The notes beneath the pieces were generated by a model. The model was given only the letters and a program-made list of their open reading frames with translations. It had not been told where the DNA came from and made no database searches. The position numbers and the translations under genes are program-made. A stretch of DNA of 64,000 nt, from sequence record NC_070956.1; one strand, written 5' to 3'. How positions within the stretch are numbered: position 1 is the first letter of the stretch; each line of letters starts with the position of its first letter. This document shows, piece after piece, positions 1 through 64,000 of the stretch.

Positions 1-2
1 CT

Positions 3-2468
3 AACATTTTCAAAGTTGGTGGGTACTTCTACCTGATGGTCTATAACGACGAAAATATAGAAGGCATCGACAGCACCGGATACGTGTTAGCAAATGCGGC
101 GGGTTGGTTGTGCCGTTGTCCCGTGGCGGATCTAACCAACCCGAACAAACCGACGATGGTTTTCCAGGCTGTTAATCTTACCTACGACAACTTGCGTCGG
201 GAAAGACGTGTCAACCAGTCTGCATTTAGCATTGATCGTTGGGAGCGCAACGCTAACGGATTTACGTCAGGTCTCGGATGCCGATTTGGATCCAATACCG
301 TGGAACTGATGTCACACCGTCGACGAGCAATGATTTTCTGCCCCAACCCCAACAATGAAAACGTCATCGCGGTGAAAATACTCTTCATTGTTAGGACGGT
401 AAGAAGGACGCAGTTTGGTAACGTGGCAAGACAAGTTACAATGGCAGCGGATTACACCTTTGACGCGACAACCAACACTCTGGCGCTCAGTCCCAAATGG
501 AAATACGTGACCTTAGACGAAGCAAACGAGATTCCCACCAACCTTGATCAAGAATCCCTTAATCGCCAATGGCTGACGGCAGGTATGGTGACCGGCAATA
601 CTGGTAGAAAGGGTATCTATACGTACGGTGGGACACGTATAAACGTTTCGTTCATACCGGGATACGGCTATATCGGGCAATATAGTGGTGCAGATGGAGG
701 TCTACCACACGCGATCTGTAAGACCTTGGTAAACCCGTCCAGGGATCCGTCTAGGGATTGGGAGTATTTCCAGCAACCCACAACTTACATCATGCCTAAT
801 GGAGAAAGTAACGACGGTACCAATGGTATTAGTTATGAGACACCATTCGGTTTCATGGCGTATCCGGTCTGGAACGTTGACGTTTTCAATATCAACGGCG
901 TGAATAGTCCCACACCTGTAGAATTATTCATGGGGTTCAGCCACGATAAAGCCGAAACATTTTTCTATCGTGAATGTGAACCAGGTGACGGAACCAAGTA
1001 CCTCCAGCGACCGGAGTTGAAACTTTTGTCCGGTATCACCCCCTATTCCAGGCAAATGAATAGCCGGTACGGAATTGTCAAAGGTATGCACTCTTACATG
1101 GGAAGGGTGAACAATCCCAGATCCAGGGATAAGTACAGTGCGGAGTACGGGTGCTTCTCAGTCCATTGGAATGGAGTCCCGGCAAAGCCGCCCAGGTTCA
1201 CCATCGTTCCAGGTCGTAACGCCAACCCCAGTGCGCCTGTTTATGGTCCCGACAGAGGTATCTACATCCCTCTGATATGTGAACATGAATTAGCTAATGG
1301 GGTCATGACGGTTCGCTCTACTCCAGCTGGATCGGTTTATCTTCCCGTTTATATATGGAGTGAATGGAAAGATCGCATCACAAATGCCGAACCATGGCCG
1401 TCAATAGACATGTCTGTCGACTTTTACCTCTGTGCTAAAAAGGATGGTACACCCCTTGGTCGCAGACACTCGTATGCAGTATTCACGTACCATACGACGG
1501 ATAATCCCTTGGATATTAAACAGGTGATCTCTAAGTTCACTTGGGATACTAACGGCCAAATGCCGGATGGAACACCCATTATGAGGGTTAGTTCCGAACA
1601 GTATCCGTTCACTTCTGGCATCACAGGAAACCCTCTTAAACCCAAGAGAGACCTGGCTCCAGGAGAGACTAACATCCACATCCCTGCCGCCAGTAATGAC
1701 GTGACACACCAACCTAATGGTCAGTGGAGTTACATTGATCCTAGCGCGCTTTCTAGGATGTCATTGCAGGTCTTGGAATATCCCGAGTTGGGCCCTGACC
1801 AATTCACTATCTGGGGTTATTCGGGATGGAGATTATCCACTGTTTCTTATTCACGGATCTTCACGTTTAACGACACCAACGTTCCGTCGCACACAGCCAA
1901 CAACATCAAAGCTTACTCTCCATGGACTGGTGCTTATGTTGGGTATGGTGCGTTCCAAATCGCTCATCCCGATTACGACATGTGTGCTGGTCTGAACTTT
2001 AATGATGTTGGTGGTGGTGCCATGAATTTGGTCGTTGCCAATGGCGGGCGTCAAATACTCATGGGAAGCGTGTTCTCAGTGGGTAACTGGAGTGTCTTCG
2101 TAAACAGTGATGTGACGGTGACCTTTAACGGTTACTCCATGACCGCTGTTAAACGTAACTTCGACCTTCGTGATTTCAGTGAGAAGTACAGGGATAATGT
2201 GTTCTACATATACTGTGTCGCTAGAGGGTCTAAAGCCGAGTATGAGCTCACCCACATACTGAGACACTCCAGAGGTGATTGCTTGTTGATATGTAAGATC
2301 ACAACTGGTTCCCAAGGGATCTCGTTGATTGAACGTTATCAACCTTTTGCCATCAATGGTTCTCCTATGACACCTGTGCGGGATGCAGGTATTCCATACA
2401 CGACCGGCAACATGTTCGAAGATGGTGAATGGAACCACATCAAGAAATCAGAGTTGTATATCGACTAA
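3..2468 (+). CDS. Tail fibre / baseplate-associated virion protein, 5'-truncated by the window edge
   Basis: Frame is open from base 3 (NIFKVGGYFYLMVYN...), so the Met at 36 is probably internal. Beta-rich; C-terminal FAINGSPMTPVRDAGIPYTTG resembles MPVIDGRRMSWYGYGSTVPVLLG in the next gene; lies in the tail module near the spike gene. Confidence 0.65.
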   Translation, partial: NIFKVGGYFYLMVYNDENIEGIDSTGYVLANAAGWLCRCPVADLTNPNKPTMVFQAVNLTYDNLRRERRVNQSAFSIDRWERNANGFTSGLGCRFGSNTVELMSHRRRAMIFCPNPNNENVIAVKILFIVRTVRRTQFGNVARQVTMAADYTFDATTNTLALSPKWKYVTLDEANEIPTNLDQESLNRQWLTAGMVTGNTGRKGIYTYGGTRINVSFIPGYGYIGQYSGADGGLPHAICKTLVNPSRDPSRDWEYFQQPTTYIMPNGESNDGTNGISYETPFGFMAYPVWNVDVFNINGVNSPTPVELFMGFSHDKAETFFYRECEPGDGTKYLQRPELKLLSGITPYSRQMNSRYGIVKGMHSYMGRVNNPRSRDKYSAEYGCFSVHWNGVPAKPPRFTIVPGRNANPSAPVYGPDRGIYIPLICEHELANGVMTVRSTPAGSVYLPVYIWSEWKDRITNAEPWPSIDMSVDFYLCAKKDGTPLGRRHSYAVFTYHTTDNPLDIKQVISKFTWDTNGQMPDGTPIMRVSSEQYPFTSGITGNPLKPKRDLAPGETNIHIPAASNDVTHQPNGQWSYIDPSALSRMSLQVLEYPELGPDQFTIWGYSGWRLSTVSYSRIFTFNDTNVPSHTANNIKAYSPWTGAYVGYGAFQIAHPDYDMCAGLNFNDVGGGAMNLVVANGGRQILMGSVFSVGNWSVFVNSDVTVTFNGYSMTAVKRNFDLRDFSEKYRDNVFYIYCVARGSKAEYELTHILRHSRGDCLLICKITTGSQGISLIERYQPFAINGSPMTPVRDAGIPYTTGNMFEDGEWNHIKKSELYID

Positions 2469-2473
2469 ACCAC

Positions 2474-2500
2474 GGGGAGGGAGACCTCCCCCATTTATTT
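2474..2500 (+). terminator. Rho-independent terminator
   Basis: GGGGAGG-GAGA-CCTCCCC followed by ATTTATTT just after the stop at 2468. Confidence 0.75.
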
Positions 2501-2516
2501 ACATGAGAGAGTCTTT

Positions 2517-5500
2517 ATGTATGTAGATAAGGATAAGCCCCAACCCCCACTGGACGAACGTACCGATCCGGTAGGGGTCGTACTTGAAGCGTTCATTGAG
2601 AACGATCGTAAAGTACAAGAAGTGACGGGTGATATCGTTGACACGATAAAGGACATCCAGAACGCACAGGCGTCAGCCACTCAGAAACTTGACAAGTTTG
2701 ATGCCGACGTTAAGGCAAAACTTAAGACCCACGTTGATAAACGCGGGGCAGTTCACGGGGAGAATAAGCACACAGTAGGATTGGGGAACAAGGATAACTA
2801 CCCAATGGCTACAATGCAGGAACATGTGGACGGTAAGGCTCTAGCTTACGCACACCCCTCCGGTCTCCGCGAGTTGGTGGAATCCAGAGTAAAAAGTGAT
2901 CCTACCAAGTATATTCCTGCTCGAGTAATACCTCTGGCTTCTGGTGGGATGTTGGGTGATATCCCTCAGTACCACATGGATTTGAGTATTGGCGAGCTCG
3001 ACCAATCCAAACAGGACCCCAATCTTCACTTAGGGGAAACCCCTTGGGAATTTAGCACCACCTCAGGCGCTCTGATATTCCCCACGATTAATAACGCACC
3101 TCACCATGGGCGATACACACAAGTCCCACAAGGAATGAACGTGTTCAGTCACGGACCTCATGGTGGGACGAAAATCCGAGTCTATAATAAGACCCTGGAT
3201 AGTCGGAGGACACGTCCTTCCTTTATTCGTGGTTGGGGCGATACTTCAGGTGCCCCTGAGCAATTAGGCACTTGTGTCAAAACAGGGAGTTCGCTCTTCG
3301 ACAAGACACACGTTATTTACCGTGAAAATAACTGGTTGCTTCGGTCCTTTAACAAAAACGCACTCCCCTCCGATGTGATAGAGATATATAAACACTATTC
3401 GAAAGAACCAGAAGGTATCTTCGAGTACGCAGAGGGATTTCTCTTTAACTATTGGGTAACACCCCTCAACGCTATCGTCCCCGGCGGATCAGTTGCCGAA
3501 CCGCATATCAAGCTGGATATGCGGTGCTTTAAAATGGACGTGGCTGATTACCGTGCCGCCCAAGGAGCGGTGAGTCTGAATGGGGAACAGCGGACGACTC
3601 TTGGGGACACCACCCAAACGTTCTCTGCGACAGTGCCCGCGCACAACAAAATGGTCTTTGGTGGTCAAGCCGGTTCCGGGATTGGTTCTATTTATATTAG
3701 GTTGAACCGCCTCTTGTCACTCCCTGCCGGGATGGAGAATGCGTTTCTTGCCAATCTGAATCAAAACCTCGTGCGACAGTTAACCTTCGCGTGGCGCAAC
3801 CGGATGAGTTACCACGGTCTGTTCAGGATCCCTGTAGGTTGGTGGAACAAACAAAAAACTAAATACTGGCACGCCTGGGTCGATTTCGAGATTATCGATC
3901 GTCCTTTCTATACTGGGCTCAATAACCAGCTTCGTGTGTTAACAGCAGATCCGTCTTGGAACGCAGTCCAGACTGTCGATGCCAACTGGAACGTGACCGG
4001 GTCAGGAATGTTCAAAGAGTACCGCGCTGACATCAAAGATAACCCGATGCACCCCTTGGCGCTCGGTGGTATCTTCGAATCCCAAGGCGGTCACATGAAG
4101 ACCTATACCTTGTATGGAAGACAGTACACTGCCTACCATCAACACGACATGGGTCAATCGCTGGATTTCATCACTAAGGGTAACGCCCCTCTTCCTCCTC
4201 CGACCCAGAGCGAGTACAGTGCCAGGTCCACCTTGAACGGTACCGGTCTTTATGGGGACCACCTCCGACACATTCCTGTCGATATCGACCAACAGACCGG
4301 TTTGGTGACGTACCTTACTCACGTTCGCGATTATCGTGATCGTTATCGGTGGGCCCGTGTGGTCATCGATGGAGAACAGGAAGTCGTCCAGGACAGGTTC
4401 TACGGGAACTACCTTGGTCCCAAAGTCCAGAAATTGGACTGGCTCCCAGGGATCAAAACACCCAGACCGTTCGTTATTTCCAACGATGACTTCCAACCCA
4501 CGATGAACATCAACGGGTTGGTCTTTACAGCCGAAAACAAGTTTCTTGGCTTTGGTAGTTTCAGAACCAATGAAGCTAACCAGGATTACCTTGAATACGT
4601 TGACGAGATTCGACTGGACGAGCAAGTTATTGCTTGGGTGAAGAGTAATGCCGGCGGGTTTACCAACCCTGATTTACTCTTCTTCTATTTCAGGGGGAGT
4701 CTGTTCTGGTTCTGTCGCTGTTCCGATCCGGGTGAATATCCGGCTGACGGAAAGGATTGTTACTACGGCGTAATAAAGGACTGTGGTGTCAAACTCGATG
4801 GTGGTGGTGCCCGTGTCATGGGTCCGAATGGTTCTATCGCTGATTCAATCACGATTAACAAATTCAACTTAATGACCAAAAATAGTTTACTGGTCGATCA
4901 AGCGGAAGTTTACGGGATAGATTCCCTCTCCGGTCGTGATGTTTACATCATGATGACTCAGCATCATAACGATTCAGGAACCCAAGATCATGACGTAATG
5001 GTCAACATGGGTCCTTTCAACAATTTCTATATTGAAATGAAGTTGATACGTTCTGGTGATGGCGCCATGACGTTTAGACCGAAGCCCGAGGCGATCGATC
5101 CGGTATTCCCTTACACAGAGAGCAATGGTTTCCAAATAGACTATGACGCACACACTCTGTACGGGACAAAAATTCCGGAAAGATTCCACGTAAACTATCA
5201 GTCCCCCGTGATGTTGAAGAAAGGGATGTGGAGCTACCGTAAAACCCCCAATAACTTTGGGTTCTTTACACGTCGACATGGGTTCATTACGATAACCGGT
5301 TGTGTAATGGCCAGTTACTATGGGACAGACGTTTATCCAATGGGATCGGTACTCACGGTTTCCGGGAAGAACACAGTGGTCAAGAAACCGGTCCAGTTTA
5401 GTCCCGACGACATCGATGGAAGTTCGGAACTGTTCGTCAGAATAGTGGGTGATGAGCCTGTACTCTACGGTACGAATTTTAATCCCAATGGTTACGAGGT

Positions 5501-8500
5501 AGAACCACATAACGGCGCTGCTCCAGCTGGTTGGGGGTCTGGTTCGAACTTCTATTACTACGACCCGGCTAGTTGGAGAAATACTTTCATGCCGGTGATA
5601 GATGGACGGCGGATGAGTTGGTATGGCTACGGTTCGACTGTACCCGTTCTTCTGGGGAAACCTGGAGAAGGACTTCCTATCAACAGGTATTACTTTGGAA
5701 CCCAAAGTACCCAGATGACCTGGGACACCGCTAAGGGAAGGGTGGTGAAGTTTGATACCGAAATAGCCACCACTGTGGCTGTAAACGGAAACGCAGAAGT
5801 GACCGGAAGTGCTACGCAGTATGTTATTCCTGCACAGTACACTGGGGTGGTGACAATCGACCTTTACAACGCCAATAAACTCATCTGGGCACCAGGACTG
5901 ACAAACCTGATCCGGTTGGGGAGTGAAATAATGGAGGTTGACTTCTCTGGTTCTGACCAGTTTACGATTTCGGCCCCACTACCAAAACGTGTCACTAGTC
6001 TGAAGCGTGCGTTCTATAAAGCTAAGGGTGCGAGTTATCCTGGACTTCAAAATTGGAACGTGACGGGCGTCACCGACTTCACCGAGTGTTTTGCTGAAAC
6101 CACTGCATTCAACCAAGATCTTAGCAACTGGACCTTCGTTATGGGGAGGACATTGCGAGGGATGTTCCAGAACGCTGTGGCGTTCAACCAGCCTGTTCCT
6201 GGAACTTGGTTCCAATACATCCTGGATTGCTCCTACATGTTTGCTGGTTCAGGTGCGTTTAACAAACCGCTAACTGGAACTGCGTTACAGTGTAAGACAG
6301 CCATCGGTATGTTCCAAGGCTCCAAAGTGTTCAACTCCAGTATCAATGGACTCAAGTTCCTGGAAATTGTGGATATCTCTGATTTCTTCAGGGAGTCGGT
6401 CGTTTTCAACCAATCCATAAATGGATTTGACGTTTCGAAGGTTGAACGCGCTGAAAGGATGTTCCAAGGTGCGAAAGGGTTCCTTCAACCCATCACACTC
6501 AACATGAAACAATGTCATTCAGTGTCAGGGATGTTCAAAGATAACCTTGTGTTTAATGCACTTGTGAATATCTCGCTCCCTATCTGTACTGACTTCAGCC
6601 AAATGTTCATGGGAACCAAGCTGTTCAACCAGAAATTGCCTGAATGGTCATTTAGTCCCAGGACGACATTGCTAGAAATGTTCAGGGGCTCCGAAGCGTA
6701 CAACCAGTCCATGGACCACTGGATGATGGAGCGAGTTGCTTCTGTTCGCGGAATGTTCCGTGATGCAGTCGCGTTCAATACTCCGGTCAAGACTTGGAAA
6801 TTCTACAAGCTGAGGGATTGTGCTTATCTGTTTGCGGCACCGAACTTTAATGCTGATGTGAATGACATCCAATGGCCTAACGACAAGACCCTGGATATCG
6901 ATGCCGGTGGTATTTTCTACGGTGCGTTGGTATTCAACAAACCACTGAATAAGTGGAACGTGAGTGCGTTTGGTCAGTTAAACGGCATGTTCAACAACGC
7001 TCCTGTCTTTAACCAGGATATTTCCATGTGGGATACCAGCAACTGTTGGCGAATGGCGAATTTGTTCCTGAGAGCCACAGCGTTCAGCGGGGACATTTCC
7101 AAGTGGGACGTCAGTAAGGTAATTGATTTCTCGCAGTTCGCTGCTAATGCGATCAATTTCAAATCTGACCTTTCCAAATGGAAAGTGAGTGCTTGTCTGA
7201 ACTTCAACCGAATGTTCCGTCATGCCCTGGCGTTCAACTCACCAATAGGTGATTGGGATGTGAGTAATGGTGTTGACTTCGAAAGCATGTTCGATGCGTA
7301 CCACATAACGGAGACTGTTACCGAACCCAGTTACGCCATGACCTTTAACCAGGACATCAGTAAGTGGAATGTAGGTAAGGGTGTCAAGTTCAATGCAATG
7401 TTCCGTAAGTGTGAGTCCTTTAACCAGGATATCTCCAACTGGAACATGGCGAATGCAGAAGAAACTGGCGCGATGTTCCAGAACTGTTACCTCTTCAACG
7501 CGGACCTCTCCAAGTGGAACCCGGGACGTTTGATGAACATCAAGTACATGTTCTATAAGGCCATCTCTTTCAACAGAAGTATTGGTCATTGGGATGTGAG
7601 TCGTTGCACAGAGTTCACCCAGGTATTCCTTGGTGCAATCGAGTTCAACCAAAACCTTAATAACTGGAACGTTTCTAACGGTACAGACTTCAAGGGGATG
7701 TTCGAGAACGCTGTCAAGTTCAACGGGACTATCGGTGGATGGGATGTTCGGAAGGGTGTAGCTTTCAACCGGATGTTCTGGCATTGCTTCGCGTTGGATC
7801 AAGACATCTCGGCTTGGAGAGTTGACTCTGGTCAAAACTTCCAGGACATGTTCCGTGATTGTTACTACTACAACTCTCCAATGAACGATTGGGGAATGGG
7901 TAATGCGATTACTTGTACCGACATGTTTACAGGTTGTCTGACGTTCAACCAGCCGTTGGATAAGTGGAATACTAGCCGTGTCACCTCGATGCAGGCGATG
8001 TTCTACAAGACACCGAAGTTCAACCAGAACCTCAATAGCTGGACGACATCCAGTGTGCTGAACATGGCTAACATGTTCAAGGGTGCGAATGTGTACAACC
8101 AACCCATGGACAAATGGGATGTGAGTAAAGTCACCGACTTTACCAACATGTTCGGCCCTATCGCCGACACTGATCCGTACGCATTTAACCAACCTCTCGC
8201 TACTTGGAACACCGCTTCTGCGGTAAACATGACCGCGATGTTCAGGATGTGTTGGAACTTCAACCAGAAACTCACTGGTTGGAATACATCCAAGGTTACC
8301 AATATGACAGCAATGTTCTATCGTTGCGAGCGTTTGGTCGATCCTGATGTCAACGGCTGGGATGTTAGTAAAGTTCAGTCCTTCCAATCCATGTTCCAAG
8401 GTTGTCCGTTGTTCTATGGTTCCCTGTTCGCCTGGCGTCCGGTGGAAGCACGGAATATGTCCGAAATGTTCCGCGATGCAGTGAAGTTCAATTCCAACAT

Positions 8501-9452
8501 TAGTAGTTGGAACATGACTAAGGTCGGTACGTTTGCCGGCATGTTCCAGGGTGCAAGAGCGTTCAACCAAGACATCTCCAGTTGGAATACTAACGCGGCT
8601 ACTGACATGTCCAACATGTTCTTTGGTGCGGTAGCTTTCAACGCACCTATTGGTAGTTGGAACACTGGTAACGTAAACGACATGGCCGATATGTTCCACG
8701 GCGCTACAGCCTTTAACAAGCCGATCGGAAACTGGAACGTGAGTAACGTAACAGCAATGAACGGAATGTTTACTGAGGCCACGGCGTTCGCCCAGGACAT
8801 CTCGGGTTGGAATGTTGGTAAGGTGGCGAACTTCAACTCGATGTTCCGTGCTGCATTGAACTTCAACAGCCCGGTTAATGACTGGAATGTTAGTTCTGCG
8901 ACACAGATGGGTTCGATGTTCAAGGGATGTCCTAAGTTTAACCAACCACTGAATAAGTGGGACGTTAGCAAGGTGACAAACTTTGGTTACATGTTCGATG
9001 GTTGGGAAGATTACCCTAACGGCACCACAGTTTACGACATGATCTTTAACCAAGATCTGTCCATGTGGAACGTTAGTGCTGGTACCACTTTCCATTACAT
9101 GTTCCGGAACTGTACTGCGTATAACCAGTCCATGGCTAATTGGAAGGTTGGTAATGCAACGACCATGGTCGCCATGTTCTCCAACTGTAAGGAACTCACC
9201 GACCCGGGTATCGGTATTTGGGATGTTCGTAAGGTTACACTGGCTAACTACATGTTTGCTAGTTGCTACAAGTTCAATTCCAACATCGCACCTTGGAGTA
9301 CGTTGGTGTGCACCAACATGGATTCCATGTTTGAGAACGCTAAGTTGTTTAACCAAGATCTGAGCGGGTGGAACGTTGCCAAGGTAACGACACACACTAA
9401 CTTCGATACTGGGGCGACAGCTTGGACCAAACCTCGTCCTAACTTCGTCTAA
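2517..9452 (+). CDS. Giant tail-fibre-family protein (2311 aa) with C-terminal DUF285/BspA-type leucine-rich-repeat solenoid
   Basis: N-terminal HVDKRGAVHGENKHTVGLGNKDNY fits the H..H..T...VGL.N.DNY fibre-attachment motif; C-terminal ~1130 aa is tandem W(D/N)VSxVTxMxxMFxxxxxFNQxLxxW repeats; no signal peptide or lipobox. Confidence 0.8.
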   Translation: MYVDKDKPQPPLDERTDPVGVVLEAFIENDRKVQEVTGDIVDTIKDIQNAQASATQKLDKFDADVKAKLKTHVDKRGAVHGENKHTVGLGNKDNYPMATMQEHVDGKALAYAHPSGLRELVESRVKSDPTKYIPARVIPLASGGMLGDIPQYHMDLSIGELDQSKQDPNLHLGETPWEFSTTSGALIFPTINNAPHHGRYTQVPQGMNVFSHGPHGGTKIRVYNKTLDSRRTRPSFIRGWGDTSGAPEQLGTCVKTGSSLFDKTHVIYRENNWLLRSFNKNALPSDVIEIYKHYSKEPEGIFEYAEGFLFNYWVTPLNAIVPGGSVAEPHIKLDMRCFKMDVADYRAAQGAVSLNGEQRTTLGDTTQTFSATVPAHNKMVFGGQAGSGIGSIYIRLNRLLSLPAGMENAFLANLNQNLVRQLTFAWRNRMSYHGLFRIPVGWWNKQKTKYWHAWVDFEIIDRPFYTGLNNQLRVLTADPSWNAVQTVDANWNVTGSGMFKEYRADIKDNPMHPLALGGIFESQGGHMKTYTLYGRQYTAYHQHDMGQSLDFITKGNAPLPPPTQSEYSARSTLNGTGLYGDHLRHIPVDIDQQTGLVTYLTHVRDYRDRYRWARVVIDGEQEVVQDRFYGNYLGPKVQKLDWLPGIKTPRPFVISNDDFQPTMNINGLVFTAENKFLGFGSFRTNEANQDYLEYVDEIRLDEQVIAWVKSNAGGFTNPDLLFFYFRGSLFWFCRCSDPGEYPADGKDCYYGVIKDCGVKLDGGGARVMGPNGSIADSITINKFNLMTKNSLLVDQAEVYGIDSLSGRDVYIMMTQHHNDSGTQDHDVMVNMGPFNNFYIEMKLIRSGDGAMTFRPKPEAIDPVFPYTESNGFQIDYDAHTLYGTKIPERFHVNYQSPVMLKKGMWSYRKTPNNFGFFTRRHGFITITGCVMASYYGTDVYPMGSVLTVSGKNTVVKKPVQFSPDDIDGSSELFVRIVGDEPVLYGTNFNPNGYEVEPHNGAAPAGWGSGSNFYYYDPASWRNTFMPVIDGRRMSWYGYGSTVPVLLGKPGEGLPINRYYFGTQSTQMTWDTAKGRVVKFDTEIATTVAVNGNAEVTGSATQYVIPAQYTGVVTIDLYNANKLIWAPGLTNLIRLGSEIMEVDFSGSDQFTISAPLPKRVTSLKRAFYKAKGASYPGLQNWNVTGVTDFTECFAETTAFNQDLSNWTFVMGRTLRGMFQNAVAFNQPVPGTWFQYILDCSYMFAGSGAFNKPLTGTALQCKTAIGMFQGSKVFNSSINGLKFLEIVDISDFFRESVVFNQSINGFDVSKVERAERMFQGAKGFLQPITLNMKQCHSVSGMFKDNLVFNALVNISLPICTDFSQMFMGTKLFNQKLPEWSFSPRTTLLEMFRGSEAYNQSMDHWMMERVASVRGMFRDAVAFNTPVKTWKFYKLRDCAYLFAAPNFNADVNDIQWPNDKTLDIDAGGIFYGALVFNKPLNKWNVSAFGQLNGMFNNAPVFNQDISMWDTSNCWRMANLFLRATAFSGDISKWDVSKVIDFSQFAANAINFKSDLSKWKVSACLNFNRMFRHALAFNSPIGDWDVSNGVDFESMFDAYHITETVTEPSYAMTFNQDISKWNVGKGVKFNAMFRKCESFNQDISNWNMANAEETGAMFQNCYLFNADLSKWNPGRLMNIKYMFYKAISFNRSIGHWDVSRCTEFTQVFLGAIEFNQNLNNWNVSNGTDFKGMFENAVKFNGTIGGWDVRKGVAFNRMFWHCFALDQDISAWRVDSGQNFQDMFRDCYYYNSPMNDWGMGNAITCTDMFTGCLTFNQPLDKWNTSRVTSMQAMFYKTPKFNQNLNSWTTSSVLNMANMFKGANVYNQPMDKWDVSKVTDFTNMFGPIADTDPYAFNQPLATWNTASAVNMTAMFRMCWNFNQKLTGWNTSKVTNMTAMFYRCERLVDPDVNGWDVSKVQSFQSMFQGCPLFYGSLFAWRPVEARNMSEMFRDAVKFNSNISSWNMTKVGTFAGMFQGARAFNQDISSWNTNAATDMSNMFFGAVAFNAPIGSWNTGNVNDMADMFHGATAFNKPIGNWNVSNVTAMNGMFTEATAFAQDISGWNVGKVANFNSMFRAALNFNSPVNDWNVSSATQMGSMFKGCPKFNQPLNKWDVSKVTNFGYMFDGWEDYPNGTTVYDMIFNQDLSMWNVSAGTTFHYMFRNCTAYNQSMANWKVGNATTMVAMFSNCKELTDPGIGIWDVRKVTLANYMFASCYKFNSNIAPWSTLVCTNMDSMFENAKLFNQDLSGWNVAKVTTHTNFDTGATAWTKPRPNFV
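6044..9420 (+). repeat. ~43-44 tandem ~25-aa (75-bp) DUF285/BspA coding repeats
   Basis: Counted by eye from LQNWNVTGVTDF to FNQDLSGWNVAKVT; degenerate at DNA level (recurrent ATGTTC and TTCAAC(C)A). Confidence 0.9.
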
Positions 9453-9469
9453 CAAACATAATTAAAGTA

Positions 9470-9510
9470 ACCCTCACCTCCCTTGACGGGGAGGTGAGGG
9501 TCTTTATCTT
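9470..9510. terminator. Bidirectional terminator between convergent genes
   Basis: CCCTCACCTCCC-TTGACG-GGGAGGTGAGGG with A-rich 5' and T-rich 3' flanks. Confidence 0.85.
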
Positions 9511-9515
9511 ATTTG

Positions 9516-10484
9516 TTAGGTTTTAGCCACATCAGTAACGCCGTTGCCATTCTGAACCTTACCGTGCTTGTGCGAATCAAGATCATTACTACCTGATTTC
9601 ACACCAGACTTACCAGTAACAGTACCGTCAGAAGTAACATTACCAGTATTGGTAAAGTTACCTGTTTGATCCGTGTCACCTTCATGTGTTACGTCCCCTT
9701 TTATAAAAATGTTGGGTGATCTGAGATTGGTTTGTTTCCCAATATCAAGGTTCATGCTTTCTTCACATTGGATATCCAACACCTTCGTCTTGACCGCGAT
9801 TTTCTCCTTGGCCCTGAGAAGCATTGTGTCTTCACAAGTAGCGGTGATGTTTTTCTTTTCAATAGCGACAATGGACTTCTCTTGGTTTTGGAAGGCCCAC
9901 ATGTGTTCCATGCTATTGAGTACAAAAGCATTCTCCTCACCATCAACTAATGAGAAACCACCATTCCCAGTATCCAGTGTGATCGCATAACTGGTTGGCT
10001 CGCCATTACCTTGTCCTGTAAGCAGTTGGAACTTCTTGGTATGGGTGCTGATCAAGAAGATGTAATAGTTGTCGGTATTGAAGGGTGAATCTTCATTCAC
10101 CTTGGGTGAGGCAGAAATAGCCCAGATGATGGTTTCAAGACGAAGCGTTCCATCCATACCGAAATACATCCAACGATACGTGTTGGTACCCTTGAACTTA
10201 TAAACAACTACCTTACTACCTTTCCGTACATCTGGAGAGGTGATCCGGTTGGTATTGAACGGCAGCCAGATGCAAGGTGTACCATTCGAGCGTAAAGCTT
10301 TACTGGAGTGTGTATCTCCTGTAGGGGATTGAGTTGTTACCTCAACATCTTCTACTGATGCTTGTAGTCCACCATCCGCTTCTGGGAAAAGTGATGGAAT
10401 ATAAACCAACACCTCATCGGTATTTGTTTGTTTATCTTCCAATACTTCGCCAACACCGAAGCATTCTAAAACGTTATCGATCAT
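9516..10484 (-). CDS. Baseplate central spike (phiKZ gp164 / P2 gpV-like)
   Basis: N-terminal OB-fold-like region, beta-helix-like repeats (TGNFTNTGNVTSDGTVTG) and the C-terminal metal-binding HxH tip (LDSHKHGKVQNG); adjacent to an SbcC-like gene as in phiKZ. Confidence 0.8.
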   Translation of the reverse strand: MIDNVLECFGVGEVLEDKQTNTDEVLVYIPSLFPEADGGLQASVEDVEVTTQSPTGDTHSSKALRSNGTPCIWLPFNTNRITSPDVRKGSKVVVYKFKGTNTYRWMYFGMDGTLRLETIIWAISASPKVNEDSPFNTDNYYIFLISTHTKKFQLLTGQGNGEPTSYAITLDTGNGGFSLVDGEENAFVLNSMEHMWAFQNQEKSIVAIEKKNITATCEDTMLLRAKEKIAVKTKVLDIQCEESMNLDIGKQTNLRSPNIFIKGDVTHEGDTDQTGNFTNTGNVTSDGTVTGKSGVKSGSNDLDSHKHGKVQNGNGVTDVAKT

Positions 10485-10504
10485 TATGACTCCAAGAGGA
10501 AAAT

Positions 10505-12985
10505 ATGATTACTGGTTTGATTATAAAGGATTGCATTCCGCTCGTAAGAAAAGGCATTACCAGTATTGAATTGGACACCAGAGAGCAGTGGAACATCCTG
10601 ATAGCCAGAAACGGTTTCGGGAAAACCACACTGCTTCGTTTAATGACCCCGCTTCCTCCCGACAATGCTGACTTTGGACCCAATGGTTACAAAGAGTGGC
10701 GTTTTGTCGATGACCGCGGGACATTCATTCTCAAAAGCAAAACTGGTAAAAACTCTACTCACGAATTTATTCATAACGGCACCAACCTCAATGAGGGTAA
10801 AACCCTTATGGTGCAACGAGACCTCGTCAAGATACACTTTGGTATCACTCAACAGATTGTTGACGTTTTGACAGGACTTGATATTCGTGATCTATTCACT
10901 ACCATGTCGGCGGCACGTCGCAAAGACTTCCTGATGACTGTTAACCCCAATGACACGTCATATGCACTGAAACGTTGGGAGAAACTCAAGAGCAACCATA
11001 ACGCATTACGCGGTGGTTTGAAAACACAACGTCAACGTCTGGTCGTGGAAGAAGGACGTCTCACGCAGCTGGCAGCAATGGATGCTGATAAGCTCAGAGA
11101 AGAGATCGCCAACCTGGACGTTCAAATAAAGGACGCACTGGTGCTCCACGGAAAACTGGCGAATGTCAAACATCGAGAGATTCAGCCTCTCAAGCAAGAA
11201 ATCAATGACATCATTTCCAGACTCCTGGGTAACGATCACCGTATTAAACTCACTTCTGGTCAATACGGACAGCAATTGGAAGATCTCACTACCAGACTCG
11301 ACCGATTGAACCTGGCGTCCAGCAGACTGTCCGGGATCCACGCAGAGCTCGTTCAACAGCTCCAGGGTGTAGATTCAGGGAGTCAAAATCTCGATGGCTA
11401 CAAGAAGCGTGTAGAGATGATTGAGCAAACTCTTGAAAGTCTCAAGTCCAATATTGAACTGATCGAACTGTTCTTTACTGATCATCAGTTCTTTATGGAA
11501 GGTGAGCTCTTTAAGAGCGAAGCGGTAACAACTAATGGTGTTGAGTTGGTCGAACAACTCCGATTGGTTCATCGTGCTCGTGACGAGAACGCTACTAGTG
11601 AGAAGTTTAAATCCATTCAGGAGAAACTGACTCACAAGAAAAATGAACTGGCGAACATCGAAGCCGACATCACCCAGATCAATCACCAACTCCAACATTA
11701 CCAGAAAGCGGAAACGGTTGAATGTCCTGATTGTACCAAGAAGTTCAAACTGGGGTTTGAAAAGTTCAATCCTCAAGAACTGGTAAAAATCAGAGACGAG
11801 CGAGTTGCCAACAAAGAAGTCATCCAAGCCCAAATTCGTAAGTACAGCGATTATGTCGAGGCTAACGAAGATTGGTACGGGACCATGGCAAGTTTCATGA
11901 GATACGTACGTCGTCTTGAACACTCAGATGAGATTCTCCGTCTGGTGAGTCATTACAATGTAGGTAAAGCTGAAACAATCGTACTTCAAGAGTGTCTCCG
12001 CCGAGCGGTTCAGCTGGACAGGTCGGTAAAACAGTACGCGAGCCTGGAGGAAGAGAAACAAAGTCTGGTACGTGACATTAGTTACCTTGAAAGTTCTGAT
12101 GTTAATGCACTGTTCCTGAGAGCCGAAGAAGTTGAGCGTGAAATGGCCATCACTCAACGTCAGATGGGACGTGTTCGTCAGGACATCAAGGATACACAGG
12201 AGAAAATCGACATCATTATCGATGATGGTTATCGCCGTGACCGCCTTAGTGAACTGATGGCACAAATCCAAGATGTGCTTGAACAGAACGGTCTGTACCG
12301 GATCAAGTTACGGGTTAAGGAAGCTATCGACGAACTTTCACCTCAGAAAGAACAGATGATCGGCAACCTCATTCGTGCTGAATCTCTGAACTCCGTTATC
12401 CAGTCAATCAAGGATGATATCGCAAACCTTGAAAAACGTGAACGTCATACTCAACTTCTGTTGGATGGACTTTCTCCGGTTAAAGGGTTCATTGGTTATC
12501 TCATGAATGACTTCCTCAAATCAGTCATCGGGAACATCAACGTAATCCTTCAAGAGGTGTGGACAACTCGTCTTCGTGTTCTTAACTGTTCGACCAGTAA
12601 AGATGAGGATAGTGTTGACCTCAACTACCAGTTCCCAGCTCTGACCAGTTCCGATAACCATCCTAACAAAGATATCTCTCAATGTTCAGGTGGTGAGCGT
12701 GAACTCATCAACTTTGCTTTCCGCCTTGTGGTTCTTCGTTACCTGGGATCAAAATGTGGAATTCCATTGATGATGGATGAAGTCGGTGTTGCACTGGATG
12801 AGCTTCACCGTGGGATGTTCCGTGCTTGGATGTCTGAGCAGAATCGTACAGATGCGTTGCCGAAGGTCTTTATGATCTCTCACGACTACGCTCAGTTCGG
12901 TGCAACTCACGCCAACTTTATCGGACTGAATACCGAAGGGTTGAAGGTTCCGGCTAATGTCAATGCCAGAAGTGTGATACGTTAA
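10505..12985 (+). CDS. sbcC: SbcC/Rad50-like SMC ATPase
   Basis: Walker A ARNGFGKTT, long coiled coil with central CPDC zinc hook, signature CSGGE, Walker B LMMDE, H-loop ISHD. Confidence 0.9.
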   Translation: MITGLIIKDCIPLVRKGITSIELDTREQWNILIARNGFGKTTLLRLMTPLPPDNADFGPNGYKEWRFVDDRGTFILKSKTGKNSTHEFIHNGTNLNEGKTLMVQRDLVKIHFGITQQIVDVLTGLDIRDLFTTMSAARRKDFLMTVNPNDTSYALKRWEKLKSNHNALRGGLKTQRQRLVVEEGRLTQLAAMDADKLREEIANLDVQIKDALVLHGKLANVKHREIQPLKQEINDIISRLLGNDHRIKLTSGQYGQQLEDLTTRLDRLNLASSRLSGIHAELVQQLQGVDSGSQNLDGYKKRVEMIEQTLESLKSNIELIELFFTDHQFFMEGELFKSEAVTTNGVELVEQLRLVHRARDENATSEKFKSIQEKLTHKKNELANIEADITQINHQLQHYQKAETVECPDCTKKFKLGFEKFNPQELVKIRDERVANKEVIQAQIRKYSDYVEANEDWYGTMASFMRYVRRLEHSDEILRLVSHYNVGKAETIVLQECLRRAVQLDRSVKQYASLEEEKQSLVRDISYLESSDVNALFLRAEEVEREMAITQRQMGRVRQDIKDTQEKIDIIIDDGYRRDRLSELMAQIQDVLEQNGLYRIKLRVKEAIDELSPQKEQMIGNLIRAESLNSVIQSIKDDIANLEKRERHTQLLLDGLSPVKGFIGYLMNDFLKSVIGNINVILQEVWTTRLRVLNCSTSKDEDSVDLNYQFPALTSSDNHPNKDISQCSGGERELINFAFRLVVLRYLGSKCGIPLMMDEVGVALDELHRGMFRAWMSEQNRTDALPKVFMISHDYAQFGATHANFIGLNTEGLKVPANVNARSVIR

Positions 12986-12988
12986 GCT

Positions 12989-13022
12989 AGAACTTCTCAG
13001 AAGCAATTCTGAGAAGTTCTTT
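12989..13022 (+). terminator. Terminator-like hairpin
   Basis: Perfect 14-bp inverted repeat AGAACTTCTCAGAA-GCAA-TTCTGAGAAGTTCT then TT. Confidence 0.7.
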
Positions 13023-13120
13023 AACTATGTCTATGGACTTTTACCTATATTGTGCCAAGAGCTGTTATATGTCGTTATGCGACGTATAACGACTGAATGG
13101 TTTATGTTCCGCTATATCTT

Positions 13121-13145
13121 TTCAGATAGATATTATCCCAATGTA
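13121..13145 (+). promoter_or_regulatory. Putative phage early promoter (copy 1 of 8)
   Basis: TTCAGATAGATATTATCCCAATGTA, intergenic, upstream of 13202. Confidence 0.7.
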
Positions 13146-13201
13146 TGCACGTGGAGAAATTTGTGTATTACGCTTGAAGTACAAACAACTAGGAGTGACC
13201 T

Positions 13202-13960
13202 ATGAAGACGTACATTATGCTGATCATCGCTATGCTGTTCAGCACCATGGCTAACGCCTCCGTTGCCACTACGAGTACTAAGTACAACGCTTATGCTCAA
13301 CAAGTAATGCTGGATCGTTTCGACAGCATCAAAGGTGAGCTTTACGAAGCCTCCATCACGACCGGTATCAACATGAACGAGTTGGTTGCTATCGGTTCCC
13401 TCGAGTCTAAACTGAAGAACAATGTTCGACCTAAACGTGGAACAGCTCAAGGTGTACTCCAATACACCAATTCCACTTGGAAGAACAAACGTAAACAATA
13501 CGCAGAAGAACTCGGTGTTCCAGCCAATGCCCACCAAACCAATCTCAAGGCCAACTTGACTATTGGTGGGAAGGATTTACAGGACACCAAAGCAAGTCTC
13601 ATCGCTCGCACGCATCTCACTGAAGAAACACTCACCTTAGGTGATGTTTATATGTCTCATTTCCTGGGAGAAGATGGTGCAGTTAAAGTGATCAATTCGT
13701 ACAGTCACAAACCACTCAATCAAATTGTGACTTTGCATGCAGGAAACACTTACTATTACAAGCCTAACGGTCAGGTCCGGACTGCGCGAGAAATGCGGCA
13801 GTACATGGATAAACTCGTTAAGGAAGAGTCACGGGTATATGAAGAAGCAATCATGCATTACCAAGTAAAGCGGATCTTCTCTCCTGTACACCAGTTGCTC
13901 ACCGTCCTCCAGTCCAATCCCGTCAAAGACGTATTGGCTCGAGCGATAGTTCAAAGTTAA
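13202..13960 (+). CDS. Lytic transglycosylase (SLT / phiKZ gp144-like catalytic domain) with signal peptide
   Basis: Signal peptide MKTYIMLIIAMLFSTMANA; catalytic LES; GVLQYTNSTW; VYMSHFLGEDGA. Confidence 0.75.
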   Translation: MKTYIMLIIAMLFSTMANASVATTSTKYNAYAQQVMLDRFDSIKGELYEASITTGINMNELVAIGSLESKLKNNVRPKRGTAQGVLQYTNSTWKNKRKQYAEELGVPANAHQTNLKANLTIGGKDLQDTKASLIARTHLTEETLTLGDVYMSHFLGEDGAVKVINSYSHKPLNQIVTLHAGNTYYYKPNGQVRTAREMRQYMDKLVKEESRVYEEAIMHYQVKRIFSPVHQLLTVLQSNPVKDVLARAIVQS

Positions 13961-14019
13961 ATGGTAACGGGGTTCATGATGATATGGCGAGAACAATCTT
14001 TTATCTAAAGGCATTCATC

Positions 14020-14283
14020 ATGACCATTTCTGCTCTGGAATTTCAATGTCAGGTTCATCCTGATGGTTCGTTGGAACCTGTAAATCATTTCACCGGCAAC
14101 ATCATCACTGTCACTACCAACACCGACGTTAACGGTCAAAAGACTGGTTCCGTTGCTGTGCTGAACAGCGTGATCGCTTATCTGAGTTATGACTTCTCCG
14201 GTAACCGTGTTGTGGGATACACACCCACTTACGATAACCCGACAGTCATGAAAACCATGGAGCGTCTCTTCCCGCTTCTTTAA
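14020..14283 (+). CDS. Hypothetical protein
   Basis: ORF; start refined to the ATG after AAAGG. Confidence 0.6.
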   Translation: MTISALEFQCQVHPDGSLEPVNHFTGNIITVTTNTDVNGQKTGSVAVLNSVIAYLSYDFSGNRVVGYTPTYDNPTVMKTMERLFPLL

Positions 14284-14309
14284 TTGGAAGAAACTGTAAT
14301 GAACATACT

Positions 14310-14349
14310 CCTGGGATGGCCGTTTGGTCATCCCAGGTTATGTTTCTTT
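14310..14349 (+). terminator. Rho-independent terminator
   Basis: CCTGGGATGGCC-GTTT-GGTCATCCCAGG then TTATGTTTCTTT. Confidence 0.7.
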
Positions 14350-14362
14350 AGAGGAACTTGAA

Positions 14363-14530
14363 ATGAAAGTTGAACACGAGGTAACCGAGGTTATTCTGAA
14401 CTATCACGAATTTACTATTGTGACAGTGAAGACCCCTAAAGGTTCTTTCCAAATGTCCGTAACTGGTCACAACCAACCCAAGGCCAAGACCAGCCGTATG
14501 GCAGAATCCATTCTCAAATCAATCAAGTAA
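14363..14530 (+). CDS. Small hypothetical protein
   Basis: ATG 8 nt after GAGG; MKVEHEV... Confidence 0.55.
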   Translation: MKVEHEVTEVILNYHEFTIVTVKTPKGSFQMSVTGHNQPKAKTSRMAESILKSIK

Positions 14531-14539
14531 GGAAGTGTT

Positions 14540-15289
14540 ATGCAAATCACCAAAGCAGCGAGTCAAAACGTTTGTCTCCATAAATCAGAAAACGGTGCAA
14601 TCCAGTTGATTTATCGTCGTTCACGGGACCTGGGATTGCGGGCCTACATCAACCTCAGTACCAAAACCGAAGACGCTATGGACATCATTCCGGCGATCTG
14701 CGGTAAAACTCGATACTCCCACCGCATCATCATCGACTGGCTGACCAGCGAACACAAGAAAGAAAACTATCCGGTTGAGCTGTTCACCCTGGTAGCCGAA
14801 TACCTTTCCCTGTTCAGATCAGACCCTGCTGTCCGCAAGGCAATGAGTCAATCATTGTACAAAATGTGTGGGGCTTTGGAACGTGATTTCGAGAGATCTC
14901 GTATGTTCGGCAAGTCCAAGGGGAACCTTTTCTACAAACTGTGGGAACAGGAAGTGATCTCTCTGGATGACACCCCGAATGAAATGGAGTTCTTCCGACT
15001 CACTTTCGTCAAAACAGACACCAGCTACAATCTTGGGCTAGACTATCGTGTCCTCAAGGGAGACAAACCTGGCTGTTATGCAGGTCGTGTCGATCTGTCC
15101 AGGAACCCACCCATGGGGATTGACCAAATTTACGCACTGATCTGTAACGGGGTAAAGACCGTCGAACAGTGGAAACACATTTCCGGTGAACGAGCTGAAA
15201 CCATCTTGGAAACCGCTGAGTACAACATGCACGCCGACCTTGCTATGTTGGAAGAAGTGAGCTACCGTCACCAATGTAAACTCATCTAG
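14540..15289 (+). CDS. Hypothetical protein
   Basis: 249-aa ORF with AAGGAAG RBS, operon-like packing. Confidence 0.75.
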   Translation: MQITKAASQNVCLHKSENGAIQLIYRRSRDLGLRAYINLSTKTEDAMDIIPAICGKTRYSHRIIIDWLTSEHKKENYPVELFTLVAEYLSLFRSDPAVRKAMSQSLYKMCGALERDFERSRMFGKSKGNLFYKLWEQEVISLDDTPNEMEFFRLTFVKTDTSYNLGLDYRVLKGDKPGCYAGRVDLSRNPPMGIDQIYALICNGVKTVEQWKHISGERAETILETAEYNMHADLAMLEEVSYRHQCKLI

Positions 15290-15297
15290 GAGTTTAA

Positions 15298-17274
15298 ATG
15301 GAAGTTATGCAAGAACTGACCAAATTGGAGGCGTTGATCGCATACCACGATCACATGTTCTTCGAAGAGGATCGACCAATCATCTCTGATAGTTCGTATG
15401 ACTTGTTAGTAGCTCGTCGTAAAGAGTTGATGGAAAAGGTACCCGATTATAAACCAAGCCATGTACCTGGTTTTGTTCAATCCACCAGTCTCCTCCAGAC
15501 CGTCAAGTTCCACGAACCGATGTTGTCTGTCGATAAACACAAAACGGGGGAGAGTATCAAGGCTTGGTCTGCTAAGCAATTAGCACCGTTGGGGTTCAGT
15601 GATGAAGAGAAGTTGGATGGAGTGGCACTCAGGGCCATCTACGAATACGGGGTCATAACTGATCTCCATCTTCGTGGTGATGGCGAGGGTACTTCCGTTA
15701 TCCACCGTCTCCCGATCATGGTCGATATCCAAACGGTGATATCGGAGTTCATGACGGAACCCAGGGTAGAGGTGACTGGTGAAGCATACGTTACCTTTAA
15801 AGATCTGAATGAATACGCCGATCAATGGAACATTGAAAGCGCCGAGTCCAGGTCAACTGTTAACGGCATGTTGAAACGTTTGGTACCTGAAGAATCTGAC
15901 ACCCTCCCGATCAGGTTCAAAGCGTTCCATGCTAGCGAAAACATCCGGTCCAAGTTCAAAAGTTATCTTGAACTTCGGGAGTATCTCAAATCGGTTGGAT
16001 TCGACGTTCCTGTTCTCATCTCGGAAGAGGAAATAGAGTCCATGTTTGACATGACTCGTAAACCGGTCGGGGAATATGCCATTGACGGGATCGTTCGTAA
16101 GAACAATGATCTCTCCCAGTGGAATGACCGTCACATGTCTGGTTACTGGACATATGCCGCTTGTTATAAGTATCCTACCAACATTTCCCAAACAACCTTG
16201 CTGGACGTAATCTGGAGCATCAACACGAAGGGTTACTTGGAAGGGACTGTGTTGTACGAGCCGGTCAAGTATGACGGTTCTATCATCCAACGTGCTCGTT
16301 TCAATTATCCTGAACAGTACATCGCTGCCGGCCTGGCTAAAGGGTCCATTATCGAAGTAACCAAGGCCAACGAGATCATTCCTTATATGGTGGGGATGTT
16401 GACTGCTGGCGATGGAGAAAAGATCAAGTATCCAGAACGCTGTCCGATCTGTGAAGACCTGGTGGAACGTGAAGCGCCGGCAATGTATCGTTGCGTAAAC
16501 GAGAACTGCCCTGGGGCGTTCCTGACCAGAGCTGAACGGCTGGTATCTCCCAAGGGTCTGAACGTCGCCAGTTTGGGTCCTAAACGACTCCTGAGATTGA
16601 TCGACAGTGGTTACTTCAATGAACCCGCTGATCTCTTCAATCTGAAACACCATCACTTTGACAACCTCCAGTTCGATAACGGGGTAGCCGATAAAGTGAT
16701 CAGGAGTCTGGAGAAAGCTAAGAAGGCCGGTCTGAACAACTGGTTATACGCAGCGTGTATACCGGAACTTGGTTTTACCAGGGCGACAGAACTAGCCAAT
16801 CAGTTTGGTAAGCGTTACACCAAACTCGATAACTTTATGGAGACCATGCAGAACGGCGAATATCTCCGTTCACTGTTCAACAGTAAAGATGGGTTTGTGA
16901 TGGCGGCTTGGGTCGAGAAGAACCATGACGAACTCTACAACTTCCTGGATAAATATGACTGGGATTCCTGTAAGGTTCAAGATGGTGATCTGGTTCCTAT
17001 CGGTATTACTGGTTCGTGGAACTACACTCGTGATGAGATGAAGTCTCTGTTGGCTGAAGAAGGATTCTTCCTGGACTCTATATCCAAGGGAGTCAAAGCA
17101 GTCTTGGTGGGAGAGAAAGCCTCCCCATCTAAATTAAAGAAAGCCGAGAAGTGGAACATCCCACTTATCAAACTCGATAAACTCATGACCTTCGATATGT
17201 TGATCGCCATTCTCAAAGGTGAAGGAAACGTTATATCTTGGTCACCGTCCTCAAAGGTAAAGGAAACGCTATGA
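15298..17274 (+). CDS. ligA: NAD-dependent DNA ligase
   Basis: Domain Ia YHDHMFF..ISDSSYD, KxDG motif EKLDG, AACYKY, OB fold, zinc finger CPIC...YRCVNENC, HhH repeats, C-terminal BRCT. Confidence 0.95.
   Translation: MEVMQELTKLEALIAYHDHMFFEEDRPIISDSSYDLLVARRKELMEKVPDYKPSHVPGFVQSTSLLQTVKFHEPMLSVDKHKTGESIKAWSAKQLAPLGFSDEEKLDGVALRAIYEYGVITDLHLRGDGEGTSVIHRLPIMVDIQTVISEFMTEPRVEVTGEAYVTFKDLNEYADQWNIESAESRSTVNGMLKRLVPEESDTLPIRFKAFHASENIRSKFKSYLELREYLKSVGFDVPVLISEEEIESMFDMTRKPVGEYAIDGIVRKNNDLSQWNDRHMSGYWTYAACYKYPTNISQTTLLDVIWSINTKGYLEGTVLYEPVKYDGSIIQRARFNYPEQYIAAGLAKGSIIEVTKANEIIPYMVGMLTAGDGEKIKYPERCPICEDLVEREAPAMYRCVNENCPGAFLTRAERLVSPKGLNVASLGPKRLLRLIDSGYFNEPADLFNLKHHHFDNLQFDNGVADKVIRSLEKAKKAGLNNWLYAACIPELGFTRATELANQFGKRYTKLDNFMETMQNGEYLRSLFNSKDGFVMAAWVEKNHDELYNFLDKYDWDSCKVQDGDLVPIGITGSWNYTRDEMKSLLAEEGFFLDSISKGVKAVLVGEKASPSKLKKAEKWNIPLIKLDKLMTFDMLIAILKGEGNVISWSPSSKVKETL
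17195..17270 (+). repeat. Imperfect 38-bp tandem duplication at the ligA 3' end
   Basis: 17195-17232 vs 17233-17270, 31/38 identical. Confidence 0.85.
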
Positions 17275-17585
17275 ACGCTGCAATCAAATTGGTAATCTCT
17301 CTGTCCACTCGTAACAAAGAAGTCTGTGACAAGATCGCAGACATTCTCACACTGGAAGGCGTGATGCACGCCGAAGTAGTGACCAGTCGGTCCGTACAGT
17401 TCGTCACTTTCCAACCCGGTGTGACTGTAAACACCAGCCACATCGATTCCAGACTCTCTGAAATCGACGTGTCCGTCCTCGGCACCATGCGCGACCAACA
17501 GGGTGACTTCCATGTCCTCTGTAAAGTAGGTAAAGGTTCCATCGACCTTTCCCAACAGAGCAGGCTCGCGAAGGGTCTCTTCTAA
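17271..17585 (+). CDS. Hypothetical protein
   Basis: ATGA overlap with the ligA stop; AAGGA RBS. Confidence 0.7.
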   Translation: MNAAIKLVISLSTRNKEVCDKIADILTLEGVMHAEVVTSRSVQFVTFQPGVTVNTSHIDSRLSEIDVSVLGTMRDQQGDFHVLCKVGKGSIDLSQQSRLAKGLF

Positions 17586-17588
17586 GGA

Positions 17589-17870
17589 GTGAAGATGTTT
17601 GAAGGTCGTGCTATTAATGTCATCATCTCGTTTGCAAGTCAGGGTGCTTACACTGAGAAGATGATCGAAATGGCCGCCGGTAAGTTGGTAGTGCCAGGTG
17701 AGGTTCATCTGGCACATGCCGACAAGATGGGTGTACGCTACCTCTGTGTATCCCAACGCCGTGCGGAGCGTTTCGCGAAAGAGATTGGTAAGGATTGTGG
17801 TTTCGCCAAAATCATCACCCGTACCACCGATAAACAAGAAAACATCATTCTGATGGGAGTTCCCTCATGA
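17589..17870 (+). CDS. Hypothetical protein
   Basis: AAGGAG RBS; start GTG 17589 or ATG 17595. Confidence 0.65.
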   Translation: MKMFEGRAINVIISFASQGAYTEKMIEMAAGKLVVPGEVHLAHADKMGVRYLCVSQRRAERFAKEIGKDCGFAKIITRTTDKQENIILMGVPS

Positions 17871-18211
17871 AGAATCCGTTTGACGTGTCAACCCCCGAGT
17901 ACCACATCCTGGGTCGTCACCAAGTGGCCACCATTTCTCAAACCTACAGTTGTGCACCGAGAGTCCTGGGTGTCGAGCTCGGTGAAAACCGCGGTGTAAA
18001 GGAATGTAAGGAACTCTGGGCTCAAGGTAAACTCCAAGAGTTTATCGGGGAAACTACCGGCGATGTCATGAGACATCGTGAATTGCTCCGCACCGGAGCA
18101 AAGCGGGATGACCTCTTCAAATTCCTCGATACCGGGAACGAGAAACCACTCCCGGTCGGTTCACTCGGTCTTGCTGGCTGGGAAAACTTCGTAAGTCAAG
18201 AAATTCATTAA
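17867..18211 (+). CDS. Hypothetical protein
   Basis: ATGA-coupled ORF, GGAG RBS. Confidence 0.65.
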   Translation: MKNPFDVSTPEYHILGRHQVATISQTYSCAPRVLGVELGENRGVKECKELWAQGKLQEFIGETTGDVMRHRELLRTGAKRDDLFKFLDTGNEKPLPVGSLGLAGWENFVSQEIH

Positions 18212-18216
18212 TACGA

Positions 18217-18250
18217 GAGTTAGCAGGGTCGTCCTGCTAACTCCTCTTTA
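18217..18250 (+). terminator. Terminator-like hairpin
   Basis: GAGTTAGCAGG-GTCGT-CCTGCTAACTC then CTCTTTA. Confidence 0.65.
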
Positions 18251-18267
18251 CTATATAAGGAAACGAT

Positions 18268-18969
18268 ATGAACGCTATTGTAATGAAAACTAACTCCTTG
18301 GACGGCAACAAAGTGGTTACTCTCCCGGCTATGTCCGACTACCTCACTATCGCCCGTCATCTCTACCCTCAAGCAGAGATGTTCAATCTGTACCACTGTG
18401 TACATGTTGAACTTAAAGAAGTGCTCGTCGCACTCTTTGATCTGGGAATGACTTCGGTGATCGTTAATGATCACTTCATCACCGCTACCATGGATAACCG
18501 TGGGATAGTTCGTTGGTCAATTGACAACATCACCTACGTGACTGGTGATCTCTTCCCCGAGGAAGATGACTACAAGAACTTGGAGAATAATGCATCCCAG
18601 GCTTGGAGTCGTGTGTTCACGGCCTGGATGTGTGAAGAACACGCCGAGAAAGACTTCGTGGAATTGATCTCTCATTTTGGTGGTGTCAAGATGGAGAATT
18701 ATGTTCCGGATGTTAACCTGAACACACTGTATAGCGAAGTGCTCTTTGCTGTGGTGCGTTCCGAGAAGTCCGGTGTCACTGAGTTGTCTCTTCCTGTACG
18801 ACTCCCCAACGCAGAAATCCTTGCAGAGTTGTCAAACATCGATAACACCGGGTTTGTCTTCAAGGTCTCTCATCCGATGATGGGGTTCCGGACAATCGTT
18901 AATATGGGCAGCATGTTCCCGTCTATTGAGAACATGAACGCTTACTGTAAAGCCACTGAAACCTTCTAA
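18268..18969 (+). CDS. Hypothetical protein
   Basis: 233-aa ORF with AAGGA RBS. Confidence 0.75.
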   Translation: MNAIVMKTNSLDGNKVVTLPAMSDYLTIARHLYPQAEMFNLYHCVHVELKEVLVALFDLGMTSVIVNDHFITATMDNRGIVRWSIDNITYVTGDLFPEEDDYKNLENNASQAWSRVFTAWMCEEHAEKDFVELISHFGGVKMENYVPDVNLNTLYSEVLFAVVRSEKSGVTELSLPVRLPNAEILAELSNIDNTGFVFKVSHPMMGFRTIVNMGSMFPSIENMNAYCKATETF

Positions 18970-18979
18970 GGAGAATACC

Positions 18980-19594
18980 ATGATTTTCAATATCACTGAT
19001 AAGAGCTCCAAAACAGAGACATCTGAAGTCCGCCGCATCGTTCTGGAAGCTGACACCGAGGTCCTGGTTATCGACATGGTCAAACCTATCGATAAACGCC
19101 GGCATCCGTCTCACATTCCCGTCGATGTCACTGTGAGTGACCATTACGGAAAGGTACTGATGTCCTATCCCAGCCGACTCCAACTCGACTCAGCTCTTAT
19201 CCAGATCTACACTGAACTGGAGTTGAAAGTCAAGCTCAAGTCCTGCAAAATAGAAGATCACGGAACCGTCCTGTTTTCACTCTCTGAAATAGCGATGTGT
19301 TTCGGAACCACGCTCACTCCGCATCTTCTCGATATGGAGCATGAGTGCGTTCTCCCCAACGGTCTGTATCTCGGTGAAAGCGAAGACCATCCGTATCGGA
19401 TCACTGTCACCCGGAAACACTCTGCTGGTTATGCCGGCGACGTTGTGACCACAATCAAGTCGGAATACACCGGCCTCGCTAACCAAGGAACTGCGGTCCG
19501 GTCCTACACTCACGTGACCATTCCTACTGAAACCCCACTGACTACCGATGAGAAGTATTTCTCGAAACTCCTCGAGTACATCGGAATGAACTAA
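18980..19594 (+). CDS. Hypothetical protein
   Basis: 204-aa ORF with AAGGAG RBS. Confidence 0.75.
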   Translation: MIFNITDKSSKTETSEVRRIVLEADTEVLVIDMVKPIDKRRHPSHIPVDVTVSDHYGKVLMSYPSRLQLDSALIQIYTELELKVKLKSCKIEDHGTVLFSLSEIAMCFGTTLTPHLLDMEHECVLPNGLYLGESEDHPYRITVTRKHSAGYAGDVVTTIKSEYTGLANQGTAVRSYTHVTIPTETPLTTDEKYFSKLLEYIGMN

Positions 19595-19602
19595 CACTAC
19601 AG

Positions 19603-19629
19603 GGTGAATTACTTGTTAGGTAATTCACC
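19603..19629 (+). terminator. Intergenic hairpin (terminator or processing site)
   Basis: GGTGAATTAC-TTGTTAG-GTAATTCACC; weak U-tract. Confidence 0.5.
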
Positions 19630-19651
19630 TATAACCTTTCAGGAGATTGTA

Positions 19652-20047
19652 ATGATTGAACGTAAAGACCTCATGTTGGAAGCAGCAGACGAAATCATTG
19701 ACCACGCTCAAACCGCACCCGCGAATGTCAAGAAATTTCGTGCGAGTCCTGAATGGAACCTCCACCTTCTGAATCATAAACAGTCGCGATCCTTCGTCAA
19801 GATGTCAAAACGTCGTCGAAAGATCTTTCTGGCGACTCTGACACACTTCAATCCAGCGACCGGTGAAATCGGTACCACTCGTTTTGGTAAGAAGAACGGT
19901 TGGGAGTGGATTCCTGTTACCCACACGTGTACCGAGAAACACGGAAAAGCTCTTGACAACCTTTTCCAGAAATGGACTGATCTGGTATGTCAGGATGATC
20001 CCAAGCGTATCTCCACGGGGATGTACAATGTTCCAGTTGCTAAGTGA
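19652..20047 (+). CDS. Hypothetical protein (paralog of 20272)
   Basis: AGGAG RBS; SKRR...FNPATGEI motif. Confidence 0.7.
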   Translation: MIERKDLMLEAADEIIDHAQTAPANVKKFRASPEWNLHLLNHKQSRSFVKMSKRRRKIFLATLTHFNPATGEIGTTRFGKKNGWEWIPVTHTCTEKHGKALDNLFQKWTDLVCQDDPKRISTGMYNVPVAK

Positions 20048-20264
20048 CGAAGAAGTGAAAGGTAATCCCGGTCTGGATATATTTCTGACCAGGGCTGATA
20101 TTAACCCTGAACTCAGGAGAAACTTGGAGAAGCGTATGGCGAAGCTCCAGTCGGTGGGTACTTACAATCCGAGCTTTTCTATCAGGGCCCCGCAACAACC
20201 CAATACCTTGTCAGACGGCACGGAAATCGAGTTTACTGATCTCCTCAAGACTATTAAGGAGTAA
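20028..20264 (+). CDS. Hypothetical protein
   Basis: 3' part of ORF 19863..20264; start refined to MFQLLSDEE. Confidence 0.5.
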   Translation: MFQLLSDEEVKGNPGLDIFLTRADINPELRRNLEKRMAKLQSVGTYNPSFSIRAPQQPNTLSDGTEIEFTDLLKTIKE

Positions 20265-20271
20265 ACCAGTT

Positions 20272-20820
20272 ATGTTTAAAAATCATGTTCATGATCCAGT
20301 TACGAGTAGCCGTGAAGTTCTGGAGACTGAAGTAGATTACGCGAAGCGTAAGTTCAAATTCCATCGAGAACTGTTCTCGAAGTCCCTCAAGGAAGCTTGG
20401 GATGATCGTGTGCTCACCATCAGTCTGATGATGGATCAACGAGTTCGTCACAACTTCCTCAGGGCGAGTAAGCGTCGTCAGAAGAAGATGATCGAACACA
20501 TGTGTGGGTTCATGGTTATGTATCACCCGACCACCGGTGAAATAGCCCCGCGCACCCAGCGACACAACGGACCGTACATCTCTAGGAAAATAGAGTTTGT
20601 CGAGGAATTCTTTCCAACTACCATTTACGATCCTGAGAAGTTCAGAGAGTACTATAGTCCGAAAGAAGGTGACCTAACACTCTGCATGCACTTCAACGAC
20701 CCTAAACGTAAACCGGAAATCATTCCGTACACAATGGATGAAGTGAACCGTATCTTGGGAGACGAACATACGCAAGCCTGTTCCGAGATTCCGTTAGAAC
20801 CCAAAACAGCCAAGGAGTAA
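20272..20820 (+). CDS. Hypothetical protein (paralog of 19652)
   Basis: AAGGAG RBS; SKRR...YHPTTGEI motif. Confidence 0.75.
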   Translation: MFKNHVHDPVTSSREVLETEVDYAKRKFKFHRELFSKSLKEAWDDRVLTISLMMDQRVRHNFLRASKRRQKKMIEHMCGFMVMYHPTTGEIAPRTQRHNGPYISRKIEFVEEFFPTTIYDPEKFREYYSPKEGDLTLCMHFNDPKRKPEIIPYTMDEVNRILGDEHTQACSEIPLEPKTAKE

Positions 20821-20822
20821 TT

Positions 20823-21368
20823 TTGTCACCTGAACATCCCGAAGGCGACTACGCTTATACCGATGGATCATCTTTGGAGAACGCCAATCCAAATGGTGGT
20901 CCTGGTGGTGTTGGTGTGCACGCCAGAATAAACGGGGAAATCAAAGAGTGGGGTATTGGTTATCACAAGACGACCAATAACCGTATGGAGATACGGGCCG
21001 TTATCTTTATCCTCGAGCAATTTGAGGAACCTACAAAGATCACTGTGTTCACAGACTCCCAGTATACCATCGATGCAATCACGAAATGGATTCATGGATG
21101 GAAACGGAACAACTGGATCACTGGCGCAGGTCTCCCTGTTAAGAACAAAGATCTCTTTGAGAAACTCGATGCACTCATGAAACTCCATGATGTGACGTTG
21201 TCCAAGGTAAGGGGTCACTCCGGTATTCCCGGTAATGAGGCAGCGGATAAACTCGCTGGTGATGCGGCCCGGGCACCTACTATGGATGACGAGGGTTTCA
21301 TCCCTCCTAGCCAACAACCCAAACCACCTCCCGGTTACACACCCTGGTGGAAACAACGCAAAAAGTAA
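20823..21368 (+). CDS. rnhA: Ribonuclease HI
   Basis: AYTDGS, TTNNRMEIRAV, FTDSQY, WKRNNW, VKNKDL, KVRGHSG..GNEAADKLA; TTG start after AAGGAG. Confidence 0.95.
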   Translation: MSPEHPEGDYAYTDGSSLENANPNGGPGGVGVHARINGEIKEWGIGYHKTTNNRMEIRAVIFILEQFEEPTKITVFTDSQYTIDAITKWIHGWKRNNWITGAGLPVKNKDLFEKLDALMKLHDVTLSKVRGHSGIPGNEAADKLAGDAARAPTMDDEGFIPPSQQPKPPPGYTPWWKQRKK

Positions 21369-21377
21369 TTGGGAACT

Positions 21378-21410
21378 GGCTGACTGGACCGTTTGGTTCA
21401 GTCAGTCTTT
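21378..21410 (+). terminator. Rho-independent terminator
   Basis: GGCTGACTGGACC-GTTT-GGTTCAGTCAGTC then TTT. Confidence 0.7.
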
Positions 21411-21459
21411 CCTTATATCTATTATTTTTTGTACGACTAACCTAACTAGAGGTAAATCT

Positions 21460-23025
21460 ATGTCAGTTTTGTTCTCTGCCTTCCCGGGTACGGGGAAGAG
21501 CACGCTGTGCAAAGCAGCGGAAAATCATGGTCTCATTCGGTGTCATGTCACCAAGGATGAAACCGGTTCTATCATTATCGACATTCCCAGTGTGGAATCC
21601 CCGGATACCAGCGTCTACCTTTACGATAGCGACAGTTCCAACTTCCCCAAAGAGGGGTTCCCTGGTAACTACATCGAACACATCAAAGAAACCCTGGGTC
21701 GTCACAAGCATGTGATCATGCTGTTGTCATCCCACGAGGAAGTGCGCTCAGCGCTCCGTGACAACGATCTGAACTACCAACTGGTATATCCGGGTCTGGA
21801 TCTCAAGGAAGAGTACCTGGAGCGTTACAGAGAGCGTGGATCACCTGAAGGGTTTATCAACCTGATGGAATCTCGTTGGGAAGAGTTTGTGGAGTCCTGC
21901 TGCGATAAGGATCCTTCCCCTGAACTGTGTAAACACCAGCTCTCTGCTGGACAAGGTCTCATCGATGTGGCCCAGTCGTTCATCGACACTGAACTCGCGA
22001 GTGTCGAGAAACCGACCCCCGCTACACCGACCACCCTCCCGTCCAAACTGGAATTGAAGGAACTCTTCGCTGCCGCTACCGCAGACTTGATCGCCATCAC
22101 CGAAAACAAAGATAAGTTGGTGCAAGAACAAGTCGATGGTCAAGAAGCCGCTGGTGATACTTTTGATGTTATCGCAGCGTATGCCCGCGATCAGTACGGT
22201 GTGGAGATCACTCCGGACATCGCCGGTGTGGAATCCTTTATGGATCAGTTGAAGACTGTACTGAAGAAAGCCGGTGAATTCCTGAAAGGTCAACCTGATA
22301 AGCGCGATCTCGTTCAGATCAAGAAGTACATCAGTGAAGCCCAGAAAGCTATCAAGGTCTATAGCAGCTCTAGCTGGCTGGATAAGCAGGTGTTCAAGAC
22401 AGAAATGATCTCTGTTCCTTCCATGCCCGGTGCACTCAAAGTCATCACCAAACTGGAAGATGTCGATCAGATCGTTTCCCCGGTGATGTCACAGATCGAA
22501 AAGGATTTCAACGTACAGAAGAAGTTCAGTGTCCAACAGCTCCCTGCTGGCCTGAAAGTCTTCCGCAAGTACGAAAATAAATCCCTCACCGAAGCCACAC
22601 AAGCCGAAGCCGTGAAAGACATCGAAGAGATGTTTAAAGAACGTCCGGCGAGTCCCGACCTGGTTAAACTGGTGGCACCTTTGATGGGTGACCGAGTGGA
22701 AGGGCGCACACACCTTCATCCTCTCGACAAAGCTGGTGTCAAGAAAGCAGTAGGATTCATTGAAACTTACTCTGGTTTCTGCTACCGGCTGGATGTGGAA
22801 CAACTGGAAGTTGCCGAGTCTGGTCTGTCGTTTGACGACTTGTGGGATTCGGTATTCTGGTCTGATATCCACGATGAAGAAATGCCCGCTGTGCGCAAGC
22901 TGTTGAAAACCATCGAATGGGAAAATATCACTGACTCCATGAACGCGATCAACGGTTCTTACGAGAAAGCAATACTTCCGATTCTCCAATTCCTCGAGAA
23001 TTGGATTCTCTACTCTGTGGAGTAA
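21460..23025 (+). CDS. P-loop NTPase/kinase-like domain fused to a phiKZ-type internal head protein-like domain
   Basis: Start refined to MSVLFSAFPGTGKST (GAGG RBS); DSDSS...FPGNYIEHIKE...VYP..L.EEYLERY.ERG kinase-like core; then DGQEA and AGVESFMDQLKTVLKK. Confidence 0.6.
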   Translation: MSVLFSAFPGTGKSTLCKAAENHGLIRCHVTKDETGSIIIDIPSVESPDTSVYLYDSDSSNFPKEGFPGNYIEHIKETLGRHKHVIMLLSSHEEVRSALRDNDLNYQLVYPGLDLKEEYLERYRERGSPEGFINLMESRWEEFVESCCDKDPSPELCKHQLSAGQGLIDVAQSFIDTELASVEKPTPATPTTLPSKLELKELFAAATADLIAITENKDKLVQEQVDGQEAAGDTFDVIAAYARDQYGVEITPDIAGVESFMDQLKTVLKKAGEFLKGQPDKRDLVQIKKYISEAQKAIKVYSSSSWLDKQVFKTEMISVPSMPGALKVITKLEDVDQIVSPVMSQIEKDFNVQKKFSVQQLPAGLKVFRKYENKSLTEATQAEAVKDIEEMFKERPASPDLVKLVAPLMGDRVEGRTHLHPLDKAGVKKAVGFIETYSGFCYRLDVEQLEVAESGLSFDDLWDSVFWSDIHDEEMPAVRKLLKTIEWENITDSMNAINGSYEKAILPILQFLENWILYSVE

Positions 23026-23040
23026 AAAGATACGACAAAA

Positions 23041-23079
23041 GGGATGGCTTGGGTAGACCCCAAGTCATCTCTTATTTTT
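23041..23079 (+). terminator. Rho-independent terminator
   Basis: GGGATGGCTTGGG-TAGA-CCCCAAGTCATCTC then TTATTTTT. Confidence 0.7.
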
Positions 23080-23089
23080 GGGTTGTCAT

Positions 23090-23473
23090 ATGAAAACTGA
23101 AAACAAAGATGAACTGCTGATAAAACAGTTCATGGCTCGGAAGGCATTTAGCCCAACCGACATCATCGCCGATATACTCGGTCCTGCAAGCGTTTACTAT
23201 CGGAAAATCACAAAACGGTTCGCTGAAGAAGTGGAGGTACTCAAGAAGGAACTGAAGCATGGTATCGTTCATGCCGAATTCCCCAAAGAGTTCTGTCCTG
23301 TCACGGGTGCTCATGTGGAATACGTCTACATCGATCCCAGCGACGATCATGTTTATTTCTCACTGGCTAGCAATCGCCCCGCCTTCGAGAATAAACTTCA
23401 GCACTTGCGTTTTTCTTACACCTACCTCCCTACACTCGCTAAGATTGAATTGGGTGTAAAACTCGCAGTGTGA
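23090..23473 (+). CDS. Hypothetical protein
   Basis: ORF; start refined to MKTENK. Confidence 0.6.
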   Translation: MKTENKDELLIKQFMARKAFSPTDIIADILGPASVYYRKITKRFAEEVEVLKKELKHGIVHAEFPKEFCPVTGAHVEYVYIDPSDDHVYFSLASNRPAFENKLQHLRFSYTYLPTLAKIELGVKLAV

Positions 23474-23497
23474 TTTTAGACACGCTATAAATGTTTG

Positions 23498-23518
23498 GAT
23501 AGATATTATCATAGTGTC
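23498..23518 (+). promoter_or_regulatory. Putative phage early promoter (copy 2)
   Basis: GATAGATATTATCATAGTGTC. Confidence 0.65.
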
Positions 23519-23544
23519 CAGACCAGATAAGTATGGGAGGATGT

Positions 23545-23712
23545 ATGATAAAATTTAGGATCTTTTGCGGTACATTATGGGAGTTAATCGTGAAAGAAAC
23601 TAAGAACCATAAGCGTGGCGTTACAGCAGCAATCATCATCCTTCTTACCTGGGTTGGTGCTTACGCGACTGTGAAGTACCTGTTTAAAGCAGGTGAGCTT
23701 ATGTTACCATAA
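23545..23712 (+). CDS. Small single-TM protein (absent from ORF track)
   Basis: MIKFRIFCGTLWELIVKETKNHKRGVTAAIIILLTWVGAYATVKYLFKAGELMLP; GGGAGG RBS; alternative GTG start at 23590. Confidence 0.5.
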   Translation: MIKFRIFCGTLWELIVKETKNHKRGVTAAIIILLTWVGAYATVKYLFKAGELMLP

Positions 23713-23767
23713 CCATCAGTAGTCTCACCGTTTGGTGAGACTACTACCTTTATGTTTGGAGTTTCTT

Positions 23768-24916
23768 ATGTCCGGCAAGAAAGATAAGGTTGTTAAAGTA
23801 GAAGAACAAACTCTCCTCGAACCCGCACCCGTGGATATCAAACCCAATAACGATGTGTTCGACACTATGGCGTTGGAAATGACCCCTCACGCCAAATCCA
23901 ACGGTATTCCTGAACTGTTGATCGGGAAGACCAAATTGGAAATGATCCCATGTGAAGATCCGCCCGCGCGCCGTTACTATATGGGTGGACATGGTACTCC
24001 ATACCACCGGGGTAAGAACGCACCATACGTATGTCAACCCACCGGCATCCTGGAAGCACCGAAATGGTACCAAGCGCATTACCGTGGGTTGGAGATCTAT
24101 GCCGCTGGTGACACTACTATCGAACTGGGTGAGTATGTAACAGGTCGTTCCGATCGTAAATCGGTGCTCGTTGTTGTGGACTCCACCGTCAAGATACAGC
24201 ACGGTGAAGTATCAGCCACTTTGGTGATCGGGGAATCGATCCTGGAAACTGATCGTATTCACGTGTGGGGTTCCGACACCAACATTTCCAAATCCACCCT
24301 TATCTGTCTGGGTGGAAACATCACTCTGGAAGATAGCGATGTCAGAGACGTCCGCGTCAATTCTAGTTGTGATATCCGACTCGATCGTTCGAGTGTCGAG
24401 AACATCACCCTGGCTCCGATTCTCAGCCTGGCGTTGGAGAGTTGCTCCATCGCTTCCCATGATGCAACCTACGCATATGTCGACACCAACGCCAACACGA
24501 CACTGCACATCAGCCGGTGCAGGGATGTAAAGCTCCCGGTGGTGGAACTCCAAGATAGGAAAATCGAGATCTATCACCGCGCCCACTTTGGGATGCTTCA
24601 GGGTGTGGGTGGTGCTGGGTTCGCCAGATCTACTGATAACGGCATGATTGTTAGTGGTCAAGAATATGATATCAACACTATCTCTACCTTCTTGAAGATG
24701 ATGGAGGAAGGTGATGGTTATCAAGAACTGGTTAGTTACAGCGACAAGTTCGAGCCACTTTACAATGCGTTCTTTGGCGATCGTTCTTACGTACGCCCCG
24801 AAAAGAATGCTGAGTTCGGGGCTTACGAAGAAATGTTCATCAACTATCTGGGTGTCATTCTGGCCAGGTTGGAGTTGTTCAAGATCATCGAGAGCGTAAA
24901 ACGAGGTGAGAAATGA
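23768..24916 (+). CDS. Hypothetical protein with beta-helix-like core (paralog of 24913)
   Basis: GGAG RBS before MSGKKD; I/V-x-x-S-x-I/V repeats; HRAHFG motif. Confidence 0.75.
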   Translation: MSGKKDKVVKVEEQTLLEPAPVDIKPNNDVFDTMALEMTPHAKSNGIPELLIGKTKLEMIPCEDPPARRYYMGGHGTPYHRGKNAPYVCQPTGILEAPKWYQAHYRGLEIYAAGDTTIELGEYVTGRSDRKSVLVVVDSTVKIQHGEVSATLVIGESILETDRIHVWGSDTNISKSTLICLGGNITLEDSDVRDVRVNSSCDIRLDRSSVENITLAPILSLALESCSIASHDATYAYVDTNANTTLHISRCRDVKLPVVELQDRKIEIYHRAHFGMLQGVGGAGFARSTDNGMIVSGQEYDINTISTFLKMMEEGDGYQELVSYSDKFEPLYNAFFGDRSYVRPEKNAEFGAYEEMFINYLGVILARLELFKIIESVKRGEK

Positions 24917-26022
24917 AAGGTGTGAAGATGAAAGAACCTTCTGAAAAGATTTCCCCGGAGCTGATGGAGGTAGGGTTGGAACTCGCTAAAGAGTCCGGCC
25001 TGTTCAACCACGACCCCGTGATCAGGATCAATGGTGTCCAGTTAGTCGGTGAACTGGTGGAAAATCCGGGAAGGATTCGAGCTCCAGGAATTCGACGTAA
25101 GGACAGTAGGGAGAACACCTGGGTTGATGAAAATCATCCGGTGATGTTCAAACGAATGGCAGACGTCAAGTGGTACAAGTTCTATGTGGAAAAGGACAAA
25201 GTACTTTATGCCACCGAGGGGACCAATATCCAACTGTCCCACAATTTCATCTTCCGTAATTGTGGTGACACGCCGATTGGTGAACGCGCGATCTTTATGA
25301 TCGGTTGTGATATAACCTCCGACTATCTCCACATCGACGCCGGGTCGCTCCTGGATCGTGTCCGGTACAAGGGTGCGTCGCTGACAGTGAAATCCAGTCA
25401 GTTGTCGAATGTTTCCATATCCATCGCTCGGGTCAAGATAGAGAAATCCATCTTTAAGGATATCAACGCTGACTGTTACGACAAGTTGAATGTGGACAAC
25501 ACCCACATCTCTGGTTGTTACATAGATGGCTGGAAAGAGGTAGCAATCTCTGACAGTACCATCGTGCGGTATGGACAGTGGTACAGCATCCGTGCCGATA
25601 ACTTTGAAGGTCCGGTTGGTGATTCCACACTCACCTTGAAGAACTTCAAGGCGGTAAGTGATGGACGGCTTTGGGTCAACGAAGCCGCTAACGTCGAGTC
25701 TCTCCATCGCGCCCACTTTGGGACATTTAATGGACTGACAGACATTGAGTTCATTCGACTGAAGAATAACCATATCCTGCTCGGGAGTTCCTATTCTTTC
25801 TCTCTTGAGAAATTGGAGGCTGTCAGGGAAAAGGTTGTTCAGGGTTGCAGCGAAGATAAGGACGTGTCTACACTGTTCAAGTTGTACACTGGCTCTATCT
25901 TCAAGCCGGGTAATGAGAACTATGCAATCGTTAAGAAACGTTTCATTAACTTCATCACCTCGATCATCGAGAAAGTAAAACTGTTCCAACTGATCGACAT
26001 CCTCAACTCATCCCGTAATTAA
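24913..26022 (+). CDS. Hypothetical protein with beta-helix-like core (paralog of 23768)
   Basis: ATGA-coupled; same repeats and HRAHFG motif. Confidence 0.75.
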   Translation: MKGVKMKEPSEKISPELMEVGLELAKESGLFNHDPVIRINGVQLVGELVENPGRIRAPGIRRKDSRENTWVDENHPVMFKRMADVKWYKFYVEKDKVLYATEGTNIQLSHNFIFRNCGDTPIGERAIFMIGCDITSDYLHIDAGSLLDRVRYKGASLTVKSSQLSNVSISIARVKIEKSIFKDINADCYDKLNVDNTHISGCYIDGWKEVAISDSTIVRYGQWYSIRADNFEGPVGDSTLTLKNFKAVSDGRLWVNEAANVESLHRAHFGTFNGLTDIEFIRLKNNHILLGSSYSFSLEKLEAVREKVVQGCSEDKDVSTLFKLYTGSIFKPGNENYAIVKKRFINFITSIIEKVKLFQLIDILNSSRN

Positions 26023-26030
26023 CGATCATT

Positions 26031-26079
26031 CCCTATCTCTCCAATAAGGAGAGGTAGGGCTTGTTCTTTCTTTTATTTT
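26031..26079 (+). terminator. Rho-independent terminator
   Basis: CCCTATCTCTCC-AATAA-GGAGAGGTAGGG then T-rich run. Confidence 0.75.
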
Positions 26080-26092
26080 GTCCCCATAAAGT

Positions 26093-26117
26093 TTCAGATA
26101 GATATTATCAGAGTGTA
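26093..26117 (+). promoter_or_regulatory. Putative phage early promoter (copy 3)
   Basis: TTCAGATAGATATTATCAGAGTGTA directly after a terminator. Confidence 0.7.
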
Positions 26118-26148
26118 TGTCCTAGCTGTATTTATTAAAGAGGTAACA

Positions 26149-26856
26149 ATGACAAACAAAAACACTTCCCGCAAGAACAAAAAGTACAACCCCAATAAAG
26201 CAAGAGGTCAAGGAGTCATCACCAAACTCTTTGAGAGCTCGTCCCACGTGTACAAGGTGAAGAACATCACCAAGTATCTCAATCAAGCTCTGGGAGCGTT
26301 CTACGTCGTTGGAGACCTGTATCACGACCCGATGACATTTGGTATGGATGTCCTCACCAAGAATCTCTCTGGTGACATGTTGAAAACCGCACAGGGTCAA
26401 ATGTTGGAGTTCTTATTTAAAGAGCACCGGACTTGGCATATTGAGGTATTCCATTTCTTTGACTTCGATGGCATCGTGGAATGTGTTCCTGTTAAAGGCG
26501 CGTTCCCCGAGATGACATTGGGGGTGATAGCCGACCTTACTACAGCCTTCATAGAAGAGTCCAGAACTGTTCTCTTTGAACTTCCAGAGTATGAAGGGAT
26601 GGAGGGTCATTACAAACATTTCGGTTACTATCTCAACTATGGGGATGACATTGACTTTGATCACATGGATCCCCTGATCACCGAAGCTTTCTTTAAAGTT
26701 TCCCGTGATCTCACTGTTAACAAAGCACCTGCGTCAATCAGTGGTAAACACTTGATCGATTGCATGACCAAAACTCCCGATCAAATTGCCGGTAGTGAGG
26801 GTGTTGAACTCACTACAGACATGATCGACATTGAAACTCTGAAGGGAGTTAAGTAA
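26149..26856 (+). CDS. Hypothetical protein
   Basis: GAGG RBS before MTNKNT; basic N-terminus. Confidence 0.75.
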   Translation: MTNKNTSRKNKKYNPNKARGQGVITKLFESSSHVYKVKNITKYLNQALGAFYVVGDLYHDPMTFGMDVLTKNLSGDMLKTAQGQMLEFLFKEHRTWHIEVFHFFDFDGIVECVPVKGAFPEMTLGVIADLTTAFIEESRTVLFELPEYEGMEGHYKHFGYYLNYGDDIDFDHMDPLITEAFFKVSRDLTVNKAPASISGKHLIDCMTKTPDQIAGSEGVELTTDMIDIETLKGVK

Positions 26857-27470
26857 TGTCTGTTCTCATTGAAACAGTAAGATCCGCTTACGACCCGGAG
26901 GAGATTGCTCGTGTCCGTAAACTCTGGGAAGATAAGTTGAAACCCCAACCTGAAGAAGAACCCACACCCACTGTAAAGGAGAAACCTGTGAAAGCTACCA
27001 ACCTGCCGTTTGAAGACTGCAACACCCTGGAGAAATCTTTCCGTGAACTGGTCAAAGACAAACCGGCCGGAATGAACCCGTCTCAGTACGTCAAGGTACT
27101 GAAAGATATCACCGCTCAAAGCTTCAACGGAAAGAACATGTTCCGGTCCTGCATCTTCACCCAGCAAGAACGTGTGAAGTATCTGGTAGAAGAAGTGCGT
27201 TGTCATTACGACAGCATTTCCTGGCACAAGCGATTCGGAGGTCGCGGGATGTATATTCCGCGTCTGTCAGGGATTGCCATTCCGGTGAACCTCAGCTACA
27301 ACGATCTCTTCCACAAGGCCCGCTTGGTCATCGCAACTCGTCGACAACTCGAGTACGTCCAGATCTCTCTTCAGTTCCTCATGACTGATGACAGCATCTG
27401 GGTTGATGTTCCCTGCCGGACCAACAACGTCAAAGAAGTTATCGAGCAACTGCTCATTCAAGAAGCATAA
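26856..27470 (+). CDS. Hypothetical protein
   Basis: TAATG-coupled 204-aa ORF. Confidence 0.75.
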   Translation: MSVLIETVRSAYDPEEIARVRKLWEDKLKPQPEEEPTPTVKEKPVKATNLPFEDCNTLEKSFRELVKDKPAGMNPSQYVKVLKDITAQSFNGKNMFRSCIFTQQERVKYLVEEVRCHYDSISWHKRFGGRGMYIPRLSGIAIPVNLSYNDLFHKARLVIATRRQLEYVQISLQFLMTDDSIWVDVPCRTNNVKEVIEQLLIQEA

Positions 27471-27479
27471 GGACAAGGT

Positions 27480-27956
27480 ATGAAAAACTATCGTCTGAAA
27501 ATTAAGGACCTGTTCAAGGGTCGTGTCGTGTACCTGGCAGAACCTGGTTGTACTCCTGTCAAGGTAAAGGTGGTTGGACACATCAACTCCTACGTTTCTT
27601 TCCTGACCATCGCTATCGACACTTCCGGTCGTCCTGAAGCGGAGATCCTGAAACAGCATAATGGACGGTACAGTGTCGCAGACCCGGCCATGGTAATGAA
27701 AATTGCCGCATCCCGAGGCAAAGAAAGTCCACTCGGGAACGGTTCTATCGGGTTGGTAGAACGTCACATCTCACCCATCAAGTATGTTCAGCTTCTGGAT
27801 GAAAACAACACCCAGCACGATATCCAGGATTTTTATTTTGATCCGTCGGAATCCAAGCTCAAAGTGTTCTCTAACCTGAAGCAAGCCGAGCGTTATGCTG
27901 ACTTCCCGGAAACGTTTGGCGAAGGTCTGGAATCCATCTTTACTGTAGAGGATTAA
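27480..27956 (+). CDS. Hypothetical protein (paralog of 27959)
   Basis: KDLFKGRVVYL ... KVFSNLKQAERY. Confidence 0.7.
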   Translation: MKNYRLKIKDLFKGRVVYLAEPGCTPVKVKVVGHINSYVSFLTIAIDTSGRPEAEILKQHNGRYSVADPAMVMKIAASRGKESPLGNGSIGLVERHISPIKYVQLLDENNTQHDIQDFYFDPSESKLKVFSNLKQAERYADFPETFGEGLESIFTVED

Positions 27957-27958
27957 TT

Positions 27959-28279
27959 ATGTCTCTTAGCTATAAGGAGTTATTCACCGGCAGGATAGTT
28001 TATCTGGTGATCGCGGGGATGGTAGTGAAAACAATCGTGAAAACTAAGGGTCATGACAGACATATCGAGAAAACCCTTAAAACCACCCGAGGTTCCATCC
28101 AGGCTTGTTCACGTCAGCGCGTCCTACTCATCCTAGAGAACAGCGGAATTATTTTGCTGGATTCGAAAGCCATGACATCCGGCGAAATCCGCGCGTTCTC
28201 GAAAGAAAAACAAGCCATGCGCTGGTGTTCTATTCAGCGCCATTACCAGTTCTTTACTGACATTCATCCGAACATTTAA
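27959..28279 (+). CDS. Hypothetical protein (paralog of 27480)
   Basis: KELFTGRIVYL ... RAFSKEKQAMRW. Confidence 0.7.
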   Translation: MSLSYKELFTGRIVYLVIAGMVVKTIVKTKGHDRHIEKTLKTTRGSIQACSRQRVLLILENSGIILLDSKAMTSGEIRAFSKEKQAMRWCSIQRHYQFFTDIHPNI

Positions 28280-28304
28280 CCAAACACTGAAAGGAAATAA
28301 TAAC

Positions 28305-28670
28305 ATGCGCGAAGATCTCCTGAACAAACTGTGTTCCCTGATGACCGATACCAAGTCTGAACATCGTAATGGTCACGAATCCGGTGAGTGCCGGGTTGCC
28401 GGTTCTACCTTTGAACTGGGTACCTTTGAAATCCTGGTCACCTTCGATGGCGATGAAGTACATACCAGCGGTCACTGTGGTCTCCAGTACCTCACCATCA
28501 GTAAGACTGACCGTGAACTCACCATCAAGGTTGTTCGTCGGAAAGGTGCGTTCATTAAGAACGACGTCAAGCTGATGGCTCACGATACCGGTGGTTTGAT
28601 CGAGTGGTACAACACCTGGTTCGCCGAGGTCATGGCCGAGAACAAACGCCCCACCCCCATGAACTATTAA
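28305..28670 (+). CDS. Hypothetical protein
   Basis: AAGGA RBS, 121 aa. Confidence 0.7.
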   Translation: MREDLLNKLCSLMTDTKSEHRNGHESGECRVAGSTFELGTFEILVTFDGDEVHTSGHCGLQYLTISKTDRELTIKVVRRKGAFIKNDVKLMAHDTGGLIEWYNTWFAEVMAENKRPTPMNY

Positions 28671-28676
28671 GGAGGC

Positions 28677-29000
28677 GTGATGTCTAAACGGTTAGATTCG
28701 TTATGGGTAAGTGCCGAACGAGAGGTGGAGATCTTCACCTCTCAGAAACAAGGCACCCTTCTCGATCGGTTCAAATCCTTGGTAGCGTACAAGAACGGTG
28801 ATCGTTCAATCAACGTTACTTCAGAGATGTTGCAAGTTCGGTCATATTTGGCTCCAGTGGTCAAGGGAGTACCGATTTATAAAGTCTGGGAGAATATGTA
28901 TTCAGTCTCCCATCGGTTGTTGAAAGGTCGGAGTGTAGATTACTATCTCTGTCAATTCATCAAATCCATGCGTGAACTCAACAAGAGTATAAAACAATGA
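28677..29000 (+). CDS. Hypothetical protein
   Basis: AAGGAGG RBS, 107 aa. Confidence 0.7.
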   Translation: MMSKRLDSLWVSAEREVEIFTSQKQGTLLDRFKSLVAYKNGDRSINVTSEMLQVRSYLAPVVKGVPIYKVWENMYSVSHRLLKGRSVDYYLCQFIKSMRELNKSIKQ

Positions 29001-29383
29001 AGACTTCTATCATCCTGAAAGAACTCATGAACATCGTCTTCCAAGGTGGTATTCGTGAGAACAACAAAGATGCGTTCGGGCCCGAACTCTATCAGGTCCT
29101 GACCTATCTGGGTAAAGTCTCCCCAGTGTTCATGGAAGAAGAAAGCGGAATCGCAGCTCACATCAGGCGTGATAACCACTCTCTGGTAATCGCCTACGAT
29201 CTGGACCTCACTGTCTGGACCTGTATCTATACAGAGCTGGACGATGAAGAACGAGTTGTGCGTGAACTCTCTTCTGCCGTAGAACTCCGGGGTATTGAAC
29301 ATGAAGCTTGGTTTGCTGAAGAAAACTTCCAGTATATCCAGACTGCGTTCTCTCCGATCGTCGGGTGCTTCGTTCCGGCTTGA
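28997..29383 (+). CDS. Hypothetical protein
   Basis: ATGA-coupled, 128 aa. Confidence 0.7.
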   Translation: MKTSIILKELMNIVFQGGIRENNKDAFGPELYQVLTYLGKVSPVFMEEESGIAAHIRRDNHSLVIAYDLDLTVWTCIYTELDDEERVVRELSSAVELRGIEHEAWFAEENFQYIQTAFSPIVGCFVPA

Positions 29384-29415
29384 ATCCTTTGCTAATAACA
29401 GAAGAGGATATCTCC

Positions 29416-29769
29416 GTGTCTGAAAGTAAAGATGAATCGGTACCAACCGGACCCGTTCCCGGTGTATTGTCACCGATCACCTGGCTCATGTACTACGCTA
29501 AAAGTGACGTAGCCAGTTTCGAGGGTGAGTTTGACGGCGTGATGTACAAGTTGTCTCTTTCCCGTTCCACCATCACCCGTGAAGTAACTGGTTACATTGG
29601 TCGGGGTCGGATCAACGCTACCGACATCACCATCCGTGGGACCCAGTATACTTGGTTGACCAGTGATCTGGATACAGACACCAACAAGTATCCTGACGAA
29701 CTGGGTGAAGGTAAAATCAACAAGCTCGGCCTCGAAGTCCATGAGTTTGTGAAGTCTCTGAACGATTAA
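29416..29769 (+). CDS. Hypothetical protein
   Basis: GTG start after GAGGA (MSESKDES). Confidence 0.6.
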   Translation: MSESKDESVPTGPVPGVLSPITWLMYYAKSDVASFEGEFDGVMYKLSLSRSTITREVTGYIGRGRINATDITIRGTQYTWLTSDLDTDTNKYPDELGEGKINKLGLEVHEFVKSLND

Positions 29770-29785
29770 TCATTAAACATAATAA

Positions 29786-29825
29786 ACCCTACACCGGCGT
29801 TATGCTGGTGTAGGGTATTTACTAT
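29786..29825 (+). terminator. Rho-independent terminator
   Basis: ACCCTACACCGGCG-TTA-TGCTGGTGTAGGGT then ATTTACTATTT. Confidence 0.75.
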
Positions 29826-29839
29826 TTAAGGGAAATAAC

Positions 29840-30520
29840 ATGAACAACGTATTTGCTATTAAAGACATCCTTTCCATGAAACCTGTTTTCAACGCTCAAC
29901 TGATCCCCTTCCTTTCTCAAGGCCCGATGATCATCGGTAACGGTCCGTGCCGACCTGTAGTGGGTGTGAGCCGCCTCTACGAGACCACTACTGACATGGG
30001 TGCCAATGTGGCATACCGTGTTCGCCTGGGTGTCCACAATGAAGATTGTAGCGACGTGGTTGCTGAACGGATTGGCATGACGATCGTACTGATCCCCAAG
30101 CTGGCCACTGAAGAAGAATTCGCGGAACTACTCTGGACCGGTGTGTTGCGTGTTATCGGTCAACTTTACCGCCGTTACATCCGGGAAGAGAATGGCATCT
30201 CTCTGGGTAAATCCCTGACGGTTGAAGAGTACGTTCGAGGACTCATCTCTGTGGGAACATTTACCGATGAAGAAGTGGTGCTTGTTACCAAAGGTCACGA
30301 CATCACTCTGGAACGTGAAGGTGTGGTGTACTTCCAGGATGCATGTATCCAAACCGACTATGCTTCTCTCTGCTGTGTACGCAATGAAGAAGAACAAGTG
30401 ATCGGTACAGGTGCCCCGCGTTCCATGAAAGTGTCTCGACTGGTCAATGCCATCGACGCTGCCATAGAGGCAAAGGTCGAACACTGCTCTGAATTCGCTG
30501 AGAAAGTAATTGCTATCTAA
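29840..30520 (+). CDS. Hypothetical protein
   Basis: 226-aa ORF with AAGGGA RBS. Confidence 0.75.
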   Translation: MNNVFAIKDILSMKPVFNAQLIPFLSQGPMIIGNGPCRPVVGVSRLYETTTDMGANVAYRVRLGVHNEDCSDVVAERIGMTIVLIPKLATEEEFAELLWTGVLRVIGQLYRRYIREENGISLGKSLTVEEYVRGLISVGTFTDEEVVLVTKGHDITLEREGVVYFQDACIQTDYASLCCVRNEEEQVIGTGAPRSMKVSRLVNAIDAAIEAKVEHCSEFAEKVIAI

Positions 30521-30530
30521 GGAGATAGAA

Positions 30531-31265
30531 ATGCAAGCAGAAACAAAACTCACAATGAACCCACTGCTCCGTCTGATGTGTGTCGGTCCATCCAGGAATC
30601 TTCCTCCTGTAGAAAAGATGACCGCCACCAAGGGTAAGTGCCGGTACGACGCAGAACTGGTAAACCGGACAGCAAAAGACTGTGTGTACAAGATCAAGAT
30701 CACGTTCCCTGGCGGTGTCTACACCTATATCTGGTTGATACAGAACTATGTCGTTCAAGTTGTCCGGGTGTCATTCAACGAACTGCTTTCACCGACCAGT
30801 GTCAGTTTCACCTATGAAGGTGCGGCTGATCTCTTGGAGGGTTGGTTGAATGAGTTACTTCATGGGATCTACGTTCGAAACTATGATCCCGACTTTCATG
30901 AACTCCCGGTGAAGGAAGTCGTTTACAAAGAACTCCCGCCAGCGTTGTTTGAAGAGATAGATGTTAACGTCCGTAACGCCTGCTCGATTAACGAGGTGGG
31001 TTATGAGATCAGTTTCATCATCGCTTCCATTGTGGTACACGATAAGAGTGACAATCGAAAGCTTGCCATTCTGCGACGTTGGGGTTTCACCGACGTCGCT
31101 ATTGATCGTGAAAACGACATCCTGACCTTTAACCATTTCGGTCGGAAGGTTGTCCAGGATAGCAAGAGAGCCACTTGCATTCGCGGCGGTGTGTATCTTG
31201 GCCACAGCATGAATCTTCGTCAAGTTGTGGCCACCTGTATTGTAATCAGTGATAAGGATCGATAA
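30531..31265 (+). CDS. Hypothetical protein
   Basis: AAGGAG RBS before MQAETK. Confidence 0.75.
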   Translation: MQAETKLTMNPLLRLMCVGPSRNLPPVEKMTATKGKCRYDAELVNRTAKDCVYKIKITFPGGVYTYIWLIQNYVVQVVRVSFNELLSPTSVSFTYEGAADLLEGWLNELLHGIYVRNYDPDFHELPVKEVVYKELPPALFEEIDVNVRNACSINEVGYEISFIIASIVVHDKSDNRKLAILRRWGFTDVAIDRENDILTFNHFGRKVVQDSKRATCIRGGVYLGHSMNLRQVVATCIVISDKDR

Positions 31266-31667
31266 ATGAAAAAGTTTATGGCTGTGGTAACGATGCTGTT
31301 GATCGCATTCGGTATGTACTTCGTTTACAAAGTAGCTGAAGTCTACCAGGAACCTATCGAGACCCGCGGTAAACTTATCGAATGTTACATTGATGGCGAG
31401 GTAACTGTAAACCCCGCTTACAAATGTGACTACAAAGTAGGTGATGGTAAACATTACACCATAGAGATCTCTCGTCAGGATTGGAGAAAGGAATACTTTC
31501 GGGTTGGACATGAGCGCGATCTTCGTATCTATAACGATAACGTAGATGCAGTGATTATCATAGCCGCCATTTTGGAACTGTTCCTTTTCCTGTTCTTCCT
31601 TGCGATGTTTTGGACCTTGACCAGGTCTGAACCCAAAGAGGTAACTGCACGATGGAGAGAAGGATAA
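31266..31667 (+). CDS. Membrane protein, two TM segments flanking a small periplasmic-type domain
   Basis: FMAVVTMLLIAFGMYFVY and AVIIIAAILELFLFLFFLAMFW. Confidence 0.7.
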   Translation: MKKFMAVVTMLLIAFGMYFVYKVAEVYQEPIETRGKLIECYIDGEVTVNPAYKCDYKVGDGKHYTIEISRQDWRKEYFRVGHERDLRIYNDNVDAVIIIAAILELFLFLFFLAMFWTLTRSEPKEVTARWREG

Positions 31668-31828
31668 TGCTCATTGCTGGGGTGATCTCGATCATGATCG
31701 CCTTGGCTTTCTTTATCGATATCGTCGGGCTGATCAAGTCAGGTAACATCGGTAGCGAATTAGGCTGGCTCATACTTGGAGGTTTCTCCATGGGGCTAAT
31801 TGGTATTAAACTGTTAGACGAGGTATAA
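31667..31828 (+). CDS. Small two-TM protein (absent from ORF track)
   Basis: TAATG-coupled; MLIAGVISIMIALAFFIDIVGLIKSGNIGSELGWLILGGFSMGLIGIKLLDEV. Confidence 0.6.
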   Translation: MLIAGVISIMIALAFFIDIVGLIKSGNIGSELGWLILGGFSMGLIGIKLLDEV

Positions 31829-32191
31829 ATGAAGACCGAAGAAATCGTTAACGTACTGGGTCTGTTGGACAACGATCAGGACATCGAGGAAATTACCAAG
31901 GCTGGTATCAAGTCAGTACGTTGCGAGTCCCCTGAACCACACTGGATTATCGGGACTGATGGCGTTGCTCTTCGAGTCCGTTTCATAACGAGTATCGAGA
32001 CTGCCAACTTCTTCTCAATCAGTGTTGGGTTTGTCGAGGACGCTGAAGATCCCGAAGGGACTTTCAAGACAGTCGCCAAGTCTGACCGGGAGTGGGTGGA
32101 TCAGGAATACGAAACGTTGAAACAGATGATCTGTGCAACTGTTCGTGAACTGGTCTCTCCATGGAGCCCCGCCAACCCGGATCCGTTTTAA
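31829..32191 (+). CDS. Hypothetical protein
   Basis: GAGG RBS, 120 aa. Confidence 0.7.
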   Translation: MKTEEIVNVLGLLDNDQDIEEITKAGIKSVRCESPEPHWIIGTDGVALRVRFITSIETANFFSISVGFVEDAEDPEGTFKTVAKSDREWVDQEYETLKQMICATVRELVSPWSPANPDPF

Positions 32192-32200
32192 GGAGAAGTG

Positions 32201-32353
32201 ATGAACCTTGATAAAGGTGGCTCTATCGGACGTGCCATCCAGGAATATACCGAGTTTCAACTCTGGATGTCTGAACAAGAGCAAAACAAAAACTGTCTTC
32301 GGAACCAATCTAAGGGAGAACTCCGTATTCTCCCTAAACAAAAGAAGGATTAG
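32201..32353 (+). CDS. Small hypothetical protein (absent from ORF track)
   Basis: AAGGAG RBS; 50 aa MNLDKGGSIGRAIQEY...; fills the gap in the operon. Confidence 0.55.
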   Translation: MNLDKGGSIGRAIQEYTEFQLWMSEQEQNKNCLRNQSKGELRILPKQKKD

Positions 32354-32356
32354 ATA

Positions 32357-32875
32357 ATGAACAACATTTCAGTTGGCCAACTGAAAGCTCACCTCAAGTC
32401 AGCGGTACTGAGGTTCCTGGAAACCGACATGATCTCTCACGGTGACGAGATCATTTCCAAGATGACCGTCAAGAACCCTCCTAAGGGCGTAATGTCGTAC
32501 GGGTCGATCGTATTCGACTTAACCGAGAAAGCCATACCCTACGCTCCATCCCGGACCATCACGGCGAGCTTCGATAGCGCTGACATGTATGGCGACATGG
32601 ATAAAGCCGTTGAAGATGCTGTCTTCCAGTACCTCAACAACGTTGGTGCAGAATCTATCGCCCTGATTCCTGGTCACGAAGTGGTCAAGAGCGGTGTCGG
32701 ATTTGAAGTGACAGTGAGGGATGGCGACATCATCCTGTACAACGCCTCCATGAAAGTTCCGGCTAACATGAAGGAAGGGTTGGACGCTGCCTTTGATCAA
32801 GCCGTTGATCTGGCCATGGTGGTCAAATACAAACGGATGGTTTCCGATCGTAGTTTCGACAGCGTGGTAATCTGA
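32357..32875 (+). CDS. Hypothetical protein
   Basis: 172-aa ORF with AAGGA RBS. Confidence 0.75.
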   Translation: MNNISVGQLKAHLKSAVLRFLETDMISHGDEIISKMTVKNPPKGVMSYGSIVFDLTEKAIPYAPSRTITASFDSADMYGDMDKAVEDAVFQYLNNVGAESIALIPGHEVVKSGVGFEVTVRDGDIILYNASMKVPANMKEGLDAAFDQAVDLAMVVKYKRMVSDRSFDSVVI

Positions 32876-32885
32876 CAATAATACA

Positions 32886-32917
32886 AACCCCTTACTCCCT
32901 CTTGGGAGTAAGGGGTT
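32886..32917. terminator. Bidirectional terminator
   Basis: AACCCCTTACTCCC-TCTT-GGGAGTAAGGGGTT between convergent genes. Confidence 0.85.
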
Positions 32918-32927
32918 GTAACTAACT

Positions 32928-33281
32928 TTATTTCTTTCCTTTATAATGGCTTTCGCCACCAACCCTAACAGCTACATACATGAGTTGGTAATAACGCCAC
33001 GACAGTTTGAGTCGGACCTCCATGTTGTATTTAAACAACTTGTCCGCTTCTTCACGACTCCACATCCCAGTTGCGTACATATAGTCATGCACTAGGGCTG
33101 CTGGGAGGTACGTGTGAAATGATGGATAGAAGGATTGTAATGCTCTTCCTGTGCTAGCACCATTACTCCTGAATCCCTTAGGGACTGTACATTCCGGTGT
33201 AACATAGTCTTCCAGCAAGACCATTGTACCGTTGGTATAGTCGAACTCTACTTTAGGTTTAGCAAATACGAACTCTGACAT
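32928..33281 (-). CDS. DUF1353 family protein
   Basis: VPKGFRSNGAS, AALVHDYMY, REEADKLF, MYVAVRVGG. Confidence 0.8.
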   Translation of the reverse strand: MSEFVFAKPKVEFDYTNGTMVLLEDYVTPECTVPKGFRSNGASTGRALQSFYPSFHTYLPAALVHDYMYATGMWSREEADKLFKYNMEVRLKLSWRYYQLMYVAVRVGGESHYKGKK

Positions 33282-33309
33282 AATGACCTCTGTTTAATGT
33301 GCAAATGAT

Positions 33310-33334
33310 TTCAGAGGTATATTATCTTAGTGGA
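33310..33334 (+). promoter_or_regulatory. Putative phage early promoter (copy 4, variant)
   Basis: TTCAGAGGTATATTATCTTAGTGGA, ~30 bp before 33366. Confidence 0.6.
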
Positions 33335-33365
33335 TAAACTAATTTAATTTTTGTGAGGACCTATT

Positions 33366-34376
33366 ATGTTACCCATTATTGTTGGTGGTATCGCTCTGGC
33401 TGCAATCTTCGGTGGTAAGAAAGCATATACTGGACACAGGAAGAATGAAAGCGCTGAGGAATTGCTCACACTATCAGAGACTTGTCGAGTAGAGAGCGAA
33501 GAGAGTATTAAGCGTTCATCCGAATCACTGGATGAACTCATTAACAACTACACACTGTTCTGTTCTGAATTTGGGAAGGAAATCAATTCCTTTACTATAT
33601 TGGCTAAAGAAGTGACCGGTGTTCCTGTCACAGAGCTTAACCTGAACATTAAGTATGATGACCTGGTTATCGCAACCAACTACGGTGAAGTTGCTAAGAG
33701 TATCGCGACAACAATTTCAGGTGGCGTACTCACTGGCGCACTGATGGGGTTTGGCGGTTGGGGGAGTATGTTGTCTCTAGGCGTCGCTAGTACAGGCACA
33801 CCCATTTCCGCGTTAGCTGGTGCGTCGGCTACCAACGCAGCCCTGGCTGCATTTGGTGGTGGTAGTCTGGCTACTGGCGGTTTGGGTATCGCCGGCGGTG
33901 TAGCCAGTCTGTCCGGAATCACTGTAGTTCCCGCTCTGGCAGCAATGGGTTGGAAATATGACCGTGACGCCACCGCTAAATTAGATAGTGCGCTTAATGT
34001 GGCCGAGCCCGCTTTAGAATTGCGCGAGAATGCCAGGAAGCTCGATACGTTCGTTACCGAATTAGAAGAGTACATCGGTTTGGTAATGACCGCGCTAACC
34101 AGAATCCGCGAAGTCTTTGGTGAATACCACGAAGCACTGCGTAATCTCGATATTCTTATAAAAGAACGTCGAGTAAGCGAAATCGTGGAAGATGAAGAAA
34201 AACGCATCATTTCGAACGCAATGAACCTGGGTCAGATCGCAGCCAAGATCATGACCACACCTCTGCTGGTCACTGAAACTGTAGACAACGAGCTTGTCAT
34301 CAAGAAGAATGATGACGACCTCCCTGAAATAAATTGTGATGGTTTCATGGCTATAATGGAGAGTGCTAATCCCTAA
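33366..34376 (+). CDS. Coiled-coil protein with long glycine/alanine-rich hydrophobic hairpin (alpha-pore-former-like)
   Basis: N-terminal hydrophobic MLPIIVGGIALAAIFGG; central GVASTGTPISALAGASATNAALAAFGGGSLATGGLGIAGG flanked by amphipathic helices. Confidence 0.65.
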   Translation: MLPIIVGGIALAAIFGGKKAYTGHRKNESAEELLTLSETCRVESEESIKRSSESLDELINNYTLFCSEFGKEINSFTILAKEVTGVPVTELNLNIKYDDLVIATNYGEVAKSIATTISGGVLTGALMGFGGWGSMLSLGVASTGTPISALAGASATNAALAAFGGGSLATGGLGIAGGVASLSGITVVPALAAMGWKYDRDATAKLDSALNVAEPALELRENARKLDTFVTELEEYIGLVMTALTRIREVFGEYHEALRNLDILIKERRVSEIVEDEEKRIISNAMNLGQIAAKIMTTPLLVTETVDNELVIKKNDDDLPEINCDGFMAIMESANP

Positions 34377-34387
34377 TAGGAGTAAAT

Positions 34388-35962
34388 ATGCAAACTCAAA
34401 CTTATGATTGGACTGGTGAGTTCAACAAAATGATGTTAAACAGTCTGATCACAACGTTTGGATTAGACCCAATGTTGTTTGATGACAAACGGGGCGGTAA
34501 CGTTACCACTCTCCACAATGTTCGTTCAGAAGGTCTTGTAGCTGGAGAACATCATCGTGAACTGATAGCGAATAAGCCAGGGTATGACGCACACGCCGCT
34601 CATAACGTTAAGGAATTCCTTGACGCTAAAGCCGAACTCAAGGTATTGCGTAAAAGCGGTGCAGAGATCCAGGATGCTTACTCGGATCAAATCCTTAACA
34701 ATTCCAGAACTGACCTGGATCACATTGTCTCTGCTAAGGCGATTGATGCGGATCCGGCAAGAATCATTTCTGGATTGAACGTAGGTGAACTTGCCGCTAT
34801 AGAGGAAAACCTCACTCCTACCTCTGCAAGTATTAACCGTTCTAAAGGCGCTGATTCCGCTGATGAGTTCGAGAAGCGTATTAAACGTGATCAGAAAGTC
34901 AGGGATAAGTTCAGAGCGAGTATCGCTGGGAGAACAGATCTCTCCAAGGAAGAACAGCAAACCCTTAATCTTTACGATCAACAAGAGATGATCGATTTCG
35001 ATAAGATGCGGGAGCTTGAAGCAAAGGCCAATAACGCTCGTCAACGTAAAGAGGACGATGCTTATTATGCGAGTGTGGACTTTGCCAAGCACACAATCAA
35101 GGACGCCGGTATTAGCGGTGTAAAGAACGGGACCAAGTTGGTACTCGGCACTTTGTTCACTGAACTCTGGTTTGAACTTAAAGCAGGCATCCCCGAGATC
35201 TATAAGAAACATTCCGGACATTTCGTTCTCGTTAACTTTATGTCTGATGTTCGTGATCTCCTGGATAAATGCTGGGAACGGATCATGGTTAAGATAGCTG
35301 AGGTTCCGGCGTTGTTTATGAACGGCTTGTTCTCTGGTGTAATTACCAGTGTAACGACCACCATAGTTAACAAGGCCACCACTACCGTTAAGCTCTTTGG
35401 TCGTTTCTTCAGAACGATCTTTGATGCCATTATCGCCAGTATCAAAATGATTGTATTCCCGCCAGCAGGTATGAAGGCTAGCGAACGCGCCCAAGGTGTT
35501 GTGAACATCCTGTCAGTAGCAATCGCTGGGTGCGTAGGGATCGCCGTTAATGGTGCTGTAAATGCCAGTTACACAGGTCCCTTCGCAGAAGAGGTTGGTC
35601 TCTTCCTGGGCATGCTTGCCACGGGTATTGTAACTATTACTTGTGGCTATTTCATTAACCATTCACCAACAGTTCAAAAGTTCTGGAATTTCTTCAACCA
35701 TTTCAAATCAACAGAGGTGCAAACTCTCGAACATACTAATATGCTTAATGAGAAGTTAAATAAGTTGTTCGAGGATATCGCTGAAGTTGAAATGGGGCTG
35801 GATGCAGAAGAACTTTCACAGTTTGTTTCATCCTTGCGTGGAAGCAGTACTGAATCTGATCGCACTCAAGTACTGAAAGTACAGATCGAGAAGATGGGTA
35901 TTGACTCACCATTCATCCCAGGAGATATCGAATCCATCGATTCCTGGTTAGCAACACTTTAA
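34388..35962 (+). CDS. HNH/His-Me-finger nuclease-like domain with C-terminal membrane helices
   Basis: DLDHIVS...ENLTPTSASINRSKG; hydrophobic AIAGCVGIAVNGAV / VGLFLGMLATGIVTITCGYF. Confidence 0.6.
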   Translation: MQTQTYDWTGEFNKMMLNSLITTFGLDPMLFDDKRGGNVTTLHNVRSEGLVAGEHHRELIANKPGYDAHAAHNVKEFLDAKAELKVLRKSGAEIQDAYSDQILNNSRTDLDHIVSAKAIDADPARIISGLNVGELAAIEENLTPTSASINRSKGADSADEFEKRIKRDQKVRDKFRASIAGRTDLSKEEQQTLNLYDQQEMIDFDKMRELEAKANNARQRKEDDAYYASVDFAKHTIKDAGISGVKNGTKLVLGTLFTELWFELKAGIPEIYKKHSGHFVLVNFMSDVRDLLDKCWERIMVKIAEVPALFMNGLFSGVITSVTTTIVNKATTTVKLFGRFFRTIFDAIIASIKMIVFPPAGMKASERAQGVVNILSVAIAGCVGIAVNGAVNASYTGPFAEEVGLFLGMLATGIVTITCGYFINHSPTVQKFWNFFNHFKSTEVQTLEHTNMLNEKLNKLFEDIAEVEMGLDAEELSQFVSSLRGSSTESDRTQVLKVQIEKMGIDSPFIPGDIESIDSWLATL

Positions 35963-35981
35963 ACCAATTGAGGTAACTACC

Positions 35982-36440
35982 ATGAAAAAGATTGTTATTG
36001 CTAGCGCTTTTGTATTTGGTTCATTTGCAGTTCAAGCCGCTGACGTAGCCGTGTTGGGTGGTGGAATGTCCTATCACTTCAAACATGAAGGTCAGAACCA
36101 GGTACATCCCAGCACCGGGGTACAGATCGATAACTTCTCCGTTCTGTACACCACCAAGAACTCCATTGAACTCCCGTCCCTCCAGGTAGCTTATGGGGAC
36201 AACTTCTTTGAATCCAAAGTTGTTGACTTCGGATATCGGGTTGGCCTTGCCACTGGGTATCGTAAGGGGCACAAGTACAGTAACGGTGAATACTACTACG
36301 ATGGGCACGAAATCGGAAACACTGGACTCCTCCCTCTGGTGACCATCACCACCACCATCCACACTCCAATCCCCAAACTTGACTTGGTCGCTGATACAGC
36401 ACCTAACGTAGTAATGTTTGGTTTTAAATACAACCTGTAA
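35982..36440 (+). CDS. Small outer-membrane beta-barrel, PagP-like
   Basis: Signal peptide ending AVQA; SYHF..N.VHP..G; KNS; GLATGY; alternating beta pattern and C-terminal FGFKYNL. Confidence 0.6.
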   Translation: MKKIVIASAFVFGSFAVQAADVAVLGGGMSYHFKHEGQNQVHPSTGVQIDNFSVLYTTKNSIELPSLQVAYGDNFFESKVVDFGYRVGLATGYRKGHKYSNGEYYYDGHEIGNTGLLPLVTITTTIHTPIPKLDLVADTAPNVVMFGFKYNL

Positions 36441-36450
36441 GGAGTTAACC

Positions 36451-36681
36451 ATGTCTATTCTGGAAATGATCGCACTGGCTTGCAGTCTGTTTGTCATCGC
36501 TGTGTCGTTCATCGCGATATATCATATCAACAGAATGAAGAATCTCTGCTACCACGATTATGTTGTTCGTGGTGAGATCCGGAGGATCAGACTGGTGACT
36601 TGGTCCATCAATGCGTTCCTTCTGATCAGTGTTCTCAGACTGGTCATGTCGATCTGGATCTATTTCAGCAAAATGTTCTAA
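36451..36681 (+). CDS. Small two-TM protein
   Basis: AAGGAG RBS before MSILEM; two hydrophobic segments. Confidence 0.65.
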   Translation: MSILEMIALACSLFVIAVSFIAIYHINRMKNLCYHDYVVRGEIRRIRLVTWSINAFLLISVLRLVMSIWIYFSKMF

Positions 36682-36697
36682 TCTATATTTTCTTACC

Positions 36698-36716
36698 TAG
36701 ATATCATTGTTATGTC
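36698..36716 (+). promoter_or_regulatory. Putative phage early promoter (copy 5, TATCATT variant)
   Basis: TAGATATCATTGTTATGTC. Confidence 0.55.
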
Positions 36717-36757
36717 AATGAGTAGAAGTATCCATCCATAAACAAAGGAATAATATC

Positions 36758-37579
36758 ATGAAAACTCTGCCTAATGAATTCCTGAAAGTAAACCCGATCG
36801 CAAGCCAAGTCATCCCGCTCTACTTTGAAGATGCGTGGAACATGAACTCCCAGGGTTCTTGGAAGATCAATGGACGTCATGATGATGTCGGTTACGACGT
36901 CGAGATCGTTCACGCCTTGGGCTCTGTAATCGTCCGTGGGACGTTTGGGCACAATGTTGGTGTCATTACCATGCCCCGGAATAGCATGGCTAAAATGGCC
37001 ATTGGAGAGAGCATGGTGCAGGCAGTTGGTAATCTTGACAACTCGCGTCTCTGTAGCGAAGCCAACCCCCAGTCCAAAGATAAGATCCTGGCTCTGTTCG
37101 ATGGCGCGTTCTCCAGGGCCAAACGCGAGGTCAACTACCTCAAAGCAAGTAACGCCGGCAACAAGGGTGCTGATCTGATGCGTCAAGCCGAGTTCATCGG
37201 CCTGGGTGCGATTCTGACCCGACTGATTGCGAACCGGAAGATCTCCATGGGTGACTTCGAAGTACTCACCATGAGTGGTTGGGAGATTGATTTCGATCGC
37301 ATGACCGAGATCAACGAAGGCAAAGTTGGTCTCTTCGATGCCCCGGCTATCATCCTTCGTTCGACTGCAAAGGTGGATATCCACGTCACTCTCAAGGCGA
37401 CAGGTACTATTATAGTCTCCTTGATAGAACAGGTTGAAGGAGAGGTCATTCACCGGACAACTCTCCCCATGGGAGTATGTGACCAGATCACCGGCACTCA
37501 TTCCTCGTTGAATGAGAACTGCACCAGCATGTTCGTAGAACTCTCCAAGTATATTTTAGGGGGTAAGAACAGGAGTTAA
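36758..37579 (+). CDS. Hypothetical protein
   Basis: 273-aa ORF with AAGGA RBS. Confidence 0.75.
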   Translation: MKTLPNEFLKVNPIASQVIPLYFEDAWNMNSQGSWKINGRHDDVGYDVEIVHALGSVIVRGTFGHNVGVITMPRNSMAKMAIGESMVQAVGNLDNSRLCSEANPQSKDKILALFDGAFSRAKREVNYLKASNAGNKGADLMRQAEFIGLGAILTRLIANRKISMGDFEVLTMSGWEIDFDRMTEINEGKVGLFDAPAIILRSTAKVDIHVTLKATGTIIVSLIEQVEGEVIHRTTLPMGVCDQITGTHSSLNENCTSMFVELSKYILGGKNRS

Positions 37580-37581
37580 CC

Positions 37582-37950
37582 GTGAAACCCATCAGGATCA
37601 ATCCGAGAGCTCAAGCGATTAACGTGGACTACTTGCCCACGCCAAAGCAGTTGGAAGAATGGCACGATGAAGATGCAGTCATTAATCATCTAGCCAAGAA
37701 AGTATTAACAAAGTGGTATCAAGTACCTGCCAATAAGGTAGAGAAAGATAAAGCATTGTTATTCCTTCCGCAGGGTAAGTTGTACGACACACTTATTCCG
37801 AAGATGGGAATAAACAAGAGGGATGCGTTTAACCACATGGTGATCGTCCATGGGATGACTAACCCAGGTTCATTGCAACTTCATTTGATGATGTACTTTC
37901 TCTGTAAGTGGTTTACTAAGAGCTCTCTGAGAACTTATTCTGAAACCTAA
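37582..37950 (+). CDS. Hypothetical protein
   Basis: AGGAG RBS, GTG start. Confidence 0.65.
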   Translation: MKPIRINPRAQAINVDYLPTPKQLEEWHDEDAVINHLAKKVLTKWYQVPANKVEKDKALLFLPQGKLYDTLIPKMGINKRDAFNHMVIVHGMTNPGSLQLHLMMYFLCKWFTKSSLRTYSET

Positions 37951-37951
37951 T

Positions 37952-37984
37952 AACTCCCTATCACCCACCGGGTGATAGGGAGTT
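37952..37984. terminator. Bidirectional terminator
   Basis: AACTCCCTATCACCC-ACC-GGGTGATAGGGAGTT. Confidence 0.85.
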
Positions 37985-37992
37985 TACTTTAT

Positions 37993-39336
37993 CTACTTTT
38001 TCTTTTTCGTCATTGGAATGACAACAGGTCTTTTATATCTGTCATCATCACGGTAAATTTGGAGATACATCAACTCGTCGTCACCTTCTGGTTCAGCGTA
38101 CACTTTGAAGGGATAGAAAGTCAAGTTATCTTTGTTTTGTGTGGGATTCGTGTAGTATCCATTTATCGTTGCATTCAGATAAGATTTTCCCAACCCGGTA
38201 GAAACGTCGGTGTAAGGAATAGCGGGAATTCGAATGCTAGGAATGGGTTCTGGATGTCCAAACTCCATCATGGAGTAATCCATAAAGAATTCATATTCTA
38301 TTGGTGTTCTGGGGATAACGAACCTGCTGTAATCAACCTGAAGGACTGGCTTGTTCAATCCAATTGAATACGTCACATATTTATTATCACTCCTCCTCGG
38401 AACTGAAATTGTAACACGACCCCAGGCGATGTACTGGTGATCATGTTTTGTTTTGGCCGTTACATGGAGGGAATCACCGGTGTAGTAGTTCTTCGGCACT
38501 ATATTGATATCGTAGAGATCGATATCGCTTTTTACTATCATGGTGTCCGGAGAAAATACAGCGTCCTCTGAAGGAATGTAGAATGAAAGATCGTAACAGC
38601 TTTCTTTAACGTTCTCTTTCACAACCACGCCATTTATCAAGCGGGATTGGAAGGGATATGTGTTGTGCCCCACACCGCCTTGATCAGTCAGCGGGTTAAC
38701 TACCCTGATTTCGTAGGTTTTATCCAGCATGACTGATTTAAAGGTCACCACTCTTTTACTTGGATCTTGACTATCATCCAAGGAAGGAGTTATCTGGTCT
38801 TCAAACCACACGTTGCGATTAAAGAACTCGATTAACTCTAAATCAACTACTTTTTGTTCGTTTCCTCCCAGCATCGACGGGATGTGAATGAAGTAGTAAG
38901 TCCAATTCCCTTCACCTCCGATTCGGATTAGTTTTGGTGGAGTTCCAACGGAGATCCAATAGCTACTCTGGTTGGCCGTTTGGAAGTCATCCCAATCACC
39001 GTAACTCTTACACGGAATAACCGACCTATCGACCAACTGGTCCATTGTATAAATCGGGCATTCGATCACACAGTCGGGATAGACATATCCAGTTTTACGG
39101 TTCATGTGTGTAAGCCGGATATGGCTATCGTCAATCCGTATGGGACGTTCGAGATAAAAGTCGTTTTCAAATCCAGGTTGATAATAACGATCCAGACGAC
39201 TTAACTCCGCGTTGTCGTTTTCAGACATTGCTGTTGCTCGTCGTTTAACCACGCTCTTGATTATGGCGTCCATTACGACGCAACTTCTTGGGTGGATCCC
39301 AAGGTTAATACCTTCGGTGCGATGATCAGCCATCAC
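37993..39336 (-). CDS. Putative virion protein, shortest member of the shared-N-terminal-domain family
   Basis: SVVKRR...RYYQ..ENDFYLE...RKTGY...D.VIE aligns by eye with the N-termini of the genes at 42581-57579; AAGGA RBS (GTG 39336 / ATG 39333). Confidence 0.6.
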   Translation of the reverse strand: MMADHRTEGINLGIHPRSCVVMDAIIKSVVKRRATAMSENDNAELSRLDRYYQPGFENDFYLERPIRIDDSHIRLTHMNRKTGYVYPDCVIECPIYTMDQLVDRSVIPCKSYGDWDDFQTANQSSYWISVGTPPKLIRIGGEGNWTYYFIHIPSMLGGNEQKVVDLELIEFFNRNVWFEDQITPSLDDSQDPSKRVVTFKSVMLDKTYEIRVVNPLTDQGGVGHNTYPFQSRLINGVVVKENVKESCYDLSFYIPSEDAVFSPDTMIVKSDIDLYDINIVPKNYYTGDSLHVTAKTKHDHQYIAWGRVTISVPRRSDNKYVTYSIGLNKPVLQVDYSRFVIPRTPIEYEFFMDYSMMEFGHPEPIPSIRIPAIPYTDVSTGLGKSYLNATINGYYTNPTQNKDNLTFYPFKVYAEPEGDDELMYLQIYRDDDRYKRPVVIPMTKKKK

Positions 39337-39368
39337 TTATTCCTTTCTCAAATACAATTGCCCGAAAT

Positions 39369-39381
39369 TAGGCATAGGATT
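39369..39381 (-). promoter_or_regulatory. Putative late promoter (TATG-type)
   Basis: Minus strand AATCCTATGCCTA, TATG ~37 nt upstream of the start. Confidence 0.4.
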
Positions 39382-39409
39382 CATTGTGAAAAATTAATCT
39401 GGAAATGAG

Positions 39410-39434
39410 TTCAGACATATATAATTACAGTGTA
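39410..39434 (+). promoter_or_regulatory. Putative phage early promoter (copy 6, variant)
   Basis: TTCAGACATATATAATTACAGTGTA, same TTCAGA-to-TGT spacing as the other copies. Confidence 0.55.
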
Positions 39435-39546
39435 AATACATGTAGTATTTATAATTAACTTTATTCGTTATGTTTTGCCTGGAAGTTTAATCAGGTATCG
39501 CTGTCTAGAACAGTCTAGACGGGAACAATCAAAGAGGAAATACTCT

Positions 39547-42513
39547 ATGAAGAAGTCATATCTCGCCATTCTGGTTTGGGCCGCTGTATCGGTTGCACCC
39601 TTCAACGTTACAGCGGCGAACATGAACGTCGACCAAGAAGGAACTTGGAGCCCCAATTGGAAGGATAAAAATGAAGGTGGTTACAACAACGGGACCCGCA
39701 ACCCGTATTGTAAAGATAACGAAAATGCAGGAAGCTGGGGTGCTGATGGTTGTACTCAGAACCACAAGAACGACGAGTATGTTCAATGGGGCGAAATGCG
39801 CGGGGTCGTTGCCGACATCCAAACCCTTAACACCTGGACCACCTGGAACAACGAACACGTCAAAGCTGCCGAAAAAGACATTGCGGTCATCAACGGTAAA
39901 ATCGAAAAGTTCGAATATGTTGGGACGCAAATTGCTGCTAATGTTGACGTGATCGTTGACAAAGGCAACAGTGTTATCGAAGGTGCTAAAACTAGCATCA
40001 ATAACAGCATCGACAACAAAATCGAAATCGCCAAGGGTGAAGTTTCCACCCAAATCGATAACTCTGTCACCAACATTGTTAACGGTGGGAACACCGAAAT
40101 CAATGCAAAGTGGGAGGGCGCGAAAGCCACTGCTAACGATTTTGATGAGCGTATCACTCTCAACAAAAATCGCATTGACGATCAGCAAGGCCGTATCGGC
40201 AAAGTGGAAGACGTGGCCGCTCAGAACGGTAAGGATATCAAGGTACTCAACAAAGAAGTTAAGCGTCTCGACGACGTGAAAGCTGATAAGGTTGACCTCG
40301 ATAACCTGGCTGGTCGTGTTGATGTGGTTGAGGGCGATGTTGCAGTCATCAACGGTAAAATCAACCGCGTTGAAAATGCAGGTGCTGTTGTCGCCGGTAA
40401 TGTTGATGTGATCGTCGGTAAAGCTGGCGATGTGATCGATAATCGCGTTGATGCTCGCATCGATGCTAAAGTTGACAACGCCAAGACCACCATCATCAAC
40501 AATAAGGATGGTATCAAAGCCAACGTTGACCTGGCGTACCAAGGTGCCAAAACCGATATCACCAATAACGTTTTGAATGAAATCAAAACTGGTGATAACC
40601 AACTGGTTGTGGATATCAAGAACGACGTGAAGAACGAGATCGATAACAGCATCACCAATGCTGGTAAAGATTTCACCGCACGTATCGATTCCGAAGTTGT
40701 TCGTGGTGAAACTGCTTACAATGAACTCAATGCGCGCATCGATGCAATCGGTAGCGGTGCAGAAGGTTCCCTGGGTGATCGCATTACCAACATTGAAGGC
40801 AAGATCAATAAAGCCGAAGATGCGGGTCGTGTAATCGCTGGTAAGCGCGATGCAGTAGTCTCCGGTGTCAATACCGCCAAAGATGTCGCCAATGACTTTG
40901 ATGCACGTATCAAGGCCAACGCAGGTGAGATCGTTCGTCTCGACAATCAAAAGGCTGATAAAGCAGATCTCGATGCCGCCATTCAAAGTGGTAAAGATGA
41001 AGCTGCAAACATCAACGCTTCTATTGGTGGTCTGGGTGATCGTGTAACTAACGTTGAGGGTGACGTAACAACCATCAAGCAGGATGTTACTAACATCCAA
41101 GGTGATATCACAAGTATCCAAGGTGATGTTGCAAACATCAACGGCAAGATCTCTTACGTAGAAAACAACAGCCAGGAAATCATCAATAAAGCCGGTGCTG
41201 CTGTTGACGCGAAGATCGATGTTGCTTACGAAGGTGCCAAGACTGAAGTGACCAATCTGTACGACAACGCTCGTACCGAAATCACTAACGAAATTGACAA
41301 CGCCGTAAACGTTGCTGTGGAAGGTGCTCGTACTGAAGTCAACAACAAGTATGAAACCATCAAGAACGAAGTCGTTAATGGTGATAACAACACCTACAAC
41401 TCCATCAAAGCTGACATCAGCAAAGATGTGAAGAACGAAATCGTGAACAACATTACTGAAGGTAACAACACCGTTGTAAACGAAATCAAAGATGGTCTGG
41501 TTGAAGAAATCCGCGAAGAAGGTAAAACTGTCGTAGTGGATCTCCAAGACCAAATCGATGCAGCTAATGCACGTATCGATGTACAGACCGGTCGCGGTGA
41601 GCAAGCGTGGGCTTCCTATCAGGAAGATCGTACACATGCCACCCAGCAGTATACCCAGGATCGTCAAGTTGCCGTAACCACTTACAACAACGCTCGCGTT
41701 GAAGCTGAAAGTGCTTATGTTACTATGGATGATAAGAAAGCCGACAAGTCCGATCTGGATGTATTGAATGACAAAATCGATGGTATCGCTGCCAACGGTA
41801 AAACCGACGAAGAAATCAAGGCTATCGCAGACCAAGCTGCTGCTGACGCTGTAAACAATGCCAAGAAAGAAGTCGTCGTGGCTGTTAAAGACAAAGCTCC
41901 TGTAGCTAACGAAGCTGTAACCGCTGCTAAGACCGAAGCTAAGAAGCAGGTACAAGCTAGCATTGATGCGTCCATCTCCAAAGCGAAAGCCGCCGCTAAA
42001 GACCAAGCTGGTCAGGCTGTTGCTGCTGCTAAAGAGAAAGCACGTGCCGAGCTGGCCGCTGCTATGCCGGAGCTGAAAGGTAAAGCAGAAGTTGTTCGTA
42101 CCGAAGCTGTTGAAACCCGCAAGCGTGCCGACCTGGCCCTGAAAGCCACCCAGGACAACCACACTGCAATTCAACAAGAGCGTGCTGATCGTATCCAAGG
42201 TCAGCGTGAGACTCTGCAATCTGCCAACAACTACACTGATCAGAAAGTTGAACAACTGCGTGGTGAAGTCGAGCATAACCGTCGTAAGGCCGCCGCTGGT
42301 ATCGCTGGCGTAGCTGCAATGACCAACATCCCGACTATCTCCCAAGGTAAGAACTTCGCGATTGGCGCTGGTATGGGTTACTATGATGGCGAGCAATCCC
42401 TGGCTATCGGTTCCCAAGGTCGTTTCAACGAGAACCTCACTGGTAAAGCAACTATCTCCACCGACTTCCACGGTAACACTGTAATTGGTGCTGGCGTAGG
42501 TTTCGAGTGGTAA
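39547..42513 (+). CDS. YadA-type trimeric autotransporter adhesin
   Basis: GAGGA RBS; signal peptide MKKSYLAILVWAAVSVAPFNVTAA; long coiled-coil stalk with N@d heptads and three KADKxDL motifs; ANNYTD; anchor AGIAGVAAMTNIP...GYYDGEQSLAIG...IGAGVGFEW. Confidence 0.9.
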   Translation: MKKSYLAILVWAAVSVAPFNVTAANMNVDQEGTWSPNWKDKNEGGYNNGTRNPYCKDNENAGSWGADGCTQNHKNDEYVQWGEMRGVVADIQTLNTWTTWNNEHVKAAEKDIAVINGKIEKFEYVGTQIAANVDVIVDKGNSVIEGAKTSINNSIDNKIEIAKGEVSTQIDNSVTNIVNGGNTEINAKWEGAKATANDFDERITLNKNRIDDQQGRIGKVEDVAAQNGKDIKVLNKEVKRLDDVKADKVDLDNLAGRVDVVEGDVAVINGKINRVENAGAVVAGNVDVIVGKAGDVIDNRVDARIDAKVDNAKTTIINNKDGIKANVDLAYQGAKTDITNNVLNEIKTGDNQLVVDIKNDVKNEIDNSITNAGKDFTARIDSEVVRGETAYNELNARIDAIGSGAEGSLGDRITNIEGKINKAEDAGRVIAGKRDAVVSGVNTAKDVANDFDARIKANAGEIVRLDNQKADKADLDAAIQSGKDEAANINASIGGLGDRVTNVEGDVTTIKQDVTNIQGDITSIQGDVANINGKISYVENNSQEIINKAGAAVDAKIDVAYEGAKTEVTNLYDNARTEITNEIDNAVNVAVEGARTEVNNKYETIKNEVVNGDNNTYNSIKADISKDVKNEIVNNITEGNNTVVNEIKDGLVEEIREEGKTVVVDLQDQIDAANARIDVQTGRGEQAWASYQEDRTHATQQYTQDRQVAVTTYNNARVEAESAYVTMDDKKADKSDLDVLNDKIDGIAANGKTDEEIKAIADQAAADAVNNAKKEVVVAVKDKAPVANEAVTAAKTEAKKQVQASIDASISKAKAAAKDQAGQAVAAAKEKARAELAAAMPELKGKAEVVRTEAVETRKRADLALKATQDNHTAIQQERADRIQGQRETLQSANNYTDQKVEQLRGEVEHNRRKAAAGIAGVAAMTNIPTISQGKNFAIGAGMGYYDGEQSLAIGSQGRFNENLTGKATISTDFHGNTVIGAGVGFEW

Positions 42514-42528
42514 TTTAATAAAGTGATA

Positions 42529-42562
42529 AACTCCTACCTCCCTTAACGGGGAGGTAGGAGTT
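42529..42562. terminator. Bidirectional terminator
   Basis: AACTCCTACCTCCC-TTAACG-GGGAGGTAGGAGTT between convergent genes. Confidence 0.85.
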
Positions 42563-42580
42563 CTTTATATCACTTTTTTG

Positions 42581-45500
42581 TTACTTGACCATTTTGATCG
42601 GAACAGTTACACGCCAATCCTTGGTTCTGAGAGCTGTTTCTTGATCAGTGAATGTGAACGACACGTCTCCTGTACCAGCCTCACCTGTGGATGTGACTGT
42701 CATGGTTGTGTACCCGGAAGGATCCGGTTCACCAGTGATCTGTCCGACACTCTGGAAGAATCGATCATTCTTGACGACATCCTTAGTGATGTTACCCTTC
42801 ATAACCTTGAACTGACCACCCCACCTGTCTTGTCTCAGTACAAACTTAACTGTCGATGTCGCGTTATTAACCGCAGTGCCTTCAGTCACACTAAGAACAT
42901 CAACAGGTTGTTCCGGACAAACGTAAGTTCCCTCACATCTGACATTGAATTGCCGCTTAGCAATGGTCACCACCAATTCAGGCCAGAACTCGCCACCGAG
43001 ATGACTAGTGCTGACAGAGAGGTAGTACACACCAGGGTCTAATGCTGGATCGTGGATGAGCATGTTGGAATAACCGTGGAGTACAGGTAATCCAGGATCT
43101 TTGTTCTTCATACTCAATGTGAAGAAGGTTGCACCTTGGAGAGGTTCCCCGTCCACTTCAATGCGACACTTGATCCGCTGCATCTTGATCGGAACGATAC
43201 CTTCACTGTCAGGATAAAGTACCAGATCTGTGATAGGAGGTCGAGCCATAGCAATGTTTCCGACAACACTGTGGGTGGTTACTTTACCATCTGGCGCGGT
43301 ATAAGTTGCGTGGATAGTAAACGGTATATCATCAGTACTGAAGTACGCATCCCTATTGGTAAAGAACAAGAGACCATTTGCATCAGTCCCTCGACTTTCC
43401 ATGGCGGTTTGGTTAACAACTCCTTCCCAAGACTTGTCAAACGTAACTTCGATTTGGACTTTGGGGTCATCGATAGCAACAGGCTTATCGTCGTAAGAAA
43501 GTGACATGGGCATACTTTCTACTTCGAACGGTTGCCAGTTCAACAGCGCTTGGTGATTGATAAGAATATTCTCATCGGCTTTCACTGTTGAGTTTATCGT
43601 TACCTTGGCGACCTGGGCTTCTGTAGGCGTTGCAATATCGTTTCTTGTAAACGCCACTACGTTCTTGTGGGATCCAGGCGAGATCATCTTCCAAGGAAGG
43701 TCAAGACTCTTCCCAGTCACCTTTTCAGGAATACCAATCTGTAAACCACCGGTGGTTGTGGTGAAGGCAGGAACTGTTTTGTGGTTATCCGTGAAACGAG
43801 TTTCATCATTCCACAATGCAAATGACACCACACCCTTATCGTCACGTTTACCGTCAAGAGAGAACTGATTAGGTATCGCCAGGAAGTCAGGGCCGTCGTA
43901 CGGTTTGAGAGTGAACTTCTTGGTATACGAGAAACGACGCCAGCCGTTATCAACACCAATAGCCATGTCAAACTTTACATCTACTACCTTTTCCTCGGTT
44001 ACTTTCTTGATGTAGAGCCACGCCGTTTTATCCCAAGTATAAGGATCGATATGTTTCACAACTTCTCTACCAGGCGTGGTAACAAAGTCGATCAATACAT
44101 CTCTGGTACGTTCTTCACCGTTCACCAGTACCTTAACTGGGAGTCCACCGCCATCATACCGATTCGCTACGATATTCTCACCCGATAAAGGAACAACCGA
44201 GATAACGGAATCTTTGACGATGTTGGGATAGACGTAAAGCTGGTCCCACCAAATCGTTCCCAAGGGAGAGATATAATGACTCTTGAATCCAACTGTGTCG
44301 GTTACCATCACCCCGGGTTGACCGGAGTCCCTGATGACTTCGTAATACAACCGATTGGGTTCTGCACGAGTTAACTGGATGAGCTTCTTGGGCCCCAATT
44401 CTTCCCCTACCGGGAAATCCATATCTTCAGTGGGAATGTTCTTTCCACCAATTGCAGCGATATAGTTGGTGTAAAGTGTCTCTCCTTTCTTACCCGTCAA
44501 ACCGTTAGGATCCAACTTAACTTGGGTGAGTCTTCCGTAACCAGGAATAGCCTTGGTGATCTCCAAATCAATGAAACACTTGGCGGTGTGTACTTCGGTA
44601 AGAACTGTATGTCGGAACGTACCTATCAGCAGGTCCAGCAACACACCATCTGTGACGGCATTGGTGATCGGTCCTGCATAGAGTACGCCACCTTTATACT
44701 CACCTTTAGAACGGACACTTATTCCGTGAAGCATGGAAGTCATGAATTCAGGGACTGTGGCAAGTTTGATAGGAGCGCCTTTAAACTTCGCCTTGACCAC
44801 GATGCCCAGCTCGGCACCAGTCGGTGCGTTAATAAGCAACGGATATCCGTAAAGTGTTAAGTCGGAAGGGGTGTCTTTCTGGATTTTTACGGTCATCTTT
44901 GCGGTGGTGTCATAGTCGAAGCCACCAGAGCTATGGATCATGTTCACCTGGATTTCTTCAATGAAATCTTCAGTAGTTGATCCACGGAATGCCTTGATCA
45001 CCATTTCCAGTTTGTTATCAGTGCGCTCGATGATCAATCGGTTAGACGGACTAAATGTCATGTCTACAAGAGTGGTAACGTCCACGTCACCAATGGTGAG
45101 TTTGAGGTTATGTCGGACCTCTTGTCCACGCTGGATGTTGACGTTCTTGGGGATGTTGTGTTGTATGTCATTTAGACCCAACTCTTCCCGGATTAGCTCA
45201 CTTACGTAGATGATGACATTCTCGCTCCCGATCGCTTCGTCTGTTACCTTTACAGTTCCAGAAGTAAACGTGTTGGGATCGATGTCAGTGGCGTTCTTTC
45301 TCGATAACTCCATCGATTTAAAGAAGATATCTCCAAAGAGATCATTAATCGCTTGGAGATCATTCAGTTGGCGATTGGGTAAACACACCCCGATTGAATT
45401 GCGCCAGGCCAAGAACAGCACTTTACCCTGGACGGTACCGCGTTTAAAACCTTCAATGAAATCTTCGAAGGTCATAACCACTTCTACCGCGACACCAAAG

Positions 45501-45790
45501 TCCGTGAGAACGTCTCTGAGCGATACTTGTTCCAGCTCCAGGTCAACCCTCGCAAAGTTACGAGAACGTCGTGTAAGGCACACACGTTTGACATTATCAG
45601 GTCCTGTATGGACTCGTTCAATGATAAAGTCTTCCGCTTTCATTCCACTGTAACGAACATCGGCAAGTTGACGATCAACTATGTCACCCTGTTCTGTTAC
45701 GAGTTCATGTCGTTTCCGGAGGAAACGTTTAACAGGTGAATACAATGGGTCTTTTACCCATCGTGGAAACACCTTGCTTTCTTCTGCCAT
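42581..45790 (-). CDS. Large beta-rich putative virion protein (~1069 aa), shared N-terminal domain family
   Basis: Start refined to MAEESK after AAGGGG; WVKDPLYSPVKRFLRKR...RYSGMKAEDFIIE...SRNFARVDLELE. Confidence 0.65.
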   Translation of the reverse strand: MAEESKVFPRWVKDPLYSPVKRFLRKRHELVTEQGDIVDRQLADVRYSGMKAEDFIIERVHTGPDNVKRVCLTRRSRNFARVDLELEQVSLRDVLTDFGVAVEVVMTFEDFIEGFKRGTVQGKVLFLAWRNSIGVCLPNRQLNDLQAINDLFGDIFFKSMELSRKNATDIDPNTFTSGTVKVTDEAIGSENVIIYVSELIREELGLNDIQHNIPKNVNIQRGQEVRHNLKLTIGDVDVTTLVDMTFSPSNRLIIERTDNKLEMVIKAFRGSTTEDFIEEIQVNMIHSSGGFDYDTTAKMTVKIQKDTPSDLTLYGYPLLINAPTGAELGIVVKAKFKGAPIKLATVPEFMTSMLHGISVRSKGEYKGGVLYAGPITNAVTDGVLLDLLIGTFRHTVLTEVHTAKCFIDLEITKAIPGYGRLTQVKLDPNGLTGKKGETLYTNYIAAIGGKNIPTEDMDFPVGEELGPKKLIQLTRAEPNRLYYEVIRDSGQPGVMVTDTVGFKSHYISPLGTIWWDQLYVYPNIVKDSVISVVPLSGENIVANRYDGGGLPVKVLVNGEERTRDVLIDFVTTPGREVVKHIDPYTWDKTAWLYIKKVTEEKVVDVKFDMAIGVDNGWRRFSYTKKFTLKPYDGPDFLAIPNQFSLDGKRDDKGVVSFALWNDETRFTDNHKTVPAFTTTTGGLQIGIPEKVTGKSLDLPWKMISPGSHKNVVAFTRNDIATPTEAQVAKVTINSTVKADENILINHQALLNWQPFEVESMPMSLSYDDKPVAIDDPKVQIEVTFDKSWEGVVNQTAMESRGTDANGLLFFTNRDAYFSTDDIPFTIHATYTAPDGKVTTHSVVGNIAMARPPITDLVLYPDSEGIVPIKMQRIKCRIEVDGEPLQGATFFTLSMKNKDPGLPVLHGYSNMLIHDPALDPGVYYLSVSTSHLGGEFWPELVVTIAKRQFNVRCEGTYVCPEQPVDVLSVTEGTAVNNATSTVKFVLRQDRWGGQFKVMKGNITKDVVKNDRFFQSVGQITGEPDPSGYTTMTVTSTGEAGTGDVSFTFTDQETALRTKDWRVTVPIKMVK

Positions 45791-45811
45791 AACTATACCC
45801 CTTATTGTCGT

Positions 45812-45820
45812 CATAGCATT
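45812..45820 (-). promoter_or_regulatory. Putative late promoter (TATG-type)
   Basis: Minus strand AATGCTATG with upstream T-rich tract. Confidence 0.4.
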
Positions 45821-45838
45821 TGAGAATAAACAAAATAA

Positions 45839-45868
45839 AGAGAACCCTACCGAAAGGTAGGGTTCTCT
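45839..45868 (-). terminator. Rho-independent terminator
   Basis: AGAGAACCCTACC-GAAA-GGTAGGGTTCTCT; T-run on the minus strand. Confidence 0.8.
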
Positions 45869-45881
45869 AATGACTTATTGT

Positions 45882-48800
45882 TTACTTGTTATGGATACCA
45901 CCACCGAACGCACGGTTATCCAGTGCACGGTTCACAACAGCATCCAAGGTTTCGTTGTTCGGGTACTTGTAAGTACCAGTCAACTGGAAGTCCGAAGGTG
46001 TCGCATTCGGACCCGCACCAGGGAATGTCGCTGTCAAGATACCGGTTGCAGGATCGTAAGTTTCGTTGGCTACGCCAGCACCATCGGTACGACCTGGGGT
46101 GTACACGCGAGTAACTGTCGGGCCCAACTTAACAGACGGACTGAACGAACCATCGGCTTCTTTACACATCATGGAGAAGTTGACATTACCACCACCCCAA
46201 GAGATGTCATACAACTCAACGTTACGCGCACCCTTCACAGGGATTGACGTTGCTGAGAAGCTGATAGTGAACGGAACGTACACTTCTGCGTTCTCCGCAT
46301 TACCGTCTACCTTGATCCAGCCATTACCGTTGTAGTTGGTACCGGCGGCGTCAGGAGCTGCAACAGCGTAGGTTGTTACATACGCACTCTCATTGTTCAG
46401 GTGTTCACAAACGTAACGATTAGTGCCAGGAATGAGACCTGTCATGTTACCGAATACGTAAGTGGCTTGTCTCGGCATGACCGAGTTAGCACCCGGAACC
46501 AGGTTGTGAGACATTTTCAGGTTGTTACCAATCCAGGTGTAACCTGTGGTGTTTGCGCTGTAGTACCAAGCGCGACGAGAACCAGAAATCTGGGTCTTGG
46601 CCGCTGCTTCGGTTGCCACCATTGCAGTACAACCAACGAGCATGCTCAGGTCAACAGGAATCGGTTCGATGTCGAACTGAACTGTGAGAACACCAGTTGC
46701 TGGGTCATAAGCACTGCTCTTCACATCCAGGGAACCACCCTTAGAACCTTGTGCTGAATCCAGTTTGGTCACGGTAGCTTCAGTCGGAAGATCGTTAGTG
46801 TTATTCTTCAGCGTGTACTTCATTGTGGCCACGTCATCCTTAACGGAAACAGAATCCAGCGTTGAGACGTACGGTCCTTTAGGGAGGACATTGGTGTAAT
46901 CCAGAACCCAAGGAAGTCTTACCTCCAAGTTATCCGGTTGTTTGAGAGCCAGGTAACCATTACCAGTGTAATGGGTGTCCTGTGTTGTGCTCGGAGCAGC
47001 TACGTTGTAGTCGATGATCCAAGATACTTCACCCTTGTTGTGGATGGTACCAACCGCACCTGTTGTCGCAGACGGATTAACTGCCAGTGCCACGAACGCA
47101 CCGTCACCTTGGAAGTTGTAACCGCCGTTAAGCGTCACATAGTAGTTGCGCTGCAAGCGACCATTCTTCCATTCGATGCCAAGGTCACGCATATCGAAGA
47201 CGTTCTGTACGAAGTCGACTTTATACTTAGCGATCTGGCCATCATTGGTAGTGATCTCCATATCTGCTTCGAACTTATCGGCCCAAGAACCAGTGAGGAT
47301 CTTGGTCTTCGCAGACCAACTCAGAACACCAGTCGCAGGGTCGTAGGACTGGGTGAGTTGGTTAGAAACGTTATCGAGGAAACCTTTGACCGGAGTGAAC
47401 TTGGTGATACGGGCACTTGTCGGAATCGTTCCGGTCAGATCCATTTTCAGGTTCTGAGAGAACAAATCAACTTGGTGGTACTGACTAACAGGACCGGCGG
47501 AAGGAACGATCGGTTCGCTATAGTCTACAGTGAACGGAATGATCACCTTAACCTTGTTGCCTTTATCGACGGAGTAGTTACCGGTACCCGTTGTCTTGTA
47601 CGGACGAATGTCAGTACGACGCGGGAGATTCAGTTTCCACACCTTGTCACCAGTAGTGTGTTCCAGCAAGCGAGCGGTACCAGCATTGTTGGTGTATTCG
47701 ACACCACTCAGAACCAAGTTGTCGATAGCCACAGTACCTGCGGTCACTTCATGATCCAGGACCAGAGCGTTAGCACCCAGCGTTGCGTTCACACTCTTAA
47801 CGAGATGTTCCACATGCTGGTAGGTCACGTGAGGTTTGAAGGTACTACCGTCTTCGTTACCAGAGTCAATGGTACCCTCGAGGATAACTTCAACTGGTGT
47901 TGCACCGCTAGGAGCGTCACAGTCATAAGTCACCACAAAGAGACCAGTTGTCTTGTCATAGACAGGAGGTTTGGTCGAAGAGATGGTCGCGCCAGTTGCC
48001 ACAGGTTCACCGACAAACTTAACATCAGGCGGGAATGCACCGTCGTTATTGGCAAACTTGTAGGTCTCTACCAGTTCATTGTTAGTGATAACAGTACTGA
48101 CCTTGGTAGGAGTGTAAATAACCGGAGCGGGAGGTACCACAGCCTTGGTAACTTCCATCTTACTATCCAACGCCGGTTTGGTGATGTTATCGCCATAAGC
48201 CGGGAAGTTCACACGACTGTTGAAGGTCGCCTGACCACCGTTCTTAGCGAACGCATCAGTCATCTCGAACACAAATGTCAAGATACCAGTTACTGGATCG
48301 TAGCTTTCACTCTTAGGTGTCTTGGTTCCGTTCAGGGTATTCAGAACGTAGTCGAACGGCTTATTGGTATAAGCTGTGCCTTTCGGAACACCGCCTTGGG
48401 CAAAAGCGTTGTTAACTGTCACTGTCAACAGGTTGCCTTCCAACTCCATGTCTTTCAGCCAGGTGTTAACGTAACCGTTGTTAGTCAAGAACTGCTTGAA
48501 GGTACAAGTCCACGGGAGTGCGTAGAACAACTTACCACCTGCGTTGGCCATGAACTTACCGCTGACCTTGTAGACAGTAACGTCATCAGTCTTCGGAGGA
48601 GTTGTCGGGACATAGCACAGATAGAAGATGTTCGGGGTAGCACTACCGGTCTTCTCGGTACGGATGGGTCCGGTTGATTCAGGATCAGCCGAAGTCACCA
48701 CGTGGTAGCCTTCAGTGATGTCTACATCACCGGCATTACGTTTCACCTTGTGGGTAACACGGAACGCCTTTTCGTAGTCCTGCCATCCAGCGTTGGTCTG

Positions 48801-51800
48801 GGTGACACTATGGACATACAGGGTGTGAGTGAGAGGAGCGGTCAGCTCTTTGACACCAGCCTTGAACACCGGATTGATCACAACAGGGAGTGCGGCCGTA
48901 CCGGTCGGTTTGGTAATCCCAACCTTGAAGCTGAAACGACCAGTTTGGTCATCATAAACTTCTTCAGTTGCTACACCGTCGATGTTGGAAGGAGAAGAGA
49001 ACGCCTTAACCATCATCTCTGTCGGAATGCTGCCGTCACCATTGGTGATGTCATAGACAATCGCCATAGTTGCGTCGTCAACAGTACTGGAGACGTGAGT
49101 AGCGATCAGAATCCGATCCGGGTTAACAATAGCCTCGAACAGCGTGTCCTTACCAATACCACCGTCGTCGGCCCAGATATCGGTTACGAACTTGATCTTC
49201 TCGCCATCCAGCAACGGGTTCATCTCGAATACAAACGAACCTTCACCAGTTGCAGGATCGTACTTGTACAGCTCACCGTCGACACTCAACGGTGTGCGGT
49301 TCCCGCCAACAGTTTTCTCGGCTGAACTGAACGGTGTTTTCAGGCGGAGATTGAACGGATAGGTATCACCTTCCGGAGTGACCTTGAAGGAGACGGTCAA
49401 CTGGTTAGTATCCACGTCATACTTCCCACCAAGGGTGGTGGTGGTAAAGGTCTTCGGTTTAGGCAAGATGTAACTGCCGCGAGTCACAGTCGGTGTGATG
49501 AACCCACACAGGGACTTCAGCTTGATAGTCCCGATAGCCGAAACGGAGGTTTGTGCAGTCGCATTACCGTAATAGTGAACCACCACAGTAATTACACCAG
49601 TTGCAGGATCGTAGCTTTGGGCCTGGATTTTCCCGTTATCGGCAGTGTTGGACCCACTAATGGCTCCTGTAAAATATCCATCCAACGGGATCTTGCCGTC
49701 TTTGGTCCTGACATCAACCAACCAACTCACCGCCATGACCGGTCGAGTTCCAACAGGGACATTTACTTGTTTGTACTCGGGGTCGTTCCGGAATATAGCT
49801 GTGCCTTCATTCACATCTGAGAGCACGTGGTAATCAGAACGAGAAGCTGTTACCGTCATATTCTCGAACGGGTAATTGAATTCCAGAGTCCAATCCCAGC
49901 GGTTTCTCGGGTCCTCGTGCATCGGAACAGCGACGGTACCGACCCAGACGTTACGATCTTCACCTTCTGTGGCTTTACGTTTCCAGACAAGCTCAGCTTC
50001 GAAGCCAGGATGGTTCCCGCCATTACTAATCTTGAAGTTGGTCAGCTTGGCGGCCACATCTACAGAACTAACGCCCTTGGTATCGCGGAACGAATACTCA
50101 AACTTGAGTTCTTGGTTGCAATAGGACTTGTTCAGCAGATAGATGGTCAACGGCTCCACCGTCTCGGTCACACGGAACGGGACTTCGGTATCTTCAACCA
50201 GTACGATCCCCTCGTAGTCGTACCGTACCGGAACAGTGGTCACTTCCTTAGCTGTTACGCTATAAGTGATGGTCATGGTCCCGGCATTGTAATTCTGGGA
50301 AACCGGGTTAACCCCTTCCAGACCAGTCCCACCATTGATGGGTTGAACCACAACAGTTGTCGGTGCAGGAGAGCCATCGTTAGCCACGACTTTACCGGAG
50401 TGAGTGATCAACTTGGTGGTCATCACCGGCTTTTCCCAGACAATGGAGTACGCGCTCTTAGCTGTCGTTTCCACAGTGTAGGACTCAGAGGCGTTCGGGT
50501 ATTCGTCGGCGTAGACACGACCTTCAACCAGGTAGTTGGTACCCTCACCACTCGGATTCTCCAGAGCGATATCAGCGTACACAGTTCCTGTATTGACGTC
50601 GTAACGACGATTGGTCAATTCCTTGGTACCGTTCTTGGTGTTTACCGCACGGGTAACCGGGGTCACCAGTGTAGCACCTTCAGGGATGGTGTCGTCGGAC
50701 AGACGAACTTGCATACTGACAGTACCGACGGTCCCGTTAACAGTCAGTTTGGCTTCAGTCACCTTGATCGGGGTACGGACAACTTTGACGACCACGTCAT
50801 CGATGAACTGAAGTTCCGGCTTACCAACGTACGGAGTCAGAATTACTGACCCAACGAATGCGTACGTCATATCCTTGGAAGGATCGAGTGTCACAGTCGC
50901 TTCGAACTTGGCGAGACCAGTCACGGGATCGTAACTTGTGTCTTCCTTGGTGATCGGAGTCGCAACGTTGGTTGCAGTAGCAAACGGAATCTTGAAGTCA
51001 GCGGCTACTGGGTAGGACCCGTCTGCAAGCCGAACCTTGTAAATGCCGATTGCTTTATCACCGACAACTTCCAGAGACTGGAGAGTGATACTCGGATCGG
51101 TGTTTCCAGTGCCATCATCCGGGAGAGTCCAGGAATCAGGTTTCACTGTACCAGTTGTTTCGGCTACAGCGTAGCTGGTACCAGAAGGAACAGTTGCACT
51201 TACGGTGAGCGCATACTTCTCGATGGTGTCGTTCGGTGCAACGATGTCCGCACTAACTTCCCACAAGCCCTTGCTCTTATCAATCTCCTTGAAGGAGAAC
51301 TTGGGATCAGCAGCGATGTTCTCACCAGAAACATAGGCAAGTGTGGCGTCGCCGGTGTAGGCGGCATCACCAAGGTACAGCCCTACCTTCCTGACGATAC
51401 GGAGACCATTAAGCGTGGTTTCAACATCGGTTGCAGTGAGATCGAGTACCAGGTCCTTGACGGATACGGTGAACAAGGAACCATCTGCTTCGATACGAGC
51501 GTTGTAGGTGATCGGTTCGATCACACCTGTCTTCAACACGAGGTCGAAGTACAAGACACCGGTACCCGGGTGGTAATCCTGGTTAGGTGTTCCCTGATCA
51601 GGTGCGATACCAGAGATGGAACTGGCGTCGTAGAACTTGGCATCACCGGGATGTACGTTGGGGGAGCCGATACGATTGATCCGAACAGTATGACGGATCT
51701 TGTCGCCCATCAGCTTGACACCCAGGTCAGTAGCTTCCCATTCCACCTCGCCGCTATTGGTGTACGTTCCGGTGAAATCACCGAACAGAGGCTTCTTGAA

Positions 51801-54266
51801 GTCGTCTGCTTTGAACTCACCCTTGGCGGAGTAAACGTTATCACCCAGATCGGGGTAAACGATATCCACTGTCAGCGTCCAGAAGTCACCGGCCTTTTCC
51901 AGAGTGTGAGTACCATTGGGTTTGAGGCCGACTGTATTGGTCAGACCCAACAGAGTCAGATCTTTAACCTTGGAACCATCGTCACTGTAGGTTGCGTCCA
52001 AAGTCCAGCGAAGTTTGGGATCGGCGCTGTCCAGGAGGAACTCGGTGTTCGTGGTGGTGAAGTTGATTTCGAGATCGTTATCGAATACAGCTTCGAATTT
52101 GGCGGTTGCTGTTTTCACAGTTCCGTCGCGTTCGTGAGTACCGTGGACAACCCATTCGAAGTCGACAGTCAGTTCTACCGGATCATTTCCATAAGCAGTC
52201 AGTTCTGCGGAAACGGTACCGGATTGGAGATCAACGTCCCAACCAGGCTGGGAGAAACTTTCGGGTACGAGACCCTTAATGTTTTCCATACCTTTAGGGT
52301 CGATAGCCGGAATGTCTTTACCATCAGACAACACGGCGTTATACGGCCACGTTACCTTGGTCGGTGCGCGAGGGGAATCGAACACTCCCTTACCTGGTGT
52401 GATGACGGCACTGACCACAGTCACCCAAGTACCATCACCGTTGGTGGTTCCAAACGGAGTGGACGGGGTGCTACAGACCACGCTGAGTTTTACAGAGATC
52501 TTGATCGGCTCAATGTCCGGATCAGGAATGATAACGATTGTCACGAAACCATTCTCGATAACTGCTGCGTCACGCATTGTCCCACCAACGATGGCCGGGA
52601 ATACGTTTGCGATCATCGGATCGTTCGGGCTTTCAGCGTTGTCTACCTTAACACGATAAGTGACCAACTGGGTCTTTTCATCGTAGGTGAGAGTCTGTTG
52701 GGTGAACGTGAGGACCGGATCACCAGTGGTATCGAACTCCTTGGAGAACTTCATGGAGTAGGGAACCATCTCCTCCAGGTCGTCGATCTTTGCTTCACAG
52801 AAAAGTTCGATCTCGTACTTCTCAGGCGTTTGCGGAATCACGGTTATGTCGTGATAGACCTCACCGTTTTCGGTGACGACACCAGGACCTGCGTTGTCGT
52901 TGTCTTCCAAACCAACAGTCCCCGGAAGGAACTTATCGGAGCGTTGCGTGAAGTAAGGAACAATCCCACCCACATAACGGAAACGACCAACCATGTTCAG
53001 TACTGGACCGAATGTGGGTTCATCATAGACAAACTCGATCTCCGGGCGCACTTCCTTAGGGATGGAAACTTCGGTTTCTGCTTTGCGGAGACCGATATCC
53101 CACTTATGGGTTTGAGCACCCATCGTCTCAGTTTTCAGAGCGAACGTGTAAACATCACCATCGACTGATTTGACTTCTGCTGTTTCAGACTTCAGCTTGT
53201 CGGACAGACCAGTGACATATTCACCAGTATAGGTGTCTTTCACTTTAGCCGTCAAGGTGTACGCATCAACAACTGCCACTTGTTCGATGACCAAGCGATC
53301 CACGTCAACACCACCAGTGAACTCAGCGCCCTTGGTCACTGACTTAGAACCTTCAGTGTCTTTCCGAGTGAAGTCCACTTTAACGGTCAAAGTACCGAGG
53401 AACTGATCGTTGACTTCTTCGTCACCGGTATACGGTTCGAATTCACTGTAAACAGTAGCGACTGTTTTGTGTTCGGTCACAGAGAGTTCGTTGGAAAGTT
53501 CCAGACGGAAACCAGCAGGTACTTTGTAGTCACTAGCGATGCTAACTACCGGTGACATGGTTTCGATACCCTGCCAGTGTGCTACCAGTTCGATATCGAA
53601 CTTGGCTACGACAGCAGTCTTGTTTTCCATGCCAGTTGCACGACTAGGGTTGATCTTGACGACCATACCGTCGCCGCCATCCAGGTTCTCGTCATAAACG
53701 AAAACTGCTACCGGGGTGGGTTCCAGGAGTGACCGATCATTGACCATCATGGTGTAGTCAGCACTGAGTGGATGGGCGTCCTCGGCGGAAACATCCAGGC
53801 GATCAAAGAAGATGTTGGAAGTGGCTTCACGGAGACCACCTTCACCTTTCAGAGTCTTGAGGAAGAGACAATACTGTCCGGTCGGTTCATAAAACACGTA
53901 CTCGAAATCCCAGTTGTTACTGCGGAAGAGTGCGTGAAGTTCACCGATAGTTTTAACGGTTTTGACGTTAGTCTCCATACCAGTCAGGATTTCACCGAAG
54001 GGCAAACGCTCTACAGGGATATCCACCCGACCGAAACCGGTGATTCGTGAAGTGATACAAACCAAAGACTCACGATCCCCCTGGATGGGTTCGATACGCA
54101 CATCTTCGGCTTTAAGGTTATTGTAGCGCTCTCTCGCTACTTCGAGTTCGCCCTTGGGATCATCGATTTCTAGATCAGCAAGGCGCTTTGCGAGGAACCG
54201 TTGTACAGAGACCCAGAATGGATCACGTACAAAGGCACTCCTTTCAACAATCAACCCGTTTTCCAT
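45882..54266 (-). CDS. Giant (2794 aa) beta-sandwich-repeat putative virion fibre, shared N-terminal domain family
   Basis: FVRDPFWVSVQRFLAKR...RYNNLKAEDVRIE...ITGFGRVDIPVE; at least 12 YDPxTG-type motifs; T/V/G-rich; GGAG RBS. Confidence 0.7.
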   Translation of the reverse strand: MENGLIVERSAFVRDPFWVSVQRFLAKRLADLEIDDPKGELEVARERYNNLKAEDVRIEPIQGDRESLVCITSRITGFGRVDIPVERLPFGEILTGMETNVKTVKTIGELHALFRSNNWDFEYVFYEPTGQYCLFLKTLKGEGGLREATSNIFFDRLDVSAEDAHPLSADYTMMVNDRSLLEPTPVAVFVYDENLDGGDGMVVKINPSRATGMENKTAVVAKFDIELVAHWQGIETMSPVVSIASDYKVPAGFRLELSNELSVTEHKTVATVYSEFEPYTGDEEVNDQFLGTLTVKVDFTRKDTEGSKSVTKGAEFTGGVDVDRLVIEQVAVVDAYTLTAKVKDTYTGEYVTGLSDKLKSETAEVKSVDGDVYTFALKTETMGAQTHKWDIGLRKAETEVSIPKEVRPEIEFVYDEPTFGPVLNMVGRFRYVGGIVPYFTQRSDKFLPGTVGLEDNDNAGPGVVTENGEVYHDITVIPQTPEKYEIELFCEAKIDDLEEMVPYSMKFSKEFDTTGDPVLTFTQQTLTYDEKTQLVTYRVKVDNAESPNDPMIANVFPAIVGGTMRDAAVIENGFVTIVIIPDPDIEPIKISVKLSVVCSTPSTPFGTTNGDGTWVTVVSAVITPGKGVFDSPRAPTKVTWPYNAVLSDGKDIPAIDPKGMENIKGLVPESFSQPGWDVDLQSGTVSAELTAYGNDPVELTVDFEWVVHGTHERDGTVKTATAKFEAVFDNDLEINFTTTNTEFLLDSADPKLRWTLDATYSDDGSKVKDLTLLGLTNTVGLKPNGTHTLEKAGDFWTLTVDIVYPDLGDNVYSAKGEFKADDFKKPLFGDFTGTYTNSGEVEWEATDLGVKLMGDKIRHTVRINRIGSPNVHPGDAKFYDASSISGIAPDQGTPNQDYHPGTGVLYFDLVLKTGVIEPITYNARIEADGSLFTVSVKDLVLDLTATDVETTLNGLRIVRKVGLYLGDAAYTGDATLAYVSGENIAADPKFSFKEIDKSKGLWEVSADIVAPNDTIEKYALTVSATVPSGTSYAVAETTGTVKPDSWTLPDDGTGNTDPSITLQSLEVVGDKAIGIYKVRLADGSYPVAADFKIPFATATNVATPITKEDTSYDPVTGLAKFEATVTLDPSKDMTYAFVGSVILTPYVGKPELQFIDDVVVKVVRTPIKVTEAKLTVNGTVGTVSMQVRLSDDTIPEGATLVTPVTRAVNTKNGTKELTNRRYDVNTGTVYADIALENPSGEGTNYLVEGRVYADEYPNASESYTVETTAKSAYSIVWEKPVMTTKLITHSGKVVANDGSPAPTTVVVQPINGGTGLEGVNPVSQNYNAGTMTITYSVTAKEVTTVPVRYDYEGIVLVEDTEVPFRVTETVEPLTIYLLNKSYCNQELKFEYSFRDTKGVSSVDVAAKLTNFKISNGGNHPGFEAELVWKRKATEGEDRNVWVGTVAVPMHEDPRNRWDWTLEFNYPFENMTVTASRSDYHVLSDVNEGTAIFRNDPEYKQVNVPVGTRPVMAVSWLVDVRTKDGKIPLDGYFTGAISGSNTADNGKIQAQSYDPATGVITVVVHYYGNATAQTSVSAIGTIKLKSLCGFITPTVTRGSYILPKPKTFTTTTLGGKYDVDTNQLTVSFKVTPEGDTYPFNLRLKTPFSSAEKTVGGNRTPLSVDGELYKYDPATGEGSFVFEMNPLLDGEKIKFVTDIWADDGGIGKDTLFEAIVNPDRILIATHVSSTVDDATMAIVYDITNGDGSIPTEMMVKAFSSPSNIDGVATEEVYDDQTGRFSFKVGITKPTGTAALPVVINPVFKAGVKELTAPLTHTLYVHSVTQTNAGWQDYEKAFRVTHKVKRNAGDVDITEGYHVVTSADPESTGPIRTEKTGSATPNIFYLCYVPTTPPKTDDVTVYKVSGKFMANAGGKLFYALPWTCTFKQFLTNNGYVNTWLKDMELEGNLLTVTVNNAFAQGGVPKGTAYTNKPFDYVLNTLNGTKTPKSESYDPVTGILTFVFEMTDAFAKNGGQATFNSRVNFPAYGDNITKPALDSKMEVTKAVVPPAPVIYTPTKVSTVITNNELVETYKFANNDGAFPPDVKFVGEPVATGATISSTKPPVYDKTTGLFVVTYDCDAPSGATPVEVILEGTIDSGNEDGSTFKPHVTYQHVEHLVKSVNATLGANALVLDHEVTAGTVAIDNLVLSGVEYTNNAGTARLLEHTTGDKVWKLNLPRRTDIRPYKTTGTGNYSVDKGNKVKVIIPFTVDYSEPIVPSAGPVSQYHQVDLFSQNLKMDLTGTIPTSARITKFTPVKGFLDNVSNQLTQSYDPATGVLSWSAKTKILTGSWADKFEADMEITTNDGQIAKYKVDFVQNVFDMRDLGIEWKNGRLQRNYYVTLNGGYNFQGDGAFVALAVNPSATTGAVGTIHNKGEVSWIIDYNVAAPSTTQDTHYTGNGYLALKQPDNLEVRLPWVLDYTNVLPKGPYVSTLDSVSVKDDVATMKYTLKNNTNDLPTEATVTKLDSAQGSKGGSLDVKSSAYDPATGVLTVQFDIEPIPVDLSMLVGCTAMVATEAAAKTQISGSRRAWYYSANTTGYTWIGNNLKMSHNLVPGANSVMPRQATYVFGNMTGLIPGTNRYVCEHLNNESAYVTTYAVAAPDAAGTNYNGNGWIKVDGNAENAEVYVPFTISFSATSIPVKGARNVELYDISWGGGNVNFSMMCKEADGSFSPSVKLGPTVTRVYTPGRTDGAGVANETYDPATGILTATFPGAGPNATPSDFQLTGTYKYPNNETLDAVVNRALDNRAFGGGIHNK

Positions 54267-54292
54267 TTATTGGCTCCAGGATATGTGGGTTA

Positions 54293-54319
54293 TAAAGAAG
54301 GGGTGAACGAATCCACCCC
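54293..54319 (-). terminator. Rho-independent terminator
   Basis: Minus strand GGGGTGGA-TTCG-TTCACCCC-TTCTTT. Confidence 0.75.
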
Positions 54320-54357
54320 ATACTACATTAGTTCGCAGATAACTGTGACTGGTGTCT

Positions 54358-57300
54358 TTAAGTAGTCAGTGTGATCGTTGCTACGAAGGTGGGTTTAACT
54401 TCACCCTCCCAAGTACCTGCACGGAACTTGGCACGAACGGTAACCTTCTCACCTGGGGAGACACGACCAGGATTGGTGAAATAAACACCTTCTTGATCGA
54501 ACCGAACACGTTGGCTGTTGGGTTCACCATTAACACTGTAACTGATCACCTCGATCAAGTTAGCAGCTGTGTTTTCCACGCTCTCACCTGTCTCCTTGTT
54601 ACGGTACACGACTTTCCAGGGCTGGAAGTATTCATTATCCCAATCACCTGGGACCAGTTCGTGTTCCCAACCTGGGAGCAAGGGTGGTTTGTGACTGAAC
54701 ACATGATCAGGCTGAATGTACCAAGAAGCGATATTCGCGAATTTGACAGTCAACGCCGGGAGCGGTTTCTCGACCGGTGTAATGGTGTCGAACAGAGGGT
54801 GTTTAAACACGATATTGTCACCGTCCATGCTACCGTATTCGCCATCAATGGTTGACGTGATAATCGCAGCATCGCGTACCAGATACTTGTTCATACCAGC
54901 ACAGCGTAGATTGAGTACGTATTCTTTCTTCTCTTGGTCGATCGTCAATTCCGAACTCGGATTCTTCCCGTATGGAGGAAGTGAAGGAGTTCTGAGAACG
55001 TTCCCTACAAAAGGTTCAGGCATGTACGGAGACATGAATGTCAACGTGGTCATACTCTTCTGGAGGATCTTGTCAAAGAAATCTTCGTACTTGATCTTGG
55101 TCTTGAGAAGGGTAAGATGACTACCACGTTCGACAGTTACATCAACCACTCCTACCGACGGGAGTACGACTTTCAACTTCTTGGAAAGGGGTGATACGAT
55201 ATCACTGGAGAGGATAACAAGGATTCCGGTCCCATCTTCTTCATTCCTGTAAATGAAGATTTGAGGAATGGTATCCGATCCACCGCCCGGGAGATAGCGA
55301 TACATCCAGTCATTTTGGATGCTCACACTCTTATCCCCGATCTTGAATCTATACTTGGTCAGCGTTACCGCGGACGGTTGTTCTTCATCAATGGTGTTAC
55401 AGTACAAAGGGATAACGGAATCAGATTCCACTTCACCAATTGGAAGGTCATCCTTGATGAGAGTGGTGTTATCGAGCACAGGAATTACATCTTCCAGAAT
55501 GACAGGAACGCCCTGATCTTTCAGATACGGATCAGTGATCTTTAACGTACTGTATTCCCCGTAGACACCACTTTTGTAGTCGATCCCTACTTCCGGGTAA
55601 ACCTTTTCGGGAACGAGAACCACAGTCACCACGTTGAAATGTTGCAGACCATCTTTGATGATCCCCACGGGAAGTGTCATCGTAATCTTGGTACCAGAAA
55701 CATAGTTCTTATCCAGAACCACAACCTTGGTCATCTGTTCGGGTTTTCCTTCCTCATCAGCGAATGGGGAATCGACAAAACCGGTCTTGGTGACTTGAAC
55801 AAGACTCTTGTTGTAATACCCTTCTTTCAAGAACCAATCACGAATATAGAACTCGTTAGGCTTGTCGGGATGAACCAGCGCCTTCAATTCGAGGGTACTT
55901 CCTTCGCCGAGGTCGAGATCGGTTCGACATTCGATCACGGAAAGCTGATGGTAGAGATCCATAGTCCATACGGTCTCGTGTTCACCATTCTTGAATACCG
56001 CTTCCAATTCAAACCACTCACCCGGGTGAGGAGCGATAAAGCGCTCAGTGCTACCATAAGAACGGATCAAGGGAGTAGAGATAATCCGGTGATATTCGTT
56101 GTTGGTAACATCGGAAATGTATTCGGGTGGGTTAACCCAGGGTTCATTGGGATTGGGAACCGCGAAGACATTCAGGTTTTGGAAGGCAGGATGATTAACA
56201 TTCTGATCGACCACCAACTGAAGTTTTGCGGAGAACAATGGTTCCATGTCAGTTGCTGGCATTTGCGCAAAATCAAAAGAAAGATCTTTCATTCGCGCAC
56301 CAGCGACAAACGGGTGCACCATCTCGCGCTGGCCGAACATCATACTGAGTTCAGCATCATCACATCCAATGACCCGACACTCGACATGGTACAGACCCAG
56401 CTTCTCCACATAGGTCATTTGAGCAACGTCAGTGAACGGACCTTTAAGGATCCAGCTATCTGGGAGTGCTGTAACATTTTCAGCATCATCTTTCAGAGAG
56501 AACAGGAATCCCTGGGGAAGTGTAACCCGACCGACATCTTTGAAGTAGAAAGAACCGGCTTTGGTCGCGATGAACGCTTTGTTCCGGAAACGCAACGGAT
56601 CCAGAACGACCTCAAAGATAAACGTGGAATTGGAACTTGCCTTCTTATCACCTTTCATGTTGGAGAGCTCGGCTTCGAACACCAACAAGGAGGACTCCAG
56701 TGTTTTCATCTGGGAAGGAAGCGTAAACTCCAGCTCGGCTGTGTATTCGGTATCACTGATTTTAGTCAGCTTGCCGGTAAAGTCCTGGGTAAAAGGAGCA
56801 TGTCCTGCCCAAGACAAATTCTTACCCAGGAGAGTGGTCGCGTCAAACCCAAGTTTCTTACTCAGGGACAGATTGACAACTGTCTTCCCGTCGCGTTCGT
56901 TGAACTGGACACTCTTGGGGAACTTAACCTGGAGTTGATTCTCGCTTTCCTCATCCAGTTTGTCGCCAGACAGGAGAACAATCTCGCCTTGCCCTTCGAT
57001 GGAGAGATCTTCGATGATCACACGTTGCGGATCCACTGCTGGATCGATGGAAGTGGGGAAATGGAACCCACTCATCTTCTCGAAGATGATGTCGGTAACA
57101 ACCGGGAAGTTGTATATGTCATTACCCAGGAGTGCTTTGCGGGCGAAGTAGTAGAACTTGTTTGTTTCTACCACGTAGAAGTAATCTCCCTTTCCTGTAT
57201 GGAAAGGTGCCATAGCGATCATGTCGCTAATAGTAGCGCATTCATAGAGTCCTGTGAAAGTTTTGGTGTGCGGGACCAAATCCATGAACAACTCTTTGAA

Positions 57301-57579
57301 GGGAAGCGGATGAACCTCTACGTCAAAACGTGCGTATCCGTTAGTACGGTAAGCAATGGTACTGTACGTCACACCGTCTTTTATAACGGGCGGTTCGACA
57401 CTGTTATTAACGGGGGTCGGGTTCAGATAACGTTTGCGCAATTCCGCTATCTGTTCTTCCGTCGGGTTTTTGAGTTCGGCGATACGCTCTTCACACACCT
57501 TAGCCAGCGCAATTTTAACTGCTGGCCAAGAAGGGCTGAGGATCGACCGATCACGGTTAATCGTGAAATCGACTGACAT
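54358..57579 (-). CDS. Large beta-rich putative virion protein (~1073 aa), shared N-terminal domain family
   Basis: Start refined to MSVDF after GGAG; SPSWPAVKIALAK...RKRYLN...RTNGYARFDVEV. Confidence 0.65.
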   Translation of the reverse strand: MSVDFTINRDRSILSPSWPAVKIALAKVCEERIAELKNPTEEQIAELRKRYLNPTPVNNSVEPPVIKDGVTYSTIAYRTNGYARFDVEVHPLPFKELFMDLVPHTKTFTGLYECATISDMIAMAPFHTGKGDYFYVVETNKFYYFARKALLGNDIYNFPVVTDIIFEKMSGFHFPTSIDPAVDPQRVIIEDLSIEGQGEIVLLSGDKLDEESENQLQVKFPKSVQFNERDGKTVVNLSLSKKLGFDATTLLGKNLSWAGHAPFTQDFTGKLTKISDTEYTAELEFTLPSQMKTLESSLLVFEAELSNMKGDKKASSNSTFIFEVVLDPLRFRNKAFIATKAGSFYFKDVGRVTLPQGFLFSLKDDAENVTALPDSWILKGPFTDVAQMTYVEKLGLYHVECRVIGCDDAELSMMFGQREMVHPFVAGARMKDLSFDFAQMPATDMEPLFSAKLQLVVDQNVNHPAFQNLNVFAVPNPNEPWVNPPEYISDVTNNEYHRIISTPLIRSYGSTERFIAPHPGEWFELEAVFKNGEHETVWTMDLYHQLSVIECRTDLDLGEGSTLELKALVHPDKPNEFYIRDWFLKEGYYNKSLVQVTKTGFVDSPFADEEGKPEQMTKVVVLDKNYVSGTKITMTLPVGIIKDGLQHFNVVTVVLVPEKVYPEVGIDYKSGVYGEYSTLKITDPYLKDQGVPVILEDVIPVLDNTTLIKDDLPIGEVESDSVIPLYCNTIDEEQPSAVTLTKYRFKIGDKSVSIQNDWMYRYLPGGGSDTIPQIFIYRNEEDGTGILVILSSDIVSPLSKKLKVVLPSVGVVDVTVERGSHLTLLKTKIKYEDFFDKILQKSMTTLTFMSPYMPEPFVGNVLRTPSLPPYGKNPSSELTIDQEKKEYVLNLRCAGMNKYLVRDAAIITSTIDGEYGSMDGDNIVFKHPLFDTITPVEKPLPALTVKFANIASWYIQPDHVFSHKPPLLPGWEHELVPGDWDNEYFQPWKVVYRNKETGESVENTAANLIEVISYSVNGEPNSQRVRFDQEGVYFTNPGRVSPGEKVTVRAKFRAGTWEGEVKPTFVATITLTT

Positions 57580-57614
57580 GGGTTTCTCCATTTGGTTTGT
57601 TATTACTTATTACC

Positions 57615-57627
57615 TAGGCATAGCATT
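57615..57627 (-). promoter_or_regulatory. Putative late promoter (TATG-type)
   Basis: Minus strand AATGCTATGCCTA, TATG ~40 nt upstream of the start. Confidence 0.4.
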
Positions 57628-57650
57628 CGGAAATAAATAAAGAACATAAA

Positions 57651-57680
57651 AGACACTCCCAGCCTAAGCCAGGAGTGTCT
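57651..57680 (-). terminator. Terminator-like hairpin
   Basis: AGACACTCC-CAGCCTAAGCCA-GGAGTGTCT with T-runs on both strands. Confidence 0.65.
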
Positions 57681-57715
57681 TTATTTAAGTTTACAAATGA
57701 GCAATGACGTACAAG

Positions 57716-58186
57716 TTATTCAGTCAGGGTTCTGAGGACGCCACAGATGCTGTAATTGTGGGTGATAAAATCACAACCACTTATCGCGTCTCTGATTTGG
57801 GCTGGTTCGGAGGACTGGTGTATGCCACGAACTATCCAACTATCTGGATCGCTCTGATGAATGGTGTAACCCATCAAGATGAAGTTCTCTTCCATCTCTT
57901 CTATGTTTGCCATCACGTTAGGACTGTAGCAAACTCCTTTGGATATTCTCCAGGTGGGGTCGTTACCCCCGTTGACCATGACTATTGTAAAACCACGGGA
58001 AATGAGGTTGGAGAGAGCCTTCTCGAGGTGACTTGCGTTTCCTTCTGATTGTCGTTCTTCGATCAAGAACGATGCTACATCGGGACTGTCTTTACGGAAA
58101 GTCTCTCCGAACGACTTATCACTCTCTTGGCGACGAGCGACGTTGTCGTCCACTACTGTCTTTACCCAGTTATGGAAACCTTTCAT
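57716..58186 (-). CDS. Hypothetical protein
   Basis: AAGGAG RBS before MKGFHNW. Confidence 0.65.
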   Translation of the reverse strand: MKGFHNWVKTVVDDNVARRQESDKSFGETFRKDSPDVASFLIEERQSEGNASHLEKALSNLISRGFTIVMVNGGNDPTWRISKGVCYSPNVMANIEEMEENFILMGYTIHQSDPDSWIVRGIHQSSEPAQIRDAISGCDFITHNYSICGVLRTLTE

Positions 58187-58202
58187 TGTTAACTCCTTGG
58201 TA

Positions 58203-59336
58203 TTAGATGGTGATATCGTCGAACGCACCTTCTTCTACAGTAGCGTCGATTTGTCCTACCAGGTAAGACTTGACTTCTACTTCTTGAGGTGCCACTTGGA
58301 CGTTATCACTGTTCAGGTGGGTGTTGATCCACGGGATCGGGTTACTGGTGGAACCAGGGAACGCTTCCGGGAGACCGATAGCCTTCATGCGGATGTTGGT
58401 GATGTACTCCACATACTGGCAGAGAATGGTCTTGTTGAGACCAATCATGGAACCGTCTTGGAACAGATATTCAGCCCATTCTTTCTCCTGGATAGCCGCG
58501 TCCTTGAAGATTTTCTGGGATTCCTGGAAACACTCCATGGCGATTTCCATCATTTCGGGATCGTCACGGCCATCTGCCATGAGATTCAGCATGTGCTGAG
58601 TTCCGGTCAAATGGAGTGCCTCGTCGCGAGCGATCATTGAGATGATCTTGGCATTACCTTCCATCAGTTCACGTTCAGCGAATGCGAAGGAACACGCGAA
58701 AGAAACATAGAAGCGGATTGCTTCAAGTGCGTTGATTGACTGGATACAGAGATAAAGCTTCTTCTTGATATCACGCTTCTTAACGATAACCTGTTTACCG
58801 TTGATGACATGCGTACCTTCACCCACTGAATGGAGGAGGTTGGTCAGGTTGATCAGTTCATCGTAGTACTTGGAGATATCTTTGGCGCGTTTCAGAATGT
58901 GTTCGTTCTGAACGATATCGTCGAACACCACCGAGGGATCAGTAAAGATGTTCCGGAGGATGTGGGTGTAAGAACGACTGTGGATGGTTTCAGAGAAAGA
59001 CCAGGTCTCAATCCAGGTTTCCAGTTCAGGGATGGATACCAGCGGCAGGAGTGCTACCGAAGGAGCGCGACCTTGAATGGAATCCAATAAGGTCTGGTAC
59101 TTCAGGTTGGAGATGAAAATATGCTGCTCGTGAGGCGGCAGTGCTTTGAAGTCGATAGCGTCACGACTAACGTCAACTTCTTCGGGTCGCCAGAAGAAAG
59201 AGAGTTGTTTCTCTATCAGTGCTTCGAAGATGAAGAACTTCTGTTGGTCGTACCGAGATACGTTTACGGACTGACCCAGGAACATGTGCTCTTTCAGCTG
59301 ATCATTCTGGGTCGGGTTAAATACGGAGTAAGACAT
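58203..59336 (-). CDS. nrdB: Class Ia ribonucleotide reductase beta subunit
   Basis: [23 protein letters not shown] (radical Tyr), [29 protein letters not shown]. Confidence 0.97.
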
Positions 59337-59553
59337 TCCTAATTTCCTTGTACTTGGTTGAAGGGAAACATTACTTAGCGAACAATTAAAGATCTGGTTA
59401 GAAAATAAATAAATTAATTTTGAACTTCATATGTAATACAATGAACTTAGATGAGAACTTCCGAAGGGGAGGGGAAAGGGGAATATTTCTATATAAGCGA
59501 TTACGTAGTAATCATCCTTTTATCTTTGTCTTTAAGATCCAAGTTCTTTCAAG

Positions 59554-59572
59554 TAGATATCATTAAAGTGTA
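59554..59572 (+). promoter_or_regulatory. Putative phage early promoter (copy 7, TATCATT variant)
   Basis: TAGATATCATTAAAGTGTA preceded by TTCAAG. Confidence 0.6.
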
Positions 59573-59602
59573 AACAACAACCATTTTTAATTGGAGCAAG
59601 TT

Positions 59603-59797
59603 ATGTCTAAGCATATTCTTATTGGTATGATCATCGGTACTATTCTGTTGATCGGTTCTGTACTCGGTTTTAAATCTGAGCTGGTGAATAACCTGGAAGG
59701 TTTCTTTATCGCCGGTTTCACAGTTGGGTTTTTCTTGGTAGCCGGTTCTACTATCGCTGCTCTGGTTGAATACGCTAACAAAGGAAAGAAGGAATAA
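59603..59797 (+). CDS. Small two-TM protein
   Basis: GGAG RBS before MSKHILIG; two hydrophobic segments. Confidence 0.65.
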   Translation: MSKHILIGMIIGTILLIGSVLGFKSELVNNLEGFFIAGFTVGFFLVAGSTIAALVEYANKGKKE

Positions 59798-59800
59798 ATC

Positions 59801-60217
59801 ATGGCTAAGACTTTCCGTAAAGCTGATACTATCAGTTCTAACTACCCCCTGTACGCTGTTGTGAATGCGGATGCTAAATCCACAAAGAACCTGACGGTGT
59901 TTCCACAACAATTGGTTCAGAAGTTATCTCAATGGAAGTATATGCGAATCACTCAAGTCGGTGATCGTGTTATCTTCTTCTTTACCGATAAGAAGTCTGC
60001 TCTGGACTTCGATCTCTCTGCCGGCCGGGTCCTGGTCAATCTTGACAAGATGAGCGCTAGCGGTCGTGATTGGTATGAATACCTTATCGACTCAATACAA
60101 GGTAAGGTTGCGTTCGAGAGTAACTACGGGATCGATGACATCATGGATATGGTCAAAGTCATTCGGCCTGACCTGGCTGGTGATAGCGAGACCATTTTGA
60201 GAATACTTGGTGAATGA
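59801..60217 (+). CDS. Hypothetical protein
   Basis: 138-aa ORF with AAGGA RBS. Confidence 0.75.
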   Translation: MAKTFRKADTISSNYPLYAVVNADAKSTKNLTVFPQQLVQKLSQWKYMRITQVGDRVIFFFTDKKSALDFDLSAGRVLVNLDKMSASGRDWYEYLIDSIQGKVAFESNYGIDDIMDMVKVIRPDLAGDSETILRILGE

Positions 60218-60219
60218 AC

Positions 60220-60250
60220 GAGGGGTCTTCGGACCCCTCTTTATTATCTC
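60220..60250 (+). terminator. Rho-independent terminator
   Basis: GAGGGGTC-TTCG-GACCCCTC then TTTATT. Confidence 0.85.
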
Positions 60251-60274
60251 TTATTTTCTTTTGTCTAAAACAAC

Positions 60275-60298
60275 TCAGATAGATATTATCTTGATGTA
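60275..60298 (+). promoter_or_regulatory. Putative phage early promoter (copy 8)
   Basis: TCAGATAGATATTATCTTGATGTA directly after a terminator. Confidence 0.7.
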
Positions 60299-60332
60299 CC
60301 AACAAGAACTAATGTTAACAAAGGAGAAACAA

Positions 60333-60716
60333 ATGAAAGTAACTGTAACTTGGAACGCACCTCAAAGCACACCTGCTGGTGAACTCGCCCTGAATCTTCC
60401 AAAGGAACTTCGTGAAGGTGTTTTCATCGGACGTTCTCCGTATCACGGAGCATGTCATTCATTCAAGGTGTCAGGAGAGCGTGAAGCTGTCGAGGAGTGG
60501 TTTAAACAGCTCCAGGCGTTATCCCCGATGAATACCGAGACCATCGATCGGGTAATTGCCGAAATCGCTAAGCGAGTTGCTGGTGCGCTTTACGAAGGCC
60601 ATACAGCAATCCGTGTTAACGCCGCCGAGATCAAAGTAATCGAGAAACCTGATTTCGATACCGAGTTCACCTCGTTTCTCTTTGAAACCCGTGAACAAAC
60701 CGCAATCACTTTTTAA
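60333..60716 (+). CDS. Hypothetical protein (paralog of 60726)
   Basis: AAGGAG RBS before MKVTVTW. Confidence 0.7.
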   Translation: MKVTVTWNAPQSTPAGELALNLPKELREGVFIGRSPYHGACHSFKVSGEREAVEEWFKQLQALSPMNTETIDRVIAEIAKRVAGALYEGHTAIRVNAAEIKVIEKPDFDTEFTSFLFETREQTAITF

Positions 60717-60725
60717 GGAACTATC

Positions 60726-61223
60726 ATGCACGATTGGCTGGAAGGAACTAAAGGTTATAACGAGTGTGTCGTTCAGGTCAGACTCGATGCACCCCAGGAT
60801 AGCCGGACCGGTTACATGTTGAACAACATGCTCTACAGTAACACGGACCTCACTGAACTGGCACCTGACTTCCGAGGTTGTCCTCACAATGGTGGGGAAC
60901 ACACTTGTACTGTAACCGGGACTCGTCAGGAAGTTATCACCTGGCTGGATTTGGTTGTGGAGGAGTATCCCGATTGGGAATATGCCGCAACCAAGATCAA
61001 AGGTCATATCCGCAAAGAGTTCCTCGGAGCTGAATGGCGTAAATATGGTCGGATCAACATCCATCTGAAAAAGATGGAATGTCTGAAGCTGGAGCGAGGT
61101 CAAGATCGCCCTGATGTCAAGCCGTGGTTTAAGGGTGAATGGGAAAACGAAGAACGTAAGAACTTCAAGCCCACTCGTCGTCAACAACTCATCAACGAAA
61201 AGAACCGTACCGGTCGTCATTAA
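60726..61223 (+). CDS. Hypothetical protein (paralog of 60333)
   Basis: AAGGA RBS, 165 aa. Confidence 0.7.
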   Translation: MHDWLEGTKGYNECVVQVRLDAPQDSRTGYMLNNMLYSNTDLTELAPDFRGCPHNGGEHTCTVTGTRQEVITWLDLVVEEYPDWEYAATKIKGHIRKEFLGAEWRKYGRINIHLKKMECLKLERGQDRPDVKPWFKGEWENEERKNFKPTRRQQLINEKNRTGRH

Positions 61224-61232
61224 GGAGGCATC

Positions 61233-62018
61233 ATGTCAGTAGCAAATAAAGAAATCAACATTTTAACCATGAAAGATCTCAACAATGAAGTTGGGAGACG
61301 TCATCACACCCAAGGGTACAAAATTTCGTTCCCGTTCGTGTCTGGTTGTAACATGACTCTCCTTCCTTTGTTAGTACTTGGAGGAGATCCTGTTAAAGAC
61401 CTGCGGGCAGCAATGACCAAGATGACCAACGAACCCACGCCAGCCGCCTATCACGAGTTTTACATCACTGGTGATGATCTGACTGAAAGGGTAAACCAGG
61501 AATTTATCGATGAGTGGTTGAGTAAAACCCATGGTTCGTCAGGACTGACCAGAACCATATCCGGTCAGACTGATGATAAGTTTGACAAACTCGTTGCTTT
61601 GGTCGACGAAACCTATAATAAAATTTGCTTTTATCATTCCGGCGAAAGGATCTTTGTCTGGGTAAGTGCTGACCCCGAACTCGCCTATCCCAATGCCAGC
61701 TTGACGGGATTCAGTAAATCCGAGTACAGGTGTTATGGTAACAGTGTACTGGAAGCCTCTCCCTTCATGGACGATTTCAATAAACTCTACGGACTTATCA
61801 CCGTCCTTCCCAGAGGTGCGTTCATAAATGACGCTGGTGTGCTGGTGAATAATAGTGGGAGATCCATCCATCTCGAGTTCATCGAGAATGATAAAGAACC
61901 TCCCACCCAGGACTACACCAAAGAAGAGGTTATGAAACTGGTGCGATTCATCGACAACACAATTACCGATGAAGAAATCGAAGCACTGCTCCGTGTTATG
62001 AAGAAGAGGAATGGTTAG
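61233..62018 (+). CDS. Hypothetical protein
   Basis: AAGGAGG RBS, 261 aa. Confidence 0.75.
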   Translation: MSVANKEINILTMKDLNNEVGRRHHTQGYKISFPFVSGCNMTLLPLLVLGGDPVKDLRAAMTKMTNEPTPAAYHEFYITGDDLTERVNQEFIDEWLSKTHGSSGLTRTISGQTDDKFDKLVALVDETYNKICFYHSGERIFVWVSADPELAYPNASLTGFSKSEYRCYGNSVLEASPFMDDFNKLYGLITVLPRGAFINDAGVLVNNSGRSIHLEFIENDKEPPTQDYTKEEVMKLVRFIDNTITDEEIEALLRVMKKRNG

Positions 62019-62419
62019 TGATTACTCGTCAAACCTTTAAGAACCTGGATGCGGAACTTCCATCGCTTTCAAGTTTCTTTCTCCCGAACATTCCGTGTGC
62101 CGAAGTTAATGGATACCTGGTTATCCAAGCCAACGCCAGGAAGTTTCCAGAGAAGTTGCTCATGTTGGCCAGGAAGTATCCAGGGATCACGATTCAACAC
62201 TGCAATGGCAAGCTATTGTTCGGTGGCTCGTTGGTGGGACCTGGACTCCCTGAGAGAACGGAGAAAAGGGACGGGACGTTTACGTTTCATATTTCCACCT
62301 ATCCGGAACTTGCAACACCTAGATTCTGGGCAACACTTTCTATGCTTGCACAAGCTCAGCGTAAAACCTGGGTTAGCGAATTCACAAGTTATCTGAAACC
62401 CGTACAAAACAACTATTAA
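62018..62419 (+). CDS. Hypothetical protein
   Basis: TAGTG-coupled GTG start after GAGGA. Confidence 0.65.
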   Translation: MITRQTFKNLDAELPSLSSFFLPNIPCAEVNGYLVIQANARKFPEKLLMLARKYPGITIQHCNGKLLFGGSLVGPGLPERTEKRDGTFTFHISTYPELATPRFWATLSMLAQAQRKTWVSEFTSYLKPVQNNY

Positions 62420-62428
62420 GGAAAGATC

Positions 62429-63943
62429 ATGCAAAACACCAAAATGATGAGTGAGAACAAAGACTGGATCGTTTACAGCAACTACTGGCGCACTACCTCG
62501 CGCATCCTCGAACGCATGGGTGGTGAGTACACCAGTCAGGTTGAAATCAATCTGTCCGACGAGAACAACTCTGCCGAAGCTTTGGCGGAATTGCGTATTC
62601 GTCAACATACCACCCCACCGTCCCTCCGTGATGTGATCAGTCACTATTACGAAACTTCCGTCCACGACAAACTGGTTGAGCTGATCGGGCCTGACAAAGC
62701 CTGGATTGCTGAACACTGTAACATCCTCCCGTTCATTGATTGGCCGGAGTATAACCGGAAATGTAATGGCGGGGTCCCGTTGATCGAGTGTCTGAAAGAA
62801 CTGGCACCACCGGTTCATGCGTACAGCGCGGTGAACGCGGTCAAGTTGAATACGTACCCGACTCGGGAACAGTTCTTCTACGACTTCGTTCTTGACGAGT
62901 GGGATCGTGAGCTGGGGCACCTGGAGTTCATCTGCGGTTCCATCATTATGTATGCAGCCGCTTCCGCCAGGTTGTTCTTCATGTTCAATCCTTCCAGTGA
63001 AACATTCCATCTTTTCCTGAAGTGTCGTGACAGTGTTAACGGCAGTGCCCAGGTTATGATGAGTGCCGATTTGGAAGGTCTCAAGAAGTGGCATGAAAGT
63101 ACTCGTGGGATGGTTAGCTCGTTCTTCCAGGATGACTACGAAGGGATCTATCCTGATACCGCCATTCTTCAAAAGGGGATGACGGATGGGATCAACTACC
63201 TGATCTGGAAATACCTGATCAAAGATGTGATCACTGAGAAACCCAAGGAGATCGAACGTCGTTGGATGATCACTGATCGCAAGGTAGCTCTCCAGCGTCT
63301 TGTGGGGTCCGTGTGTAAGAGTGTTCAACAGTTCTACACGCCAGACGGTACCCGTTACCGCCAGACTATCAACGAAGACCAAATTACCACTTACGAGAAA
63401 ACCGTGAAGACTGGTAAGGGTCTGGTCAGGACCGAAGTGAACACCCCGATCACTCACAAAGCGTATCTGGATATGTATCACGCGCTTGACTGTCCTAAGC
63501 CGGTAAATAAACTTCGTTACGAATACCATCACAAAGGTTATTGTTTTGATGTCGATGTTTACACCGACAACAAGATGATCACCGCTGAGCTGGAGTTCAA
63601 AACGGTCAAGGAAGCGAAAGAGTTCCATAAGGTACCCGATTGGTTCGGTGAAGAGATCACTGATCTGGAAGGTGTCAGTAACTTCGACATCTTCAAAACG
63701 ATCAATGAAAAGCCGAAGGTAACTCTGGAACAACTCACGATGCACATGAATGGTCGTGAACTTCGTTTTGTTTACAAGAACCATCGTGGTGATGTAGCCA
63801 CTCGCCGAGTATCTCGTCCGTTCTCTATCAAGTTCGGGTCTAACGAGTATCACGAAGAAGAACAGTGGTTGTTGGAAGCGTGGGACCTGGACAAGAACCT
63901 CCCCCGCGTATTCGCCATGAAAGACATCATCGAGTTTAAATAA
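62429..63943 (+). CDS. Unknown N-terminal domain + CYTH domain + C-terminal WYL-like domain
   Basis: CYTH: KEIERRW, RYRQT, YEKTVK.G.GLVRTEVN, KLRY, FDVDVY, TAELEF; WYL: FVYKNHRG....RRV.P..I.FG...H...QWLLEAWDLDK...R.FAM..I. Confidence 0.75.
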   Translation: MQNTKMMSENKDWIVYSNYWRTTSRILERMGGEYTSQVEINLSDENNSAEALAELRIRQHTTPPSLRDVISHYYETSVHDKLVELIGPDKAWIAEHCNILPFIDWPEYNRKCNGGVPLIECLKELAPPVHAYSAVNAVKLNTYPTREQFFYDFVLDEWDRELGHLEFICGSIIMYAAASARLFFMFNPSSETFHLFLKCRDSVNGSAQVMMSADLEGLKKWHESTRGMVSSFFQDDYEGIYPDTAILQKGMTDGINYLIWKYLIKDVITEKPKEIERRWMITDRKVALQRLVGSVCKSVQQFYTPDGTRYRQTINEDQITTYEKTVKTGKGLVRTEVNTPITHKAYLDMYHALDCPKPVNKLRYEYHHKGYCFDVDVYTDNKMITAELEFKTVKEAKEFHKVPDWFGEEITDLEGVSNFDIFKTINEKPKVTLEQLTMHMNGRELRFVYKNHRGDVATRRVSRPFSIKFGSNEYHEEEQWLLEAWDLDKNLPRVFAMKDIIEFK

Positions 63944-63953
63944 GGAGAGCAGG

Positions 63954-64000
63954 ATGTTTAACCGTAAAGAAACCGCAGAAAAGATAATGGATCGTCTTCG
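63954..64000 (+). CDS. Start of a hypothetical gene, 3'-truncated by the window edge
   Basis: AAGGAG/AGGA RBS then ATG; open to the end of the window. Confidence 0.5.
   Translation, partial: MFNRKETAEKIMDRL

Follow-up and report, generated by a model that had tools for sequence, protein, structure and literature searches.

A bacterial-type gene pair in the nucleus-forming Aeromonas phage LAh10 encodes a candidate membrane-tethered nuclease module

The locus described here raises the question of why a nucleus-forming phage carries two bacterial-type genes, one of them encoding a predicted membrane-tethered nuclease, and on which DNA their products might act. The window, by which we mean the whole stretch of 64,000 nt that was analysed (record NC_070956.1), comes from Aeromonas phage LAh10, a Ludhianavirus. 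This genus belongs to the nucleus-forming family Chimalliviridae, which bears out the initial annotation, made from the sequence alone, in supposing a nucleus-forming phage. That annotation had also described two reading frames of 336 and 524 aa lying 11 bp apart, and the window holds exactly these. The genes, here called A and B, share a strand, are separated by 11 nt and follow the order found in the cassettes of a proteobacterial clade.

33366-34376, plus strand: gene A (LAh10 gp079), 336 aa, an inner-membrane-anchored helical protein related to PDC-M09A
34388-35962, plus strand: gene B (LAh10 gp080), 524 aa, a predicted membrane-tethered His-Me-finger-like nuclease related to PDC-M40B
35982-36440, plus strand: gene gp081, 152 aa, starting 19 nt past B, labelled 'PagP', a small envelope protein whose N-terminus resembles a signal peptide

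The names deposited for the A/B family (cobalamin adenosyltransferase, chemotaxis protein) are propagated labels and are misleading; NCBIfam gave no match to them for A, B or 13 B homologues, and Pfam has no domain on record for any A or B homologue. The gene that follows, gp081, may be co-transcribed with A and B. It matches phrog_3600 (4.6e-28), and of the 41 phage records with homologues 35 belong to Aeromonas phages; NCBIfam and PDB searches gave no support for its PagP label. Its position is the slot taken by a third gene, C, in the bacterial cassettes described below.

The case for a nuclease rests on protein B, which is laid out as follows.

34493-34519, plus strand: B aa 36-44, GGxVxT.HN motif, in which G36, G37 and T41 are invariant in 113 sequences
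34709-34849, plus strand: B aa 108-154, predicted beta-beta-alpha metal finger (D111 H112 ... N141 L142 ... N150. S152 K153)
35288-35659, plus strand: B aa 301-424, hydrophobic helices (hydropathy; AlphaFold2)
35666-35956, plus strand: B aa 427-523, C-terminal helical, coiled-coil-like domain (AlphaFold2)

An intact DH...N...N His-Me motif had been read in B, and both conservation and the structural model upheld it. Residues D111, H112, N141, L142, T145, N150, S152 and K153 were invariant in 13 homologues, and H112, N141 and N150 were still invariant in 113. In the AlphaFold2 model of B (pLDDT 87 overall, exceeding 93 across aa 40-240), the motif folds as a strand (108-112), a second strand (142-146) and a helix (147-153). 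The residue pattern is thus that of a His-Me finger, or HNH, nuclease on a beta-beta-alpha topology that is itself predicted, and we take it to resemble the pattern of the Cas9 HNH domain. The profile for endonuclease VII (phrog_1035) matched the region of aa 108-154 in 6 of the 13 homologues (best E 2.5e-5) and in phage B at 0.0068. Pfam and NCBIfam HNH models gave no significant match to B, nor did PDB profile searches with the full B alignment and two N-domain alignments, 7p9k (BrxU) being a weak match at E 1.2. When the whole chain was searched with Foldseek, membrane-bundle noise dominated the PDB results and nothing was found, and BFVD returned B itself together with sub-significant local matches that recurred on HNH, EndoVII and GmrSD-C proteins. 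A query limited to the motif region returned the orthologue from phage D3 alone out of a database of 5.8 billion proteins. B resembles the His-Me/HNH nucleases (T4 endonuclease VII, the DUF1524 proteins GmrSD and BrxU) in its D-H...N...N residues on a predicted beta-beta-alpha finger and in weak EndoVII, HNHc and GmrSD-C matches. It differs from them in the fusion of this domain to a membrane-helix bundle, in the lack of a significant match to a solved structure or curated model, and in the additional invariant GGxVxT.HN motif, which serves as a family-specific search pattern.

The transmembrane helices that had been placed at the C-terminus of B exist as hydrophobic helices, but at about aa 301-424, with a further stretch of about 100 aa of non-hydrophobic helices between them and the C-terminus. 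Hydropathy peaks at about aa 367-395 and 399-424 contain two clear transmembrane helices, and two weaker helices lie at about 301-327 and 339-362; the AlphaFold2 helices in this part span 306-330, 335-356, 364-394 and 400-425. Given the absence of a signal peptide and the even number of helices, both the N-terminal nuclease domain and the C-terminal coiled coil are predicted to be cytoplasmic. The C-terminal domain is possibly a docking module for A.

Two features of protein A stand out.

33366-33425, plus strand: A aa 1-20, hydrophobic N-terminal anchor followed by a basic stretch (hydropathy peak 1.52)
33678-33953, plus strand: A aa 105-196, Gly/Ala/Ser/Thr-rich, glycine-zipper-like hydrophobic core

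The start of A is conserved across the family as M-P-x-P...G...K-K. The Gly/Ala hydrophobic insert of some 90 aa noticed earlier is real (about aa 105-196), and conservation in the family peaks there, all 17 columns that are invariant among 110 sequences lying within aa 141-189; AlphaFold2 modelled this core with low confidence (pLDDT below 50). Phage A keeps 43 of 52 conserved family columns. The proposal that A is a ClyA/YaxAB-like pore former, for which HMM and structure searches had been suggested, fared poorly in both. Foldseek ranked the ClyA, SmhB and AhlB pores at the top without significance (best E 0.036, TM 0.18-0.21), and the NheC HMM gave 14.7 bits against a cut-off of 420 (E 0.014), and we did not file A as a member of the ClyA/Nhe type. 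A shares a long helical bundle and a central hydrophobic segment with the ClyA, Hbl-Nhe and AhlB-SmhB toxins; unlike them, it is anchored in the membrane by its N-terminus and lacks a secretion signal, and cannot therefore be classed as a secreted toxin.

The relatives of the pair lie in bacteria. The B family comprises 2,722 cluster representatives, 264 bacterial species have the genes, and about 7% of complete Escherichia coli genomes carry an A-B pair under misleading names; in the literature, the E. coli genes appear solely as unnamed GWAS hits (PMC12987596). That the two genes should co-occur elsewhere was borne out, given that A and B were found together with C in 62 of 79 bacterial loci, in the order A-B-C in 31 and B-C-A in 29. 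C is a small protein with 8 Cys and a CxxCxxCC motif, encoded directly downstream of B in 67 of 78 loci and often overlapping it. A WYL regulator of the HTH-WYL-WCX type lies upstream in 39 of the 79. Rather than the self-contained two-gene system that had been proposed, the phage pair corresponds to a three-gene A, B, C system plus WYL regulator in truncated form. The host genus has this system in full, with the W-A-B-C arrangement present in Aeromonas eucrenophila (locus L042). One bacterial copy adjoins a holin-amidase pair.

Neighbourhood analysis placed many of the bacterial loci inside integrase islands and beside defence genes (type I and type ISP restriction enzymes, McrBC, DRT, Eleos, QatC, JukA), in keeping with the defence setting that had been anticipated; this survey is descriptive and has no control set. 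WYL regulators such as BrxR and CapW control defence operons according to the references cited in PMC12409362, and the bacterial A-B-C cassettes resemble those operons in being commonly preceded by an HTH-WYL-WCX regulator, which the phage window lacks. Juk (jumbo-phage-killer), considered for its WYL/HNH context, is an unrelated family.

The closest described relatives are entries in PADLOC. Phage A matches PDC-M09A (3.3e-16 over aa 40-253) and phage B matches PDC-M40B (3.1e-31 over aa 14-420), a direct homology that goes along with the defence-island setting of the bacterial relatives. The phage pair nevertheless mixes two entries, matching neither PDC-M09B nor PDC-M40A; no protein of the window or of the bacterial cassettes scanned matched the latter. 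A bacterial pair (locus L004) shows the same combination at 1.5e-91 for PDC-M09A and 2.6e-71 for PDC-M40B, and the C-terminal 80 aa alone of its B homologue match PDC-M09B, the partner of PDC-M09A, at 5e-14. No PADLOC model matches the C protein. Because PADLOC already lists these relatives as computational candidates, the pair is not wholly the undescribed system it was first taken for. We found no functional study of the A/B family in the literature, and a defence role for the bacterial system is therefore a candidate role only.

Likeness to characterised membrane-associated systems is looser. Kiwa (KwaA/KwaB) and Zorya (ZorAB with ZorC/ZorD) are inner-membrane complexes that sense phage-induced envelope changes and send DNA-targeting effectors to incoming DNA (10.1101/2023.02.26.530102, 10.1101/2023.12.18.572097). 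The parallel with A-B is a functional analogy in which sensing by A-B is purely hypothetical; no PADLOC model of either system matches A or B, the pair has no motor or DUF4868, and its nuclease would itself be anchored in the membrane. The Gly-rich region of bacterial A proteins matches the C-terminal part of LeoBC from Eleos (LeoA/LeoBC) with E values down to 5e-10, and phage A matches LeoBC at 0.0019 over a different region; Leo genes also neighbour some A-B-C loci. Eleos is dynamin-like, whereas A has no GTPase domain, and the part they share is a membrane-associated module only.

How these genes reached the phage, and in what state, could be traced in part. Of 50,697 phage records, only those of the four Ludhianavirus phages contain A or B, and 2.9 million IMG/VR contigs yielded a single match, a B fragment at a contig end with uninformative surroundings; the related phage AerS_266 has neither gene. 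Set against 264 bacterial species and the PADLOC matches, this distribution agrees with the initial annotation in identifying bacterial-type genes captured by a phage. In the trees, phage B diverges at the base of the proteobacterial clade and phage A falls within it, on very long branches (B 1.74, A 5.25) whose length would be consistent with an altered function. All four phages, which were isolated in Australia and India, have intact versions of both reading frames. In comparison with D3, dN/dS was 0.053 for A and 0.066 for B, with 33-36 synonymous and 6-9 non-synonymous differences, indicating strong purifying selection similar to that on neighbouring genes. Phage B retains all 26 family columns that are at least 90% conserved despite only 35% identity to the family consensus, and the phage proteins are about 30% identical to their Aeromonas counterparts. 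The partners are missing from the window. Gene C is absent from the window (HMM search, E up to 10) and from all Ludhianavirus records (tblastn), and no WYL regulator is encoded within the 64 kb.

The flanking DNA was examined for signs of control and of insertion.

32886-32917, no strand assigned: hairpin with a perfect 14-bp stem between convergent genes, from a terminator scan
33282-33365, plus strand: intergenic region before A, 84 nt, 71% AT, presumed to hold a promoter

The hairpin is likely a bidirectional terminator that shields the cassette from upstream plus-strand transcription. A minus-strand gene (32928-33281) diverges from the 84-nt region, of which 81-82 nt are identical in phages D3 and D9. 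The statement that the pair stands under a phage promoter found no backing here: a scan upstream of A detected no sigma-70-like site, a search with the upstream 14-mer gave 3 matches against 3.9 expected and hence no recurring motif, and hexamer enrichment across 25 upstream regions revealed no shared hexamer. Codon statistics over the 33 ORFs of the window sustained part of the impression that TTA, CTA and ATA are frequent in the pair. GC3 is the lowest of all in A and B (z -1.55 and -1.69), and TTA plus CTA make up 21% of Leu codons in A against a mean of 6.7% (z 2.3); B shows no such rise, and ATA is enriched in neither gene. We regard atypical codon usage as weak evidence. The cassette sits in a genus-specific variable region of Ludhianavirus, and an empty-site comparison could not define a clean insertion site because the flanking genes are themselves genus-specific.

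A familiar strategy of lytic phages is to make membrane proteins or nucleases that target other DNA and exempt that of the phage, as T4 does with Imm and Sp and with EndoII and EndoIV, its own DNA carrying hydroxymethylcytosine. The likeness of A-B to these T4 proteins is conceptual and involves no homology, and the exemption would here be a physical compartment instead of base modification. We hypothesize, with a confidence somewhat short of an even chance, that A-B is a captured, stripped-down and de-regulated bacterial membrane nuclease module that acts on unshielded DNA. An ancestor of Ludhianavirus would have taken A and B together from a proteobacterial W-A-B-C cassette, after which the regulator and C were presumably lost and the pair was put under phage transcription. 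B would be an inner-membrane protein with its His-Me-finger nuclease domain at the N-terminus, in the cytoplasm, and A a second inner-membrane protein, anchored by its N-terminus and built of long helices and a glycine-zipper-like core, which probably binds B through the helical and membrane parts of both. The target would most likely be cytoplasm-exposed DNA at the inner membrane, chiefly the injected DNA of competing phages that form no nucleus, and might extend to plasmids and host DNA. The chimallivirus genome is described in a review as shielded at every stage (PMC12908238). Because chimalliviruses hold their genome in an EPI vesicle and then in a chimallin nucleus, the genome of LAh10 would never be exposed to the module, and self-immunity would follow from compartmentalisation. 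Exclusion would fail against other nucleus-forming phages since their DNA is shielded too, and a nuclease tethered to the membrane reaches membrane-proximal DNA only. C is near-universal in the bacterial loci; B might therefore depend on it, and the mode of action in the phage could differ from that of the bacterial system. The bolder version of this idea, in which the phage weaponised a bacterial membrane nuclease by dropping its brake, C, and its repressor and relies on the EPI vesicle and chimallin nucleus as its sole immunity, seems to us possible and rather doubtful.

Several other explanations account for part of the same evidence. A-B could serve host takeover, degrading or nicking the host chromosome and plasmids for host shut-down and nucleotide supply. 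The host-DNA nucleases of T4 offer a parallel, with the phage nucleus standing in for base modification, and the kept catalytic motif, the purifying selection on A and B and a constitutive activity that fits the loss of regulator and C would all suit such a role. Whether the host chromosome is degraded varies among chimalliviruses (PMC12908238), so lineage-specific nucleases are plausible. Membrane tethering would, however, be an odd design for bulk chromosome degradation, and relatives that reside in bacterial genomes argue that unregulated attack on the chromosome was not the ancestral mode; we consider takeover unlikely. The missing subunit, the strong divergence of the phage copies (greatest in A, as its 43 of 52 columns and branch of 5.25 attest) and the full system in the host genus could instead point to mimicry, in which A-B without C co-assembles with the host W-A-B-C complex as a dominant-negative decoy and disables it. 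A decoy needs none of the 26 highly conserved B positions, and yet all of them, catalytic residues included, were kept along a long branch. Identity of about 30% to the Aeromonas proteins is also poor for co-assembly, and the sporadic occurrence of the system in bacteria would make the benefit occasional, leaving this counter-defence role quite improbable.

The remaining two readings give B a lesser part or the pair none. If A permeabilised or remodelled the inner membrane, for holin-like timing of lysis or for exclusion by depolarisation, B would be an accessory. The glycine-zipper-like core, the long helices, the top-ranked pore toxins and NheC, the envelope protein encoded by gp081 next door and the holin-amidase pair beside one bacterial copy all lean that way, and we nevertheless judge such an action very unlikely: no pore-former match was significant, in bacteria A stays in tight linkage with the putative nuclease B, and A is missing from other chimalliviruses and so is not their general lysis factor. 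The slightly atypical codons, the lowest GC3 in the window and the genus-specific variable region would also be expected of a passenger that does nothing in the phage at present. Such a passenger is hard to reconcile with a dN/dS of 0.05-0.07 like that of neighbouring genes, with so few non-synonymous differences, and with intact frames and a kept conserved core, and we regard it as extremely improbable.

Collectively, our findings define a widespread, mis-annotated family without a Pfam domain as a three-gene unit, A, B and C, with two conserved gene orders, and genome annotation would gain from correcting the names that have been propagated through it. The phage locus amounts to a natural deletion experiment, in which A and B are under strong selection, C is missing from the phage and the regulator is missing from the window, and thereby indicates how the system divides into effector and control parts. 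It also provides a concrete test case for whether chimalliviruses turn their shielded genome to offence by directing DNA-targeting enzymes against competitors or the host. If the pair is indeed a weaponised nuclease, it would be a phage nuclease that tells self from non-self by location and not by modification, sequence or antitoxin. If so, bacterial A-B-C would in turn count as a new defence, embedded in the membrane and cutting DNA where it enters the cell, and C would serve it as a sensor or safety catch.

The gene pair under study lies in Aeromonas phage LAh10 (genome of 260,310 bp; window position 33366 corresponds to record position 95366). By megablast, the window is 100% identical to LAh10 and 96.8-96.9% identical to phages D3, D6, and D9. 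Ludhianavirus is placed in the Chimalliviridae, which are nucleus-forming jumbo phages (NCBI taxonomy; PMC13678102). Both open reading frames were confirmed exactly where the initial annotation had set them, with a spacing of 11 nt, and are referred to here as A (gp079) and B (gp080).

32886-32917: perfect hairpin with a 14-bp stem, between convergent genes 32357-32875 (+) and 32928-33281 (-)
32928-33281 (-): 117-aa protein, divergent from A, matching phrog_1158 'tail assembly chaperone' (1.8e-23)
33366-34376 (+): A, ORF of 336 aa
34388-35962 (+): B, ORF of 524 aa
35982-36440 (+): small envelope protein of 152 aa labeled "PagP", 19 nt after B, with a signal-peptide-like N-terminus

The deposited names, "putative chemotaxis protein" for A and "putative cobalamin adenosyltransferase" for B, are not backed by any curated model, and the same labels have been propagated to the E. 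coli homologs in RefSeq. In PADLOC, phage A matched PDC-M09A (3.3e-16) and phage B matched PDC-M40B (3.1e-31). PDC-M09 and PDC-M40 are defense candidates that were picked for being embedded among known defense systems. They are the closest known entities to the phage pair and are homologous to it, but they are candidates themselves, and the pair fits the two-gene definition of neither.

At individual homolog loci, the recurring layout was a WYL regulator (W), then A, B, and C, the last a small CxxCxxCC protein of approximately 88 aa in which eight cysteines are conserved and whose YcgN/YkgJ-type matches are weak. An exhaustive profile search returned 2,722 B-family representatives with a threshold of E <=1e-3 (651 with E <=1e-30), and when one genome was scanned per species, 264 species from many phyla had relatives; the host genus has a relative in Aeromonas eucrenophila (30% identity). 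The initial annotation had described a two-gene cassette. The two phage genes are indeed adjacent, but they are a truncated form of a bacterial three-gene cassette, given that A, B, and C were all present in 62 of the 79 fetched loci having B. The order (W-)A-B-C was found at 31 of these loci, all from Pseudomonadota, and the order (W-)B-C-A at 29, mostly from Bacillota and Bacteroidota with some spirochetes and others. C lay immediately 3' of B at 67 of the 78 loci with room for it, often with an overlap of 0-4 nt, and a WYL regulator was upstream at 39 of the 79. The A-B-C linkage thus persists despite rearrangement, which argues for a functional three-component unit. Strong matches in the flanks of 21 loci, a descriptive tally without a control set, included type I restriction enzymes, DRT, HEC-06, Eleos, QatC, HmaC, JukA, MADS, SoFic, and other candidates; single loci adjoin McrBC, type I, or type ISP restriction enzymes, and some lie in tRNA/integrase islands. 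The A-B pair occurs in 383 of 5,426 complete E. coli genomes, and a recent GWAS names the E. coli genes by misleading labels only, as chicken-associated, with the cassette unrecognized (PMC12987596). At one E. coli locus (L101, strain A41), the gap after B, the usual place of C, has no annotated gene, as judged from annotation only. Our literature search found no functional study of the A-B-C family. At another bacterial locus, L004, a W-A-B copy (8001-11054) directly adjoins holin and amidase genes and a YomU_Tube gene; this copy is probably prophage-borne, so the system may occur in temperate phages as well.

A or B was encoded only by LAh10, D3, D6, and D9 among 50,697 phage records, with one fragment among 2.9 million IMG/VR contigs. 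The neighbors of A-B are genus-specific genes; at the matching location, the related phage AerS_266 lacks A, B, and the adjoining "PagP" gene. The window ORFs gave no match to the WYL and C profiles, even at E <=10, and the Aeromonas C protein had no match in any Ludhianavirus record. A-B was captured by one phage genus, and C and the regulator were lost. Phylogenetically, phage B was basal to the proteobacterial clade (support 100), with a branch length of 1.74 compared to a median of 0.21, and phage A was nested in the W-A-B-C clade of proteobacteria, with a branch length of 5.25; the placement of these long branches is uncertain. Phage B is 35% identical overall to the consensus of 111 bacterial homologs and retains 26 of the 26 columns that are >=90% conserved among them, and phage A retains 43 of 52 conserved columns.

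Across 13 aligned B homologs (20-33% identical to phage B), D111, H112, N141, L142, T145, N150, S152, and K153 were invariant, as was an N-terminal GGxVxT.HN motif; H112, N141, N150, G36, G37, T41, and N328 were still invariant across 113 diverse homologs. The GGxVxT.HN motif (aa 36-44) lies N-terminal of the His-Me finger and has no nameable counterpart in classical HNH families. An AlphaFold2 model from the 113-homolog alignment (mean pLDDT 87, pTM 0.73; >93 over aa 40-240) placed strand 108-112, strand 142-146, and helix 147-153 in the motif region, which is a predicted beta-beta-alpha metal finger. Independent support for a nuclease assignment was modest: 6 of the 13 homologs matched PHROG 1035 (endonuclease VII) over this region (best E 2.5e-5; phage B, E 0.0068), and endonuclease VII, "HNHc", and GmrSD C-terminal proteins recurred among sub-significant local BFVD fold matches. 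Given that B had no significant match to any solved structure, Pfam model, or NCBIfam model, it is predicted to represent a His-Me family that is divergent and has no name. Hydropathy and the model indicate helices at approximately aa 301-424, followed by about 100 aa of further helices, with two clear transmembrane helices within the hydropathy peaks at ~367-395 and ~399-424. Since B is without a signal peptide, its membrane helices are even in number, and basic residues flank the clear hairpin, its nuclease and C-terminal domains should both be cytoplasmic.

A is a member of a large bacterial family (373 matches in a word-limited search, typically ~366 aa), frequently labeled "chemotaxis protein", whose members share a hydrophobic anchor at the N-terminus, long helices, and a Gly/Ala-rich invariant core, the 17 invariant columns of which all fall in aa 141-189 of the phage protein. 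The AlphaFold2 model of A was confident in the helices and not in the core (pLDDT <50 at aa 97-201; mean 61). The initial reading of A as a pore-former is a lead, not a finding, given that the top PDB folds (the ClyA, SmhB, and AhlB pores) had E values of at least 0.036 and TM ~0.2, and that A scored 14.7 bits against an NheC model with a cut-off of 420. The Gly-rich region of bacterial A homologs matched the C-terminal part of the LeoBC (Eleos) model, with E values down to 5e-10. Four Firmicutes contigs (L014-L017) carry A-family genes at ~4347-6999 in another cassette of three genes (products of 282 and 256 aa, followed by A) that lacks a B-like gene; A-type membrane proteins thus also pair with other partners.

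The codon usage of A and B is mildly atypical, and they have the lowest GC3 among the 33 window ORFs. TTA, CTA, and ATA had looked by eye to be more frequent in the pair than in neighboring genes; codon statistics showed TTA+CTA to be raised in A but not in B, and ATA in neither. An ORF of 988 aa at 39547-42513 (+), annotated YadA-like (host recognition in the D3 record), contains no TTA, CTA, or ATA, and its codon usage is the most typical of any window ORF (top per-codon log-likelihood, -0.937). No phage promoter, as had been proposed for the pair, could be identified. The upstream hairpin is probably a bidirectional terminator, and its position, together with the divergent preceding gene, suggests that A-B transcription begins in the 84-nt AT-rich spacer upstream of A. 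That preceding, phrog_1158-matching gene sits among small non-structural genes. Downstream, the "PagP" label derives from phrog_3600 and is doubtful, the protein having no NCBIfam or PDB sequence support; its homologs were found in 41 phage records, of which 35 are from Aeromonas phages that belong to unrelated types (T4-like, jumbo, and others), and it seems to be an envelope moron that is widespread in Aeromonas phages.

We propose that B would act as a nuclease on the cytoplasmic side of the inner membrane with A as its partner. B may use its C-terminal domain as a docking module, given that this part alone is common to PDC-M09B, the partner of PDC-M09A. In bacteria, control would be exerted by C and the WYL protein. 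We consider it most likely that the de-regulated phage pair attacks membrane-exposed DNA, chiefly that arriving by injection from competing phages. The chimallivirus genome is itself enclosed throughout, in the EPI vesicle first and in the nucleus later (PMC12908238). Kiwa and Zorya, which are membrane-embedded, are the closest mechanistic analogs but have no detected homology to the phage pair. Rival explanations are that A-B degrades host DNA, that it disables the host's own system as a dominant-negative decoy, or that A has a membrane or lysis role. A functionless passenger is contradicted by selection data, given that dN/dS between LAh10 (Australia) and D3 (India) was 0.053 for A and 0.066 for B, similar to neighboring genes; both are under purifying selection. 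The main unexplained point is the absence of C from the phage: either C is a brake, or phage B is now independent of it.

The most fitting description of A-B is a candidate defense system in truncated form, carried by a phage. This case makes two questions testable: what role the widespread, unnamed A-B-C system has, and whether nucleus-forming phages, with their own genome shielded, use DNA-targeting enzymes offensively.

Follow-up and report, generated by a model that had tools for sequence, protein, structure and literature searches.

A phiKZ-like jumbo-phage protein family with one N-terminal domain on unrelated bodies: candidate virion appendages of Aeromonas phage LAh10

The DNA considered here, a window of 64,000 nucleotides from sequence record NC_070956.1, belongs to the Aeromonas phage LAh10, a phiKZ-like jumbo phage, and carries on its minus strand four family open reading frames (ORFs) of 447, 1077, 2794 and 1077 aa, at the coordinates where a preliminary description of this DNA had placed them. 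The true starts of three of the genes, i.e., P0001, P0002 and P0004, were assigned from the positions of the ribosome-binding sites (RBS); with starts at M9 and M5, respectively, the two 1077-aa ORFs encode proteins of 1069 and 1073 aa, which agrees with the lengths of about 1069 and 1073 aa given earlier. Positions below are those of the window:

37993-39336, minus strand: LAh10_84 (P0001), 447 aa, the divergent member; real start M2 by RBS
38977-39261, minus strand: partial N-terminal domain match of P0001, aa 26-120, profile positions 20-113
42581-45790, minus strand: LAh10_86 (P0002), 1069 aa from M9; the full 1077-aa ORF spans 42581-45814
45170-45790, minus strand: N-terminal family domain of P0002, profile positions 1-197
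45882-54266, minus strand: LAh10_87 (P0003), 2794 aa, 99% and 98% identical in phages D6 and D3, respectively
53667-54266, minus strand: N-terminal family domain of P0003, aa 1-200, by BLASTP and profile; residues 1-175 modelled with AF2
45957-51155, minus strand: "YDPxTG" repeat array of P0003, aa 1038-2770, at least 10 copies of about 100 aa each
54358-57591, minus strand: LAh10_88 (P0004), 1077-aa ORF; likely start M5 at 57579, giving 1073 aa
56980-57579, minus strand: N-terminal family domain of P0004, about aa 5-205, profile E 1.6e-37
54742-55644, minus strand: distal part of P0004, aa ~650-950, hypervariable, with 20-46% identity to D3/D6

The N-termini of the three long proteins are related by BLASTP, namely P0002 and P0003 with 28% identity over 160 aa (E 3e-14), P0003 and P0004 at E 3e-7, and P0002 and P0004 at E 1e-3. 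P0001 is not significant pairwise against the other members (BLASTP E 1.6), and a profile of the N-terminal domain (N-domain) matched all four members of the window, including this 447-aa protein (E about 1e-5). A 24-row profile recovered P0001 from the complete phage genome at E 2.3e-5; it scored E 5e-6 among the 291 ORFs of the window, where the next best ORF reached E 0.4; with a profile free of window sequences it still scored E 9e-5 among these 291 ORFs, and it further matches an intermediate member, P0023, at E 2.8e-5. Since detection depends on the profile and covers only the first half of the domain (positions 20-113), the earlier remark that the common start is weakest in the 447-aa member is correct. 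The divergence into unrelated bodies, also described previously, is borne out by cross-body BLASTP of the four proteins, which returned no match below E 0.4; all bodies are acidic and rich in Thr, Val, Gly and Asp, and no N-terminal hydrophobic stretch is seen on inspection of the sequences shown. The family extends to a fifth protein, LAh10_105, a stand-alone domain of 204 aa encoded about 5 kb past the window end. Judged from these comparisons, the LAh10 set of five proteins, from 204 to 2794 residues, is a true paralogous family combining one N-domain with wholly different bodies.

The N-domain, about 165-200 residues long, makes up about 70 clusters among the 1.84 billion proteins searched and begins at residue 1-14 in nearly all of them, in proteins of 138 to 5283 aa falling into three size classes, namely (i) stand-alone copies of about 200 aa, (ii) proteins of 0.35-1.1 kaa, and (iii) giants of 1.3-5.3 kaa. 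Four polar or aromatic positions, Y48, E59, R74 and D82, are nearly invariant. The domain is without match in Pfam, PHROGs or the PDB, an IMG/VR scan with it gave none either, a Vibrio pTD1-type homologue was not found by tblastn, and word-based protein searches with the N-domain and the bodies of P0003 and P0004 recovered close relatives only. At the level of whole proteins, 17 family members gave zero Pfam or PHROG domains, and therefore no lectin, hydrolase or Ig family hit nor any recognisable fibre or spike domain, and PDB sequence searches with all four window proteins found nothing. Structure prediction for residues 1-175 of P0003 yielded a confident alpha/beta fold (AF2, pLDDT 83, pTM 0.77) when built from a 33-row alignment, single-sequence input giving pLDDT 36. 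Searched with this model, the PDB returned a best Foldseek E of 0.04 and a wide fold search with VIA a best Z of 3.5, while BFVD contained family members and weak chimallivirus matches (RisingSun 583 aa, OBP 220 aa, and USC-1). As modelled, the N-domain is an orphan alpha/beta fold without solved counterpart.

Beyond the N-domain, the giant P0003 carries tandem modules of about 100 aa, as in Ig-like/beta-sandwich repeat adhesins. BLASTP self-comparison revealed repeats in none of the four window proteins; those of P0003 were detected with a motif-anchored HMM and a leave-one-out control, in which they scored 22-43 bits vs at most 15 for shuffles. They alternate with a second module of about 105 aa, and the "YDPxTG" repeat is also present in other giants, with 5-13 copies in six other members. 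As for the fold of the repeat modules, ESM Atlas gave nothing usable beyond weak leads at 0.76-0.79 (Big_2, BACON and invasin), and it modelled the 447-aa protein poorly. P0002-type proteins form about 12 metagenomic clusters of 1052-1069 aa.

Comparison with the sister phages D3 and D6 separates the members further. The N-domain of P0004 is 82-92% identical in these phages, the distal region is hypervariable, and conservation resumes in the last ~75 aa, the final 50 residues being 100% identical to D3/D6; the surrounding genes are 97-99% identical. A conserved N-terminus followed by a variable distal part among close relatives is found in P0004 alone, vs 96% identity for P0002 and 98-99% for P0003, and on these alignments P0004 is the sole member with the pattern of a host-range protein. 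Of note, the lack of host-range-like variation in P0003 and P0002 and the N1M2 micrographs, in which no tail fibres are visible (N1M2 paper), weigh against an appendage or adhesin role. At the edges of the cluster, genes are gained and lost: relative to D3/D6, P0004 is partly variable, P0001 is deleted, its counterpart being cut to C-terminal remnants of 64 aa in D6 and 88 aa in D3, one member is added, namely an extra 678-aa protein in D3, and the giant stays conserved. The D6 orthologue only looks truncated at its N-terminus, owing to an annotation artefact.

Several signals flank the four genes:

57649-57682, minus strand: 15-bp hairpin terminator closing the nrdB unit, upstream of P0004
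57617-57627, minus strand: extended motif AATGCTATGCC, resembling a late promoter, preceded by a T-rich tract and located 39 nt before the M5 start of P0004
54300-54319, minus strand: 8-bp hairpin and T-run terminator after P0004, with TATG directly 5' of the terminator
45839-45868, minus strand: 13-bp hairpin terminator after P0003
45810-45820, minus strand: motif AATGCTATGAC, whose own ATG is the first of the P0002 ORF, the real start lying 21 nt downstream
42529-42562, both strands: 15-bp bidirectional terminator common to P0002 and the convergent YadA-like gene
39371-39381, minus strand: motif AATCCTATGCC, 39 nt before the P0001 ATG
37952-37984, both strands: 15-bp bidirectional terminator after P0001

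A downstream terminator for each gene and a TATG-type upstream motif in three of them had been described previously; both stand, with a strong hairpin and T-run after all four and the motif at P0001, P0002 and P0004. The form ATSCTATG occurs at three sites in the 64 kb, each 21-39 nt upstream of the real start of a member. The extended form AAT(G/C)CTATG(C/A)C, allowing up to one mismatch, has five sites in 124.6 kb, four of which lie just before a gene and behind a terminator and T-tract, the genes being the three family members and LAh10_22, encoding a PF12699 internal head protein. In phiKZ, TATG is the core of late promoters, with the G as transcription start (PMC4666361). This arrangement supports the view that the family genes are individual transcription units, with a putative late-type TATG motif.

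About 30 kb separate the cluster, which adjoins nrdB, blocks of small genes and the outer-membrane-type YadA-like gene, from the tail/baseplate module; this distance, the label "hypothetical" borne by the homologues in the OBP record, in which many other proteins are named "putative virion structural protein", and the absence of any domain in the 17 members weigh against a virion role. The gene for the stand-alone copy is isolated, on the opposite strand and within a block of small and nucleotide-metabolism genes; all genera checked retain it, and it is the best conserved of the family. The gene order stand-alone copy, nrdB, mid-size member and giant is kept in LAh10, OBP, N1M2 and a metagenomic contig. 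As regards the literature, virion proteomics was found for no member, the OBP proteome paper being outside its scope, and the papers on N1M2, ZPAH34 and Kc263 contain no MS.

Two systems of phiKZ-like phages resemble this organisation. In phiKZ itself, the fibre base under gp130 is a hetero-hexamer built from N-terminal segments common to gp131, gp133, gp134 and gp135 (PMC13250141); as in LAh10, adjacent paralogues of the same phage family combine a common N-terminal module with different C-terminal parts. Kinship with the gp131-like N-termini was rejected (hhalign probability 0.06-0.2%), two N-domain profiles had no match in the phiKZ genome, and the gp131-like profile instead finds LAh10_48-51, the phage's own gp131-like set located elsewhere, so that the family is indeed separate from the fibre family at 1-9.5 kb, as first proposed. 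In contrast to the gp131-like fibres, it includes a stand-alone copy and giants of up to 5.3 kaa. In Goslar, DUF7941 (PF25613) comprises the filaments gp22/gp23, payload-bearing paralogues and small payload-less ones (bioRxiv 10.64898/2026.04.21.720040), a scheme alike in its N-terminal module with varied payloads, its small payload-less paralogues and its restriction to phiKZ-like phages. Here too, kinship was rejected, as PF25613 (match threshold, 27 bits) gave no hit to P0001-P0004 at E<=0.1 or to LAh10_105 at E<=1 and hhalign gave 0.06%; the DUF7941 genes of LAh10 are elsewhere, at 28.4 and 52.3 kb of the record. Conserved N-terminal anchors with variable distal parts also occur in multi-tailspike or branched receptor-binding systems (CBA120 TSP1-4, RaK2/phiKp24-type). 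Such variation appears in P0004 only, and, unlike these systems, the family is without beta-helix, depolymerase domain, T4 gp10-like anchor or tailspike family hit.

At about even chances, the family would consist of clade-specific, late-expressed accessory virion proteins, i.e., surface appendages or adhesin-like filaments of the OBP/Ludhianavirus-type phiKZ-like jumbo phages that assemble via the N-domain; late timing, virion location, N-domain binding and adhesion are what we infer here. The N-domain would be the assembly module, through which the paralogues and the stand-alone 204-aa copy may attach to each other or to one shared site on the virion, the giant P0003 would be a structural thread made of a bead-string of ~100-aa repeats, and the hypervariable region of P0004 may be the part in contact with the host, with the 447-aa member and the 678-aa member of D3 coming and going between sister phages. 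The design precedent in the same phage family, namely the gp131-type common fibre base and the DUF7941 payload modules, supports the appendage reading by analogy, and the fibre/adhesin character of the family is plausible, with a probability near one half. The notion of an interchangeable arsenal put forward in the preliminary description is overstated, since the host-range pattern is confined to P0004 and P0003 and P0002 are as conserved as housekeeping genes. Retention of the stand-alone copy in every genus checked points to N-domains that assemble together rather than to fibres that each simply dock into a single socket. More tentatively, and on balance doubtful, the stand-alone copy and the N-domains of the giant thread and of the shorter exchangeable proteins could constitute a third modular assembly system of phiKZ-like phages, giving a hetero-oligomeric tail, neck or head appendage distinct from gp131-type fibres and DUF7941 filaments.

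The proteins could also be late but non-virion, acting inside the cell or released upon lysis as assembly scaffolds, virion-bouquet or debris-binding factors, or decoys, the N-domain then being an oligomerisation or regulatory module in the cell. The genomic setting speaks for it, as the cluster borders nrdB and the YadA-like gene rather than tail genes and the stand-alone copy is solitary on its strand, and so does the lack of a structural annotation or proteomic record for every member; however, structural genes are scattered in phiKZ-like genomes, the promoter form is common to an internal head protein gene, and repeat-module proteins of 1-5 kaa with a hypervariable distal part typify exposed adhesins and fibres; this reading is held to be unlikely. 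That same promoter would instead fit proteins packaged in the head and ejected, with the N-domain as a capsid-targeting or processing module, and phiKZ-like heads contain many large packaged proteins (bioRxiv 10.64898/2026.04.21.720040), but similarity to PF12699 or another head protein is lacking, and ejected proteins would not be expected to combine long arrays of repeats with a hypervariable distal segment; we regard it as very improbable.

Alternatively, rather than anchoring the proteins, the N-domain may be a functional unit that binds a ligand or catalyses a reaction, working alone in the 204-aa protein and placed at the end of a spacer in the long ones. The near invariance of the four polar/aromatic positions and the stand-alone form, present in all genera checked and best conserved, are in its favour, but conserved charged residues could equally form an interface, the fold searches with Foldseek and VIA brought up no similar enzyme or binding fold, and strict N-terminal placement on differing bodies is the usual signature of an attachment module in phage fibres (PMC13250141). 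This reading is held to be improbable, and assembly via the N-domain on the virion remains the preferred one.

The design principle of a common N-terminal module with varied bodies is already known, and the present family extends it with an orphan fold, a putative newcomer among the few attachment modules that jumbo phages use. As recent cryo-EM atlases of phiKZ and Goslar leave much of the flexible virion periphery unassigned, the family offers defined and testable candidates for unassigned appendages in the OBP/Ludhianavirus branch, namely the giant, the stand-alone domain and a number of variable members, with a clear hypervariable cassette in one of the latter. As regards Aeromonas phages considered for aquaculture use, the basis of host-range differences between LAh10, D3 and D6 would first be sought in P0004 and the neighbouring YadA-like gene.

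The window is 100% identical to Aeromonas phage LAh10 (MK838116.1, 260,310 bp, genus Ludhianavirus), window positions being MK838116.1 positions minus 62,000. LAh10 is phiKZ-like and carries genes for PF12699 internal head proteins, DUF7941 proteins and gp131-like fibres. The genes considered here encode proteins with a common N-terminal domain (N-domain):

37993-39336, minus strand: LAh10_84, 447 aa; start M2 favoured by Shine-Dalgarno position
42581-45814, minus strand: LAh10_86; start M9 favoured by Shine-Dalgarno position
45882-54266, minus strand: LAh10_87, the giant member, 2794 aa
54358-57591, minus strand: LAh10_88; start M5 favoured by Shine-Dalgarno position
MK838116.1 131221-131835 (L001:7757-8371 in local numbering), about 5 kb past the window end, plus strand: LAh10_105, stand-alone domain copy, 204 aa

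The common N-terminus proposed in the preliminary description for the four minus-strand proteins was recovered by BLASTP for three of them (LAh10_86/_87, 3e-14; LAh10_87/_88, 3e-7; LAh10_86/_88, 1e-3). LAh10_84, already singled out as the weakest, gave no significant pairwise match to the other members at its N-terminus (E 1.6) and was detected by profile: a genome-wide search with A4 (a 24-row profile of the N-domain) gave E 2.3e-5, and a search of the 291 window ORFs gave E 5e-6, or E 9e-5 (next ORF, E 0.4) with a profile built from stand-alone members of other phages only; the match covers the first half of the N-domain only. An intermediate family member, P0023, matched LAh10_84 at 2.8e-5. 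Outside the N-domain, the four bodies have no similarity to one another (best E 0.4) and are as unrelated as had been claimed. The same profiles detected LAh10_105, which comprises little beyond the domain itself.

With a profile built from the three N-termini that match one another significantly, 70 clusters with the N-domain were retrieved from 1.84 billion representative proteins (E<=1e-3), the match beginning within residues 1-14 in all but a few. By length they form three groups, namely stand-alone proteins (about 21; 138-226 aa), mid-length proteins (about 27; 355-1095 aa) and giants (about 23; 1.3-5.3 kaa), and the nearest relatives occur in OBP, N1M2, Kc263, AH04, pEt-SU and further jumbo phages. 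No match was found in Pfam and PHROGs for the four window proteins, in Pfam for 13 further members, or in PDB sequence searches with family proteins. Y48, E59, R74 and D82 are near-invariant in the domain. Residues 1-160 were modelled confidently by AlphaFold2, from a 33-row alignment, as an alpha/beta fold (pLDDT 83, pTM 0.77); Foldseek against the PDB returned nothing below E 0.04, an exhaustive VIA search reached a maximum Z of 3.5, and good matches in BFVD were family members only.

The giant LAh10_87 contains, over aa 1038-2770, at least 10 copies of a unit of about 100 aa marked by YDPxTG, each scoring 22-43 bits against a profile of the other nine (shuffles, <=15 bits); over the C-terminal half, these copies alternate with another unit of about 105 aa. 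The YDPxTG unit recurs in six other large members (5-13 copies). The giant's acidic body (pI 4.8) has a high content of Thr, Val, Gly and Asp, and its repeat units may be beta-sandwiches.

Regarding expression, the claim that each gene has its own terminator holds, a strong hairpin with a T-run lying 3' of all four. The TATG-type motif reported upstream of three members corresponds to the octamer ATSCTATG, which has exactly three sites in the 64-kb window, all on the minus strand and 21-39 nt before family starts. Profile homology, terminators and octamer sites together confirm the original observation, with LAh10_105 as the one addition. The extended motif AAT(G/C)CTATG(C/A)C (<=1 mismatch) has five sites in 124.6 kb of genome, four of which follow a terminator and T-rich tract directly upstream of LAh10_88, LAh10_86, LAh10_84 and LAh10_22. 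The latter (MK838116.1 25183-26286; L006:10184-11287) encodes a PF12699 internal head protein and is preceded, like the family members, by a terminator, a T-tract and AATGCTATG; other head-module genes also have TATG after terminators upstream, and the giant has merely a looser TATG adjoining the preceding terminator. Since TATG is the core of the phiKZ late promoter, with G as start site (PMC4666361), late transcription of the family genes is likely. Of note, a recurring TCAGATAGATATTATC-type motif upstream of LAh10_54, LAh10_66 and LAh10_79 (MK838116.1 75160-75190, 88080-88110 and 95320-95350; window ~13170, 26090 and 33330), with variants at LAh10_82 and LAh10_102, has the appearance of the promoter from which the virion RNA polymerase transcribes early genes in this phage group.

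A gene order running from the stand-alone copy through nrdB and a mid-size member to the giant is common to LAh10, OBP, N1M2 and one metagenomic contig. The stand-alone copy is alone on its strand, inside a small-gene block near thymidylate synthase, an arrangement also found for OBP_226 in OBP, gp179 in N1M2 and the metagenomic contig. Three members are detectable in each of OBP and N1M2, the remaining large genes of their clusters not being recognised as such. In Ludhianavirus, the family is expanded and in flux. Between LAh10 and its sister phages D3 and D6, background genes are 97-99% identical, the giant 98-99% and LAh10_86 96%, whereas LAh10_88 reaches 61-64% overall, i.e., 82-92% in the N-domain, 20-46% over aa 650-950, and, across the final ~77 aa covered by two 50-aa windows, 76-80% rising to 100%. 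The short LAh10_88 orthologue annotated in D6 is a start-codon mis-call, the RefSeq start lying about 100 codons too late (L008:2997-3216); the DNA encodes a complete in-frame N-domain (87.6% identity to LAh10, aa 1-259) with the promoter motif kept upstream. LAh10_84 is represented by C-terminal remnants only (64 aa in D6, 88 aa in D3), and D3 has an additional 678-aa member adjoining nrdB. As for nrdB itself, D3 carries it in split form, as two CDS (L009:55-1364), a homing endonuclease is annotated in its region in D9, and an HNH endonuclease directly follows it in N1M2.

Among neighbouring genes, LAh10_85 (window 39547-42513, plus strand) is embedded in the cluster, convergent with LAh10_86, and possesses a true YadA_anchor domain (aa 931-988; PF03895, E 2.7e-14) and PHROG matches to "tail/adhesin"; its C-terminal half is 94-100% identical in the sister phages, and its head part varies (aa 350-450, 18-22% versus both D3 and D6; aa 1-100, down to 18-28% versus D3 only). 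LAh10_81 (window 35982-36440, plus strand) has no Pfam match at E<=0.01, and its D3/D6 orthologue is named PagP-like lipid A acylation protein in RefSeq.

The N-domain family, its orphan fold, the stand-alone member and the link to giants of 2-5 kaa are not described in the libraries and papers searched. The design principle, a common N-terminal module with varied bodies, is already known and documented twice in phiKZ-like phages: phiKZ gp131/133/134/135 form a hetero-hexameric fibre base through a common gp131-like N-terminal segment (PMC13250141), and the filament-forming DUF7941 module also stands N-terminal to varied payloads (Goslar preprint). The N-domain is neither of these (profile-profile probability 0.06-0.2%), and its profiles found no match in phiKZ. 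LAh10 has its own DUF7941 genes at other loci and its own gp131-like set, LAh10_48-51 (window 1-9452); this set is the fibre family at 1-9.5 kb from which the N-domain family was rightly kept apart in the preliminary description. These tail-fibre paralogues (MK838116.1 56223-71452) match the gp131-like profile at E 1e-24 to 2e-5; of the N-terminal segment that was profiled, the 2311-aa LRR protein has kept just the C-terminal end (positions 194-243 of 251), with the conserved NPH.

Whether the family constitutes virion appendages appears about evenly balanced. Five features of its layout point to exposed, late-made appendages assembling via the N-domain, namely a strictly N-terminal placement of this domain on bodies of widely differing size, a giant made of repeat modules, a member with a hypervariable distal cassette, members gained and lost from one sister phage to the next, and late-type promoters. 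Against a place in the virion, however, no proteomic or imaging evidence for it was found in the literature, the OBP record does not name the homologues structural, the members lack any recognisable binding or hydrolase domain, and the cluster adjoins nrdB, distant from the tail module. The members could instead be late proteins outside the virion, which seems unlikely; the N-domain being a functional domain rather than an anchor is less probable again, and proteins packaged in the head are the least probable of all. If the proteins are virion appendages, conservation of the stand-alone copy suggests that their N-domains may bind one another, serving as the base, a cap or a filler in a hetero-oligomer, instead of docking individually.

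Follow-up and report, generated by a model that had tools for sequence, protein, structure and literature searches.

Several unrelated groups of strictly lytic phages keep outer-membrane adhesin genes, and no answer as to why was found in the literature searched. The question is raised here by LAh10_85, a gene of Aeromonas phage LAh10 located in a 64,000-nucleotide stretch of record NC_070956.1 that was analysed as a whole (the window). The first-pass annotation had described the gene product as a complete YadA-type trimeric autotransporter (TAA) with a signal peptide, a headless passenger and a canonical anchor, and this description was upheld by the results given below. The gene is not new, as it is already labelled a 'putative YadA-like protein' in GenBank, and since both gene and family assignment are public it is no new kind of element. 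The reading favoured here, held with slightly better than even confidence, is that LAh10_85 is a type Vc surface fibre of the infected Aeromonas cell and not a part of the virion, serving as a surface conversion for the latent period with an adhesive tip.

Identity and genomic setting of LAh10_85

The window originates from a virulent, phiKZ-like isolate with a 260-kb genome, a myovirus isolated from wastewater that belongs to the nucleus-forming family Chimalliviridae. Integration genes were absent from LAh10 and, because the isolate is virulent, the window is not prophage sequence; the jumbo phage carrier proposed in the first-pass annotation was therefore correct, and neither a prophage nor a host contig is involved. 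LAh10 has previously been studied as a biofilm disruptor. The gene is intact and lies in an open reading frame spanning 39475..42513 on the plus strand, in which the ATG at 39547 gives a protein of 988 amino acids. The GC content of LAh10_85 was 47.9% compared with 47.4% in the window, while the G+C content of Aeromonas is about 61%, far above that of the phage gene. The agreement with the window and the purifying selection described below argue against a recent capture from the host. Coordinates of the gene, its parts and its surroundings are collected in Table 1.

LAh10_85 is flanked by early-type small-gene blocks on one side and by a cluster of giant proteins on the other. The cluster members LAh10_86, LAh10_87 and LAh10_88 were related to each other in blastp comparisons (86-87, E 1e-13; 87-88, E 3e-6; 86-88, E 0.011) through an N-terminal domain that is also found in LAh10_105 and is not present in LAh10_85. 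These giant proteins are possibly receptor-binding. Homologues of LAh10_86 occur across Chimalliviridae, including a copy in AerS_266 that is annotated 'adhesin'. The upstream neighbour LAh10_84 had no similarity to LAh10_86-88, and only about its last 75 amino acids were matched in phages D3 and D9 while no match was detected in D6. Searches of Pfam and PHROGs gave no match for LAh10_84, LAh10_86 and LAh10_88, and Pfam gave none for LAh10_87. The autotransporter gene had been thought to interrupt a minus-strand paralogue cluster; the paralogy of LAh10_86-88 was confirmed but, as LAh10_84 is not a paralogue, LAh10_85 is located at the end of the cluster and is convergent with it. A placement among structural genes is likewise correct only in part, with the giant, possibly receptor-binding proteins on one side and the early-type small-gene blocks on the other. 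Synteny around the LAh10_86 homologue was not kept in CF8, a more distant relative, and a clean insertion site could therefore not be defined.

Table 1. Features of the LAh10_85 locus, in window coordinates
Feature	Coordinates	Strand	Remarks
LAh10_84 (447 aa), divergent upstream neighbour	37993..39336	-	Varies between phages
Conserved upstream block	39361..39445	+	Kept in LAh10, D6 and D3 although flanking genes and 5'UTR differ
Phage promoter-like motif, TTCAGA-N13(AT-rich)-AGTGTA	39410..39434	+	Kept in D6 and D3
Ribosome-binding site, AAGAGGA	39532..39538	+	8 nt 5' of the ATG; kept in D6
CDS LAh10_85 (QDH47018.1)	39547..42513	+	988 aa, trimeric autotransporter; 100% identity with MK838116.1 positions 101547-104513
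Sec signal peptide, aa 1-23	39547..39615	+	MKK, hydrophobic core, VTA/A; read from sequence
Membrane-distal tip, aa 24-84 (variable region to about aa 108)	39616..39798	+	Trp/Cys/Asn/Gly-rich, two Cys
Alpha-helical stalk (coiled-coil type), aa 85-926, about 840 aa	39799..42324	+	AF2 helices with short breaks
YadA-type membrane anchor, aa 927-988	42325..42510	+	Linker and four beta-strands, terminal Trp
Hairpin terminator and T-run	42529..42579		15-bp stem at 42529-42562; common to convergent LAh10_85 and LAh10_86
Cluster LAh10_86 (1077 aa), LAh10_87 (2794 aa), LAh10_88 (1077 aa)	42581..57591	-	Paralogues via N-terminal domain; outside the autotransporter

Domain organisation of the protein

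LAh10_85 consists of four parts, namely a Sec signal peptide, a Trp/Cys-rich tip, a helical stalk and a YadA-type anchor. The signal peptide, MKKSYLAILVWAAVSVAPFNVTA/A with the stroke marking the cleavage point, was assigned by direct reading and hydrophobicity. A Kyte-Doolittle maximum of 2.8 was obtained on the N-terminus of the D6 protein, which is near-identical to that of LAh10_85, and values were computed for relatives as well. Equivalent signal peptides, together with a C-terminal aromatic residue, were found in D3, D6, two uncultured jumbo contigs, Yoloswag, GAP32 and the Proteus prophages.

The N-terminal tip comprises 60-85 amino acids, with Trp at positions 34, 38, 64, 81, 97 and 100 and Cys at positions 55 and 69 of the N-terminal region. 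It was modelled by AF2 as coil without regular structure (pLDDT about 30). An exhaustive HMMER search of 1.84 billion representative proteins returned homologues of the tip only within its own cluster, and tblastn against phages returned LAh10 and D6 alone, D3 and D9 being matched over part of the query. No Pfam match to YadA_head or YadA_stalk at E <= 0.01 was obtained for LAh10_85 or seven relatives, and head structures of Eib or YadA were absent from the PDB search results. A Trp/Cys-containing N-terminal domain free of YadA head repeats, as first described, was thus recovered with its Trp and Cys positions mapped.

The stalk of roughly 800 amino acids noted in the first-pass annotation corresponds to the helices placed by AF2 at aa 85-926. 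The full-length monomer model was of low confidence (pLDDT 49.6) and was used for secondary structure only. Mixed 7-residue and 11/15-residue periodicities were weak but present, and the stalk contains 10% Asn and only two Pro. At about 0.148 nm per residue the stalk would, if continuous, reach up to about 125 nm. In the PDB the stalk had weak matches among trimeric coiled coils, including fibritin and the tail needle of P22; these coiled coils of unrelated viruses were set aside as non-specific. A PADLOC match to LmuB was of coiled-coil type and spurious.

The anchor was the sole Pfam match in the protein (YadA_anchor PF03895, aa 931-988, E 2.7e-14, with 53.4 bits where 22.7 is the cut-off) and had sequence and profile matches in the PDB to YadA (2lme) and Hia (2gr7 and 3emo). 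A separate model of aa 860-988 reached a pLDDT of 84 and contained a helix and four strands (aa 937-986), and each of its top five Foldseek matches was the anchor of Hia, AtaA or YadA, at TM scores of 0.72-0.85. The protein ends in ...GAGVGFEW and its relatives end in W or F. The anchor was 100% identical in D3, D6 and D9. An identity as BimA (NCBIfam) was rejected, as these matches were at the anchor level only and far below the model cut-offs.

Transcription signals

The first-pass annotation had assigned LAh10_85 a promoter and a terminator of its own. The terminator was confirmed as a hairpin of -35.6 kcal/mol (z -9.1) with a stem that was invariant in four phages. With regard to the promoter, no sigma-70 match was found in the 210-bp spacer upstream of the gene but a promoter-like phage motif was present. 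It is located in an upstream block in which the alignment was nearly invariant from CCCGAAATTAG through AAATACAT, with divergence setting in downstream. The strict motif pattern was matched four times in the window compared with no match in 100 shuffles, and each match was intergenic and upstream of plus-strand genes. Genome-wide, at least 11 sites related to TTCAGA-N13-AGTGTA were identified, all of them on the plus strand, intergenic and upstream of small-gene blocks. The recurrence of the motif ahead of small-gene blocks is new here and suggests early transcription; the copy upstream of LAh10_85 is probably a promoter for a phage RNA polymerase. In jumbo phages with RNA polymerases of their own, conserved AT-rich motifs of this type mark the early promoters used by the virion RNA polymerase (PMC7598289), and an early timing of LAh10_85 may be proposed by likeness to this class of motif. 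Two TATAATTA boxes in the same spacer had no further copies in the window, and a 13-mer from the spacer was not enriched.

Relatives, mosaicism and selection

Orthologues of LAh10_85 were identified in phages D3, D6 and D9. Between phages, dN/dS was 0.05-0.06 across the last 520 codons. As judged from these comparisons strong purifying selection acts on the C-terminal half while the tip is mosaic, a combination that is new here: the tip (aa 24-108) is common to LAh10 and D6 only, and D3 and D9 bear a different one.

A survey of phages for YadA anchors, as had been advised in the first-pass annotation, returned 88 phage records that were mostly virulent and included Rak2-like and other jumbo phages. 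Such anchors in virulent phages were already discussed in 2013 (PMC3728262). Beyond Ludhianavirus, the phage records listed matched the C-terminal region only and none of them matched the first 200 amino acids. The anchor genes of phiEco32, Yoloswag and GAP32 were located among small accessory or early-type genes and outside the tail modules, as is also the case for Salmonella phages FSL SP-058 and SP-076 (PMC3728262). The closest cellular relatives, reported here for the first time, belong to Proteus, where they are located in lambdoid prophages at the tail-fibre end. This is a prophage moron position, which suggests that the family travels with phages. In these Proteus prophages the tail region that carries the relative also has a gene for a superinfection-immunity protein. 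Neither a functional, expression or localisation study of an anchor-bearing TAA from a lytic phage nor a virion proteome of LAh10 or its relatives was found in the literature searched.

Comparison with known systems

The type Vc proteins YadA, Hia and AtaA share with LAh10_85 the Sec signal peptide, the C-terminal aromatic residue, the anchor PF03895 with four strands per chain (sequence or fold matches to 2lme, 2gr7, 3emo and 9vnj) and a long helical stalk, which in LAh10_85 is rich in Asn, Val and Ile. LAh10_85 differs from these proteins in having no head, neck or named passenger module by Pfam, in a stalk of unusual length for a protein with no head, and in being the gene of a virulent phage behind a phage promoter motif.

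The immunoglobulin-binding Eib proteins of E. coli are prophage-borne TAAs. LAh10_85 resembles them in being a phage-borne TAA, and its Proteus relatives are found in the classic moron position at the lambdoid tail-fibre end. In Eib proteins an N-terminal domain is accompanied by a beta-roll head and by a neck or saddle; TAAs of this type cause autoaggregation and chain formation, the latter requiring the head, and their IgG binding maps to the coiled-coil stalk (PMC13534694). LAh10_85, in contrast, is without head or neck and its carrier is not temperate, and PDB searches with it returned no Eib structure and detected no likeness to any solved passenger of an Eib protein. The analogy to Eib drawn in the first-pass annotation therefore holds for carriage by a phage but not for architecture.

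Anchor genes of virulent phages provided a further comparison, including phiEco32 gp119 and those of other Kuravirus, the Salmonella phages FSL SP-058/076, the Rak2-like jumbo phages (GAP32_424, fHe-Yen9-04 g441 and XbC2) and Erwinia phage Yoloswag (gp261). Their anchors were of the LAh10_85 type with 37-49% identity over about 100 amino acids, and PHROG families 26246, 17426 and 8062 cover the virulent-phage genes of this kind. Yoloswag gp261 and GAP32_424 also have the Sec signal peptide and C-terminal aromatic residue of LAh10_85. Most of these proteins, however, are much shorter (265-742 amino acids) and have unrelated passengers. The deposited start of phiEco32 gp119 is a non-ATG codon with no recognisable signal peptide, and this start may therefore be mis-set. 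The closest full-length family was made up of YadA-like proteins of Proteus and Providencia prophages (P0008, P0014, P0020 and P0021) and of uncultured jumbo-phage contigs (P0003 and P0006). These were 27-38% identical to LAh10_85 along most of the stalk and are headless too, while their tips were of the D3 and D9 types, unlike the tip (aa 24-108) of LAh10 and D6.

The Llp protein of phage T5 is reportedly an early outer-membrane lipoprotein that protects by blocking FhuA. The likeness to Llp and comparable early exclusion proteins of the outer membrane is one of functional analogy and not of homology, the proposed parallel being that a virulent phage has a protein made early and exported to the outer membrane of its host cell. 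Llp, a small lipoprotein, blocks a single receptor, whereas LAh10_85 has 988 amino acids, no lipobox and the features of a barrel-anchored fibre.

Proposed role in the infected cell

As a surface fibre, LAh10_85 would be transcribed as its own unit from the early-class phage motif to the strong hairpin, and its product would be exported through Sec by way of the cleavable signal peptide. Three C-terminal four-stranded segments would form a 12-stranded outer-membrane barrel, for which a C-terminal Trp is the usual insertion signal, and the passenger would thread through the barrel and zip into a trimeric coiled-coil rod as long as the stalk allows, with a small exchangeable tip at its end. The variable tip would bind a ligand on neighbouring cells or surfaces, so that the infected cell would be held among dense hosts or in a biofilm, and a dense lawn of rods may incidentally hinder adsorption by other phages. 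A mosaic distal tip on an invariant membrane-proximal half is the pattern expected of a ligand-binding end. Binding by the tip is an assumption, given that the tip is predicted to be disordered and had no matches, and that LAh10_85 is headless while Eib aggregation needs the head. The clumping of infected cells with others and the shielding of receptors that had been suggested beforehand would both be compatible with the anatomy of the protein as read from its sequence.

If early and displayed, LAh10_85 would clearly exemplify how the host surface can be remodelled by a virulent phage during the latent period. This would, if true, have a bearing on competition between phages, on infected cells in biofilms and on the labels 'adhesin' and 'tail protein' in the genomes of therapeutic phages. 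More broadly, and with confidence somewhat short of even, it may be proposed that nucleus-forming virulent jumbo phages plant a fibre of about 100 nm by means of an early promoter and the Sec and outer-membrane machinery of the host. This would be a deliberate 'surface conversion' for adhesion or exclusion, with tips swapped in the manner of tail-fibre tips and with a family that moves between prophage morons and lytic giants.

The early-type promoter motif would also suit a role in exclusion, in which an early lawn of fibres some 100 nm long, or the masking of a receptor by the tip, would bar rival phages and keep progeny off debris, much as T5 Llp protects by blocking FhuA. The fibre would be very long relative to LPS or capsule, the carriers are strictly virulent and come from several unrelated groups, and the superinfection-immunity protein of the Proteus prophages points the same way. 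A steric shield alone, however, leaves the exchange of tips against a fixed stalk base unexplained, and LAh10_85 has no lipobox and does not resemble the exclusion proteins known so far. No meaningful match came from PADLOC, and no TAA is known to work in this manner. Exclusion as the main function is therefore considered unlikely, yet it is to be taken seriously.

Several observations run against a non-virion reading and would make LAh10_85 a virion fibre or receptor-binding protein, with the YadA-like C-terminus as a trimerisation module only. The depositor labels in D3 and D6 are 'recognition of host receptor' and those of the PHROG families are 'tail protein', the gene adjoins the possibly receptor-binding paralogues LAh10_86-88, and the stalk has a weak resemblance to fibritin and the P22 needle. 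LC-MS has also detected cyanophage proteins with the label 'YadA domain' in virions (PMC9146016). Against this, the 10 of 16 organisms listed by name in the anchor search included no cyanophage. Since virion assembly takes place in the cytoplasm, a cleavable Sec signal peptide, conserved family-wide, argues against LAh10_85 being a virion part. The beta-barrel anchor is complete with its C-terminal Trp and matches membrane-embedded structures, and for a protein that combines signal peptide and membrane barrel the two labels are unlikely descriptions. In addition, LAh10_85 is without the N-terminal domain of LAh10_86, LAh10_87 and LAh10_88, its promoter motif is common to small-gene blocks and not to the minus-strand structural cluster, and anchor genes in other phages are located outside the tail modules. 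A place in the virion is accordingly regarded as highly improbable.

It is just as hard to credit that LAh10_85 is a passenger 'moron' from temperate phages with a benefit in the animal or environment (binding of a host factor, or serum resistance of the Eib kind) and no role in the lytic cycle, for although the cellular proteins closest to it are prophage morons in a position like that of Eib genes and Eib IgG binding resides in a coiled-coil stalk, LAh10 has no integration genes, solved Eib passengers are not similar to LAh10_85, and the virulent phage appears to make use of a gene that is intact, under strong purifying selection, phage-like in composition and located behind a phage-type promoter.

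An intact YadA-type autotransporter gene in phage LAh10

Aeromonas phage LAh10 (MK838116.1, 260,310 bp) matched positions 39000-43000 of the window with 100% identity. It is a myovirus (head ~116 nm, tail ~183 nm) from wastewater, isolated on a clinical A. hydrophila strain, and no genes for chromosomal integration were detected in it by its authors (PMC7033617). Later papers assigned LAh10, D3 and D6 to the genus Ludhianavirus within the phiKZ-like, nucleus-forming Chimalliviridae, and D9 was grouped with these three Aeromonas phages in one later paper. The MK838116.1 annotation includes multisubunit RNA polymerase subunits, tubulin-like proteins and a phiKZ-like internal head protein. Given this identity, the isolation, the absent integration genes, the placement and the gene content, the sequence was not attributed to a prophage or host contig, and the carrier is a jumbo phage as the first-pass annotation had stated.

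The autotransporter gene, LAh10_85, was intact with AAGAGGA 8 nt 5' of its ATG, and its GenBank CDS already carries the label 'putative YadA-like protein'. Its parts agreed with the earlier description of a signal peptide, a Trp/Cys tip without a recognisable head, a long stalk and a canonical anchor (Table). The tip had no Pfam match and no regular structure was predicted for it, while 10% of stalk residues were Asn, hardly any were Pro, and periods of 7 and of 11/15 residues showed up in patches. Residues 860-988, modelled separately (pLDDT 84), formed one long helix and four strands, and the five best PDB matches of this model by Foldseek were all trimeric autotransporter (TAA) anchors, namely three Hia entries, AtaA and YadA (target-normalised TM-scores 0.74-0.85). 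Sequence-level matches to YadA 2lme and Hia were also returned by the family profile. Since no head or neck model matched LAh10_85 or seven relatives, the family as a whole is, as judged from sequence, 'headless'.

Over the last 520 codons, 51-58 synonymous and only 12 non-synonymous differences separated LAh10 from D3, D6 and D9 (dN/dS 0.05-0.06), and on this substitution pattern LAh10_85 and its predicted coding frame are backed by selection. An antisense ORF spanning nearly all of LAh10_85 was rejected as a gene; it was regarded as a shadow ORF arising from the A-rich bias of the coding strand (AT skew 0.21 in 40001-42000), the substitution pattern backing the plus frame.

Features of LAh10_85 and its surroundings (window positions, equal to MK838116.1 record positions minus 62,000, unless marked as record)
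Feature	Position	Strand	Description
LAh10_85	39547-42513	+	988 aa
Signal peptide	LAh10_85 residues 1-23		textbook Sec type
Tip	LAh10_85 residues 24 to ~84, variable up to ~108		Trp/Cys/Asn/Gly-rich; Cys55, Cys69
Stalk	LAh10_85 residues 85-926		predicted helical, few short breaks
Anchor	LAh10_85 residues 931-988		Pfam YadA_anchor, E 2.7e-14
Antisense ORF (rejected)	39556-42471	-	971 aa
Terminator hairpin	42529-42562		15-bp G+C-rich stem, then T-run; between convergent LAh10_85 and LAh10_86
Motif TTCAGA-N13(AT-rich)-AGTGTA	39410-39434	+	core of 85-bp conserved block
Motif family TTTCAGA-N3-ATATTAT-N3-AGTGTA	13121-13145, 26093-26117, 33310-33334, 39410-39434	+	window sites
Motif family, further sites	near record 132604, 144903, 192528, 194801, 227383, 238483, 244199	+	MK838116.1
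Palindromic element	39503-39520	+	GTCTAGA-ACA-GTCTAGAC, repeated; LAh10_85 5'UTR
LAh10_84	37993-39336	-	447 aa; directly upstream of LAh10_85
LAh10_86, 87, 88	42581-57591	-	downstream of LAh10_85; LAh10_87 2794 aa
LAh10_105	record 131221-131835	-	204 aa
Stretch without annotated gene	17275-18267		~1 kb
Small ORF	17589-17870	+	93 aa
Small ORF	17867-18211	+	114 aa
Second unannotated gap	record 213456-217509		~4 kb, outside window
BspA-family gene	2517-9452	+	2311 aa
BspA-family gene	10505-12985	+	826 aa

Transcription signals

Of the promoter and terminator proposed earlier for LAh10_85, the terminator was borne out by a stable hairpin (-35.6 kcal/mol, z -9.1 vs shuffles) with a stem unchanged across four phages. 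As for the promoter, the 210-bp upstream spacer held no sigma-70-type match and did hold a conserved, phage promoter-like motif. The missing match is no argument against a promoter because Chimalliviridae genes are described as transcribed by the phages' own RNA polymerases, independent of the host enzyme (PMC7598289). By alignment, an 85-bp block of the spacer was nearly invariant in LAh10, D6 and D3, with differences on either side, in the far-side gene and the 5'UTR. The palindromic 5'UTR element was not conserved in D6 or D3.

The strict motif pattern occurred 4 times in the window and not at all in 100 shuffles, a figure that is indicative only as the pattern was defined post hoc, after the sites had been seen. 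At least 11 related sites were found genome-wide (genome pieces scanned singly, not joined), all intergenic, all on the plus strand and each shortly upstream of a plus-strand gene block of mostly small hypothetical genes. This uniform placement and orientation is a stronger argument for the motif than its enrichment. In these phages a conserved AT-rich motif upstream of operons marks early virion RNA polymerase promoters, whereas sequence does not allow middle and late ones to be predicted (PMC7598289). From the placement, the orientation and this AT-rich class we infer that LAh10_85 would be transcribed from a separate, early-class promoter, and the motif family probably represents the consensus of early promoters in Ludhianavirus, no description of which was found in the literature searched.

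Relatives and the mosaic tip

The Ludhianavirus orthologues were nearly identical over the C-terminal ~520 residues and 100% identical over the last 124, while insertions and deletions distinguished their mid-stalks. The membrane-distal end was mosaic: LAh10 and D6 had the Trp/Cys tip in common, and D3 and D9 had another signal peptide, another small module and a coiled coil longer by ~150 residues. Among 1.84 billion representative proteins, the LAh10 tip matched only members of its own cluster. A word-based search of 5.8 billion proteins returned only 22 relatives. Some were 'YadA-like family proteins' from Proteus and Providencia, and the others were encoded on uncultured contigs of 200 kb and 169 kb; phiKZ-type sheath and virion genes were also present on the 169-kb contig. 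Both Proteus/Providencia genes inspected belonged to lambdoid prophages and immediately followed the tail-fibre genes, and one of the two was a neighbour of the integrase. The D3/D9 tip type recurred in the Proteus and Providencia proteins, and another tip type occurred both on the uncultured phiKZ-like contig and in a prophage of P. mirabilis. All these relatives had a Sec signal peptide and a C-terminal W or F.

YadA anchors in other phages

A survey by anchor tblastn yielded 88 phage records, including Kuravirus (phiEco32), the Salmonella FSL SP-058/076 group, Rak2-like giants (GAP32, fHe-Yen9-04, Munch, XbC2 and others), the 260-kb Erwinia phage Yoloswag and Proteus, Cronobacter and Pantoea phages. 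IMG/VR added 20 further loci, and three PHROG families covered the anchor-bearing phage proteins. The gene lay among small accessory genes in phiEco32, Yoloswag and GAP32. Homologues of yadA in virulent Salmonella phages and phiEco32 were pointed out in 2013 by Moreno Switt et al., who noted that they were not beside tail genes and left their function open (PMC3728262). No study of the expression, location or function of any such phage protein was found in the literature searched. Given the GenBank label, the anchors in other phages, the PF03895 already cited in the GAP32 record and the 2013 paper, the LAh10_85 finding is real, but the gene had been annotated before and the phenomenon in general had already been described. 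What the present analysis adds is modest: a shared promoter motif suggesting early expression, a tip that is mosaic on a base under strong constraint, and a connection of the jumbo-phage copies to prophage morons.

Possible role of LAh10_85

The predicted signal peptide, full barrel anchor and terminal aromatic residue are those that type Vc secretion requires for export and outer-membrane insertion. Host machinery would export the product and insert its barrel into the outer membrane, and the 842 residues of the passenger, at the textbook value of ~0.148 nm each, would make a rod at most ~125 nm long. The fibre would stand on the surface of the infected cell, probably from an early stage, and the variable distal tip on its conserved base would be the ligand-binding end. 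Because of this tip arrangement, and since characterised TAAs are adhesins, we lean towards display, probably early, with adhesion as the selected function. Against adhesion stand a tip predicted to be disordered and the lack of a head, on which chain formation by Eib proteins depends (PMC13534694). The main rival, exclusion or shielding by the fibre, is possible and rather doubtful. The proposed likeness to Eib proteins lies in being phage-borne and fits the Proteus prophage relatives well, whereas the architecture of LAh10_85 and the lifestyle of its carrier differ. A minor rival, that this gene too is a moron with a role unrelated to the lytic cycle, seems improbable. A part in the virion, as implied by the labels 'tail protein' and 'recognition of host receptor', is given equally little credence and was rejected as the main reading since virions assemble in the cytoplasm, where a cleavable signal peptide, complete barrel and terminal aromatic residue make no sense. 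Cyanophage 'YadA domain' proteins are virion components by LC-MS (PMC9146016), which favours such a part; no cyanophage was among the 10 of 16 organism names listed for the anchor tblastn. Overall, the first-pass observation was confirmed and its interpretation partly supported.

Neighbouring genes

LAh10_85 had been described as interrupting a minus-strand paralog cluster. It does adjoin the paralogues LAh10_86-88 but sits at the cluster end, as LAh10_84 had no detectable similarity to them. LAh10_86, 87 and 88 (86-87 E 1e-13, 87-88 E 3e-6, 86-88 E 0.011) and LAh10_105 had in common an N-terminal domain, about 125-260 aa long. LAh10_86-88 had no Pfam match, and PHROGs, searched with 86 and 88 only, gave none. 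Homologues of LAh10_86 occurred throughout Chimalliviridae at two or three places per genome, one being called an adhesin in one paper's annotation. These four proteins may form a virion fibre or receptor-binding family with a common docking domain. In D9, deposited as a partial genome, the LAh10_86 orthologue was annotated as two adjacent CDSs with one break.

LAh10_84 was specific to LAh10; D3 and D9 keep a counterpart only of its last ~75 residues, as short ORFs, and no match was detected in D6. It is a variable spot directly beside the conserved promoter block.

Long runs of small genes occupied the plus strand upstream of LAh10_85. The two small ORFs in the ~1-kb stretch lacking annotation in the LAh10 record are probably unannotated genes, and a larger gap occurred elsewhere in the record (Table). 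Two annotated BspA-family leucine-rich-repeat surface proteins, encoded either side of a putative baseplate gene, are possibly further virion host-recognition proteins.
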